A stretch of DNA of 64,000 bases from Ramazzottius varieornatus (GCA_001949185.1 BDGG01000003.1:5143092-5207091), one strand, 5' to 3'; shown: positions 1-64,000, counted from the first letter of the stretch. The notes: a model not told the origin generated them from the sequence alone. A program made the numbers and translations.

Positions 1-1511
1 ACCACGGCCACCAAATCGTACAGCTTCTCTGGGTTCAAACAGTCATTGGAAGTGTTGAAAAGCCTCAGTTCCAACGGGAAGACTACTCGGTAGGACAGTT
101 TAGTGTAGCGACTCAACTGGTCGACATATTTGAACCTCTTGAGGTGTATGGCAAGTATCTTAGGAAGCTTCTTCAAGCGCATACACTTGGTGGCTTCCTG
201 TTTGGCACAACATGTCTCGCAGAAGTACTTCTGTTCACTTGATAGCGTCTCTGTGCTACTAAAACCTCGTAAACACGCTGATAAAGAGGTATGTTGATCA
301 ATGTCGACGGACAGGTCGAGAAAGTCCTCGTCTTTACTGCTGACGGTCTCGCAGTTTAGACACTTGGTTTCGTTGGTTAACGTGCCTTGAAAGATTTCAT
401 GGATCCAGGTCAGGTCGACCTTCTCACCGTTGGAGTTGAGTCCGCCGTTGCGGAACTCTACGGCTGGAAGGGGCTTGGATGGCGCTGAAGTACCGTTGGG
501 CGAATTCAGACCGGCTTTTTCCGCTTGAAGAGTATCACCTACAAGGTCCAATAATAACATAATCAGTAAAACATCCTAAAAGATTGAGAAAGTGAGATCA
601 TGTGAATAAAACATTAATACGTTGGAACCCTTCACACACCTGCATACCGCAAACGGCACTGTTAGACGTACTATCGTGTACGCAGGTCTGGGCAGTGAGC
701 TCACTTTCCCGCACCTGCATACCCAAACTTATTGTCCGATGTACTGCTGACGTGCGATGTACTGCTACAATGTACGTGCGATGTACTGTCCGATGTACAG
801 TACTGCTACGCAGGAGTGCGTAAGTGAATACAATACGCACACCTGCTAACAGGCGACCCATGGTTTCTATGCGGGTTAGAGTATGCAGGTGGCCGGAAAG
901 CTGGCACATTCTGTTCACAACGTACCGATGTAATTTAGGAGGTAGTTTAGAAATTCATGAGCGTCTTGCTGCATGAAATTATCGAAAGCTTCGTTCTCTT
1001 TGCGTAGTCGAGCGATGAATTTCTTTGGTGCGATAGTGCCCAGTTTCTTCTTCTGGCTGACGATGTTGAAGAACAGGTCGGACAAGCAACTCAGGAGGTT
1101 CTCTTTCGCTCTTTTATTCTCCACTCTGTACTGCAGGACTCTTTCGCGGAAGGGCCGACAGAAGTACAGAGCTTGCAGAACTGAGTTGCAGTAGCAGGTA
1201 TTGCCGAAGTTAACCTGCAGAGAGAAGAAAAGTCACTTAACCCACTTTGAATCAATCCACAGTCCGATGAACGAAACTATCGTGCCCTCCCCAAACACGC
1301 CCATGACGTCACAGCGGAGCCATGCAATATAACGTAGGCAAGCAGGCACCACACATGTAAACCAAGACGTCACTGCGTGAGTGAAGCTAGGACTTTATAT
1401 TCCACTCACCAGACCGTAATAACGTTCATTGGCGGAGATGGGTTCTGCTCCCAGCTCTTTCTCCAGCTGCGAAGCGTTGTTGCCCATCCCCAGCTTCTTG
1501 AGCCTGAACAT
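1..1511 (-). CDS. USP46: Ubiquitin carboxyl-terminal hydrolase USP12/USP46-like (3' end runs off the window)
   Basis: Exons 1511-1410, 1214-926 and 538-<1 with GT..AG introns. Translation: [21 protein letters not shown]...YYGL|[19 protein letters not shown] (Cys box)...[13 protein letters not shown]...[21 protein letters not shown]...LAIHLKRF...YDLVAVV, typical of USP12/46. Confidence 0.95.
735..810. repeat. Short tandem repeat (cgatgtactgct-like units) in USP12/46 intron 2
   Basis: Repeated 'cgatgtactg/cgatgtac' units are visible directly. Confidence 0.7.
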
Positions 1512-2543
1512 TAACCCCTTGGAAGCTATTTTGACGGCCTGGAGAAAATACGGAATGACAAAAGACCAAGGACGAAGCTCTAGCTGCGCTGCGACGAAAT
1601 ATTCACTGGTCAGATTTCAAATGCTCTTTTGAATCATGTCAGTCAAGACTTTCGGGACATTACGGAGCCATAAACGTAACAGCTGCAACTGGGTGAAATT
1701 CTAAATCGATATCGAAGAGGAGGATTAAACAAGTGGAGCAGAAGGCATCACCATTCACCACAGGTGGGAATCAAGCTGGCCAGGCCTCAACAAACATCCG
1801 TAAAGAACATACAGCCGGAAGGAGGCGATTGCCCGTAATCACAAAGTAGAGCGGGCATGTTGCGGTGGGATCGCGGAAGGAGAAATCGATATGACAACTT
1901 CGCGACAAGGGAAACAAAATCGTCCATAATCCATTCCTTTCTTCTGCTTGTCTTATCGCTTTTGAATGAAAGAAAAGTTATGACCTCATCCGTCATCATG
2001 ATTCATGATGCCGGATTTCAATTTTCAAGGCAAACTTTCTAATTGTTACCCGCCCGTGAACTATTCAGCCTCTCCGCGCCGGGCCCCTGCGGCTTCGAGC
2101 AACGATGAAGGTGACCTTCTGTCCTTTGGGGGGAATTCTCAACGTTACCGCAGCAGTGTAGGCGTCATCGTGTTACCTATCCGCATGTATTAAGCAAGTA
2201 CTATTGCACATGAAACCGTTGATCTCATGCGCAAGTTGGGAAGTTTTCCAACCGCTGCTTGAAAGGGCTCTGTTTGCTGTTGCGTTGTTCCATTGATCAG
2301 CAGATTGGACAGAATGGATGTTGCTGTTTCTCGACCAGCTGACAGTGATTCACTCAGTGATAGCATCGACGCATCGGCCCATTCATTTCTGGTTGGCAGT
2401 CCCATTTTGTGACTTGAAGTGTTTCAAGTTGTTCGGAGGATGCAACTTTGAAGGTAGGATCCGGCTATTTCTACAGAATAAGGAGTGAACGTTAGTAGAG
2501 AAATCCTGAAGATTCGTCGGACGGAAGATCTACCGAAGGCACA

Positions 2544-5500
2544 ATGGATCAGCAAACGGGACAACCGAGCGAGCAGGAAATCCAAAGTAAGTGTCGTCGT
2601 GTCAAACTGCAGCCAGATATCTTCAGCATCTGAAGTTCACCTCTGTTTTTTCCCAGAGATCATCTTCGCTTTGGTGGAGGCTGAATCGGACAAGGAGAAG
2701 GACGAGCAAGTGCGCAGTCAGCTGGCCACGTCCACCTATGCCATCGGCGTACGCCATCACAGACAAGCCCTTCTCGCTCTTCTGGCATTTTACAGGCAAC
2801 CGGTACCGTAAACCTCTCACTTCTTCCGAATCTGTGTCAGCGAAAATTCGCTATAGATCTCAGAGGAATTTGTTGGAATGGCGGAATATTTTCAGACATG
2901 TACGAAGCTTCAGAAAATGCTGATACTGTTGTCCATCAATGCTATCATTGACCACGACGAAGTCCTGTCCAACATGGACCAAGAATTGTCTATCCAGATT
3001 ATCCAAGCGGCAGTGGACGCAGTCGTAGACAAGGTAAGACGTGTCTGCAACGAAAAAGAGAACTGGGAGCTCTGCGAAGGAACTCCACACGATTACTTTC
3101 CGACGTGGCGCATGTTTGCAGTGTTGTTGTTCGGAAACGTGCGCCACTTGGGAAATACATTCAGTGGTCGAGTGCAATGGTTTCCGAAGTGGTGCACGTT
3201 TTCAGGATAATGGGCTGAAAACGCGCGCCACTTGGACAAATGATCTTGCCGAGTTTGCTTGCTTAGGTTTTGCAAACTCCAACTGTACAAGTATGGCTGT
3301 TGTGGTTCTAGGAGATGGTCGAAATCGGGAGTGATATCTTGGTGACGATGAGCCGCAGTCACTGCATCGAAGTGATGAAACAGATGCTGAACCTCTTCCA
3401 ACCCGGCCACCTTCCAGCTCCCTTCACATTCCAAACGTTCGGGCGTATCTTCTCGACCAACGTCAACGATTCCATACCGTTTCTCAGCGCGGTCTTGAGC
3501 ATGACGGTACCGTTGTTGGGCGAAGCCAAGTCCGACGCACTGAAACGCTCTATAGCTGGAGGTAGGTTCATCTGATTGTAAGTAAATTTCTTCTGATTGC
3601 AGTCGAGATGGTTTCTTGCGTTTAGCGGTGTCGCAGTTTGGGGAAGCCATCCTGGAGTACGCTGCGAACGAGTCGGACAACCCGGAACCTAGCGTCAAAG
3701 TCAGCTTCTTTCAACACGACTTCAACGCCATTTTCGAACATATTCTTCTCCACTGGATGCCGAAAATTCGCGATGCCGAGCAAGCGGCTTACATGATCCA
3801 TGCGCTGAGCTGTCTGGCGAAAGTGGTGTCCAAGGACAAGCTTCAAGAACTTGTAGGTATTTTCTTCGTGTACCGAAACAAATTTTTGATTTCTGAGGTG
3901 ATTTCTGCAGGCAGATAAGTTGTTGGGAACGGCCATCGCGATAGCGCGTCGCCATCCTCATGAATCCAGTGCTTCCGAAGGCCTGGCCATCGTGCTGGAG
4001 AACGCAGCTTCGAACGCCAAAAGTACGTTGGAACCGCAGCTGGACCAACTGATCGATGTCATATTTGCTCAAGTAAGGCGATGCTTTTTTGTACGTACAC
4101 TATAGTGTAATGCTGTGCGTAGGTAGGTGACGGAATGTTCTTTCAGGCATGTCTTCCTCCCGATTATTCAAAGCCTTTCGCCGTCAAGTCCCACAACGAA
4201 CTTCTCCGCTGCTTCAACATACTTTACCTGAACTTCCCCGATCGCATCTTCCAGTTTCTTCTGAGCAAACTCAGCCCCAACGTCCTGAAGTCCACCGTCA
4301 GCAAGGATGCCAATGACCGCTCGGTGGTCGGCGCTTTGACTATTATCAACAAGCTGGTCAACCAACAAGGTATACCATTGTATCCAATATCTGAAAGGTC
4401 GGCAAACGACACGGAAGAGGGCGTCATCTCAAGTGGCGCACGTCTTCGTCGTTGTTAGCTGGAAGCGTGGGCCGCCTGATATAATGGCACCGTAACTGGT
4501 GCATCCTACCGACCAATAACAATGGAGGCGTGCGCCATTTGCACTGCCGTTATCTCAAGTGGCGCACGCTTCTATGTTACTGGATGGACATCTGCGCCAC
4601 TTGAAATGCAATTTTGCATGTTTCGTTTACCGGCCTTTATTCAGTGTTCGCCCGATCTTTATTGTGTTCTCTTGTTTTCAGATATTAGTTTTTCGTTCTA
4701 CTTGGTGTCGTTGCTCAAGTCGCTCGAGCCTGTCGTTACACCAAGTCCAACCATCCCGCTGTCGAACAATGTGAAGCAGTCCGTCGCTCAGCTGATCCTG
4801 ACGCTAGCCGATCGATTGTACCTGACCGAAGAAAACTCGGGTCAGCTGGTCGAGTTTATTATTCGGCAGTGTTCGCTCCCGGCGACCAACATTCCCCGCT
4901 CGCCTTCCGGTTTGGACTCCGTCACTGATGAGTCACTCCGCGCTTCCTGCGAGAACGTCCTGCACCTTCTGACCACCACGGTGCATGGCATGGAGAAGAT
5001 TCTCTTGCCCAGCCTCTTCGACTATCTCGGTAATTAAGGCATGGAGTTTGAAAACAGCGAAAAAGTGCATCACTTACACAGTCACCATCTTGAGTGGCGC
5101 ATGCTCTCAGCCAATAAAAATTAAGACATGCGCCACTTGACATGACGAATTTGCACGTTTCGTCTGGCGGCCTCCCATTTGTCAGTTTTTTCATACTTAG
5201 TCAATTTCACAGATTTTTTTCGTAGTTATGTGGCAGTATACGGAGTCTGTGAGGACTGTCTCGAAGTGTCTCGTTCACCTCAGCACTAAACAAGACATTT
5301 TCGCTACGTTGAATGCGGCAGGAAGTACGCGAAGGAGTCCGACCTTGGTGGAGCTCTTCACGAGGCTGACCGTGCTAGCGGGCTTCGTCTGGGAGAAGCC
5401 GGACGGGGACTCGCTATTGTCTCTCTTGCAGCTGGTTAGTGGCAGGATGTCAGCGGCCATCAAGGAAATGTGGGATGGTACACTGGGGGAACTTGGAAAG

Positions 5501-8500
5501 TTTTTGACGAAAGCCATGGATTCACCTGGCGGTGAATGGGACTCGAAAGCCTGGGAAGACTCCCTAATCAAAGTATGAAATACAGCCTAGAAAAAATTTA
5601 GATTAGCTCTGATATGAAGTTTCGGTGAAGAACAGGAATAGTTTTTATCCGATACCGTTTTCCAAAGTGGCGCACGATCACAGTGCTGTTGACTGAAAGT
5701 GTGCGCCACTTGGAGAGACGATGTTGTCAAGTCTTATTGCCGAGCTCCAAGATTGAATTTTGAATTCAGGAATATTGTATCTGAGATGGTCCTTGTTTTT
5801 CCCAGCTTCTTCAAACAACTCTTCGGGATCTGAAGACGGTCGAGCCCGACCTAGTCCACCGCATCGCCGAGTCCTTCGCTTTGCAGATCCCACTCTACAC
5901 CGACTCGCCCAACGAGAAGGCCTTCCTGTACCTGTGCCTTGGTTCCACCCTCGAAGTCTCCAGCGACCCTCTGATCGTCAACAAAGCCCTCGACTCCATC
6001 TTCAACTCGGTCAACCATACCAAGATCGTCGAGCGCCAGGCCTGCGGTATCGGCATCGGGCGCGCCTGCTCGTCCCATTTCGAGCTGATCCTCAGCAAGC
6101 TCGACGCTTTCGCTCTAACCGACAAACCCGGCAAGAGGTCCAGCTTTCTTAGCATGTTCTCCAGTAAAGAGAAGATTGAGTCGGTAGATTCTGAACGAGC
6201 TAAAGCGACGATCGTGCTGTGTTATGGTTACGCAGTAGCCGGTGCTCCGAAAGCCCTACTCTTAGCTAAAGTAGACGATATCCTGCGCTCAGTCATGCCT
6301 TTCTTCGTGGGTGTGAAAGACTTCTCGATCAAGCATTCGCTGTGTCGGTTCGTGGAGATGCTGGCCAAGGCTACGAAGGACACGAACTCGGGGCTGGATA
6401 AGAGGCCGAATTTGCTGTTTCACATGAAGGACTTTGTTAAGTCAGAGTCGACTGAACTGAGATCGTCGGTGAGGGCGTTGGCCATTACGGCGGCGTCGGA
6501 GCTGGTCTTGTTGTCTCCGAAGATGCCGGTAGAAGAAATGGAGGATGCGTTGGTTCTGTTTTCGAATAGCGTGTTTCCGCTGCTGCCACCCAGACATGAT
6601 CAAGCGACCAATCTGACGATCGAAGCGGCGAACACTGCTTACTTAAATTACGAGGTGAAATAATATTTTTCGTTCGTTCCGTTTGAAAAAATTAACTGAA
6701 AAATGAAATTCTGATAAATCCAACCCTGCAAATTTGTTTTTTTCAAGTGGCGCACCCACTCAGTGTTATTGGCCTGTAGCATGCGTCACTTGGAACAGGG
6801 ATCGGGTCGAGTTTGACTGTTACTGTATTACCTCTAAGGTTTCGCGCAGTCACGTGAGCGTGCGCCACTTGAAGGACTTTGAGGGACTTTGATGAGGGAC
6901 TTTGATGACATGAAGGACTTTGATCCCAAGTGGCTCACCGTTCCAGTGTTATCTGCTGGAAGCGTGCGCCGCTCTGAGAAACGTTCTTGTCTGGTCTGCT
7001 TGCTGAGTTCGCCCTTGAAGTATAAAATCAACGTCAATTACAATAAGCAGAAAATGAGAGAAAATGCTTCGTAAAACTGGAAATAAAAAACTGTAATTTT
7101 AAAACAGGTTTTTGTTTCTGGTTTCATTTTTTTCCGGTCTTCAGGTGTTGTGGGAAGCGACTGTCAAAGCACTGTCAGAATTTATGGTGACGATCCTGAA
7201 GGTGCACCGAAGTTCGGAAGCTATGCAAGCCATCATCAAGAACCTCAAGCCGTGGTTGGAGTCTGATTCTGACCACGAAAGACATCACGCATTGCAGATG
7301 TTGAACAACGTTCTCGGAAGCGACGTGGTGACGGAGAACGTCGTGGCTTCAATACTGGGGAGCACTGCTGGCATCATTGCCACCAAAGCCATGGACCCCG
7401 ATGTTCGGTGCCGCGAAATGGCACTGAGCTGCACGAAACTTCTGTCTGCGGTCGTTTCCGGTAATAACACACCCAGAAACTTCAGAACCTGCATAGACTG
7501 GATTTCAAAATATAGAGAGTCGGCTAACAGCTTTGTTAAGATTTTCATCTCAAGTGGCGCAAGTTCTTTCTGCTATAGGCCGAGAGCGTGCGCCACTTGA
7601 AAAACGATCTCGAGACTCGAAAAGATTGATTTGCCAAGTGGCGCATGTTCGCAGTGATATTTGCTGGAAGCGTGCGTCACTTGGGAAAACAGTTTGGGTT
7701 GATCTGTTCGCCAAATCTGTTTATTTTATATAAAGTCGTTCCAGGTGGGAAGAACGCATCCGACCTTCCATCAGTGGATATGCCCAGTCCCTCTCACGCC
7801 AAGAACAACCTCTCAAGTTACGCTCTAGCTGTCTCGACCTTCTACAACCAGATGTTGGACGAGGACCAACTGACCAAGTTTGTCCGGCAGCTGTACTACC
7901 AAGGCCTGTTAGAGAAGCGAGCAGTAACTGCTGCGGGGACCGGCGCTGTCCTGCAGACTACACTGAAGGGTAAATGGCCAGTACTGAAAGAACACGGACC
8001 CGAGATCGTGGGGGGACTCCTGTACGCTCTGAAGTACGTCAAGGACCCTTCCACCAAAGTCGCAGTCGAGCGATGTGTCCACACCATTGCCGAACACGAC
8101 ACGGACCTGGTCGCGAGGATCTTACTGAATCAACCTGTACCACTTCACCAGTAAGCCCACTAGCTTCGAAAACCTGCTGATTTTGATTGAATGGCACACG
8201 CTTGCAGCTAGTGACATCGTAAACGTGCGCCACTTGTGGAAGCAATTAAACTCGACAGGATGTTCATCTGAGTGGCGCACTCTTTCAGCCAATGCCACCG
8301 GAAATGTGCGGCACTCGGGGAAAACAATCTTCTCGAGTTTGTTTGCTGAGCCCCGAAAGCAGAGATTTCGCTTGAAATGTAGTCTACAAACTGATTCGGA
8401 AATTGAAATTTATTTCGAAGTAATTCTGGTGTCTTTTAAAATTTTTCAGGTCGACAGCGGATCTGTGGCGGTCTCTCGGTTCGGTTCCCTCTTTCGCCCT

Positions 8501-10066
8501 TATTCTTCTCCTGCACTGCATCGAGGCTCTTCGGACAACGCCGCCTTACTCCGAGGTCCACGCCCACGCACGCATCGTCAATCTACCCATCCTGCAGTCG
8601 CTCAGCGTTCTCACCGAACTCTTCCAGGCCACGGGAAACACCGAACTCCTGCAGGCCAACTTTGCCGATCTGGCCTCCATTCTCCTCGTCATAACAGCCA
8701 CCATGGTGGGCGCACAGACAACGCGTCCTCCACAAGCGGCTAGCACCACCGAACAGACGGCTGTCGACTCCGAATGGAAGGTAAATGACAACGCTTAAGC
8801 GAAAAGCAGGAAAAAAATCCGGAGACATAAATCATGAAACTAAAAATTGTTAGAAATTGTTAAGTTGTTAGAAATTAGACTAAACTGTAGAACAAAGTGT
8901 ACTACAATATGGAGTAGGTTCGGTTAATTTTTGGTGATTTTGTTGCAGCAGGTGTATAAGCTTCAGCCGTCCAAAGTGGCCATCGGTACTCTGAAAGAGC
9001 TTCTGAAGAACACAAACTGTGTCGTGCCGATCTCCTTCGAGATGATGGAAGACACGACCATGTATGCCGAAGGTCTTCATGTCACGGCCAAGTGTATTTT
9101 CCAGTCGTCAAACATCAACACCAAGAAAGTCATGGAGAACCTAACCGGGTACCTGAACAGCGACATCGAAGCTCAACGCGCGGTCGCAGCTGCCAGTCTA
9201 TCTGCGGTAAGATGAACCGAAATGTAGTATCTGGCAGCTCGGCGAACAACCCGACAAGGTTGTTTTCCGGGTAGCGCACTCCTTCAGCTACCATCACTGA
9301 GAATGTGCGCCGCTTGAGGAGCAGGCTTGTCGAGCTTTCATTGCTTCGCCTTCCTTGCGGAACTTCCGGCTTTCATTCGTTTTGTTGCTGTGCTTGCAGA
9401 TGCTTGAAAGCAAAAAGCCAGAGAAACCAGCGGCCGTTACGGAGATCGTCGGTCATCTGGCCGCGAAGAACTCCGACCAATCGGCTATAGTACGCATATT
9501 CTGCATACGTGGACTTGGGAGTCTTGTCAACTTCGGCCCAGAAATCGTAAGTGCAATTTTGTCGAAAAACTTCGAATCTAATTTCCCGTCTCCGAAGTCT
9601 GTTGTGCACTTAGGTGAATATTCACGCGGATAGTGTGATAAAGGTCATCCTCTCCGGTCTGGAANNNNNNNNNNNNNNNNNNNNNNNNNNNNNNNNNNNN
9701 NNNNNNNNNNNNNNGATATGCAGTTGTCTGGTAAATAAAATGAGTCGTGTGGTTGTTTGACATATTGAGCAGTAAAGGTCTTGGCACAACGACTTCGTTC
9801 GACAGGGAAGTGAGTACGCGGAGAAGATTCCCATGTATCTCAACCTGGTGATTGGGTACTTCCGGTCGGAAAGTGCCACGCTGAGGGCGAATGCTGCGCT
9901 GTTGGCCGGTAATCTGCTGGCCCAAGCTTCCAACTCAGCGAACCCTGACACGGTTCCCAGTCATGTCTCGCCGGCTGTCATACACTTGCTGGCTGACAAA
10001 GAACCGATGGTCAGACTAAGAGCGGCGGAAGCATTGGGGTTGATGTATCAGAAGGCCAGCCACTGA
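2544..10066 (+). CDS. MROH1: Maestro heat-like repeat protein (MROH1/HEATR7A-like), about 16-17 exons, with an assembly gap near the 3' end
   Basis: ATG at 2544 and spliceable exons (e.g. 2657-2801, 2897-3033, 3312-3561, 4147-4369, 4682-5029, 5226-5572, 5806-6654, 7145-7460, 7746-8150, 8450-8780, 9400-9546, last exon ending TGA 10066). Motifs KSHNELLRCF, VTDESLRASCENVLHLLTTTV and ATIVLCYGYAVAGAP, plus C-terminal HEAT repeats (LLADKEPMVRLRAAEALG), match the MROH1 family. Confidence 0.85.
6870..6925. repeat. Short tandem repeat (gaaggactttga/gggactttgat) in a MROH1 intron
   Basis: Four imperfect 'ggactttga' units. Confidence 0.7.
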
Positions 10067-11261
10067 ACGTGCGTTTTTATTCTTCGACGGCCATTGTTTT
10101 CTATTCATTTCATTGCTTGATTGTGATCATCTTTTTCAACTTTCTTCCGTCTCTGAGCTTTTCATTCTCTTCCCTTGTATGTGCCGCTTGCAGTTTTGAT
10201 GAAGAGTTTCGGTACTGTGCGATTGATAGTCGTCTGGCATTGCTACATCGAAGACGCTTCTTTTATTACTAGCTAGTTGGGCCAAAAACTGAGAATACTA
10301 ATCGAAGGTACTTTGAAACATGAAGGTGGAAGGGTGCACGGGCTTGGCTATTCTCTAAAGCTTTATTTTTCGACGTTGCAAGTCTGTTTGTCGTTCTCGG
10401 ATCCTGGTGCCGCTGGTATTTTGTATGTAATCAATCAACAAGCAGCAATCAACTGCCGTATTCAGATGACGTCATCGCGGCCTGGCTTCGCAACGATTGA
10501 TTTGGTATTGATTGCTCAGCTTCATCTTCATAATGTTGTGGTTTTCATTTGGGGATTGGGATTTTGGGATTTGATTTCTGAATCGTTTCTGCGCACCTTT
10601 TTGTCTGATTCTCCATACCAAACTGTAGACTTCGCTGTAGCGATCGATCGTAGTCTGCTTCCTGCCTTATAGGTTGCGGATTAGGTATTGAAGATATACT
10701 TCAACAGCTTGAAAGAGGCGAATACTATTTCGCCTGGTTTTGTACTATCATAGTCACTGATTCTCTGCCGATCCTTACCAAGCAGCGGTGGACGGGTGAT
10801 TTATTCAGTGAATTGTCCAAAACACGTAACGGCTTCGCAGCCTCAAACGCAGCTCAGTTTTGGAACGGCAATCAGTCGATCGTTTTTTTTCATTTGAAAA
10901 ATACCGTTCCGAATGTTGTTCGAACACCGAGTTTCCAGTTCAGTAGAGGTGAAATTCGCTTACTAATGACAAAAACTGCCCGTTGTACCGGTTCTTGACA
11001 GGTCGTAGGTGGCTGTTCCGTGAGTTTCGATATTAGGCTGAATATATCATCCGTTCACCGCTCTTACCAAGTAGTCTTTTGTTCCTTTCTACTAAAGTTG
11101 CAGCAGTGGTTCAGTAAACGGAACGTTAAAGGGTTTTTCGACTTGTTTGCCACTCTACGATGTATTGTATTAATAGAAACACACATATCTAGGAACGACT
11201 TCGCCGTGGTCTGGGACGAGATTCCAGTACTTACGGCATGAAATCTCTATATAGCGAAGAT

Positions 11262-11885
11262 TCACCGAATAACCGTAGCGTTTGACCACAGAAGCTGGTC
11301 TTTTGACACAGGGATGAGGGTTTCATTGTCATCGATGACGTCTGGATGGCGCCTCCTGTTGTGATGAGAGGAGTGAACGAAGAGGAAGTTCCGTCTCGTA
11401 CGTAGCATTTGGTAGAAGAAGTCGGGGTTGAACTTCAATCATCCGCGGGAGTTGTAGACGGTGGTGGCAGTATTGTAGACGTACCGGGCCAGGCCGTTTT
11501 GACTAACACGATGGTCAATGTGGTAGGCTTCGATCAACACCAGCTCGGTTAGAATGTCGAACGGGTTAGACGAAAATCCTTGCTGACAGCCGACGTCCTC
11601 ACCACCACACATGCACCTGAACAGGCCATCTCCATCGCAAAACGCTTCGTCTTCTCCTCTAACGAAATAACTGCCATGTGTGTGACGCGATTCTTGACGG
11701 TCAGCAGTTTCAAGCACCTCCTCGATCAAGGGCTCAACGACGGCTTTGAAGATGGCTGGGTCGATACGATCTGGACGTCGGCATTTCTTCCCACCACTGG
11801 GAGGTGGCTTGTTCCATTCCTCTAGTGTTCGGGCGAAGTTATCTCTGTATCGTTTGACTTGCTTGCTAGCGTTCTCCGCAAGGAC
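11262..11885 (-). pseudogene. CAD/DFF40 (DFFB)-like nuclease-domain exon, one in-frame TGA, 5' exons missing
   Basis: After a ttttctag acceptor the frame reads VLAENASKQVKRY...HGSYFVRGEDEAFCDGDGLFRCMCGGEDVGCQQGFSSNPF...YHIDHRVSQ...NSRG*LKFNPDFFYQMLRTRRNFLFVHSSHHNRRRHPD. This is collinear with vertebrate CAD (GSYFDRG..LCTPEGWFSCQG..C...INPY..WNLDHIIE..YFYGLLFTSENLKLVHIVCHKKTTH). The stop is at 11439-11441. Confidence 0.78.
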
Positions 11886-11989
11886 CTAGAAAACCATGTT
11901 CACGTTTTGACAAATGAAATGGCTCAGCAGAATTGAAACCACAGATGCATAACACGACCCATCATGCTCAGTACTTACAGCGCGCTTTG

Positions 11990-12548
11990 ATAACACACCC
12001 AGAAAACTTCCGAACCTGCATAGACTTGATTTCAAAATATGGAGGGTTGCCCAACATGCGTTTGGATTGTCTCCTCGAGTGGCGCAAGTTTCTTTTGTTA
12101 TTGACCAAGAGCGTGCGCCACTTGAAAAACGATCTCGAGACTCGAAAAGATTGGTTTCCCAAGTGGCGCATGCTCGCAGTGGTAATGGCTGGAACCGTGC
12201 GTCACTTGGCGAAACGATTTGAGTGAATCTGTCCGCCAAATCTGTATATTTCATAGAGTCGTTCCAGGTGGGAAGAACGCATCCGACCTTCCACCAGTGG
12301 ACATGCCCAGTCCCTCTCACGCCAAGAACAACCTTTCAGGTTACGCTCTAGCTGTCTCGCCCTAATTCTTCTGCGTTGCATCGAGGTTCTTCGGACAACG
12401 CCGCCTTACTCCGAGGTCCACGCCCACGCACGCATCGTCAATCTACCCATCCTGCAGTCGCTCAGCGTTCTCACTGAGCTCTTCCATGCCACGGGAAACA
12501 CCGAGCTCCTGCAAGCCAACTTTGCCGACCTGGCCCCCCTTCTCCTGG
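11990..12548 (+). pseudogene. Duplicated MROH1 fragment (copy of ~7465-7837 fused to ~8495-8685)
   Basis: Near-identical text, e.g. 'gtcgttccaggtgggaagaacgcatccgaccttcc' and 'cttcggacaacgccgccttactccgaggtccacgcccacgcacgcatcgtc'. It includes the intron with both dyads. Confidence 0.92.
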
Positions 12549-13569
12549 GCGGCCCAGGTCGCATACGCTGTTAAAAGTTCACAATGATTCGAAACTCGAA
12601 GAGTAGCATTCATGGTCGCGTCTGGTAAACATTGCTACATCGAAGACGCCTTTTTTTATCGTAACTCCAAATACTGATCAAAGGTACTTTGAAACATGAA
12701 GGTGACAAGATGCAGGGCGTGGCGGTTCTTTGGAGTTTTGTTCTTCGACGTTTGAAGTCCCTCTGTCGTTCTCGAATCCTGCTACCGCTGGTACCTTGTA
12801 TGCCATCAATCAGAGGTTGCTGGAGAGGTCACAAAGTGGCATGAAAATAGGTCCACCACAACTTGACCTCTTTGACTCAGGGTTTAACAATTAGGCCACA
12901 TTACTGCACGGAACATGATTGTTATTCTTAGTGGCGCACACTTGCGATTAATAACACTGGAAAAGGGCGCCACTTGAGATGACGACCATGTTCGGTTCAT
13001 TTGCCGCCGCTACGTTTATCTTTGTCAAACATCAAATCATAGATGTGGTTCTTGTCTTGTTGTAGACTCTATCTATGACCAATCCGCACCTGCTTGCTTT
13101 GCGTCTTGGTGATCCTGTTACGATGAGTGACATAATCGATATGCAACTTGGTATTGACCAGATACTCAAGGAGCTGGAACGAGACGAATACTATTTTGCA
13201 AAATTGGTTAATCATCTAAAGAACGTCGAGAGTAGTCGCTTTCTCTACTGTACTGCCTAATTTTTGATTTAGAACCGTTTGTCACGGTTCGAATGGCTTC
13301 AGCCAATACAGTGTATACGCTCGGGAGATGATAGCTCGGCAAACAAACACGACCGGATCGCTTTCACAAGTGGCGCACGTTTCTAGTGTTGGGGGCTGAA
13401 AGCGTGCGCCACTAGGAAAGCCGATCTGGTTGAGCTTGTTAGCCGAACTCGCAAATATCTTCCGTAGTTTCTTCCATTCAAATAAAGATGTCACTTGCGA
13501 GAAAAGGTATTTCATTCGAGGCCACAGTTTAGCATCGAGAAACATTTCAGATCGTGCTGCTCGAGAGAA

Positions 13570-14450
13570 GAGAGGACATCCGGAAAAATCGTTTGAGAAT
13601 GAATCAATGCTTCGTTTTCGTTATCGATGTCGGGATCAAGCGCGCGCCGGACAGTACTCTCGGCCCCAATGGGAGAGCATTCTTTCTGGGCGACAAGGTA
13701 AAAAGGGCGTCTGGGGGACGAAAAAAGGTGACACCCCTAGCTGGGGGACGAGATTTTGGGGAGACTTCCGTGGCCACATACTTTGGGAGACGAGATTTAA
13801 GCCTTTGAGGTGCCCGGCTCGCGATTGGTCGGGATGTCGTCTTCGGTCGTGACGAGCCGAATAAACTAAGTTGAGGTTTCGTCCAGTACTGTATAAAAAG
13901 AAGCAACGTTGAAGTTCAGCTTCCCTTTCGAATTCAGTTATGCTTGTCGTATACGTAACGGGCCAGCCCATTCTGACTGACTACGTGGTCGAACTCCCAT
14001 CCTTCCATCATCATCCGTTCGGCCATAGAGTGGTAAGGACTGAGAGTAAATGCAGCGGTACAGGCCACTTCTCCGCCACACTGGCATCGGAACTTTCCTT
14101 CTGCATCGTAAAATGCTCGTTGGTCTCCCGGGAAAAATATTTACCGTGGAGAAGCTGGAAGTCGTTGTGCTTTGCCGGATGAAGCACGTCGTTAATCAAG
14201 GGTTCGATGACGCTCTTGAAAATGGCCGGATCAATGCAGGCAGGACGGCGGGACCTCTGGTTTTCTACTGGGGGCTTGTTCCAGTCCCTCAGTGTTCTTG
14301 CGAATCCGTTGGGGTAATTTTTGATGCGGTTGACGGCATATTCTTCGAAAAAGTGGAACACAAATTCTCCATGTAAACACAAATTCAGGAAAGCCAGCGA
14401 ACTGCGATGAAAAGCGGTCCTTTTTGTTATATGCAAGAAACATTTCTGCG
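13570..14450 (-). pseudogene. Second CAD/DFF40-like nuclease domain, frameshifted and MITE-interrupted
   Basis: Pieces in shifting frames: FFEEYAVNRIKNY...LHGKYFSRE / AFYDAEGKFRCQCGGEVACTAAFTLSPY...GWEFDHVVSQNGLARYVY / TGRNLNLVYSARHDRRRHPD. Clearly paralogous to 11262-11885. Confidence 0.75.
13637..13827. mobile_element. hAT-type MITE (191 bp) with a perfect 8-bp TSD GTCGGGAT
   Basis: TSD at 13629-13636 and 13828-13835. Imperfect TIRs caagcgcgcgccggaca / tgcccggctcgcgattg, with internal ggggacgagattt repeats. Confidence 0.88.
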
Positions 14451-15715
14451 CTACTTGCCTTCGTCTTTGTCGTCGCCTAGCCGTACTTTGTGGGAAGGTT
14501 CAGGAACCATTCAGGGTGGACTTGTAGGTCATCGGCTTGAATCCTTTGCACTAGAAAGTGAAAAGAAGATATTGATCCTTGAGACATTACGTGGGAACCA
14601 GGAAGAACAGTTCCTCAACATAACAGTCGACCTTACTTCTCCTCATAAATATTTCCACCAGCTGAACTGGGATTCCGGGACAAGTACCATGCCGCAAGGC
14701 GTGACGAAGATATTCATTCCTGGGAATTCCGCAGTAGGCGCAGCTCGAGATCAGATACGTCAGGAAAAAGTCCAGAATTTCCGCCAGCCTCTGTAAAGCA
14801 AGTCATGCATATCGGTAAAAGATGCTCCCATCTTCCCTTTCCCACCTTCGTGGATCAACGGATTCGGCCGCTCGGACAATCCTTCTGCAACGGTGAGGAA
14901 GGAATTTAGGAAAGGTGGAGAGCAACCAGGTGGAGAACGTCGATTTGGCAGAAGCCAAGCATGGACAGACGAGTATGCCCAAATCAAGCAAGATTGATTG
15001 CACTAGGCTGCACGAGTACGTACACTGAAGCAATAGCGAAACGGAGTGGCCATTTTGCCCACCCTGGAAAAGACAGTACGAGGCTACTTTGCCCCTTCCC
15101 AGCAAAATGACAGTTGGCTATTATGCCTCCTTTTTCAGTCCGAATAGCTGGCGTCTATTTTTTTGCCCCCCCCCATTGCGGTTAACCTTCAACTTCGGTG
15201 CACACCCCAAAACTATCAGGTGGAAAAGTATGACTTGTCGGCTAGTTTCGGGCACCGACTTCGGAAATCTTTTACTTCCGTTTGGCCCTAACTTTTGCTC
15301 CCGCACTTTTTGCAAATTGATCTGCCATCCCCCGGCTTATAGATTTACTCCGGACCATCCAAACACGTACTTGAGTTGTAATGATGGTTTTCTCGGCGTG
15401 TCAGACTGCACAGATCTTTCATCGGATCACCTTTGAAACGACAGATTCGCCAGCTGATTCTTGAGTCTCGAATTTTTCGACTTGTCCTGTCGAATCTTCC
15501 ATCCCTCGAAACAACCTACTGACAGTCGCTAGCTATGCATACAATCTACAAAATGTGGTCCTTCCCATCACGTGGTCTTATAGAATTAGCCAGCCGTAAC
15601 CGATACCACGTGATCACCAGAAAGGATACACTTTGTACACTGTAATATGCCGCATGTGCAGCAAAACTGTAATATTTTCGAGGAGAACATAGCGGACTTG
15701 TCAATGTAAAACCGC

Positions 15716-16025
15716 ATGGCGAAGTTGTCAGCTTTTAGGCCGCGCGGCGGCGGCGACACATTCTATTGCTTTACCTACCATGACCTAATGAAACGTGGCA
15801 CGCACGCCCCTGGCGGCTCGCTGAAAAATTTTCCCACAGGCTTTTTAACATTAGGGAAACCTCTTTTCCTGTTTAACACGACAAGAGACTTTCAGAATTC
15901 TCCTTAGCTTCTGGACCAGTACGGTTGGATTTCACAAGGTCTATTCTAGCTAAACAACCGAGCAGCAACCAAACCGACCCAGTACTTCATCAGATCGGAC
16001 GATGACAAGTTGGCCATGCGATGTT
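15716..16025 (+). repeat. Dispersed repeat; second diverged copy at ~37640-37940
   Basis: Both copies share 'gcgaagtt.tcagcttttaggccgc.cgg.ggcgacac', 'ttcccacag.cttt' and 'ggaccagt.cggttg.at.tcacaaggt' in the same order. Confidence 0.8.
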
Positions 16026-16603
16026 GCATTGGCAAGTCCGCTGTGTTCACCTCATACTGAACTCAAATACGGTCAACAGCTTCGCGATACGTTCGCCACT
16101 GAGAAGCTTGGCTACAGACTTTTATGTTCAAGTTTGTGATACCTAGATTCATACACGCAACGTCGCACGGATCGCGCTTCGTGCAAATCTGACGACCCTA
16201 CGGCGGCGTTCGCAAGAACTCTAGACTCTTTTCGGCAAGCCAGCGTTATTCTTCGTTCCGCAGGGTTTTTCCCCAGATGGTGTCCGTCGGTCCAAAACAG
16301 ACGACTGGTGTCAGCGAGATTTCGGCATACTTAGGACGCATATTGGACCATAAACCAATGTTACTTTTTCAACAGACGATATTTGCTGTATTGTTTGTAA
16401 TTGAGCCAGCGAACAATCAAGAGTGTTGACCATGGTCGTAGCATATGAGAAACTATTGGGTTCGACTGATGTAATGCTCGCGATCGCGCTCTTTTGCACT
16501 TGGCGGAAGAAAGCCGAACGGATCTTTCCACTGCAGTTTTTGACATTAGCACTTCCACCATCAGCTGCTTTCGGTTAGGCTAATACAATTCAACAGCTAG
16601 AGC

Positions 16604-19600
16604 ATGGCTCGCCGCAACCGAAAGATCCTGGGAAGTACCAGATTGTTTGGCATGTTGTACGGATTACTTTGCCTGTATCCGGTTTTCTTTCCGGTATCCG
16701 CCCAAAAGACGGAGATTCCGTATGGTGGAACCGTATTACCGCTAAACGGGAGTACCACCACGGTGTCTACACTCGGAAACTCTACACAGGCATTGGTGTG
16801 CTCAACCGATGCGTGCGTTTCTTTGGGTAATTTTATGGTTGTGGTGAATTAGAGTACACCGTTATGGACAGCATCCGTGCTGCGACAGAGATATTCCGAA
16901 ATTTTCAGCGAACCAGTTCTTGTCATCAGTAAACTTCTCGGTGGATCCATGTGACGATTTCTACGCCTTCTCTTGCGACAACTATATTGCCGCTCGACCC
17001 CTCAATGGAGCACCAGGGATCTCCGTTGGGCTGGAGGTGACTCGTCGAGTAGGGAGCAATATCAAAGGTAACACCTTTACGAGAACGGGTTGCTTTTCTG
17101 CCTTCCTGTACATAAGAATGGTCTACTTTACAGAGATGCTGCAGCTGACACCTGAGGACTATTACGTGTATGATCAGACAGACGCAGAAGTAAAAGCAAA
17201 ACGCGCTTATAACCAGTGCGTCGACAATCGTGAGTGTCACTCAGTGCAAAATGGGTGCGGTTCCGTGCGAAAACACAGAATCACAGCCCGTTCAAGCAAA
17301 CTTGTCACGATCCTTTCAAAAAATCGATTCTCTCCTGTTAACGATTTCTGGGAGTTGTTTCTAATTTGATCTAGTATCTGATCTAGTACGTACTGCACGC
17401 GCTAGGGCTTGAGTGAAATCAGGCACGCTGGATTTTACAGACTTGAATTTCAGAAAAAGAGTTGATGCTTGGTCGGATGACGTCCCTCACCCAATACACC
17501 CTTACTGTCTCTTCTCGGCAGCCAACGCTAGTTTCAAAGAATTTGTTTCCGTTTGATTCTAGCAGCTTATCGACAGGGCTTTCACCCGTGACCTAAAAGA
17601 TAGGCCCGAAAGTCTCACCGTCAATTTTCCAACAACATTAAAAAGCTAGTGGTGACAACTTTGCTCGAACGGGCTGTACTTACATTGCCGCCACTTTCAG
17701 GCCTTTTCGGTTCGTTCAACGCCAAAGCATTGCTGACATTCATGAATGCAGTTTTGCCGGGGGGATGGCCAATAATAACTCCCAACTGGGACCCTTCGCA
17801 ATTTGATCTTTTCACTGTGCTCCTCGACGCGGCTGTTTATGGCGTTCAACCGTTCTTCATCACGGAAGTCATCCCTGATTTAACTGCTCCTACGCAAAAT
17901 CTCCTCGCTTTTGCCCAACCCACAACTTTTGCTTCGAAGGACACGCTGAACAGTGAGGACGGAGCGGACACTGCCTCGTCTTATCTACAGCAGATTGTGG
18001 AGACCACGCAACTTATTCTTAACAATACGGAAGGATCTCGTCCAGTATCCTCCATTCTAAACGACGCTATCGACATCGTCGACCTCGAAATAAACATCAC
18101 GCTGGTAAGCCAGGCTGCCCCTTGTTTTAAGAAGACAATGTCAGAAACACTCCCCAGTCGGCATCAATCTTTATTCTTCTATCGCACGCAGACTGATGCA
18201 ATGAGTATTACTGTGGCGACACGTATATTTCAAATTCTATGTCAGGCGGGGTAATATTTCTGACATCGCAGAAAGGAGGCCAGCAAGCCAAAAACGCATA
18301 ACCGTTGTCTGACGTGGCGCAAGTTCTCGTTACTATTGGCTAGAGCGTGCGCCACCCCCCAAAACGACCTCAAATAAGGTTTTGCCTTCAGTGGCGCACG
18401 CAGTCAGTGCTATTGCCTGATAGCATGCGTCACTCAAGAGGACGGTCATGTGAGTTTCGTTTGCCATTGGCCTTCCGGGTTTTAGCTCCAGCGTTCAGTA
18501 CGAACATCCTCCAAAAGCCGGAATTCCAGGTCGGGCTTAACACAGTACAGGAGGGAGACATTACGCTTTATACAAACAAAACCACGTTTGGCTTCTTTCA
18601 AGACGCGGCGCTGAGACGATCCAGCTTGTTTCGGCGATTCATCGACTTCCACAGAGGCTTCCTCGCCACCGCCAGTGTCAGTACCCCAATCGATCGAAGC
18701 ACCATTGTGGTTCCGGTGACGTTCGAGGTCTTTGCTAGCTTGGATGAGATCGTGGCATCCTTGGAAGTAATGGGGAGCGAAGGCAAACGCCAGCTGGCAA
18801 ACTACATTGGATGGCAATTGATTAACGCTAACTTCCCATTTCTGTCGAAAGACGTTCAGGAGATTCGCGAGAAACATCTGCGACGAATTAAAGTCATGAA
18901 CGAAGATACTCCTCCAGTGGCAAACCAGACGGAGACCACCTGCATCAGAACACTGCAGGCAGCTTTGCCTCTGGCATTGGAACTGCTTTATGTCAAGAAA
19001 TATGTACCCTCGGACCTTCAGCCCAAAGTACGGTGTATTCTCTCTCGTTGTCAATTGCTCTTCGAAGTCATCGATGATCCCATAGTTTTGAGAATTATTG
19101 CTTCAGGTTGCGATGCTGATTAGTGACACCGAGATGGGTTTCGCCGAGTTGCTGCGACAAGCTTCCTGGATGACCAGCGCAACCAAAGATCTGGCCTTAC
19201 AAAAGCTTGACAACATGCTGAACTTTGTGGCTTTCTCGAACGAGGTTGTGAACAACAAACCGGCGGTAAACGCAGAATACAGCCAGGTAAGTCGAGGCAA
19301 ACTCATGCACGAAAAGGCTATGCTCTTTCTCAGTGGATGTCGAACATCGGCAGCGAGCTCAGAGAACAAGCTCGACAAGATTCCTTTCCCGAGTAGCCTG
19401 CACCATTCGGGTAAACAATTATGTCGAGTGCCTTCGCCTGGGTCCCAGTACTAGTACTCCTGTACTTGACGTTGCTTTTTACCGGTACAACACTCCGTTG
19501 CAGGTTAGGATTGAAGCCACGTTCTTCAACACGATACAAACCGTTAAGAGATATTTGGTGAACAAAAATTTAAAACGATTGGACATGGTCAACGTCAGAT

Positions 19601-20728
19601 CGGATCCCTTTCGGTTCCCTATGGACATCACGCAGGTCAACGCTTACAATGATTTCGTCCAAAACATAATATGTATGAGTACGGTATATTCACGCGCACA
19701 AATCCATTACTGTCATTCCTTCGATGTATCTAGTTATCCTTTCTGGTATCCTGAACGCACCACTGTACGATCCTCAAGTCCCCCAGTATTTGAACTATGG
19801 AGCCATCGGCGCCATCATAGGCCATGAGATCACTCACGGATTCGACACCACAGGTTGATTTCCAGAAGCTCGCGTACATTATACAGCACTGTAAAGCATC
19901 TTGAACTTCGCGAATTACGCGTCATGGTAAGCGTGTGGTGCGTTTGTCACCATACCCGTAAACTTCACGCATAATGTGACGTCAGTTCGCGAAGTTCAAG
20001 AAGCATTACAGTGTGCATGTCAGGCGCGCTTGCCAACCCGATGTCACCGTGACGTTGCAGCACTGATCAATCGTAGGTCGAGTCATGTGACATCGGGTTG
20101 GCAAGCATACCCGACATTGTAGTAGCTATACGTGCACAGCATAGTGACGACACCGGAATGCAAGTTTTCTTTTCAGGAGCGTTGTTCGATCCGAACCAGA
20201 TTCTCCGTGTGTGGTGGGATAATGCAACGCTCGAAGCATTCATTCAACGAAGCCAGGGGATTGTTCAACAGTATAGCGGATTCTGCACTGCAGGCATAGG
20301 CTGCGTCAACGGTCAGCTGACTGTTGGGGAGAACATCGCCGACAACGGTGGGGTCAAGGCTGCTTACCGGGTAGTTACGAACTTCTTACACTACACTCGT
20401 ATATCTTTCAGCCAAGTGAAGTATGCAGTGGTAATTTCCATAGGCGTATTTTGGGCATTTCCGCGATCGAGTGTCGGGGGTCCCCGAAGCAAGTCTACCT
20501 GGATTCACCGACTTCACGCCGGAACAGATGTTTTTCCTGTCGTACAGCCATGTCTGGTGTGGGATCGACAGACCAGATCAGGCGAGATTCTATTTGCTCA
20601 ACGACCCCCATAGTCCAGGCGAATTTCGTGCGAATGGGCCGCTTTCTAACTTCGACGATTTCGCGAGGGCGTATAACTGTCCTGTTGGCTCCAAAATGAA
20701 TCCACTACAAAAATTCTCAGTCTGGTAG
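16604..20728 (+). CDS. M13 family zinc metallopeptidase (neprilysin/ECE-like), probably secreted
   Basis: Hydrophobic N-terminus with a signal-like end (PVSA-Q), [39 protein letters not shown] (~19815-19846), [45 protein letters not shown]. About 9-10 exons with GT-AG introns. Confidence 0.92.
17284..17677. mobile_element. MITE in a neprilysin intron
   Basis: TIR pair cagcccgttcaagcaaacttgtcac / gtgacaactttgctcgaacgggctg; the right flank is TA. Confidence 0.7.
19887..20013. mobile_element. Small palindromic MITE in a neprilysin intron
   Basis: Inverted arms cactgtaaagcatcttgaacttcgcgaa ... ttcgcgaagttcaagaagcattacagtg. Confidence 0.7.
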
Positions 20729-21969
20729 TTTGCATGCGACGAATCTGCATTACTCATGGCTCAGTAACTGTTACTCAATTTTGAACTTTAGTTTTAGCAC
20801 TGTGAAGACTTTGATGATCTGAATAAATTGATACCGGATAGCGGAGTCAGGAGACCTAACCCTATCAAATATTTTCGTAAATTGTTACGTAACGCTTCCC
20901 ATCTTCGAGGACTCGGCGGTTGCAATGGCAGTCCGAAAAACGAGCGCGCATCTATCCGTTTTGAAGTATGAAGTTCGGCCCGGTACAGGGGTAAAACCTG
21001 CAGCAACGAGAATCAGTGAGCTGCAACATTTTATGGTTTGGACTTTATTATGCATCCTTATAAACGCACGATCCGTACTTTTGTACTGCAAAACTTTTCA
21101 CTGAGATCAGTTTGGCCGTTGTTCAGCTGGACCTAGAACAAGCAGGACGCCACATAAGGACGCTAGCGCCAAAAGCCCGGAAATTACGCGGCGTAAAGAA
21201 TTCAAGTTAACTTCGGTGTCTTTATTCAGAACCTGCGTAACGTACGCAGGTTCTGAACGCTCAGGGCCGGCCGACCCGGCCCTGAGTGTGCCAACCCCCC
21301 GCCCCCTAGGAGAAACATCGAAACTTGGTTTCGCGGTAAACTGGGCCATCTTCCCACAAGGGGAAGAACTAAGGGTCTCGTTGTGACGTGAACAGCACCT
21401 CGAAAAGAAGTAAAAATAGCAAAAATCGTAGAAAATTTAGGAATTCCACGAGATAAACAGTCAAAGATCCAGCAGATCCTGTCAAAAACTGAACCCGATA
21501 CTAGCTCACACATGCGTACCACTAAGAGTAATTGGTCGTTCAGTTGAACGACCAATAGCATTTTCGATCCGTCGCACTGAAGTAGGCGGCGCATTCAACT
21601 GTGCGTAAGTCCTTGATTCTCCCTTGGACTTTCAGGTCCGACAAGACCGAAAGTTCGGATCGGCCAATCTCCAGCTGGCTTTCAGTCTCAAAACCAATAT
21701 TTGTTGATGACTTCAGATCATGTTTACTGTTTTAGATGGGTATATCAAAATAACAAAACTGACAAGTGGGACTTTGGAATTCCAGATTTTTGCGAGGACC
21801 TTCTGGAGAAGGAAATAGGAATATAGGAATACTAAGAATTTCTTTCCTATTTTCCATTCCAGGGGCATTCGGCCTGGAATTTACAACCTTAACTTTTGGT
21901 GACTTCCGGTCATTTCCCGAAGTTTTGAAGTTTTCCCCTAGGGGGGTTGAACGCATAGATTCCCAGGGT

Positions 21970-22146
21970 CCGTTCGGTTCTGAGCAGAGGAGGTAATCCA
22001 GATTTTGGTTCCCTTTTGTTATTATTTTCGACCAATGTGAATAAAAATTCGGTTCCCTCTCGTTCCTGTTTTTCTTCCCATTGGTTGTAAACAGGAACGA
22101 AAGGGAACCGAAACCCGGCTTACCTCCTCTGCTCAGAACCGGACGG
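21970..22146. mobile_element. MITE with ~45-bp TIRs
   Basis: ccgttcggttctgagcagaggaggtaatcc ... ggcttacctcctctgctcagaaccggacgg. Confidence 0.75.
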
Positions 22147-22850
22147 TAATGCTGTAACATGCTGGTCATTGTAGACAGAGCAGAATCAATACTTTTTGGA
22201 TTTCTTCTTAGACTTATTGAGGGAATAGTTCTTTCTAGTTAGACTCTACGCCGAAAGTATTTGCGCCAAATGAGCTTGTATGTATTCTTGCAGGGAATTG
22301 ATTTTCTTGATTCCCGCCTTTGCCGAAGCTGAGTTCTTCTCCCTGAATGCTCAGACCTTGCAAACGTGCTCTAAGATCGGAGTAATGCAGTCAGTACATG
22401 TACAGTAGTATTAAACGAGTTAAACCTGCACACCTGCCTGGCCTANNNNNNNNNNNNNNNNNNNNNNNNNNNNNNNNNNNNNNNNNNNNNNNNNNCATTT
22501 AGGCCAGGCGCGTGTACGTAAAAAAAACACCACATCTGCATATACAAACAGAAACTCCCTTATAAGTCCGCAAAGTTCTTTTGCCTTGAACAGTTTGACG
22601 ATCCCAATGTTCTCTGTTCATACATTATCAAGATATCATCGCGCGTGAGGATCACGTTCCACATGATTTTTCAAGCGTTCACCTTGAGTGCCCGTGCTGT
22701 CTTGGTGAAGCTTATGAAAAATGGAACTGTCCTGAATAGAAAAATGGAACATCTGAATGTCAGAGTCGGCCACTAGCTGCTTAAGCTGAAATTGAGCTCG
22801 ATTGTGGTAACCTCGCCTTGTGTGCTTGATTTGACTTACTCTTGGCTTGC

Positions 22851-22992
22851 AGGAGGCCTCCGAAGCATACTTGACTGAAATGATAGACGATGCCAGTTTG
22901 TGCGCCATCCATGCCAAGCGAGTCACCATCATGGCCAAAGACATCCGGCTGGCATGCCGTGTACGAGCAGAATTATCTGGCTGCTCTTTTTA
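22851..22992 (+). pseudogene. Divergent histone H3 C-terminal exon (variant or pseudogene)
   Basis: [47 protein letters not shown], preceded by a ttgcag acceptor. A degenerate FRPG-containing upstream segment with stops lies at ~22498-22590, next to an assembly gap. Confidence 0.75.
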
Positions 22993-23433
22993 AAAATTGC
23001 TAGCTTCATGTCAGAACTGCTGCCGTGTAACACCCATGCTTCCTAATGGCGGAAACTCTAAACTCGGCTCATTTTCCATTTGTTCTTTCTTCGCATGAAC
23101 TATAAATCAACCTCAGAATCGGATTTCTTAGGATGAGAAATTTCGAAGCACCCTCGCGGAAGAAAAGCAACGACCAGTGGTAACTGCAGTACCATGTTTC
23201 GGGTATCTCAAGTGATATCCATTTGCCAATCACCAGTTCTTCTCGAGAGTGTCTCGTCCCCGTTTGCTGTACCGTGGTGCGTAACTTAATCCCCAGCTCA
23301 GGGTAGAGCGCGAGAAGCACATGCTTGTCGCGCTCCACAAGCACAACTGAGTGAGAGCACTTGACATGCTCTCGTACAGCAAAAGACTGTCTGTCCACCT
23401 GCAGAAACTTATACCGCCGTGATCTTGCCTCTA

Positions 23434-24296
23434 GATATACTAGCTGGTATCCTCAACTCGCCATTCTACGATCCGCAGGTTCCGCAGTATCTGAATTACG
23501 GAACCATCGGTTTTGTCATTGGTGACGAAATCACTCACGGATTCGATACCACGGGTAAATCTTCATAAGCTTACGTGGATCGAAGGCCGGTAAGCAATCC
23601 CGCGATGGTCGTTAATCTGAGTGGCGCAGGTTTCCTGCCAATAACGAAAGAACAATGCGCCACTTGAGATAACGATCTTGCCGAGGGTAGTTGCGGCCTC
23701 TCAGCTTTTGTGTAGTACCAATAAACTGAGTCATGAGGCATTTTTAAGGAGCATTGTTCGATCCGAACCAGATTCTCCGTGTGTGGTGGGACGACGCAAC
23801 GCTCCAAGCATTCACTCGGCGAAGCCAAAGGATTGTCCATCAGTGCAGTGGATTCTGCATCCCGGGCATAGGCTGCGTCAACGGTCAGCTGACTGTTGGA
23901 GAGAACACCGCCGACAATGGTGGAATCAAAGCTGCTTATCGGGTACGTACTTACAGACAACTTTCGCTGTATGTCAGGCCCAGAAAAAGTATAGCAGGAT
24001 GTTTTTCACAGGCATATTTTGAGCACTTCAGTGGTCGAACGTCTGGGGTTCCCGAAGCTAGCCTGCCTGGATTCACCAACTTCACTTCCGAACAGATGTT
24101 TTTCCTCTCGGCTCGACACACTTGGTGTGGAACCGATCGACCAGATCGAGCCAGATTCTTTCTGCTGAACGATCCCTACAGTCCGGGCAAGTTTCGCGTG
24201 AATGGCCCACTGTCAAACTTCGACGAGTTCGCGAAGGCTTACAACTGTCCTGTTAGCTCCAAAATGAACCCAGTACAGAAATTTTCTGTTTGGTAG
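23434..24296 (+). pseudogene. 3'-partial duplicate of the neprilysin gene with lost catalytic residues
   Basis: The last three exons are paralogous to 19733-20728. HEITH becomes DEITH (ggtgacgaaatcactcac), GENIAD becomes GENTAD and DPHSP becomes DPYSP. No upstream exons were found. Confidence 0.85.
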
Positions 24297-24574
24297 CGCA
24301 CAAGAAATGAATTCGATTTGCTCGTTTCAAGACGATCGCTCGACCTTTACACAATGTAAAATAAAGAAAATTGAGCTCAGTTTCCGAATCTAAAAAAGCC
24401 GAACATCTCGGCCTCGTGGCCACTTCACAATACATTTCTTGTGGATTCTTAGAATTGTTTCTATGGGTTGCGAAAGGGAGCTCGAAGACTGCGCGACAAC
24501 TAGCCTGTTCGGCCATTGATCGCCGGTCGAATTAGTTGCGTCACAAGATATCGAGCAATGCTTTCAAATTTTCA

Positions 24575-27500
24575 CTATGTTGGATAAGTCTTTAACGCGT
24601 TCTGGCGCGGCCATCCATGGGAAGATGATCCTGCGACCCGGTTATAGCTGTCATCTGCTGTTGATCTTCTGCCGAAAGCTGAAATGCTCATGCCGGCCAG
24701 TCCTCGGACGTAATTTTCATTAATCAGCCACCAAGAGACTTCGTCCGAAGATTTTCTGGAAAATAAAGAAGGTTACTAGAATACATGTCTCCATTTATTC
24801 AGGATTTCAGCTGGTTGTAACGGACAACAACTGTACTTTCTTATGTGCGCGAGGATGACAGTCATGAAGGAAAGGACTACAATCAAGGAAACAGCGCAAG
24901 CCACAGCCGTTTCGACGTAGTGTGTGCTTTCTGTAATTACTCAACTTCATCAATAACAACAGTACGCAGTATACCATAGATTGGTTGAGATAACGATGGA
25001 ATAAACGACTGATGCTATCCATGGTAGTTTGTTTGGCGGTTATTAACCCACCCTAACTATTCAGAGTTGTGATCCACTGCCCCCCTTATGAGTGACGTTG
25101 CAGCCCATTTTGGCTACAGTTACAAATTTTTTGCCTTGTCGTTTCGGCAAATTATATCTCGCGTGATGCTAGCTGCGTAGTGCTTACTTACTGGTCGAGC
25201 ATACAGGATTTTTTCCGTCGTAGCCACAAACGGGGCGGTCTGGTACCGGCCAAACTGGTCCAGGCCATTCTATGGCATTTACCTCGCGCATTCCAAACGG
25301 ATCGGCTTGCATGTTCTGGAGCAACTGTCGTACACAAAAGAGATCCGTTATGTTTCGTGATACTGTACGAGTGCTGGCCACCCGGGGTGGAAATGCGAGC
25401 CTACTGAAAGTTTGCCATTCTGAGCGAACTGCTGCAAGGTGTAATCCCCGCCATATACTGCGCCAATCCGGTCGAACTTCAATCTTCCCGTCCGCAAGTG
25501 AAAATTTCGGTTGTAGAATCTCTGGGCAACGTGGGCACCATCATATCGCCATTCCGTTGGAGGGGACTGCAGTAGTTCCGTTGACACCTGTTTTAAAGTG
25601 CAGGGATATTTGTGTAAGTGATGCAACAAAAGTACGGGCGAAGTGTTGTAAACTTGCCGCCTCATACCGGGTTTGTAAAGTTAGCCCTCGCTGAAGCTTC
25701 TATTGCTTGATTGACTTTTTGATTGTCAGTCTTGGCTTTCAACATGGTATTTCAACATTTTTCTAATTTCTGATCCCTTGGATTCGGCACGTTCTAAACC
25801 CTGGGCCTGGCAATTGTACTTGGAACTTGTAATTGTAATTTGTAATTGTAATTTATATCTGTATTTTGTACCTGTAACTTGTAATGTTAAGAAAAATTCT
25901 GTGAAGATGGGTGGCGAACTGATGAGTGAAACATTCGGGATGCTGGAAGATAGAATGTGCAGGATCATTGGATCAAGTGGCGCACGGTGCCAGCCAGTGT
26001 CGATGAAAATTTGCGCCACTGAGATAACAGTCACGCACGCGCTGTTTTCCGGCCTCCGTTCCAGGAACAACGACTTTGACGTTTTGTACATACTTGTCCT
26101 GACTCTTTTGATCGACAATAAACAAAATTCTCAAAGGGGCTGAAATATTATGAGGACTGGAATATTTCAGACATATCTTTCGTAAGATTTCTGTGTAGCA
26201 CACCAAGATCCTTTTCATCAGTGACAGTACAGTGCCGAGCAGCGAGCCTTACTCAGCTGTTGTCGAAAACTAACCCGAAAACGTTTTTCAAATTTTAGCA
26301 GACAGTCTGGAAGTTGCTCTCTGAATAGCGGAAGAAACCAATGCATGCCTGGGCAAAAATTCTTTGAAGGTAGTGTCATCATCCCGACAGTAAGCTCTTT
26401 CGCAGTTGCCGGTTGGCGCCGAAACTGATTGCACCGGAATACCATACTTTCGACGTCAAGTTCAATTCGTATAATAATATTTTATAACCTATTCCATGGA
26501 CAGTCAAGGATTTTCGCCCAGACTGTGGAGAAGGTTTTCATTTAGCTTTGTGCTGGCATTTCAGCTTCGAATGCAGAGGATGAACCTACCTCCGTTGTCA
26601 GAATGGTAGACAAGCCGCTATTTTAATTTCTTCTGTCACTGATGGATGGGCTCATGTACGAAATACTGTGAGAGTTGCTCGATTTGTTCCGGGAACGGGA
26701 GGCTGAAACCAGCGCGTGTACAACCGTCATATCAGTGGCGTAAGTATTCATCAGTACTGGCTGGCAACGTGCGCCACTTGATACACTAATCTTGCACATT
26801 CTATCTTCCGGCATCCCGAATGTTTCACTCATCAGTTTTCCAACCATTTTCACAGAATTTTGCTGAACTTCACAAGTTACAAGTACAGAATACAGATACA
26901 AATTACAATTACAAATAACAATTACAAGTTCCAAGTACAAGTGCCAGGCCCAGGGTTTAGAACGTGCCCTTGGATTCTCTAAATACTCGTGTTGACTGAA
27001 CCCAATATTGTTCGAATAATAGCCCACTATTTCATCTATCGATCTCTCCATAAACGTTTGGGATTTAGTAGGAGAGAACAGGCGAACCTGGACGGCTAAC
27101 GTTACAACCTCTCTCTCGTAGTTTTCAGAGTTTAACGTGCACTCAACCGCGTATGGGTCTATGTTGCTCATTTTGAACCGGCGTTACCTGTATGTCCTCT
27201 ATGAGCCTCACCCAATCACTGTTTACTGATCACGTGGCTGAGTGCTCGTTAAACTCTTACTACAGCAATGGTTTGCTCTTAGATGTAGAAGTCAGACATC
27301 AAGATCGCAGGCGGTTACATCACGCTCCATTCCACTGCAGCCTTTGCGGGGAACAGTTGTTTGGAAAATGGATATCGGCATACGAGAATGCGTCCAAAGT
27401 GTTTTTCTCCGAATCAGTATTCTAATTGGCTTTGATGACCCTGACGTCAGGGCACTACCCGATGTGTCAGTTGTTTCAATATACCGCACCCATGAGTGCG

Positions 27501-30500
27501 CTGCGTGGACCAAGCTAAACTGGCTTGACGTGACCCCATTTCGAGCCGCAGTCAAGTAATATACAGTACATAATCAAACTATTTTTCCTCGCAAAGGCTG
27601 TTTGGGCTGAGGCAAAGCTGACAGGGAAATTCCGTCAAGCCGGTCACTGCGATTCTCATACCAATATGGCACTAAAATGGAGTAGAGTCTACTCTGTGAA
27701 CTAGGATGGTTTGTACCGGTCGAAATAATACCGGGAAGCACCAAATAAAATCAGGAACCGGGGAAAAAATGCCCGACAAACAGCGTTCTGACGTAACACA
27801 TTTTAATTTGATTCTTTGATTGCCAGCACGATGGTCAGCTGATCGGCGGGGCTTCTGTGTGGAACTCCTGACGGCGAGCAAGATAATCAGAGTTAATCAG
27901 CTGTTTACATCTCTGTCAATCAAGAGCATCAGTCAAAAGATGCTACGTCATCGGAGCGGAATCGTCCGCCAAAGTACGACAATCTTGCCCTTCTTCCCGC
28001 ATTGTGGGGTAGCATCCAGATATTATTTTCTCCAATGCAGTCCATTCCTGATTATATTGATAGAACGAACTCCCTCTCCGCCATATCGATTTGAGGATCA
28101 GAATGTCCGGGATTCCCTTGTGAGCACGAGTCGCGGTGCATTGGTACGTACTTGCGCAGTTATCATCAGCATTGCATAAGCAGCCGGCAGGTGGAAGTTC
28201 TGCAAATGAAAGTCCGATAAGTAATTGAAAACAGTAGCACCTGTAGGGTAGGTATGTCTAGACCGGGTTGTGGATCTTGGTGTAGTTTGGTCAAGACCTC
28301 GCATCGTGGGGTCATGACCAAACGACCCTGTTTTGCTCGACCCCGAGTCTTTCGGTCGAGTCAAAGGAGTTATGGTCCATGCGTAAGGCATTCCGTCGAA
28401 CAAACAACCCCATGGTGAGCGACCCGGCCCGGCCGGACCTACCCTGAGCACCTGCGTTGCCAAAGCAGAAAATGTAGCCTGGGAGCGACCGAAAAATTGT
28501 TTCTGTAAATTTCAGAAATTTCTTTACCTCGACGTCTTTCGCGTAAGATGTATTGAACTTCGCTAGGGACGCATTGCGCCACCCCTCGCGTAGATAGTAT
28601 CCGTCAGTACCGAAAGGCGGGAACGCTTCGCTCTTATCGGGCTCAACAAGCAGAAGTGAAGAGTAAGCATGTTTTGTCATCTGAAATCGGTGAGAATGAG
28701 CGGATTTCATGACATACGAGCCGTTGCTTGAGAGCGCTGCTTAAAACACAATGGTATGCTCTGAAAATTCAACGACGCTCCCAGAGAGGGCTTTGAACTT
28801 TACGAAGGCTTTGAGTTCCGCTTGGCTGTAACGGTTTCGTTGAAATCTACGGTGAGCCTTCAGAGCGGACGAACATCCTTATAAAGTAACGGAGTAGTCA
28901 GCTTGGCGGCCCATGCTCAGCTGGGTCAATGATACCACCGTGGCAAATAAAAAAATCTAAACCGTAGGGTCAAGGGGTTACTCTCGGCCAAAAGACTTGA
29001 TCAAAACGCTTGGCCCCAACTAAGCGAATCAACTACTTCCACTGACCCGAAACATTAATGAAGGGTTTTGGATACCAGCACCGACCCAGAACCCTCCTAC
29101 AGTTAGGATTCTCTGATTTATGTCGGCAATGTTTGCAATTGGCTTATTCCCCCAACGATCTAGTATTAAACTCTGGAGTTTATCACTAGATCGTCGGGGG
29201 AATATGCCACTTTGTGAAAGTCGATTGGCCGCTCCAGCAAGCTGCAGTGACATATAGCGTTTTGATTGAGAGTTTGATCGATCATGCTGCAGCCCCGGCA
29301 ATCAGCTGTTTGGAGAGACTGGACTAGATAATGTGCTTTGGCGCATCGGAGCTGATTTTGGTTCACTGTTCGGTGCGCCGGCTGATCAATCTGTTTCAAA
29401 TGCTTTCAATCAGCACTCTCGATCAAAGAGTTTCAAGTCACCGGAGCATGCTGGATCATCCTGGAGTGGTCAATCGACTCTCACGTGCGAGTCCTGTAGT
29501 TTATTCCAGGATCGCCGGGGAATTTAGCTACCTATCTCAGATCATAGAAGAAAGTCTCCTCTATCGTCTCGCCGGGACGGTTCAGCTATTGGAATGTCGG
29601 GTAAGGCATAATTCCCTCGTCAGTCGGCCACAGTGGATAGAACGGCAGCGCTCCGCCTGTCTTCCGCTGGCCGCTAAGGTTAAGGATAGGGGGAAGAGAA
29701 GAGGGGTGAGGAGGAAGGGTGGAAAAGGTTGAGATGGGGTTAAAGTTGAGTGTGCAGATGTTGTTTAGCCCAATAACGCAGACTTCTTCGAGTAGTCTTA
29801 GATTGTCCTTACTTTGTGTATTTCTTCCTTCGCTCGGCCTTATTAGTGGTGTGCGACCAATTGCTAGTTAGCCGGTTCATGTTTCGTGATGGTCTAGAAG
29901 TTCGTGCTGTAAGTGCTGATCACAAGGGATACTTTTGGCATCGGGTCTGTCTAAAAGGATCGTCAGGATAGTGGGTGGGATATCTGGGCGGTTTGCGTAC
30001 CGATCAGGCGATCGATATGACATCACAGTCAACATCCAAAACTCTCCGTGTCAGTCGGATTATTTCCATTCACTCCGTGCCAGAAGTGCATTTTGTGATT
30101 AACACTTTACAGTATCTATGGCTTTTCTACGAAAAACTGAAAGCGACTTGTTCATTTCAACTTGAATGAAGGTGTGCGGTGTCGGTGACCTCCGAGGCGT
30201 TACGCAATCTACAGTGCGGCGAATCAAACTTGTCCTAATTTATTCCAAAAATTCAGTCGCCTTTGGTAGTAGATTCTACGATCAGTCATAATTTTTACGA
30301 GAATGCCCTAACTTTCTGTTATCAGATACTAGCCTGTTATAGATACTAGCCAGATATCTCGTGTCTGATAAGAATATCCGGAATGCCGAACCAAAACTTT
30401 AACGGCTCAACGTAAAAAGCGGCGGTCGAACTGCTTGTTCCATCATTTCGCAAAACGATTTTTGAGTTTAGAAAACTGATCTAACGCAGTTCAACCAAGC

Positions 30501-33500
30501 CGCTGATGCAGAAAGTTGGGCAGTTGGAGCTAAGGGTGGAAAGTATGGCCGAGATCCTTCAGCCTGAATTTAGCTAGAATTTAAAACTCCGGAAACAGTT
30601 GCGGTTTGCCCCGATCACTACCCGCAAATGTAAAAAGGACGGCAGGCCGACGACAGATCAGTTAACTAGGATGCTATCAAAAAAGCTTTGTACCTTGGAA
30701 GATGGGTCTTCTTTCGAGTTTATAAGGGGGGTTAAAAAAATCCACGGTGATTTTCCGGACAAGTTAGCTTCGCCGCACTATAGAAGGCGGATAATCCTCC
30801 GTAAAGCTACCAGCGGCGTGCGTCTGGTGCCATAATAGACATTTTTACGATGCCCAGTTGCCGACGGCTTGGCACAAACCATAGATAACTTATATGTCTA
30901 GGAAATTTACCTACCTGGTCCTGATGATCGTTGTACTTCCAGCCGAAGTTGCCGAAGAGGGGATGACGAGAGATGATGGCCAGCAGATGCACCTGAGCAA
31001 AAGGTGATATCTTCTACGTATATCTCCTCGGATAGCTGTCGACCACTTCGCTTTCTTCTTATACTAGCACAATCGTTTAAACGTTTACGTCAACTTACGT
31101 GCTGTCCTTGCGTCATGTTCACACCATCTGCCGCAAGCTACAGTAAATTCGCGTGGATCAGTGAAAGCATGCTTCGCACGAAAGGGCCTAGCTCGACCAG
31201 AGTTTTGTTACAATATATCGAATGTACTCTCGGATGTACAAGCAGCCGTCGACGCACTTGTAAAAAATCGACGGATTCGATGACGTCAAAAGCTACTGTC
31301 TGTTTGATGTTATTGTCTGTCTACTGATGACCCAGGACAGCAGAAGGCACTGTCCTGGGTCATCGCCATCCCATGATTTTTGCTTGTAGTTCGATATCTT
31401 TTGACCTCTTCATTCAATTTTGGAAATTTAAACGCTGTCGTGTGGAAGACACTTTTGGCTTTTAAGCCACGTGACATACTTTTTGCTTTTTCCAATCAAT
31501 CGCCCGGTGCGCACTGGTCATACAAACACGGAAATCGGGCTTGTTTCTTGCGCCTGCTCACAGGTCACGTCGGAGGTTTCGGAATTTGAATTTCCTACAT
31601 GGATGCACGAACATTGACGTACGTATGGCCTCTGTACAAATCTGATCCTTTTCTACTTCTCTCCATACGGTAACTCTGGTCGGCGAGGCTCGTGCACGAT
31701 CATGCGCCGAGTTAATTAGTATCAAACCAATAGTACCATCAGTTTCCGCATGGTTCCTCCAAAGACGAAGTAGATTGCAACTACAAAATTGCACATGTGT
31801 AAGTTTCTTCCTTGGCTTCGCTTACGTCTAGTTATCTACTGTCCGCGATGCTCAAACGAACCTTTTGCTAAACGGGAATCCAGAGGTTCATCTTTTTGTA
31901 AAATAAGTTTCCACAACGGTTGAACATCTCTTTAGATTACTCGAAAAACAGAGATCGATTCTCATTGAACGGATGTGCAACTGCCAGCGCGGCAGGCAGG
32001 ATGTGCAGAATCAGGGTTAATGACGAATAATGATTTTAAAAAGGTTTTTCCCAAAAACTTAAACGTGAAAAATATTTTGCATGTGAAACTCGTTTGAAAG
32101 AAGCAGCCGATGCAATTCTCAAGTTGCGATAGATGTTCAAAATTCGCGATACCGTTTTGACGATTGAAGGTTAACTCATATTTTTATGACCCTACTGTGT
32201 ACGGAACCCCATATAGGGGCGTATTGCATATGGTCAGGTAGCACATTCATCTGCTCATAAGACCGTAGACATTGCGGAACATGCCGTGCCACAGGACTTC
32301 TCTTTACGGATGTCTTTTCCGGAACTACCGAATTCGGCTAGACGTCCCATTAACGTTGACAAGCGTTCCGCATTGTCATTCCACCATGCTTCCACTAGAC
32401 AGTAAAAATTTCATTGTCATGTGAAAGACGGTGGGGAAATCACCGGAGAATTATGGCCACATTTTCAATAAGTCGCACTTCTTTTAAGCTGAAGTAGCAT
32501 ACCGCGCGACTTCTTGACTGTCGACTCACCTCGGGTAACCCTGTCGAGCTCCGTCATGACAGCGGTGAAATTTGTGTCGGACGAAAACCCATCGACTTTC
32601 AACAAAGTGAAGTTAGTCCTAAAGGAAGCACTTAGCCCTTTATGCACCTCAAGACAAAATGAAAGCGCACTGGGGCGTTTCGCTTCGCAGACGAAGGCAA
32701 CAGTCGTCCAGTTGAAATGCTCGAGCAATCCACGGAATGTCTTCGTGAACGTCACAATCCAGTTCGTGCCTCCAGTGACATCGAGTCGTGTTGGCCACTT
32801 CACTTTATTCTCCAGATCGGCCACCGGTACGGTACTACAAAAGACAGCCCACGTAGTACAGATTAGTCATACCGTACGGAGATTCTTTCCACCGCAGTGC
32901 AAAGTTCGTAATGTATCAAAACAAGGAACCTGGCCAAAAATACCAGCCCTGCCCCTGGGAAGTGTGGAACAGCTGGGGAACCGCACTGCCGAGCCTAACG
33001 TCGCAGCTCAAACTGATGAGTTATAGCCTTATGTAGCGTACAATTCAGTCGTTTATCATACTATGCCGATTTCCCTGACTGCCCCGCCCGGACAGATCAG
33101 TTGTTGCGGGCAAAATGGTTTCTCTCCCATTGTCATTTCTAGTTGTTGTCCACATGGAGACCTGTGGCTGAATAAGCAATCGATTTGCAAGACCTCCAGA
33201 AGTCTATAGAGGTTAACTCGTTCACTTATGCGGTTGAGATCCCATAGCACAGGATGCAGAGGCATAACTGCCGGGGAATCCACGCCGAAACCTCCGAATT
33301 TTCTCTTACTCACGCTTGATGATCAAACTAATTTCGTAAGCAGTTTTCTACTCCAACTGGTTTTGCAAGCAAGCTTGACGGCCTGTATTGGTGAGTAGAC
33401 AGTACGGCGATCGGCAGAAAACGATGTCCAGAAAATCTGACTTTGGAGCTAGAAATCAAAGTGTCGTTGGTTTCCATATCCTTTCCGTAAAGGTTTTTCA

Positions 33501-35835
33501 CAATGTCCAGCCTTCAATAGCAAGCAGCTGTCTAGCCCTTCAAGACAAGCAGCCTCGATGATACACCAAACAAGCCCTGAAGGACGCGCTATCTGCTGGG
33601 ATTACGCTGAGCAGCTCCAGTCTTCAAAGTTCGGCGCAGCACCGTCCTGAGTTTTACCGAATATACCACACAATAAATATTAATATGACATGTTTTAGCT
33701 CTTCGGCCCAATGTCCAGCACGTACATAAAGCAGTGCAGCCTTCGATGCTGGTTCTTACTAGTAGCAAAAATCACCTGCCCGTGCCGCCGTAGCGAAAAG
33801 GCCTGGTCCATAATTTTTACTGCCCATAATATCTCGTCGTGCGTGTACTCAAAACCATACCACTGATCGCAGGTAGACTATCCACAAAGCGTTTTCTGTT
33901 ATCCATGCTCAGAAAGGTTCTATCACCAAACGTTGCCCCAATATTTCACTCAAAAGCGAAACAGACATTGAAAGTCCAAAATATAGTTTTATCTCTCTCT
34001 CACACGGTTTTCGGGAGGCATAAATAATTTTTTTCCTGTTCGAATTGCATTATGTTGGAGAGAGATCTTCTCGAAAAGGTCGTCGTACTCAATACCAAAG
34101 ATCGCTACACTCATTACTGAAAGTCGGCATACTCGTTACCTCTCCGACTACAATTTCATGCGACATCCCCCATAATTAGGTTGGTTAATTCAGGTGTATC
34201 CGCTTTGGTCTGCGTAACTGCTCAACGGATGAGCGTGTTTTGATACAGTTGACGATAAGTACATCCGTCTGAGCCGCAAAGTCAATGGAAAACATTCAGT
34301 TTCTCCAGCTGTTTGTCACATTATAATTTTCCGGCGGCGTGGTTCTCTACCGCTAGTAAATCGGCCAAACTGCGCTTTCTTATCGTGACAAAAAGTCATG
34401 AGATGAGGGGCTGTACAGACTGAGGCTAATAGAAAGCTGACAACATGAGCCAGAAAGCTGAGGGTGCTCCCAGCCGGCCAAAATTTGCCCGGATGAATGG
34501 AACTTATACCATTTGTTTGAAAGGCAAAGGGGAAAGTGACCAGGACACCACATGAAAAGTCTTGTGAGCAGTAAATAAAGGAGCGTTGATCATCGGATTA
34601 GCCAGAAGACTCATCATGCTGGGGTTTTGGCCCCTGCCCTCCACAGTCTGGCCCACTGAGGTCGTTCGAATCCCGCGCTGACGCCTGACAAGGAGCGATT
34701 GTCGGCTGATAATTTGATCAGCCAGCCGAGAACTACCCGAGAACTACACCTAATTCTAGTGGTCGACTAGCTCTTGACCTCTTAAGCCTTAAATCAAGTG
34801 ATGGAGCAGTTTCCACAAGTTCTACCTCTACCACTGGCTGCTGACCTATAATTTTCTGTACTTTCCCGTTTCTATTGCGCGAAAACGATTCTCCTCGATG
34901 CCAGTTATGACGATTTGCCCAAGGAGACTCGTTGTTTCAAAAAACGGGTGCAACGAGAGCTATCGCACTAATGGGTTGCACTAATGGATTTTCTGACAAC
35001 TTGAGAACGTTGTCCGACTAACTGAAACGGCTCGGCCAAACGAAGAAAAGAAGACGGACTCAGGACGTGGCGCCCCAACTCTAGGGGGTCTCAAAATTAT
35101 CGGACCCTTCCCGACCGTCTAGGGATACTCTGCAGCAAGTAACGTCGTAAAGGCCTGTTGCGATAATTCGCCAGTACTGAGATCTCAGCTATGACACGGA
35201 AAAGGCGTGGTAGAAAAACGCCGTCTGTTGGCATCTGTAGTCCGACATAAGAGTCGACAGAGTGTTCCTAGTATACCTCGTTATGGTTAGCGAGAAAAGC
35301 AGGATTGAATGAATCAAGCTACCTATTTAGTCAGACATAGGTCAGACTTGCCGACCACCGACCGCTAGTCAGACGCTAATTCAGCCATAATTACCTGAGG
35401 AGAAACTTGCGGAGTCCGGTGGCCAGGACTGCACTAGCGTGTCCATCGCAGTCTATCGGCGAGACGCAGCTTGAATAGTGCCAACCAGCGTAAGCCAATA
35501 TGTTGATACAAATGTTTCAAACCTGCTGCACTGCTGGTAAAGACGGTAAGATTAACTTTCCCCCGTTTAGCCTCGTTCGAGTAATAGAACTCGGCCAACA
35601 TATCGTCGCTGACAGGCATCAGATCCGCGCAGCGCGTAATCGCTGGATCCGTCACGAAGTGATGTGATACACTCAACTGCGGATACAGCTTTTCAATGTC
35701 CTCCAAAGCAGACTGGTAAGGCGGTTGCACCAAGAAGTAACTGCCCATTTCCGAAGCTCCATACGTGATCAAAGTGATCACCTCCACATGGAATATAGCT
35801 GTCAGAGCATTGCTTGTGGTTTGTTGAAGATGCAT
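24575..35835 (-). CDS. NPR/receptor guanylyl cyclase-like ectodomain + TM + short tail (gene A)
   Basis: Approximate exons: 35835-35522 (HVEVITLITYG..PPYQSALEDI..C), 32835-32530 (LLEHFNWTTVAFVC), 31780-31735, 28682-28527 (AYSSLLLVE), 28205-28150, 25588-25405 (FYNRNFHLRTGRLKFD) and 25345-25190 (IEWPGPVWPVPDRPVCGYDGKNPVC). TM exon ~24932-24836 (AVACAVSLIVVLSFMTVILA). Last exon KSSDEVSWWLINE...YPT*. Exon boundaries are approximate and not every exon was verified intact. Confidence 0.75.
25786..26968. mobile_element. Mutator-like (MULE/foldback) non-autonomous element with ~290-bp TIRs and 9-bp TSD CTTGGATTC
   Basis: TSD at 25777-25785 and 26969-26977. TIRs begin ggcacgttctaaaccctgggcctggca; each contains a ttgtaa microsatellite and one GTGGCG(C/T)A-N27-TGCGCCAC dyad. 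Confidence 0.88.
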
Positions 35836-38218
35836 CTTGTGGAGCTTGCTGTTTCACGAACTTGCAAGGAGAAAAGTGCTAACTTTATTTAAAAACATCT
35901 GATCAGCACGGAAGTGCTACAGTGTCAGGAGTAAGGTGCAGCGCGGTGCTGCTGTAAACGGAACATGGTTTAGGAGATCCAGAGACCATTACCGGCAGTC
36001 AAAATGTATTCAATCCCAGCGAACTTGGTCGCAATGGATGGTTCAGTCCGGCCGAGATGTGCGTATCACCCACTTTGAATTCATCTCTAGTAGGAGGGCG
36101 GATAATTGTCAATTACCGCGTCGTAAAGAAAAGGAAGTATGCCGTTAATGATAACCATTAGCATGAATGAAAAGCTAAAAAGCGATCAATTAAAGGTTTT
36201 TTCTCAACGCTGACGTTATACACCACCTCCGGACGTATCTCGCCACTCACAACTAACGGGCTCCTCAATTGCGCGAAAGGTCACTAAGTCATCAACACCA
36301 AAACTTATCGGCAGCACGAACACCTCACCAGAACAAACAGCATACTCAACGGCAGATTTCAGACGGCGATCACTTCCCTTTTATCAGTTGGTCGAAAGTA
36401 GAAATGCCACCACAGCACACTTTTAAGTGACTTAAAAATAGTGATGCTGTGGGTAAAATTACGTCGTGTACGCCGTGAATACGTTTGCGCACCGTGGCTA
36501 CGCGAGTGGCGTTTTCCCACTTAAATCAGGCTTCGTGGTTTTATCACTGCACAATAAGCGGAATAAATGGGTGGTTCTGTGTTGTCTGCCTCGATGGATC
36601 AGGTTCCGCCGGTTCTGCCGTAGCAATAGGAAGTCTGTCTGTTGGCCAATGTGAATATGTGAAATAAGCGCGCCCGTAATCTGTATCGGAATACGAGCGA
36701 ATAAGCGGAACAAGTGGGAATGTGCGCAATGATATGCCAGCGAGACAGATAAGGCACGCATAAAGGTTCGATTTTTCGGATTGCTCTCTATACGTGGTCT
36801 AGTGTATATGACTGTGTCATATTTGACCGGCCTAGAGAGTAAGGAGGCACTGAGCCGCCGTTTTAGTCGCTCTGCATCTGTTCCAGAGTTGCTCCGATAT
36901 GCCTTTTTCCATTTTACTTGCAATTTAACTGCAATTACAAATAAAAGAAGTCCCTGACGTGGTCTTATTTTAAATTGCTGGTACATCCCCTTGACCAGAT
37001 TATCAATTACAATTAATTTACATGCGGCCTTTAATTTTCATCTCACTCCTGGATCCCGATTCACTTTCATCGAAATATCAACCCGAAATTTGTAATTTGA
37101 ATTGTTACTGTATTCCCTCGAAAGTTCTGCGAATCAGGTGACTGTCGTGGTAAATATCATCCGGCGGGGAACAGAAAGTATTTATACCTTCAATCAAAGA
37201 CTGCTCCCCAGTCAAGTGTAATGATGGGCGACAATCAAACAATCAAGGATACCAGTGCGGGTGTAATTTACTGGCAAGATGACGTAATTCGCAGAACTAT
37301 CAGAATTCCAATACCTCCAAAATGGGTCATTTTCGATTATGAGTTGTAATACTCGGAACAACATTGTAGTGAGTCTGTTCTAGGCTTAGCGCGGGCAAGA
37401 CAATTAATGTAATTGGCTTCGGGCAGTGATTCGGAGAGACTCCTTCCAACGGACTCTTTCATACGTCTAGCACCACGGAGAACCATTAAACACATTCAGG
37501 CAATTACGCGTGAGCTTCGGGTAACCCGGGAAATGCGGGCAATTATGGTATGAATTGATTATTGCTCGAAGCTAATTGCTTAGAGTTGTCTTACTTCAGC
37601 CTACTCCGTACTCCGTTTAAAGTGCGAGCTGAACATCACATTGCGAAGTTTTCAGCTTTTAGGCCGCTCGGTGGCGACACCTCCTGTCGCCTCACCTACC
37701 GCAACTAATAAACGTGACAGGCACGCCCCTAGCTGATCGCTATAAGATTTCCCACAGACTTTTCAACACTGGAGAAACTTCTCTTCCTGTAAGACCCGCC
37801 CAGAGACTTCCTGTGCTCCTTTGCTCCGGGACCAGTGCGGTTGAATATCACAAGGTTTTTTCTATGTAGGAAACCGAGAAGCAGACAGAACGGCCCAGTA
37901 CTCCGTGAAATCCGACGCCGACAACTTCGCCATGCGATTTTAGACTGACAAGTCCGCTTTCTTTTCGTCGTAATCAATCAAGTGTGCGCGGTGCAAGTGT
38001 GGAACAACTGTGTTGTAATGATAGGACAGTTCAAGTCTGGAAAACACGCTCAGGTGTAAATCGAGATAGTGAAACCCATAAAGGTCGGATGGCGCAGTGT
38101 ACACCCGCCATGTAAGAGGATGACATAAGTTCGATTCCCATTTCTGGCAAACTTTCAGTTTCGCAGTGAGACTGACGCCGGGAAAAGCCGCGGCCTGTCT
38201 ACCACAGTATAAGGCGCG

Positions 38219-38727
38219 TCCCATAGGCATATTTTTGTCGTAAAAATTTGCGTAATAGAAAAGTATTCGAACTTTGGACCTGACGTCACGACTCGAGTCG
38301 TCGACTCCAGTCGGTACAAACAACTCGACCCGGTGCCTGCATGAAACGCGCCTGACAAGTTTTAATTCGAGAGCAGCAGGGAGCAAGTCCGGCAAGAAAG
38401 ACCGATACTCTGCAATTAGCTAAGAGCATTCGAGGACTTTTTGCCATACTCGGTCGACAAGTACTCAAAGCTGAAGGGTTTTTCGTCGACAATATACGGT
38501 AAAAAGTGCTCAGATGCTCTTAGCTAATTGTCTGGTGTCAGTCTATCTGCGCCCGACTCCCTCCCTGGTGTTTTTGAATTAGAACTTCTTTGGCGCGTTA
38601 TATGCAGGTACCGGGTCAAGCCGTTTGTACCACCCGGCGCCGACGACTCGAGTCGTGACGGCAGGTCCAAAGTTCGAATACATTTTTTCATTAGGCAACC
38701 TTTTGCCGTACAAACTCGCCTATGGGA
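38219..38727. mobile_element. Foldback/MITE with ~190-bp diverged inverted arms
   Basis: tcccataggc...gtattcgaactttggacctg.cgtcacgactcgagtcgtcg is mirrored by cgacgactcgagtcgtgacggcaggtccaaagttcgaatac...gcctatggga. Confidence 0.8.
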
Positions 38728-41040
38728 ATGGTAACACAAAACTTAATTTGTTTCCTTTCCAGTCCGATCCCATATTGATTTCTACCCTTATTGTTGCGCT
38801 GTAAATCCCAAATTGCCTTCAATGAACCGATTTGATGACGTCAGAGTTCCTATATTGATTTCCAAAGTATTCCCAGCTTCACCAGATCCCCCATTAACAC
38901 CCTGTTAGTCCCATGCCTAATTGACCACGCCCTTTTGACTACGTCACGAATTCCACACTGGAACCCTTTTGAGAGCCGCAGCCTAATCCCCTCATTAATA
39001 ACAACGGTGGACCCAGTATACGGTGCTGCCACCTGTTGTACATGAGGTCATGCATCCCACATTGAATAACATGGTATGGTCTGACTACAGTGTCCCACAT
39101 TGAGCCCACAGTCGTAAGCCATTTTAATCTTTCGCTTGTTGCGCGCAACAAGAACGTCGATCGACGTCCGCTGAAGCGCGGACAGCGATCGACGTTTCTG
39201 ATGCGCGCAACAAGCGAACTCTTTACGACTACAGACTCGTATACCAGCAGCAAGCTGGCAAGATTCTCCCACTCGTTTGAACCGTCCGACGAGACTTATC
39301 ATTCTTCATTTCCAGTTTTTCTCGAGAAAGAGATCAAGATGGCGTCTTGCGAGCTTGACAAGACCCTGTATCTGAATGCAATTAATGGATACATGACTGA
39401 GCTGATGCCACGAGAAACAATAAACCAGTACAAGCTGATCAACACTACAAAAGAACGCATCATACTGATCCAGTACCTGACACAATACGCCGGATCATCC
39501 ATTCTGTAATCTAGCGATGCTGAATCGGACATTGGTGAACAAGGGAAAGGAGGTTCACTCAAGCGGAAACGGAAGTCAAAGTTCGTGGCCAAGGCTGGTG
39601 ACAAGGGACAGATGACGAGGGTCGACAAAATCTCGAAGCTAAACGCCGACGGTCGCTTCGTCAAACTCCCGAAGACCGGCAGACGAATTCTGTCCTTCGA
39701 TGACTGTAGCGACGATGATAATAAAGCAGAGTTCCTGTAAAGAGCCGGCAGCTTTGGTCGACTGTTTTCTCAAGCATTTCAATTACTTTTGGCGCTCTTT
39801 GTGAGCCATTTGAACCTTTAGTGTCTTAGCATTCTTGATTTGTCTTAAATTATTTTGAAGTATCCAGCTTCTCTAGTTGGTTCAACTTACGTTGTAGTCG
39901 GTTGTTGTCGGTCGTTTTCATATAGGTTATTCTTGAGCGAGATTCTCAGGTGTACTTCTGGTGAATTCCACCCTTGTCGCGATTTTTCTAACGGTTGCCG
40001 AAAATCTGTTAGTATCTGTTATTCTGTTATTATTATCTGTTATTCATCTGTTATTATTAAATTTATCTTCTGTTTTTGTTGAATCTGTTACTGTTGCAGG
40101 CTTGTGGTCTGTTTGATTGGTCCTCGGTTTTGATAGTGCGCCGTCATGTTGCGGCGGTTCATAACAATAGGCAGACAATAGCACGTAAGCAACAGAAACA
40201 GTGAGGTCAAGCCAACGGTACCAGTGCACTTATACCCTGAATTCTAAACGGGGTGAATCATATGGACCAGAGCCGTTCCACCTCTGGAACTGAAAGGCCT
40301 TTATCCAGGAAATCAGTAATCCATCGTTATGGATATGAAGTGAGCAATATGCGCTTAAGAAACAGGTTCGAAAGTGATTGGGGTATGGAACAAAAGCTCT
40401 ACCAGATAGGTTATCGCGTTAGCCATCGGTACCTTACTCGAAAGTTCTTTGATGTTTTCCTATCGGCGGACCGCCGTAGACTGCATTGCGGCACCAATAT
40501 GGGATTGTCCCATATCAAACCACCTCATCCAAGCGCAGCAATCCCCCTTTAGTTTTCAGCACGTATCCAAAAGTGGATCGATGTGGGATCATCTGGTCCC
40601 ATATTGTTTCCTGGCTGAATTACACCCTGGAAGCGGCCAACGTCGGTAATGTGGGGTTGCGGTGGAAACCAAAGGGGACATTTTTCCGTGGGTCGGAGCT
40701 ACCGATGTTTGACGAATACGCAAAGCCAAAAACTAATTTAATAACTGGAGCCCTGGTGCAAAAAATCACGTGCGGGCGGGCGTGCGTCTGTGTTGACCCA
40801 TGAGAAAAAAGACTCAAGGAAAATTCGGCACATGTCAGTTCTTCGACAGAAGTCTGATTGGAGACTGCCTGTCCAAATATCAATAACTAACAACGACTGT
40901 GCGGGCAAAGTATTTCGTCTTTGAGAAGGGTCATCAAATCTCGTATTGTAGCAAAACAGATACTGTAAGCCATCGTGCCACTTGGAGTTTGCCAGTCGTA
41001 AGATAATCATTTCGCAATTGCTGCGTAGAACTCGCGGCGT

Positions 41041-44000
41041 TCAGAAATTTAGAATCCTTACGACGGTTCGCATTCGCAGTGAATCTTCGCTTATCAACCA
41101 CCACAGGAGCTTATCCGACTGCTCTCTGTAAAACAAACCGCCATGAACAATGCCAATGCCGATTCCGAACACAGAGGTACAAGAAGCAGCTTTACCTTTT
41201 GAAACGCAGGAAAAAAACAATCCCAAGGGAAAATATTGGTACCAGGGACGTAACACACGCCGCAGCCGTCCCGATAAAATGTGCGCTGCCTGTAATGGGT
41301 CAAAATTAGATAGCCGCTATGACTTCCGCAGTTGACATGCCCTGCCACTTAGATCACTGAAGTGCGTGTATGATAGTCTATGCTTCACGTATTGCCCCGT
41401 AGTGTCCACGAATCCGTCGGTGGTAACCGTGGTGTGCTATCACTTTTACAAAGATGAATAAAAAATGTACCACCGTATCTGAAGCCCTGTACTGTGGCCA
41501 TCCAGCTACAGAGCGTACGTTACCAGATGTTCACTTACTGGCCCAGCATGCAGGATCTTGTCCGTCATAGCCGCAGACTGGACGATTCGGTACCGGCCAA
41601 AGATCACCAGGCCATTCTACAGACTTGACTTCACGCATTTGAAAGGGTTCGGGTTGAATTTTTTGAAGCAACTGTCGCACACAAAACATCAGTATTACTT
41701 CTGGCGTTTCTCAAAGATCAAGTACTAATTCACACGTACCAAAAGTTGACCACTTTTTCCGAACTGCTGTAGAAGGTAATCCAAGCAACTCACGGCTCCC
41801 AACTGATTGAACTTGAAGTTCCCCGTGCGCAACCGAAAGGTCCGATTGTAGAACTTCCGAGCTACGGCGGCGCCATCTGACAGCAGATCCTGCTGATTAG
41901 AATGCAGGATTTCTGTGGTCACCTAAAAGCGGGTATAGTTGTTTGATCATAAGACCCGAGAAGCACACGTGCATTCGGAGCTTGGACACCACACAGGAAG
42001 AGAGCGGTTTTTCAATGCCGTTAGGTGGTGAAAACATCATGAAACCTACTTGCGCCGTCATCATCAGCATGGCATATGCAGCCGCCAGATGAAAATTCTG
42101 CAACAATGTAGAAATGAATTACGTGCTCCGAAGTGGCAGGTCTATCGGGTACCTCAATTCACGAAGTCAATATTGCAGTTTACTGTATCTACCAACAGGG
42201 GAGTTACGCCAGTTCTGACGTTCTTTTTCGCTAGCGTCCTTTTTCACAAACCAAAGCGACAAAAAGATGGAGAAAGTTTTCTCTTGCGACTGAGACACAC
42301 TGCACCTGAGAAAAGAATTCCTGGACGCCACGATAACATTCGGGAGCACGGGAACCGATTCCGAACTATTGCCGCGCAGATTCGTCTCAATGACGTAATC
42401 AGAACTTTCTGACGTGAATGCTTTTGGAAAAAAAACGATTGGAACTGGGTGATTCGCTTTTTTGGGACCTGGAACGGGTTTAACAACATCAGATTGTTGG
42501 TTTTAATGAGACACACTCGATGACCAACGCGCACCCACACGAACGTTGACCAGTGCTCATCGTTTCTGCTAACCACTTACCCCTGTAGAATGCGCAGTTT
42601 CACCTTAACAAGGGTCCGCGCGAGTTATTTTTGAGGATAAATTTGGCAAGCCATACGGGTTGACTACTCCGTTTCTTGGTATTTGACTGCGGCAAGCGTT
42701 CCAAGCAGAAAAACGTACAATAATTAGCCCGGTCCAAAGCTAACCGATAACAACCATCCACCATTTACAAAAAATACGAGGTACAGGACATAATTCGGGT
42801 ATAGCGATTTTCGCACCACAATTCGGCAATGTTCAAGCTTTATTATCGACGCTTGATTGATTTCCCATCGTACACTTGTTGATACAACTTTAGGCTCTTT
42901 TACATTGGGCAGACCCGTCTCTCCCTCACGACAGATTCTTCTGACCTACAACATTCTATCGTTCGCAAACCTATTTGAACCTTGAGGAGAGAGACTGATC
43001 TACTTCGGGAAACAATGAGCACGTGATTACATGCATCAGGAGCTCAGAAATAATATGCCCGAATTATGATGCGAAAATCGCTATGTTCGAATTATGTTCT
43101 CTACCTCGTACATAACTTGATCACCATCCATCCGATCGCACTTAGAAGGAGAAGCAGCGCCGATGACTGATGCACAAGTCTGCGTCAGCCGTTTCTAACC
43201 AACCCAACGTACCCCAGATGAAAAAGTCGATTTTTCCTAAACAGTTTTGACCCTGAAATCCCTGAACAATCTTGACCATTGACCAATCACCCAGTCCGAA
43301 ATGACTTTCTTCACCTAAGTTTGGCTTTCAATTGACAATGAGATGATCGGCTTATCGACGCGTTGGTTGGGCAGGACAGGAGACCGTTTGCATTCGTGCA
43401 GCATAAGCACTTATAGTCAGCACTCAGAGCCATCGACGTCGAAGCCGATCAGCTGTTCGCTCCGTAGTCAATCACAATTTCAATCAGATAGGGCATTACG
43501 TCATGGAAACAGACAGATACGCCGATGTAAGGCAACAGTTTCCCCGATCCCCAGTGGTGCCGTGGCGTCCAGCCAATACTTCCGTAGGTGTGCAGTTTGT
43601 CTCAGTCGGTAGAGAAAACTCTTCTAGTATAATTCTCTTGTGATTATCTATTCCGCAAGGACAAAGGATATTATCGTTACCTCCACGTCTCTCGAGTAAG
43701 ACGTGTTGAATATCGATAATGACACATTGCGCCACCCTTCGCGAAGATAGTAACTGTCGGTACCGAAAGCAGGAAGTTGATCGCTTCTATCGGCCTCGAG
43801 CAGCAGAAGCGTAGAATAAGCCTGTTTCGCCATCTGTAAATTTGGACAAAGAAGCGTTACTTCCGTCATTCGTGAAATTATACTGCACGGTCAGTGTTGT
43901 ATCAGGTCCTATTTTGGGATTCCCATTCCAGTTCCTCGGTCGTAGGAGTTTCAGTTCCTATTCCAATTTCAGGTTCTTTATTCCAGTTCTTTTAATTTCA

Positions 44001-47000
44001 GTTCCAGTTCCTCAAAAAAACATTTCAGTTCCTATTCCAGTTCCGAAACTAGAATAGGAACTGATATTTATTAAAGAACTGACATTATAGCGTTCTGTTT
44101 CAGGAACTGATACAACACTGGGCACAGTCTTATTTTGAAATGACGGGCTGGACTATTAGGCATGGAAGACATGTCGAACCCACCGCATCTTGGTGATCTC
44201 CGTTTTCCCAGCTGTAGTTACCGAAAATCGGGTGACGATATATGACGGCCAGCACATGTACCTGGGCGAAAACTGGTGTTGGTTGAGGACTGGGTGCAAA
44301 AACCGCAGATAAAGCGTGCAGTGCAAGACAGAATTAACCTTCAAAGATGGGTGTTGACTGGCACCACTTGGCAGCAGCCTAGAAATTTTTGAATTTCACC
44401 AAACACGGTTTTGGTGGGTCCACCGTGTGTAACCAGCCCCACCCGTTTTCAAAGGTGATGTCTTCGTGCGCTGTATCTTTGTGAGATCACGAAATGACCA
44501 GTAATCTAATCGTTACTTCCGTCGGACTGGAAACATTCGTTACGCATTGTGCTGTACGACGACCCGCAGCATATACCGCAAACTTACGTGGTGTCCTTGT
44601 GTCATATTTATGCTGTGTGCCGCAAGCTATAGTAAATTTGCAGGGAAAATATAGGCAGATCAGAAATGCGGCGAAGAAGAGGCAAAAGGGCTTTACCATC
44701 AGTTTGCGAATGGTTCCTCCAAAAACGTAGTAAATAACCACTGAAAAATCGTAAAGCATTTCCGTAAGTGGCCAGTGTAATGGGAAACTTCGTATCCAAA
44801 TCAGCACGGACGAACCGGGAGCCAGCACGGGACCCACGGTTATCAACAATCAGTCATTAAGCAACGTCCAATATTGTTTCTGACTGCGATATTTTACGTT
44901 GATTGTTGATAACCCTGGATGCAGGTCCTTGCTGGTTCCCGGTATATCCATGCTGATTTGTCCACATCTTGCGGATTTTGCATGCTTTCCACGCAAACAA
45001 TAGCATTATGGACGTCAACAAAATTTGACTAACCTCTGGTTAATCTGTTGAGTTCCACCATTACGGCAGTAAAGTTGGTGTCCGACGCAAATCCGTCGAC
45101 TTTCACGAGGGGCATGTTGAACCCACTGAGTGCGGCGCTCAGCCCTTTATGCACTTCGAGACACCATCCCAGCGTATTGGGACGTTTCGCTTCGCAGACA
45201 ACCGCAACCGTAGTCCAGTTAAAATGGCCGAGTAACCCGGTAAGAACCTTTACGGCTTCAACAACTCCGTTATTGCCCACGCCAGTTTCCAGTCGGGTTG
45301 GCCACTTGACTTTGTCCTCAAGATCGGGGACCGGTGTCACACTACACTCAGAAAAGAAATCCAGTTTTACTCTGCTAGTTTGTTAGTACACTACAACGAT
45401 TGCCAATATGTAGGATAACGATCCAATATGTCCGGATACGAGTGAGAAAGTGCGGGGCCGTGCGGCGGAATATGGGCGGCCATCTTTGCCGAAAGTCACA
45501 GTTAAGCGTACAGTCATCGCTACAGTTTGACCAAAAATATCTCACCCATATCTCAGAATACGCGGTTAGAACCACAGCTAGTGCTTTGTAGAAATATACT
45601 AGAACGATGTGAACGATCCGGAAAACACTTGGAGAGACCCGCCGAAACCCAAGAAGAAAAGTACGACACGAGTACCGAAGGAAGTCTGTTTCGTACAGCA
45701 ATGCTTCATGAACTTGAAAAACGTCATCATACGCGCGAAAAATTCCTTAGGGGGTTGGTAGGGAAAACTTTTCGGACCGGGGTTCAACCGTAGGCGTATG
45801 ATCGCGTGCTTCGCGAAGTTTATGAAGCAGACGACCTCGATAAGCAGATGACTTTGTGTACAGGTATGGCGCTGAGCGTCGCAAAAGCGTCGGCAAACTT
45901 CATCGCTCAATGGCCTTAATTAACACGGGCTGTAAAAAACCCTCCGTTCTTCCTTTCGGAGCCCGTTGTAGGGAGAGCGGATGGCCGCAAGCGAAGCGCA
46001 AACGAAAAAACGTTGCGGGCGGTTCGCGTTCGGGTGAACGGGTCGCTTTGCTTTGCGGCAAAGCATTGTGAATTTTCGAAAAATCAGTTTTTGGAGCCAG
46101 AAGTCTGGAAGTGATTTGCGGCTCTTTCTCAGCGTCTTTTCTCCACTCACTTTTATTAAGTAGCTTTGTTTTGTCATCTGTGGCTTTTGGATAGCCTATG
46201 GCACCCTATTGTGGATGTCCGATTCCTTTCTGTTCGCATACTTGACCAGACAACAAGGAAGGCAAGTTCGGCACCGAAGCAGAATCCATCTCTTTAGTGT
46301 CCACTGCGCCAGTCTTGTTTATACCTTCGTCTACCAAGAACACGAAGTTTGGCCTTAAGCATCGCATCGCCCAGAAACGCGAAGAGGTCAAACTTTGTAA
46401 CGATTTTAGTTTTGTGGGGGTAATGGCCGGGCCACGGTTATCATCAAACAATCTCCAGACTCAGACACATGCATCTGTCGTACATTTTGCAGACCACCAT
46501 TGAATTTCCGCAGTTTTCAACTAAAAGCAGTTTTCAAGTGAAAACAGTAATACCGAATCAAAGGGGATTTTGAATTAACGAATTAAACCGGGGTGCCTAC
46601 AGCTTAGTGGGGCGTGATGATGGTGCTTATAGCACCACCCTTCTCGTGATAGAGATGGAATCCCCGATAAGCTGCTGAACAGCCTATTGCTGAGTTGATT
46701 GTCAATCAACTCAGCAATGGGCTGTTCAGCAGCTGGTCAGTGATTCCATCTCCATCAGAGAACCCTTCTTCGACGTGAAGTCTGAGAGGACATCAATGGG
46801 CAGGGAATGGTCAGTCTGCCGTACTTCGCAATGGCTCAACGTCTGAAAAAACTGTTCGCCCTTTTGGAAAGACACTCTGGAAATTAATGACTGAAACATC
46901 CCGCCCAGGGGTGGGATGCCGGAACGGCTACCCTCGCGTTTTCATGCTACATGACGTCATTATGACGTCAAAACATTTTTAGTTGAAAATTCGACCCCTT

Positions 47001-48926
47001 CGGACTTTCCCGACGTACCCAACTGACCAATGGTCAAACGGTTAAATAGATACCAGAATCTGATTTCTTGATGTCTATGATACGAGATCGCATTAGCAGT
47101 TGAAGATTGCCCCTGGGGTGTCAAAACTTCAAAACCGTTTCCTGAACAATCGTGTTATCAGTCAATTTTTCGGAAATTGGGTCGCTGAAACCCATACACT
47201 TTGATATTTTTTCTCGAACCTCAGCTCGCCGAACTCCGTCCAAGGCCCTAACAAGAACTCTCGATCCAAATTTGATTAGAATGTCGTGTCTGGGCACTGC
47301 TGACACATTTCAAATTCCCGATCGAACATAGTAAAGCATGGTCCACACTCCGCTATGTCATTCGAAACTTGCCGGATAATCTTAAATCAAGAGTACGGTG
47401 CGATCAAAGAAAAGCGCCATTGTCCTATTTTTTAGTACAATGGTGACGAGGATCAGTCCGCTGGTCTGTTCTTGGCTTCATTACTTCCATTTCGAGAACT
47501 TTGAGTGATGTTCGTGGTTTGAATTCGAAAAGTTCTGTACACATTTCCACTGTATGAAAGCGTTCGCTGAGACCCTTGAGGGGTTGAAAAACTCGTGGCA
47601 CTTTGAGGTAAACGATGAAACAACGACTGGTTCTGGCCGTGGTACGCACTTCAAAGTACGATCCAGTGGGACAGGATTGGGTCCGGGCCAGCGTAAAAAG
47701 ACTGGCCGGAACTAGCAGAATCTGCCGTCATGTGTAATATCATACCGATCAGCTGATCGGTACACAAAGTCACCAGATAATTCACCCACGATCCGAGGAG
47801 ACTTTTTCCGCGGACCCGGACCCAGTCCTGTCCTACTGGATCGGTACTCTAAAGTAGTCTGCTTTGCAGTAATTAGTCTACGGAGTTGGAAAAGAGCTGG
47901 CCAAACTGCAATTTAATGGTCTGATTTTCCGGACTGAGAGTCCTGTATTGCCCGGGCAATGATTACGCTCCCCAATGGTTACTGCCAGCCAGCGTACTAC
48001 TGAAGTTAATTCGGGAAAGTTTCGAGTCGGTGGAGAGTTTCTGTCGTGATCCACGAACAACCCCCCCCCCCCCTCGTCTCGTGAATCGCGAAGCGGATTA
48101 TTAATCTTGGATTTTAAACATTTTTAAATGCAGTCGTTAGGGCCAAACTACCGTTTATTCAAACCATGAGTGCAAGTTCCAAGGTCTCTATTTGCTGATT
48201 TGAGCATTCGGTTCCACAAGCACTGTATTTACTATTTGATACAATACAGGCAATGCCATCATCCGGGTCCGGGTCCACACTATGAGTGTAGGTTGCGTTC
48301 ACTGCAGTGCACCTGCCATGAGGTGCAGTAAGATTTATTGTGCTCCAACTTGCGTGACAATTTAGCGCTCAACAAACCGAGCAGCGCCTTAAACTGAATC
48401 ACTGGCATGCCAGCGCTGTGAAGCTGCGGGTTGAAGGAAGAACGTTAACACCTCTGGACTATTTGCACCTGGTTCATGCGCAAACATACCTTAGAACAAG
48501 CTTCCGAAGGCCGGTGGCCAGAAATGCACTTGCATGTCCGTCACAGTCTGTGGGCAAGACGCAGCGTGAAAAGCGTCAATTGATAACAGACAGATAACTC
48601 TAAGGTCTCAAACCTGCTGCATTGCTGATGAATACAGTAAAATTAGCTGTTCGCCGTCGGGATCGAGTCGTGTAGTAGAACTTGGCCAACATGTCGTCAC
48701 CGACAGGCATCAGATCCGCGCACCGCGTGTACACCGGGTCCGTCACGATGTGATGTGATACACTCAACTGCGGATACAGCTTTTCAATGTCCTCCAAAGC
48801 AGACTGGTAAGGCGGTTGCACCAAGAAGTAGCTGCCCATTTCCGAAGCTCCATACGTGATCAAGTTAATAAATTCCACGTGGACAAGGGCCGTCAGCACA
48901 TTGGCAGTCGAGAACAAAATGTGCAT
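41041..48926 (-). CDS. NPR/receptor guanylyl cyclase-like ectodomain + TM + short tail (gene B, tandem paralog of gene A)
   Basis: Start MHILFSTANVLTALVHVEFINLITYG (48926). Approximate exons: 45342-45033 (LLGHFNWTTVAVVC), 44738-44697, 44626-44588 (LAAHSINMTQGHH), 43833-43680, 42105-42050, 41922-41738, 41695-41540. TM exon ~41289-41195 (AAACVTSLVPIFSLGIVFFL). Last exon EQSDKLLWWLISEDSLRMRTVVRILNF*. Confidence 0.78.
42777..43108. mobile_element. Tc1/mariner-type MITE, TA TSD
   Basis: TA|cgaggtacaggacataattcgggtatagcgattttcgca ... tgcgaaaatcgctatgttcgaattatgttctctacctcg|TA. Confidence 0.85.
43892..44120. mobile_element. hAT-type MITE with internal cagttcc repeats
   Basis: TIRs cagtgttgtatcag / ctgatacaacactg; imperfect 8-bp TSD tgcacggt / ggcacagt. 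Confidence 0.82.
44797..44960. mobile_element. Palindromic MITE
   Basis: caaatcagcacggacgaaccgggagccagca...ggttatcaacaatca is mirrored by tgattgttgataacc...tgctggttcccggtatatccatgctgatttg. Confidence 0.75.
45490..45829 (+). repeat. ~340-bp repeat with a near-identical inverted copy at 51591-51930
   Basis: Identical ORF translations on opposite strands (45527-45793 + and 51627-51893 -). Confidence 0.92.
46420..46755 (+). repeat. Repeat with an inverted copy at ~54820-55065; ends in a long hairpin
   Basis: tgtgggggtaatggccgggccacggttatcatcaaacaatctccagactcagacacatgc matches the reverse complement at 55000-55062. Confidence 0.88.
47649..47855. mobile_element. MITE with ~40-bp TIRs
   Basis: cttcaaagtacgatccagtgggacaggattgggtccggg ... 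cccggacccagtcctgtcctactggatcggtactctaaag. Confidence 0.78.
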
Positions 48927-50240
48927 TTTTATTAGGCAGAAGTGTAAGCTAACTGGTGGCAGTAGAACACGATAACTCCCACTACCATCCACAACGAATG
49001 CAATGTTTAACACCTCGTTAGTGGGAGAAGATCTCATAACGTAAAGCTCGAATACGGTTCACTGAGTAATTTTGCCTTAAGCATATGACCTGACGTGTCG
49101 TAGCTTCCGAGATTGACTATTGCATAAGTCTTATGATACCGTCACATGAAGTCCAGAGTTGTCGCGAACGTAATCATCCATCGACCAAAAAAATTTTAAC
49201 ACTGCTGGGTTTCAATTATGATATTAACCCCGCAAATGAAACAGAAACAGATACTGGTCAGACAGAATGCGCCCCTTAATGTGACTGCTCGCCTCGAGGT
49301 CTAGATAATAGAGATCTTTTTTCGATAAATTTCAGATAGATTATCATAGATAAGATCACGAACCAGTCTCAATACACACTTGAAACCAGACAAAAGCAGA
49401 GAGACGTGTACATCGAGCGACAGCTGTGGCCCAGACAGAGGCAATTCTCTTTAGCGGGCGAATATTCAAAGTATTATTATGACCTCGGTTTGGGGAGCCG
49501 AGCCTAGCCGAGCCGAACTGTGACGGTATCTCAATGCGGTACTTAGCCCGACCTGACCACCGAGAACCGTCAAACATTGGAATGTGTGAGTGCAAAAAAG
49601 AACAAAAGTTATTTGGGCAACCCTGACATGCGACAAACCGACCCCTGACACCAGGCTCCCGCCCATAAAAGAATTTTACGTTACGCTCGGCGATTGATGA
49701 GCGATCACAGTGAACGATAATTTATGACCCAAGCGATCAAGAAAAAAGGCTGCTGCAAGAGAGAGTCAACCTTTACTCTAAAGGGTATTCAAGCGTGTCC
49801 ATGTAGGTGATAATACCAAGCTGTTTCTGGCTCGGTGCTCGAGGAGACGGGTGTTAGCACCGCAGGCTGGGGAAACTTCGGGAAATCAAGAGCCTAGCTC
49901 GAGACAATGGGACTATCTAAGTTTTTCTAATGAGGCCTTTGTTCATGAGTCTGCGTTTCCGGTGACGTGATCGCTGGATCTCGTTTCCTATGGGGAATTT
50001 GGAGGTGACGCTAGCAAGACCATTGTTCGGGAGATGTTTTTGGGTAGGACTGATCGATTTTTTTCCGTAGAAGAAGGAAACGTTTCAAATTTTTCTTCCT
50101 CGTGTATTCCTAAGCATAGCGACTGGTTTGTAACCAGTGGTAGCTACCAGCTGGCTATCTAACTAGACACGCAAACGTGACAAGAATAACTCGGCGTGCA
50201 ATACTCGATTTTTCAAAACGGAGAAAAACCTTCATCGGTC

Positions 50241-50438
50241 CAGTGTTGATTTCAGTCTGAGCATAATTTACGTACTTAACGATCAATCAAGCGACACAAG
50301 TCAACTAAAGACTGATATAGAAAACTGGTATAAAAACTGAGTTACAAAAGCTATGTTTTACTATTCAGTCTCAGTGGAACAGTTGAACTTGATTGATCGA
50401 ACGGCCGGAGTTTATGCCCGAGACTGATATCAACACTG
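50241..50438. mobile_element. hAT-type MITE, 8-bp TSD
   Basis: TIRs cagtgttgatttcagtct / agactgatatcaacactg; TSD catcggtc / caccggtc (7/8). Confidence 0.85.
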
Positions 50439-53400
50439 CACCGGTCATGACATTAGCACCCAGACCCTTTGAACCTTGCTTCCTTCATCCTTAATACAGT
50501 ATACCTGTGGTCTATCTGTCATACGCTTGTAACGCGTCATTATCAAGAGCGTGCGCACATTATCCGCAAGTCTATTTATCCACTTAACTCTTCTGTTACA
50601 GTAGTTAGACTGATTTTGTGCGTATCGTTTTTTCAAACAGCGGTGGACTAGGGGGTTTCATTCATCTGTCCGTTGCTCGACAAAGTCCTCGGAACTTTAC
50701 TCAATATAAAATTGTTTAGACTGTTCGAGACAAGTAGTCATCCAATCGCGAGTTAATCATCGGCTTAATGTCGAGCCTGGCGAACAACAGGCACCTTGCA
50801 TTTTTCGACGAGAGCCTTAACCACTGACAACGTTACTGATAAGCAGGAAAAATAGCTATCGTCCGGTCAATCGTTTCTTGGCTTCCACTGTAAATCGAAA
50901 CTCCAAGCCTCTTTGTCTTTTCAGAGGGTCATTGCTTGATTGTGTTGATTCTCCATTGATTTTTGTTCGAATGATTACTTGATTCACCTTCATTACTTTG
51001 ATGATCAGGTCCAACCGGATTGACGATCGGGATGGCCGACTCGGTTCGGTTTTTCCTTGAATCCAGTCGCTCCAGAAGTTTAGCCCGGACCTACTGGACA
51101 GCTCGAGCCAACAAAAGATCGGGCCGAATCGGTGGCCGACTGGCATGCTGTCACGTCAGATGGGGTCCGACATAAGAGTCTGACACCTAGCCGCGTCATG
51201 TAAAAAACTTTTCTGTGGTGTCTTATGTCCACCTTCGTGGCCGTTCGATTATCCCGTTTATCCGAGAATTCCGGCCAACTTCCACAGGGCCACAATCTTT
51301 GTCGCTGCCCACTCCCGATCGCGTCTCGTCCAACGTGATGGTGCAACCGTTCTGGTGTCAGCATACCACCTGAAAACAGAAGCATTCGTTTACAAGAAAT
51401 TGTGGCTTTTCGCATCCGTCAAGGCGTCGACTAGCGAAGATATTATGTAAGTGAAAATTTACAAGTGCAAGATCTTGCGCGTGCGTCGGCCACCTACATA
51501 CATGCGCACAGCATGCGCTCGATCACGTATGCGCCGGTTGAGAAAAGTGTACTGTGGCTACAGCGCGCGGCCCCAACCAAAGTAGTGTAATGCTTCATAA
51601 ACTTCGCGAAGCACGCGATCATACGCCTACGGTTGAACCCCGGTCCGAAAAGTTTTCCCTACCAACCCCCTAAGGAATTTTTCGCGCGTATGATGACGTT
51701 TTTCAAGTTCATGAAGCATTGCTGTACGAAACAGACTTCCTTCGGTACTCGTGTCGTACTTTTCTTCTTGGGTTTCGGCGGGTCTCTCCAAGTGTTTTCC
51801 GGATCGTTCACATCGTTCTAGTATATTTCTACAAAGCACTAGCTGCGGTTCTAACCGCGTATTCTGAGATATGGGTGAGATATTTTTGGTCAAACTGTAG
51901 CGATGACTGTACGCTTAACTGTGACTTTCGTACCTTACCACTTTCAGTACGATGGTTTTCGTGTTTGCAGAATACTACCGTCCTCTTTGTGTATACAGGA
52001 ATTTGATTGGCTGGGCCAGCCCCATAGGGCCGGTCTAGCCAATAGCTAGCTACCCACGTCAAGTGGTACATGTTACCTATCAAATGCTATATGGCCAACG
52101 TTCACTTGATCGGGGTAACTCATTCTGAAATTTATTTCAGTAAATTCCCCGTTTACGCACATTCAACGCAGACCACAGTCGGAACAGTGTTCCTGTGATT
52201 AGTACAAACAGCGAGCTTACAGAAGGTACAGCTAATCCTACTTTTTCCTTCCGTTGAATGGTGGCAAAACCTACATCGTTGTGGCACTTTAGTCGGGTTG
52301 ACGACGGGAGGATTGTAATGGGCCACAATTTCAGGCGTCTCTTCGGGCTTCTCTTCCGTGACGTCATGAGCAACAAACTTGACGCAACTTAACGCAAACT
52401 TGACGCATGTTCTGGCTACTGCAGCGCACGACGTAACAGCTTCAGCAGGGTGAGTTAGACTGTGCAGTTCTTTCTATACCTCATTCGCAACTTACTGGGA
52501 AAGATGCATGGAGCTTAGCAGTACCACAGCTTTTCCTTTCTTTGGGACAAACGATACCAGAATGAAATCCGGAGTATGGCCAAAGTACGAAGAGCTGCTT
52601 CGTCGCTGCTTCGTCAATGAAAGAAACGAGTAAGGGCGGTAGGGTCAATCTGGAAAGAACACAACCACAATAAGACCCAGAACGATAAATTTATTCAGCT
52701 AGGTATGGTTTCCGGTCTATCTGCGCATTCGCTTACCCTTCCTTCTGAAAAGCAGCCTCCAGTTCTCTTTTAGCTTCCATCTCGTACGACACAACAAAGG
52801 CGGTAGTTCCTTCGAAAGACAGACTCCAATTCCGCTTGATATGAATCGAGAACAGAAGAGTGCGAAAAGACAGAAAATCTCGAGTAAAATGAGAACTGAA
52901 ATTTGGCAAACGTAACCAGGGATTTACCACCGGTGGTGGTGGTGCCGCTCGTCAGCGGTCACGCGGCGTCAGTAACGTTTGCTGGTTATTCGGACTTCCA
53001 TTTTTCTCCTAACCGCACAGTCGACTTCCATATTTGCCTGGTATTATTTTATGATATAGTGGGACATTGTCCATCTTGTGATGTTTTTTGAGAGGCTATG
53101 TTCAGCGTGGTTCGTGCAAATCAACGTAGACCTAACTACCATCGAAAACGGCGAGGCGAGAACAAATCCGTTCTGTTTTTCTGTAGATCGGTTGACCCAC
53201 GGTCACCGATACCCTTTTGGTGGCCACATCGCGGGTCAGGCAAACAGAAAAATCCCAGTCCAAAAGACCAAACGGGGAGACTTGGAGGAGAAGAAAACTG
53301 GGGCATTGTATACACAAAGAGGACGGTCGTACGCAGAGTGTTAAGAAACAACGGATATTCTCGATCTATCCGTTGCTTTCGGATTTTCCATAAAACTGCA

Positions 53401-55588
53401 GATTAACTGTGACTTTACCAGAATAAGCTCTCCGTCTCCAACTACAGCTTTCACCCACTTTGTTATCTCGACTTCACCTCCAACTGTGTCAGTTCTTACC
53501 AGATTATACGCGGTTTCTCAGCTTTGAGCAGGTGAAACTAAAACCTTCTGTTTCCGTTACTCACGAGGGACCCTTCAGACCATGTCATTCGCCGATATCA
53601 ACTGCGGAAAAAAGTTTCCCCGAAGAATTCGCTTTTCGTTGGTGGCAGCCCGTATGAGGTTCGAAACACCACTTTACACCTTCCGCAAGTGGAATGTGGA
53701 GTTTTCTTAGATAACGGACCAGTTTTTGGATCGTCTTGTGTAACGCTATACAGGCTATAACGCGGGTTCTACGGTGGACGAGGCACCTTCGGGATTTCCT
53801 TCAGTTCCAGGAAGTGGTTATCCGCCGGTCCTCCCGATACTTTGTAGAGAGCTAAGCGCCTCAGCTATCATATGAAAGCATCGGTTTCGTGATCGGCGAT
53901 TGACATGGTCTGAAGGGTCCCTCGTCAGTCAAAATGAAGATTTAGTTTACTTTGATATCTCGTTTCAAAGTGGTCCACACCCTGAGCTTGCTGGTGGCAT
54001 CTCTGAGAGGCTTGTTGAGAACAGGGTAGAAGTCTGGTCAACTTCCGGCTTGATTCCTCCTGTTCCTTGCTAGGGCTAGTTGCCAGGACATGAAGTGTTA
54101 TACGTTTTGTCCAGGATCGGTCGTGAGTTGGGGTAAAAGATCCTCGTCCAGCGAAGCCTAGACTATTGAGCCTGTTTTCTGTTGGGGAATACCTGCGTTC
54201 ACAGGGCGGGAGCCTTGTTGTCTGTCGGAGCAGAGCCGAGTACTTGTCGAGTAACACTAAACTTGCAGGAAGACCGACAGCTTTTTGAAGGTGTTACGTT
54301 GACTACATTAACCGAGAAGTTACGCAAATCGCATGCTTGATTAGCGTAAATCGCCCCACATGATCAGCTGGAAAAACTGGGTGGAGCTGAGCCTCTGCGC
54401 TAATTGGGTTTCTTGCGCCGCTCGGATTTCGTATCAACCTTTCTATTCTATCAAAATTTTCACGAGGAAATGGTTATAGGCAAAACCCCGTTTGCCTATA
54501 GGCAGCCCGATCGAAACCCTGTTTTACTTCTGATTTGCTACTGACACCCCCATTAATACAATAATTGGGAAATCTCCAATCCGGCACATGGCTGTCGATA
54601 CCCCGATCGGGAAGTTCGCCAGTAATGCGGAGCATGGTTTGCTCAGACCGAATAATTTTTTTCTGTGACATTGGTGGATGTAGTCTCAGGTACTCGTAGT
54701 CTCAGTTTGACAAGAACAGGGAAGTGATTTTGAAAACATTAATACCGTATTAAAGGGGTTTTNNNNNNNNNNNNNNNNNNNNNNNNNNNNNNNNNNNNNN
54801 NNNNNNNNNNNNTTCTCATGTTGGAGATGGAATCATTGATGAGCTGCTGAACAGCCCATTGCTGAGTTGATTGTCACACCCCGTTAAGCTGTAATCACCC
54901 CGGTTTAATTCGTTAATTCAAAATCCCCTTTAATGCGGTATTACTATTTTCACTTGAAAACTGCGGAAATTCAATGGTGGTCTGGAAATGTACGACAGAT
55001 GCATGTGTCTGAGTCTGGAGATTGTTTGATGATAACCGTGGCCCGGCCATTACCCCCACAAAACAAAGTCATGGAAAAATTTGTAAAAAATCAACGGTGA
55101 GCAAACTCAAAAATTCGGCTTCGTTACCCACTTCTCCGTATTCGCTACTATCCACGGTCGATTTTGGGTTATGATTGATATTATGATTCTTGAGAACTTG
55201 TCTGGACAAAAAACCAAATGATAATAGTATATTTAAATTAGGACACAAATTTGGACAGGGTGGTACAAAGTGGGGGTCGGAAATCTCGTCAGCTGAATTT
55301 TACCGGTAGCGGGATATCAGGAGCCGTTCTCGACTTCCTGAGGCGGCCAAGTTGTTGCACAAAGGTTTCTAAGGACTAAGGCCGAACAGAAATGCGCAAA
55401 AAATGTACGGTGAACTGGCCGAGACCTGATTAAAGTGATCGGCATCGGCAGATGAAACAGCGCTTAGGAGGGTGGACAAATCAGTGTGAGTTAAAGTGCG
55501 AGGACTATTTGCCAAACACCTCCTACTTTGCTGAGACGGACTATAGCGACGACTGCGCACCAAGACTGCGCTCTTGAGCTGACCACAC

Positions 55589-56856
55589 CTAGATATTGCA
55601 ATAATGTCCACCGTCTACCCTGAGATGTACTCCGGAAACAAAACGCGCTCGGTCGGAAAGAAGATAAATGACAGCGTTCACCACGTCTTCAACCTCTACA
55701 AGAGGACGAAACTGATTTCTTCAAATACATTAAATCAGTGGTACGCGTACAGGAGGCACTCAAAACAACGCCTTACCGCCCATCTCGGGTCCAAGTGGAA
55801 TTCTGTTCAGGATGCATGCAAACGCTGGCGAGCTCGCCATCGGCTTTGTCATCTCGGTAGCAATGAACGTTGGCTGCACGGAATTCACTCTGATCTGTCA
55901 AAAAATACGTCTTCAGTATTGCGAACTAACGTGATGACTAATTCGGGCAAGATGGCCAAGATCAAAGTATGGCTGAAAAACCTTATTTGGTCCAAGCTCC
56001 AGCGCCATGCTTCGTGTTAGGCTGTCCAGTGCCGCTTTTGACGCAGAGTAGCAACCCATTCCCGCACCCCCAGCAACTGACGCCAAACTTGCAATGTTCA
56101 CGATAGACCCGGGGCACTTCCTTTCCGTCATCGATTTGGCGACAACCTACGAGAGTTTTCTGTCGCTTCTCCGTGCAAGAGGCCAGCACAACCCGTAAAG
56201 AGCTATTCCAGCTTTTAAGTACACAGTACCTGTGAGACGTTCAGTGCACTCCGCGTGTTGATGTTGATCGTCCTGCACAGCATATCCGGAAGAGAAAGGT
56301 TTCGCCGCGACGAATTTAAAGAAAACAAGACAAACTTTACCTGTCGAAAGCTTCAGGTGTGATGGATAAAAACTTTTGCTGAATAACTATTCCGACATTG
56401 TTCACCAATAAGTCAGTGGGTAGGAGGGAAGAAACCACCTCGTAGGTGGCGTCCCAGTCGGACAAGTCGACGCATCTCGCGTGGATGTTGTTGTAACCCT
56501 GTGACAGGATGTTGATCAATCACCGAAAAATAAAGCAGGAAGTGGAGATAATACCAACGCTGCACTATTCATACCAAGGAGGCAGCGTCTGCTTTGAGTT
56601 GCTCCAGATCTGGTACGGAATTGTCCAGTACGAAAACTTCCGCATTGAGCTGCGCCAGTTTCAAGGTAATTCCTCGACCGATGCCTACATGTTTACATAG
56701 AAGCTTCCAAGGCGATCGATGGCACAACAAGAGGACTTTTGACTTACCTCTAGCTCCTCCGGTGACGAGCGCTCGCCTTCCTACGAAGTTGGCAGATAAA
56801 TTTGAACCGCTTGAATCATCGGAGTTGAAAGCAGTGGGATCATGAATTTGCTCCAT
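55589..56856 (-). CDS. Short-chain dehydrogenase/reductase, L-xylulose reductase (DCXR)-like
   Basis: ALVTGGARG|IGRG (TGxxxGIG), LLVNNVG, SIVNIAS, CYSASKAALD (YxxxK), IRVNSVQP, VSGVHLRVDGG; multi-exon. Confidence 0.9.
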
Positions 56857-57175
56857 ATTCAAAATCGGAAGTGGATCGAATGAACTACACGGAAATACGT
56901 TCAGCGCCTAGCTTGACTTTTGCTGATAAAACGAGACGTATGAGAAAATTACGTTTGTTTGACGACACTACGAGCAACACTGGCCACTTCCTTATCGTCC
57001 AGCTTATCTAGTCCAGAGTCCAGGTGTGCGGTTGATCCTTTAATCCCAGTGCTCAAATTGCAAATTTGATCTAGCTTGTAACCACCTTACATCTATCCGT
57101 CTACTGTCCGGAGCCTATACTTTCTCCAAGTAAATCAAAACGAGCATTCGCATGAGGAAAAGCCGCAAGACGAGA

Positions 57176-58566
57176 TTAGATACGCGAATACTGAGCGCCA
57201 TCGATACGGAGGTGTACACCAGAGACGAACCTAGACTGGTCAGAAAGCAGGAATACAACAGCATCCACCACGTCTTCGATTTCTGCAGCGAAAATATGGG
57301 TATGGCGTGTCGGTTGGAAGGTTGCTTATCCGCCACGGTACTTTGCTGTAAAAACAAGACGTCTTACCGCCCATTTTGCCTCCGAGTGGGATCGAGGTCG
57401 AGTAGGTCTCCATAGCCGGCACACCAGCTAGCGGCTTGGTTCCTTCCGTCGATATGAACGTTGGCTGGACAGAATTCACCCGTATCTGCGTAGAAGAAGA
57501 AAGAGAACCATGTTGCAGTCACCAACGGTGCTACGAAGATGTTACGGTGGCACGTACTTTATAAGGTCCAAGCTCGTGAGCCTTGCTCCTTGCTATGCTG
57601 TCAAGAGCCGCCTTAGCTGCCGAGTAGCATCCCATCCCGCGATCGCCGGCCACCGAAGCCAGACTGGAGATGTTGACGGCAGAACCGTGACTTCCTCTTT
57701 CCATCATCGCCCTGGCTACAATCTATAAGAAGGCAACACCTCTTCAGTACTTACGTACTCTGAGATATGCGTCGAAAATCTTACCTGGGAGATATTCAGT
57801 GCAGATTTGACGTCGATGCTCATTACCCTGTAAAATTTAGATAGAGGAAACTGACAAGTCCACGACAACTGGCGTTCGACCGATGACATAGAAAAACGAA
57901 CCGAGGCTGCCGTACAACAGCGCCACACGCAGTGACGTCCTGCGCCAGTATCAAACAATCATACCACCTGTTGTTCCTTTCGAATTTGCATGATTGATGC
58001 GGAATATTATTCGTCCAGTCGAACAAAGCTTATTTGTCGAAAGCATCTGGTGTGATGTCCAAGAAATTCTGGTGGTTGACTATGCCAACATTATTGACCA
58101 CCATGTCGATAGATGGGAAGCAATCAACCTGGAAGTTGCATTCCAGTCGGTCAAGTCGATGCGCTCCGTATGAATGTTACTGTGTCCCTGTGTAATGAAA
58201 CTTTCGCATATACTCAGCGAAACTGCAGATTGAGTGGATTCTGAAGACGAAGAAGAGACGTTCTGATTCGATCTTACCCAATAGTCGGTATATTCTTTGA
58301 GTTTGTTCAAGTCATGCAAGCAGTTATCCAGGACGAACACTTCGGCGTCGAGCTCGGCAAGCTTCACAGCTATGCCTCGTCCGATATCTACAAAAACACC
58401 ACCCAAACCAAGAAGGAAGACGGCAGTAGTGACAAGCTAAGGCATTGCGCAAACCTTTCGCACCGCCTGTAACCAATATCCGCTTCCTCTCGAAGAAGGA
58501 GGAGTAAGCTGGAGTAGCAAGGCTTAGCGCCTCGATATCCATCGGCTTTCCAGTGTCCCAGTCCAT
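57176..58566 (-). pseudogene. Tandem DCXR-like SDR paralog, probably disrupted
   Basis: ILVTGGAKG, CYSAAKAALD and VNSVQP are present. There is a frameshift between 'IASHL' and 'IDMVVNNVG' (~58110), and the donor after 'DAFD' reads ATAAGC instead of GTAAG. Confidence 0.72.
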
Positions 58567-58967
58567 AAGTTCCGCATACGCAGCCGTTTATTTCGTATCC
58601 AGTTTAGAGGACGACCAGTGATAACGAACTGTTATAGGAAATAGAAACTACCTGCTGGGCTTCTTTCGAATCTTCGACTGATACAACAAAAGGCGCAAAA
58701 TGCGAACGATTGGTAAGACGATGGTGTGACTGCGTTTCAGTTAGGCTGCGTGTGACTTAGGATTCCCCAGTCGGCTTGCCACGAGAAAAATCATCCTGAC
58801 ATTTCGGTGCGCCGCTTGATGCAGACGGCTCGTTTGCTACCAGTGGATCGCATCCGTGTTTGCGACTGTTTCGGGGTGTGTACGACGACATAGTGACAAT
58901 GTTCAACTCCGCTTTTCAGTTCTCCATCGGTTTGTGGGTTCGCCTACTTTATCTAGCCTTCGACGTA

Positions 58968-59621
58968 CACGCACGATGGGTAAGTATGGGACAGGTCTTT
59001 TCGCTACGGCGGCACGGGCAGGTGATTCTTACTAGAAGTGAAAACCAGCACTGAATGCTGCTTTGCTGTACTTACTTGTTGAGTATCAGGCCAAGGAGCT
59101 GAAGATGTCGATTTATAACAGCAAATAGATCTCTGTTTCGCCGAAACAACCGTACTTTCAACAGCTACAGGAGCATATCATGCCAAACATAGAATCTCTA
59201 GTCACAACAGGACTCGGAATTTAAAGTTATTGAATCAAACGAGGTATCTAATGCAGTTTTGTCTTGCTGAGCCGTGAACGTTTTTTCGGAGAACTGGTAC
59301 CGGCGCACTCGTATCGGTAGGCGCCAGAAAACACTTGGAAGGCTGGGATATTATGGAAACAGAAACGACATGGATTACAAAACGATATGAATCCTAGTGC
59401 GTCTCTGGAAGAAAGTAAATAAACAATCGGCAGCCTCGAAGGGAAAGTAAAACTGCGGATCGGCTGATGGATACTGTCCATCACAATTTTCTACGGTTAA
59501 ATTTCAATGCGTTAAGTAATATGCTCGATTGTCACTGCTGGCTCGCATTCAGGATGTAAATTTGCCATCCTTTCCGCCTGTCCCATACTTTTTACTATCC
59601 CATACTTACCCATCGTGCGTG
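58968..59621. mobile_element. Tc1/mariner-type non-autonomous element, TA TSD
   Basis: TA|cacgcacgatgggtaagtatggga ... tcccatacttacccatcgtgcgtg|TA, with perfect 24-bp TIRs. Confidence 0.88.
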
Positions 59622-60249
59622 TACTGATGTCTGGTGGTGCTAGTGCGTCAGGTTGGGCTGTGTTACACCAGAAAACACGGAAAGAGTTCGGTTCGGCTCT
59701 CCGAGCCAAGGCCATACACATTTAGAAGTCGCCTGCTAAATGGAATTAACATTAGATGGTGCACCGCTGGCGGCTCCAGTGCTGGTCGATCGCTGCAAGT
59801 ACTCAACCAGGAAGTGGAGGCATGTGTGAAGGCATATCGCGATAAACCTTTGATCCCTGAGTTTCGGATACTGGCTTAGACTAATCTTGATTGAACTTCA
59901 GCAGACGATAAGTCAAGAAAGGAGCTTATCGTTTTGTACGGAAAAAACTGCAAAATCATCGTGCATATGGCACATCTGCTTGGAGTACTTGCCTGGGGCA
60001 TTTGCTTGGAGTCGAATTCGAAGCCTGTCGCAAACCAACTGTTTCGAACAACACATTATCTAACGATTGTGACAGCGCAATAAAGGCCGAGCGTACACAT
60101 CGAACTTCACGTTTTGGAAAGCCAGCGCGAAACTTGAAGTCACGTTCCCCGTTCAAAGCTTATGAAGGGTGATTTTGCTTCAACTGAAAGCGCTTGTGGT
60201 GACCTGATTATTGTATCCGTTGTCGGTACTTGCTCGGATCTCTTCGAAG

Positions 60250-61107
60250 ATGGCGCCACACGTTAAGCTGACTTATTTCAATGGTCGACAACGGGGAGAA
60301 GTTATCCGATGGATTCTATCCTATGGCGGACAGGAATTTACGGACAACCGTATCGATTTTGGTGAATGGTTTAAGGATCGAGAAGCTAGCAAGGCCAAAA
60401 CTCCACTGGGAAACGTTCCGTACATCGAAGTGGACGGCAAGCGTCTCGGCCAAAGTCACGCCATTGGACGTTATCTGGCTCGACAAAATGGCTGCGCAGG
60501 ACAAGTATAATACATGGAGCAACCATTCCTTCAATCGTTTTCTTGCTTTTACTAGCGTCGAAAAACGTGTTCCCCACAATAAAGCTTTCAAGAGGTGCAA
60601 CATATGCGCAATCTGATGTTTCGTTTCAGAATCCTTGGGAAGAAGCAGAAGTGGATGCAATTGTCGATTTCACCGAAGGTAAACGAATCCAAGGTTTACT
60701 GCATTCTAGTCTGATTTGTCTTCAAATGTTTGGTTAGTTTGGTCGTCCAACCGCTCTCCTCTGCAGACGTCTATCAGAAGTTTCTAAACTGGTTACGCGC
60801 TGAACTCATATTCAAGGATCCGAAAGCGGACGAAATAAAGAAACAGTTCGTGAGTGTCGATGCCGTACCCTACTTGAAGAAGTTCGAGGAACTCGTTCAA
60901 GGAAACCAGAATGGACAAGCTTTCATTGCTGGCAGTGGACCGACATGGGCCGACTTTACAGTGGTCGCCTTCCTGGATGAGGTCATTGAAATGGTGGAAC
61001 CCACGATACTTGACTCGTATCCCGCTCTCAGCTCCTACGTGGCTCGCGTGCATAACCTGAAAGGCATCAAACAATGGTTGGCGAAACGTCCTGTAACACA
61101 ATACTAG
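60250..61107 (+). CDS. Sigma-class glutathione S-transferase
   Basis: Exons 60250-60504, 60630-60678 and 60767-61107. Motifs KLTYFNGRQRGEVIRWIL, TPLGNVPYIEVDG, QSHAIGRYLA, PTWADF, WLAKRP. Confidence 0.95.
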
Positions 61108-61918
61108 GTACCTTGTCGGGTTCTTTGCTAGGCTGTCGCTGTACACGCACGAAGGCGAAGTCTGGACCCGACAGAAAAGACGGCAAAGTGAGAATTCAAC
61201 CGTGTGGGAAAAATTGTCGGAAAGTGCATTGGTGTGAATTACGCATGTACGTTCGCACATCCGTTCCGCTGTTTCGGAATCGCTGGTCCATACTTCGTCT
61301 TCGTGCGTGCACTGACTTTTCATCGTTTACATTATGCGTCATGGTTTTTCCCATATTTATAGAACGAACCGCAGTCTACCGCCATGCGCAAGTTCAGTAA
61401 GCTAACGCAATCTTTTTTAGCAACCGGCGGATTTAAACAGGCCATCGAATTTGAATCTGTTCATACATATAAACACTACAACCGTACAGTACAAAGAGGT
61501 TCAAACCGCTCGCTTGTCGCACACATCTGTGGCGATGTCCAAAGACTTCTCGCGAGAAACTTTTGCGAAGGTCCTTAGCGAGCAGATCGAACGAGCAATC
61601 TTTTCCCGTAATGCCGTAAGCTGCAGTATAGCACGAAGTGTTCCGGGTGATTAACACGATATCTTCGAAGTAGTAAACCTTCGACATCAGTCGGATAAGC
61701 TCGTGACAGAAAGTGTACCGGTTCAACCTTCAGCTTCTCCCTAGCATGCGGTGCTCCACACTATACCAGTCGAAGACTATTAACTTTACGGGAAGCTGAA
61801 TTTAAGCCCGGACCTCGGACTCATCCGCATGCATCACGCGGATTGCCCATTGCACACCTTGATCGACCTCGCGAGTCGTTTGCAAGACTTTTGCGGGCGG
61901 GACACTCCGCGCTTTGAA

Positions 61919-62714
61919 ATGTCTCACCAGATTACATTGACGTACTTCAACTGGCGACAAAGAGGAGAAGTCATCCGGTGGATATTGGCGTACAGTGGAC
62001 AGGAGTTTACTGACAACCGTATTGAACTGGAAGAATGGGTGAAAGCCCTCATGGACAACAGGTCTAAAGCCCCACTGGGTCAGATTCCTTACATCGAAGT
62101 GGACGGTAGAGCTCTCGGCCAAAGCCATGCCATCGGACGCTACTTAGCTCGACAATATAGCTGTGCCGGACAGGTTCGTTCTTCTTCTTCTGCATGGAAG
62201 ACCACACTTGAATACCCACGAATTCTCAATTTCTTTGCAGGATCCGTGGGAACAGGCGGAGGTAGATGCCATTGTTGACTTTAGCGAAGGTAATTTTCTC
62301 GCTCTCAAACTATGACATTCCTATTCCCTTGGGCGCCATTTATGTAACGGCTCCGTATCAGATCTCGTTTCTTTGACAGATGCGTACAACCCGTTCACGG
62401 ACTGGCTACGAACTAAATTTGTCTTCGGAAAGCTGGAGAAGGCTAATGAGTTGCAACAACAGTACCTGTCGTCGCACATTCCGCCGTATCTGAAGAAGTT
62501 CGACCAGCTTATCAGGGACGGGAAAGGATTTGCTGTTGGTGAAGGACCTACGTGGGCTGACTTTACCATGGTCGCGTTCCTGGACGAAGTAGTCACCTTG
62601 ATGGAACCGAAGTTGCTTGATGGCTATGCCACACTCCACGATTACGTAGACCGTATCCATAACCTGAAAGGTATAAAGGAATGGTTAACCAGGCGGCCCA
62701 TAACCACGCTGTAG
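61919..62714 (+). CDS. Sigma-class glutathione S-transferase (tandem paralog)
   Basis: Exons 61919-62173, 62241-62289 and 62380-62714, with the same intron positions and motifs as the upstream GST. Confidence 0.95.
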
Positions 62715-62858
62715 TTTTCTATCGTATAATAGTCCTGTCCGTTGTTTTGCGCACGAATAGGAAGTTTCCTGAGAGCACCCAGGTGAATCTACAGCTGACT
62801 TGCATCTCTCGGAACGCAGAAGTAAAAACAGTGATATTATAAGTCTAACATATGCGCA

Positions 62859-63084
62859 CAGGAGGAGTAAGCATGTGTGACCCAGTGAGGAAATGTGTGA
62901 CCCAGTAGTCTCAGACGGCGCATCCATAGAAAAGCACGAGACACTCGTAATTAAAATGAAGCCTATGACGTAACGGATTACAGTGTTGTCTATCTTACAT
63001 AAAAAGTGTTTCTGTTAACGTAATGCATACTTGATACATGTCACGCCGTCTGAGACTACTGGGTCACACATGCTTACTCCTCCT
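62859..63084. mobile_element. MITE
   Basis: caggaggagtaagcatgtgtgacccagt ... actgggtcacacatgcttactcctcctg|TA. Confidence 0.85.
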
Positions 63085-63714
63085 GTACACTAGTTAGTAG
63101 TATCCTTCTTCGGCCACTTTCTGCAACACTTCATCGATGAGGAACTGTAGTTCACAGACATCATGATCGGTTCCGTCACGGATGTTGCCTGATGTTGCGG
63201 ATGTTGCCTGATGTCAAACAGTAGAAACGATGCTTAAAATACTATCAATTGCGCAGTTTCAATCCCTTTCCGCATTTCAGTCCCATTTTAATTGCAGTTT
63301 GGCCTAATTTTAATTATCTATTTTATTATCCCACCATCCAGCCAATTTTACTATAATTTCACTGTATAGTAAAATCCGTCGGCTGGGTTTGGCAATCTTA
63401 ATTATGGTAGTAAAATTTAAAACAGCCGGTTTTCGGCCATTTTCAATCATCTATTACAATCATTAAAATAACACTACTACCTGTGGAATGTGACAATTGC
63501 TTCTTCTGCAACCGAACAGCGTTTCTGCACGAGACTGCACTGCGCAGCACGATCAGCTGATCGACGTCCGGTTACGCCTTGACTTGATCAAGTAATCAAG
63601 CGCGTGTCTGATCGGCTGATCGATTTCATGCGAACAGCATGGCAAGCAACTTCGTGCATACATGAACCGTCCGGATCTGATTTCGGGCGTTTGAACTGTC
63701 ACATCTCACAGGTA

Positions 63715-64000
63715 TGACTGTATCAGGATCCGAGAACGACAGAGGGACTTCAAACGTCAGACAACAATGCTTCCAAGAACCGCCAAGCCTTTCATCCTCA
63801 TGTTTCAAAGTACCTTTACGTGTATCTAGCCCATCTAGAATAAAAGAAGCGTCTTCGATGTAGCAATGCCAGACGACTATCAATCGCACAGTACCGAAAC
63901 TCTTCATCAAAACTGCAAGCGGCACATACAAGGGAAGAGAATGAAAAGCTCAGAGACGGAAGAAAGTTGAAAAAGATGATCACAATCAAGCAATGAAATG
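63715..64000 (-). repeat. Inverted copy of the sequence downstream of MROH1 (10106-10410) and of 12625-12785
   Basis: The reverse complement of 63840-64000 is essentially identical to 10106-10267; the remainder resembles 10300-10410 and 12680-12785. Confidence 0.9.

What the first reader, a model, noticed from the sequence alone, without database searches (positions are those of the whole stretch)
3097..26785. Fixed-geometry dyad GTGGCGCA-N27-TGCGCCAC: half-sites and spacer length conserved, spacer sequence free
Seen: 23 copies with well-conserved 8-bp half-sites (often CAAGTGGCGCAC). The spacers differ heavily between copies, yet 21 are exactly 27 nt and two are 26 nt. The central ~9 nt is asymmetric and occurs in both orientations (TGTTATTGG at 6747, CCAATAA at 4496/5094/23621), an architecture like lox/FRT or REP sites. 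No complete copy was noticed in the last ~37 kb, despite many other MITEs there. Inference: a neutrally decaying MITE this diverged should show more indels and even decay. The pattern fits a selected binding site for a dimeric protein (recombinase, transposase or insulator; the half-site resembles the 3' AGRKGGCGC part of the CTCF motif) or a selected RNA hairpin.
Basis: partly seen in the sequence, partly recalled or inferred. Interest (0 to 1): 0.9.

Follow-up and report, generated by a model that had tools for sequence, protein, structure and literature searches.

The report
Palindromic intron repeat with conserved dyad
The 23 'dyads' are copies of an old, very abundant 119-bp palindromic mobile-element-like repeat that fills the long introns of a small animal genome, and its 10-bp inverted motif has changed about four times less than the rest, for a reason not yet settled.

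Summary
All 23 copies lie at 3105-26777 and none after 27 kb. The spacer is 27 nt in 21 copies and 26 nt in two.

The spacer is not free sequence. Each dyad is the core of a ~119-bp near-perfect palindrome: arm, AAGTGGCGCA, 9-bp inner stem, 9-nt loop, inner stem, TGCGCCACTT, arm. It occurs singly or in tandem arrays of up to five in the loci read (periods ~63-91 bp). The genome holds 2,846 exact dyads and roughly 10,000-19,000 copies.

In MROH1, every intron of 196-490 nt holds 1-3 copies, the 58-74-nt introns hold none, and a 168-nt intron had no hit. The two loop orientations are simply the two insertion orientations.

With copies found through their flanks only, half-sites are 92% consensus, against 64-76% elsewhere. 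There is no stem covariation, no G·U/A·C strand signal, no Rfam match and no target-site duplication.

My best reading is a MITE-like family whose dyad is a protein (transposase) binding site. Pure selection for mobility fits poorly: seven copies have no non-syntenic relative above 86%. One syntenic duplicate shows arms and spacers changing three times faster than flanking DNA while the dyad stays.

The scan had already noted this dyad on this same stretch.

The parts
3072..3162 (-). element copy; dyad 3105-3147, 27-nt spacer; in MROH1 intron 3032-3309
3179..3268 (-). element copy; dyad 3189-3231 (2 mismatches); same intron, 84 bp from the previous copy
4399..4469 (-). element copy; dyad 4433-4475; first of three units 63 bp apart in intron 4368-4679
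4494..4541 (+). element copy (weakest); dyad 4496-4538, 3 mismatches
4547..4636 (-). element copy; dyad 4559-4600, 26-nt spacer
5082..5169 (+). element copy; exact dyad 5094-5136; in intron 5029-5224
5650..5748 (-). element copy; exact dyad 5667-5709; in intron 5573-5805
6717..6818 (-). element copy; dyad 6747-6789; in intron 6653-7142
6916..7010 (-). element copy; dyad 6930-6972; same intron. A solo half-site remnant TGCGCCACTTG lies at 6861.
7520..7610 (-). element copy; exact dyad 7554-7596; first unit of a dimer in intron 7460-7743
7615..7714 (-). element copy; dyad 7638-7680; second unit of the dimer
8187..8246 (+). element copy; dyad 8191-8233; dimer in intron 8151-8449
8241..8349 (+). 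element copy; dyad 8272-8314
9235..9337 (+). element copy; dyad 9271-9313 (2 mismatches). Three 100%-identical copies exist elsewhere in the assembly.
12065..12135 (-). element copy; exact dyad 12079-12121; syntenic duplicate of the 7554 copy
12140..12239 (-). element copy; dyad 12163-12205; syntenic duplicate of the 7638 copy
12906..13007 (+). element copy; dyad 12931-12973
13336..13450 (-). element copy closest to the consensus (95 bits); exact dyad 13370-13412
18295..18368 (-). element copy; exact dyad 18314-18355, 26-nt spacer; between two ORFs with M13 peptidase hits (likely an intron)
18361..18468 (-). element copy; dyad 18391-18433; 77 bp from the previous copy
19355..19450 (.). two weak, degenerate remnants (E between 1e-3 and 1e-2), found also by the flank-only profile
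23583..23695 (+). element copy; exact dyad 23621-23663. It fills most of a ~180-nt intron of a second M13 peptidase gene. The paralogue has an intron at the same place without a recognisable copy.
25938..26051 (+). element copy; exact dyad 25977-26019; embedded in the left ~300-nt inverted repeat of a 1.2-kb transposon-like element (25786-26968)
26706..26816 (-). element copy; dyad 26735-26777; embedded in the right inverted repeat of the same 1.2-kb element

Best explanation
What it is. The dyads are the cores of an old, very abundant, non-coding palindromic repeat of the MITE (miniature inverted-repeat transposable element) kind. One unit is about 119 bp. It reads: outer arm TTGGGAGCTCGGCAAACAAACTCGACAAGATCGTTTTTCC, then AAGTGGCGCA, a 9-bp inner stem, a 9-nt asymmetric loop, the inner stem again, TGCGCCACTT, and the mirror arm. 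In the loci read, one to five units stand in tandem. Copies sit mostly inside pre-existing short introns and are spliced out with them. That is why the long introns carry them.

What the dyad is (inferred). The 10-bp inverted motif about 38 bp in from each end is most likely the recognition site of the protein that moved the element. A transposase bound as a dimer or multimer to subterminal sites is the model, as in P elements and hAT elements.

Why decay is uneven (inferred). Only this block had to stay intact for a copy to be a source of new copies. Source lineages therefore drifted everywhere else, and after activity stopped all positions decayed together by about 0.08-0.1 substitutions per site.

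What is shown and what is not. Shown: the anatomy, abundance, intron location, unbiased uneven decay and absence of RNA-type covariation. Inferred: the binding protein and the level at which the dyad was kept. Part of the evidence, listed under evidence against, points instead to a rate difference that arises after insertion.
For: Anatomy and abundance.
- Gapped and ungapped consensus of single copies show the 119-bp palindrome.
- Termini are TTGGGAGCTCGG.../...CCGAGCTCCCAA.
- A five-unit array stands in L001 and dimers stand in the window.
- The genome holds 2,846 exact dyads against 0 for the reversed control pattern.
- There are 67 profile hits in 200 kb of arbitrarily chosen DNA. Scaling gives about 10,000-19,000 copies.

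Intron location.
- RNA contigs from four studies define the MROH1 introns. The seven of 196-490 nt hold 1-3 copies each. The three of 58-74 nt hold none, and the 168-nt intron at 8779-8946 had no hit.
- A paralogous intron at the same position lacks a recognisable copy, so the element did not create the intron.

The dyad alone stands out.
- With flank-only ascertainment it is 0.92 consensus, against 0.64-0.76 elsewhere.
- The step is sharp at the inner edge: 120-132 consensus pairs at columns 44-47, falling to 55-65 at columns 48-49.

Consistency with selection for mobility.
- Common variants are in linkage disequilibrium. About 12 of 630 column pairs reach p<0.001.
- High-identity pairs are in mild excess: 49 against 20 expected at >=0.70.
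- Far-from-consensus copies have a few relatives at 78-81%, above the 74-77% expected as the chance best.
- Dyad mismatch counts are Poisson-like (mean 1.78, variance 1.34) and unrelated to the divergence of the rest. A pre-insertion filter followed by uniform decay predicts this.
- Passenger copies inside the 1.2-kb transposon show dyad changes at about the rate of the rest. Orthologous ends give 4/42 against 30/194.

Motif resemblance (a lead, not a test). CAAGTGGC also occurs in the Hermes/hobo left end. There GTGGC was proposed, and AAGT later shown, as the subterminal repeat bound by the BED domain (PMC10368747).
Against: - Seven ordinary copies, most with perfect dyads, have no non-syntenic relative above 86% identity anywhere in the genome. 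The same search does recover a 93% relative for the transposon-borne copy.
- A simulation of 'dyad needed for mobility, then neutral decay', tuned to the observed divergences, predicts nearest relatives at about 0.92, with a 10th percentile of 0.87. A single old burst with a five-fold slower dyad predicts 0.72-0.80. The observed values are 0.78-0.82.
- The mobility model survives only if activity ended about 0.1 substitutions per site ago, after amplification from very many diverged sources.
- Up to 8 subfamilies lower the divergence of variable sites only from 0.332 to 0.316.
- In the one clean syntenic duplicate the dyads differ at 1/44 positions and the arms plus spacers at 32/126. Unique intron DNA differs at 6/73 and the exon at 5/95. 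That is a rate difference arising in place.
- No target-site duplication was found, exact or mismatch-tolerant.
- The termini are no better conserved than the body.
- No autonomous partner was found or sought.
Confidence: 0.42

Rival explanations
1. The repeat family is the same, but the dyad is kept after insertion by purifying selection in nearly all copies. It would be bound by a host protein, for example a BED-finger, insulator-like or domesticated-transposase protein. The result would be an array of roughly 10,000 genome-wide binding sites.
For: - The sample is nearly star-like and subfamilies explain almost nothing.
- Nearest relatives match the single-old-burst simulation with a slow dyad.
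- The syntenic duplicate shows 1/44 dyad changes against 32/126 in arms and spacers.
- A few copies keep perfect dyads while the spacer and arms are unrecognisable, for example L045:2889-2930.
- The inner edge of the conserved block is sharp, as for a binding footprint.
Against: - Nearly all copies would have to be under selection. At most 4-5% of flank-anchored copies have decayed dyads, and mismatch counts show no unconstrained class. That is unusual for exapted binding sites.
- The two 10-mers are 37 bp centre to centre, about 3.5 helical turns, so they lie on opposite faces of straight DNA.
- In the syntenic duplicate the dyad (1/44) is not significantly slower than unique flanking DNA (6/73). 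It is the arms that are fast.
- Passenger copies in the 1.2-kb transposon lose dyad positions at an ordinary rate.
Confidence: 0.2
2. The dyad evolves at the ordinary background rate, and it is the rest of the palindrome that changes three to four times faster in place. Possible causes are hairpin-associated error-prone replication or repair, or short patches copied in from other family members. In the second case the invariant dyads serve as microhomology anchors, which would also keep the 27-nt length.
For: - Syntenic duplicate: arms plus spacers 25%. Unique intron DNA 8%, linker 6%, exon 5% (2 synonymous and 3 non-synonymous changes, as for one neutral branch of about 4%), dyads 2%.
- The changes are split evenly between both copies.
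- A third copy gives exon 97% against central dimer 90% identity.
- The family has a star-like, weakly structured phylogeny.
- Dyad decay is uniform and Poisson-like.
Against: - It rests on one locus.
- The substitution spectrum at variable columns is ordinary and flat over the four bases, with no CpG or deaminase signature.
- No arm-to-arm templating signal exists.
- Neighbouring units are no more alike than random pairs.
- If the burst were only about 0.08 substitutions per site old, any target-site duplication of 4 bp or more should still be visible. None is.
- No known mechanism spares a 10-bp block inside a hypermutable palindrome.
Confidence: 0.2
3. The dyad is kept at the RNA level. The GC-rich 8-10-bp stem would clamp the inserted sequence into a hairpin in pre-mRNA, either to keep effective intron length short or as a small-RNA precursor.
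For: - Most copies lie in introns of a genome whose ground-state introns are 58-74 nt.
- Seven of eight copies still fold well, at -21 to -37 kcal/mol with z-scores of -4.5 to -6.9, and the dyad forms the clamp.
Against: - There is no compensatory change. Pairing is only 2-3 points above shuffled.
- G·U and A·C mismatches are equally frequent and not overdispersed per copy (chi-square 138 on 145 df).
- The motif sequence itself is invariant, not merely its pairing.
- Copies inside a transposon, probably not intronic, keep the dyad too.
- Orientation relative to the host gene is mixed, 9 against 5 in MROH1.
- Rfam gives no match.
Confidence: 0.05
4. The pattern is an artefact of how copies were found, because copies were picked by their half-sites.
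Against: - Copies found only through their outer arms show the same contrast. The far half-site is 0.93 consensus against 0.64-0.68 for the stems.
- The whole-element profile finds the same 23 copies and no others.
Confidence: 0.02

Closest known systems
Palindromic MITEs made of two fused terminal repeats that carry the transposase-binding site (for example human Made1 / Hsmar1, bound by SETMAR; from my own knowledge, not checked here)
   Same: It is short, non-coding and nearly a perfect palindrome with a few unpaired bases in the middle. It is present in thousands of copies, many intronic. A protein-binding block inside each arm is the best-kept part.
   Different: - No TA or other target-site duplication was found.
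- The conserved block lies about 38 bp from the ends, and the tips themselves are poorly kept.
- Units occur as tandem arrays.
- No autonomous partner is identified.
Subterminal transposase-binding sites of P elements and hAT elements (Hermes subterminal repeats, PMC10368747)
   Same: A short protein-binding motif lies tens of bp inside each end, in inverted orientation, and is required in addition to the tips. The motif here, CAAGTGGC, contains both the AAGT and the GTGGC strings discussed for Hermes and hobo.
   Different: - The 8-bp target-site duplication of both superfamilies is not detectable.
- The termini do not read like hAT (YARNG) or P ends.
- The resemblance is an 8-nt string only.
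Transcription-factor or insulator sites spread by repeats (for example CTCF sites carried by rodent B2 SINEs; from my own knowledge)
   Same: One repeat family distributes thousands of copies of a short GC-rich protein-type motif through genes.
   Different: Here nearly all copies keep the motif, not a subset. The motif shares only GGCGC with the CTCF core. No binding data exist.
Bacterial REP/BIME palindromes and their RAYT transposases
   Same: They are dispersed short imperfect palindromes with a conserved stem base and a variable interior, without target-site duplications.
   Different: The host here is an animal, the copies are intronic, and the unit is 119 bp with long arms. No HUH-type enzyme is linked to it.
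Introner elements (MITE-like elements that create introns)
   Same: It is a MITE-like repeat found overwhelmingly in introns of a compact genome.
   Different: The splice sites lie outside the element, in unique DNA. The intron position is shared with a paralogue that has no recognisable copy. So the element entered existing introns.

Membership tests
MITE / non-autonomous DNA transposon | short, non-coding, high copy number, dispersed | tested here: met
   The unit is 119 bp. There are 2,846 exact dyads and about 10,000-19,000 copies on many contigs.
MITE / non-autonomous DNA transposon | terminal inverted repeats | tested here: met
   The whole consensus is a palindrome from TTGGGAGCTCGG to CCGAGCTCCCAA.
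MITE / non-autonomous DNA transposon | target-site duplication of fixed length | tested here: inconclusive
   No exact or mismatch-tolerant direct repeat of 2-10 bp appears at any offset in 28-49 full-length copies. The ends are fuzzy and the copies old, so a 2-3-bp duplication cannot be excluded.
MITE / non-autonomous DNA transposon | an autonomous element with the same ends that encodes a transposase | not tested
The 1.2-kb element that carries two copies has no convincing ORF.
lox/FRT-type tyrosine-recombinase site | about 13-bp inverted repeats around a 6-8-bp asymmetric crossover spacer | tested here: not met
   The spacer is 27 bp, itself a decayed stem-loop. The geometry criterion comes from established knowledge.
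CTCF binding site | 14-bp core CCASYAGRKGGCRS | tested here: not met
   The consensus TTTCCAAGTGGCGCACG shares GGCGC and a CCA, but three bases too close together. The motif is quoted from memory.
structured RNA / pre-miRNA-like hairpin under selection | compensatory base-pair changes, and G·U tolerated on the transcribed strand | tested here: not met
   Pairing is 0.484 against 0.462 shuffled in the stem and 0.539 against 0.505 in the arms. The G·T versus A·C heterogeneity test gives P = 0.64. There are no Rfam or tRNA hits.
introner element | the element supplies the splice sites or creates the intron | tested here: not met
   GT..AG joints lie in unique DNA outside the copies. The paralogue has an intron at the same place without a recognisable copy.
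hAT superfamily non-autonomous element | 8-bp target-site duplication, short YARNG termini and subterminal BED-binding repeats | tested here: inconclusive
   An AAGT/GTGGC-containing motif is present. There is no 8-bp duplication beyond a non-significant excess at the predicted boundary, 0.335 against a null 95% of 0.340. The termini do not read YARNG.
Helitron-type element | 5' TC and 3' CTRR ends, a single hairpin near the 3' end, and no inverted termini | tested here: not met
   The element is symmetric, with mirror arms and ends TTGGGAG.../...CTCCCAA.

The most novel reading that the evidence does not exclude
The four-fold slower change of the dyad arises after insertion, in essentially every one of about 10,000 copies. 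There are two forms of this reading. In one, a host protein occupies and selection keeps a genome-wide array of AAGTGGCGCA-N27-TGCGCCACTT sites. In the other, the palindrome's arms and spacers are locally hypermutable or exchanged between copies, while the dyads act as fixed anchors. Either would be an unusual, position-specific evolutionary regime inside a repeat family of a desiccation-tolerant animal.
Probability: 0.4. Interest if true: 0.8.

Novelty: new member of a known kind. Interest (0 to 1): 0.5.

Why it matters
- The family makes up roughly 2-3% of a very compact animal genome. By size and contig count the genome is probably the tardigrade Ramazzottius varieornatus; this is inferred, not verified.
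- The family accounts for most of the long introns seen here, so it matters for annotation and for understanding intron-size evolution in this lineage.
- I found no description of it in the searchable literature.
- The sharp, unbiased contrast between a 10-bp dyad and everything else gives a ready handle for finding the protein that binds it, whether a transposase or a domesticated relative.
- If the contrast arises in place, it would be a rare case of thousands of repeat-borne sites kept together, or of structure-dependent hypermutation. The paralogous MROH1 copy 50 kb upstream offers a direct test.

Tried and rejected
- Rfam at gathering thresholds and a tRNA scan of the whole window found nothing.
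- A homology search with a 292-aa MROH1 exon found nothing, because of the tool's length window. Pfam identified the genes instead.
- Covariation and strand-specific wobble tests for an RNA hairpin were negative.
- Mixture models with 1-8 subfamilies do not explain the divergence of the variable sites.
- Dyad decay does not correlate with decay of the rest.
- Neighbouring units of arrays are no more alike than random pairs, 0.512 against 0.504.
- Target-site duplications were not found, whether by exact k-mers or mismatch-tolerant scoring at all offsets.
- Base-specific or CpG-driven mutation does not explain the contrast. The spectrum is flat.
- The paralogous M13 peptidase intron could not serve as an empty site, because the introns are not alignable.
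- The interior of the 1.2-kb element gave no convincing ORF, so it is not a candidate transposase source.
- A metagenome scan for AAGTGGCGCA-N26-28-TGCGCCACTT returned 8 contigs. Seven have 56-73% GC and look bacterial, and one is an unrelated palindrome. None matches the element profile.
- Literature searches on tardigrade MITEs and on the motif string found nothing specific.
I did not try to read it through pattern searches.
- Low-depth chimeric RNA contigs joining different copies (tables 5 and 5c) are taken as assembly artefacts of a repeat, not as RNA processing.

Full report
**Observation**

An exact search for GTGGCGCA-N15-40-TGCGCCAC finds 10 sites in the window, where shuffles give none. 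Twenty-one have a 27-nt spacer and two have 26 nt. A profile of the whole element finds the same 23 and nothing in 27-64 kb. Two weak remnants near 19355-19450 appear at a looser threshold. Their continuity was not tested, and nothing here depends on it.

**Anatomy**

The flanks of the dyads are themselves inverted repeats. Alignment of isolated copies gives a ~119-bp near-perfect palindrome:

- outer arm TTGGGAGCTCGGCAAACAAACTCGACAAGATCGTTTTTCC
- AAGTGGCGCA
- CGYTTCCAG (inner stem)
- CCAATAACA (loop)
- CTGGAARCG (inner stem)
- TGCGCCACTT
- the mirror arm

So the 'spacer' is the inner stem plus the loop of the palindrome, not free sequence. The asymmetric centre seen in both orientations is the loop of an otherwise symmetric element inserted either way round. 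The window has 14 copies one way and 9 the other.

Units also stand in tandem. The period is 63-85 bp in the window and reaches about 91 bp in a five-unit array in L001. In a dimer the inner arms are truncated at CTCGAG, so the linker is itself a small palindrome.

The genome has 55.8 Mb in 200 contigs and holds 2,846 exact dyads, against none for the reversed control pattern. The profile finds 67 copies in 200 kb of arbitrarily chosen DNA, very unevenly spread at 0-11 per 10 kb. Scaling by the exact count gives about 10,000-12,000 copies, and scaling by density gives about 19,000.

From assembly size and contig number I take the organism to be the tardigrade Ramazzottius varieornatus (compare PMC5531438). 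The runs that hold the sequence are coded, so this stays an inference.

**Context**

Pfam hits identify MROH1 (+ strand, about 2.5-10 kb), a DFF40-like region (- strand) and two M13 peptidase genes.

RNA contigs from four studies define eleven MROH1 introns within 3000-8999:

| Intron class | Length | Copies |
|---|---|---|
| Seven long introns | 196-490 nt | 1-3 each |
| Three short introns | 58-74 nt | none |
| 8779-8946 | 168 nt | no profile hit |

The splice junctions lie in unique DNA outside the copies.

An M13 peptidase paralogue has an intron at the same position without a recognisable copy. The element therefore entered existing short introns and did not create them.

**Is the uneven decay real?**

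Yes. I built a profile from the outer arms alone and read inward from each hit, so the centre played no part in finding the copies. In 69 copies, identity to consensus was as follows:

| Segment | Identity to consensus |
|---|---|
| Near 8-mer | 0.915 |
| Far 8-mer | 0.929 |
| Flanking CAA / TTG | 0.80 / 0.84 |
| Inner stems | 0.675 and 0.638 |
| Loop | 0.757 |
| Far arm | 0.667 |

The inner edge of the conserved block is abrupt. At most 4-5% of flank-anchored copies have a decayed dyad.

Spacer length is peaked rather than fixed. It is 27 nt in 75 of the first 100 exact-dyad copies on contig 1 and 26 nt in 16. In a set found with the element profile it is 27 nt in 83 of 105. Equally long arm segments keep their length in only about 34-50% of copies, partly because alignments are truncated there.

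**What it is not**

- Not a selected RNA hairpin.
  - Watson-Crick pairing is 0.484 in the inner stem against 0.462 after shuffling partners, and 0.539 against 0.505 in the arms. Double (compensatory) changes are rare.
  - G·T and A·C mismatches are equally common and not overdispersed per copy, as they would be if one transcribed strand mattered.
  - Rfam and tRNA scans are empty.
  - Copies still fold well, as any imperfect palindrome does.
- Not a base-specific mutational effect. Variable columns are 0.32-0.34 diverged whatever the consensus base, with an ordinary transition excess and no CpG effect. All four bases are three- to five-fold slower inside the dyad.
- Not lox/FRT-like in geometry.
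- Not a CTCF core.
- Not an introner.
- Not Helitron-like (see the membership table).

**Why is the dyad better kept?**

The usual answer for a MITE is that the block is the transposase-binding site. Source lineages must keep it while drifting elsewhere.

Several results fit that answer.
- Common variants show some linkage disequilibrium.
- Similar pairs are in mild excess.
- Far-from-consensus copies have a few relatives slightly closer than the chance best.
- Dyad mismatch counts are Poisson-like and unrelated to the divergence of the rest.
- Copies carried passively inside a 1.2-kb transposon lose dyad positions at about the ordinary rate, 4/42 against 30/194.
- The motif CAAGTGGC contains the AAGT and GTGGC strings discussed as BED-domain sites in the ends of Hermes and hobo. 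This is a lead only.

Three results do not fit it.
- No close relatives exist. Seven ordinary copies, most with perfect dyads, have no non-syntenic relative above 86% in the whole genome. The search readily finds the 93% relative of the transposon-borne copy.
  - A simulation of 'dyad required for mobility, then neutral decay', tuned to the observed 0.33 and 0.09 divergences, predicts nearest relatives at about 0.92.
  - A single old burst in which the dyad changes five times more slowly predicts 0.72-0.80. The observed values are 0.78-0.82.
- Up to eight subfamilies explain almost none of the variable-site divergence, which falls only from 0.332 to 0.316.
- In the one clean syntenic duplicate (7462-7838 against 11990-12366) the divergences are very uneven:

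| Segment | Differences |
|---|---|
| Dyads | 1/44 |
| Linker | 2/35 |
| Unique intron DNA | 6/73 |
| Exon (2 synonymous, 3 not) | 5/95 |
| Arms and spacers | 32/126 |

  The changes in the spacers are split between both copies. Here the body of the element has changed about three times more than its neighbours, and the dyad no more than they have. A third copy, 50 kb upstream, gives exon 97% and central dimer 90% identity.

The mobility model can be rescued if activity stopped about 0.1 substitutions per site ago, after amplification from very many diverged sources. That rescue is strained.

I therefore keep three readings open:
- a mobility filter alone (0.42);
- purifying selection in place on a host-bound site (0.2);
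- fast change or inter-copy exchange of everything but the dyad (0.2).

The RNA-level reading gets 0.05 and the ascertainment artefact 0.02.

**What could not be done**

No target-site duplication was found by exact or mismatch-tolerant tests, so the superfamily cannot be named. No autonomous partner was sought. The metagenome scan found nothing related, and the literature searches found no description of the family.

The decisive comparison is the ~14 syntenic element pairs of the paralogous MROH1 copy on the same contig.

**Verdict**

The object is an undescribed member of a known kind, a palindromic MITE-like intron-filling repeat. 'Free spacer' and 'selected RNA hairpin' are not supported.

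The cause of the dyad's persistence is open, and some evidence points to a difference that arises after insertion. That keeps the finding moderately interesting.

Noticed in passing
window 11990-12411 (+) versus 7462-7838 and 8494-8585: A fragment of MROH1 (intron with its element dimer plus parts of two exons, with the stretch between deleted) is duplicated 4.5 kb downstream, inside the DFF40-like region. A third copy lies about 50 kb upstream at C3:5095187-5095561 on the minus strand, apparently part of a paralogous MROH1 gene.
   Followed up: partly
window 25786-26968; L009:1309-2488: A 1.2-kb transposon-like element has ~300-nt inverted repeats starting GGCACGTTCTAAACCCTGGGCCTGGCAC. Each repeat embeds a full dyad element. 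The outer repeat halves are more alike within one copy (91%) than between orthologous ends (82%), which suggests homogenisation of the two ends. Further copies lie at C8:2007970, C3:1268801 and C17:134829. No convincing ORF is inside.
   Followed up: partly
window 9235-9337: This element copy has 100%-identical matches on two small contigs (C104, C135) and at C3:5208632-5208734 on the minus strand, just past the window's end. It lies about 330 bp before the assembly gap at 9665-9714. This may be assembly redundancy or a very recent inverted duplication.
   Followed up: no
window 22433-22510: The gap at 22446-22495 is flanked by an inverted repeat (gcctggccta ... taggccaggc), as if the assembly broke inside a palindrome.
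   Followed up: no
window 3624-4367: One RNA contig of run X17 differs from the window at 47 of 612 exon positions and has two 1-nt indels. From 4680 onward it is identical. It is probably a chimera of transcripts from MROH1 and its paralogue, or from another strain.
   Followed up: no
window 6975-7010: A short tandem repeat (caaagtccct-type units) abuts an element copy. The same 37-38-nt motif occurs twice in L031.
   Followed up: no
window 12700-12830 versus 10315-10437 and 63720-63796: Another dispersed repeat, at 79-84% identity and unrelated to the dyad family, flanks the copy at 12906.
   Followed up: no
L051:40-170 (metagenome contig JAAUYB010018826.1): An unrelated long perfect palindrome in a 47%-GC contig happens to contain AAGTGGCGCA-N26-TGCGCCACTT, flanked by T/A runs.
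   Followed up: no
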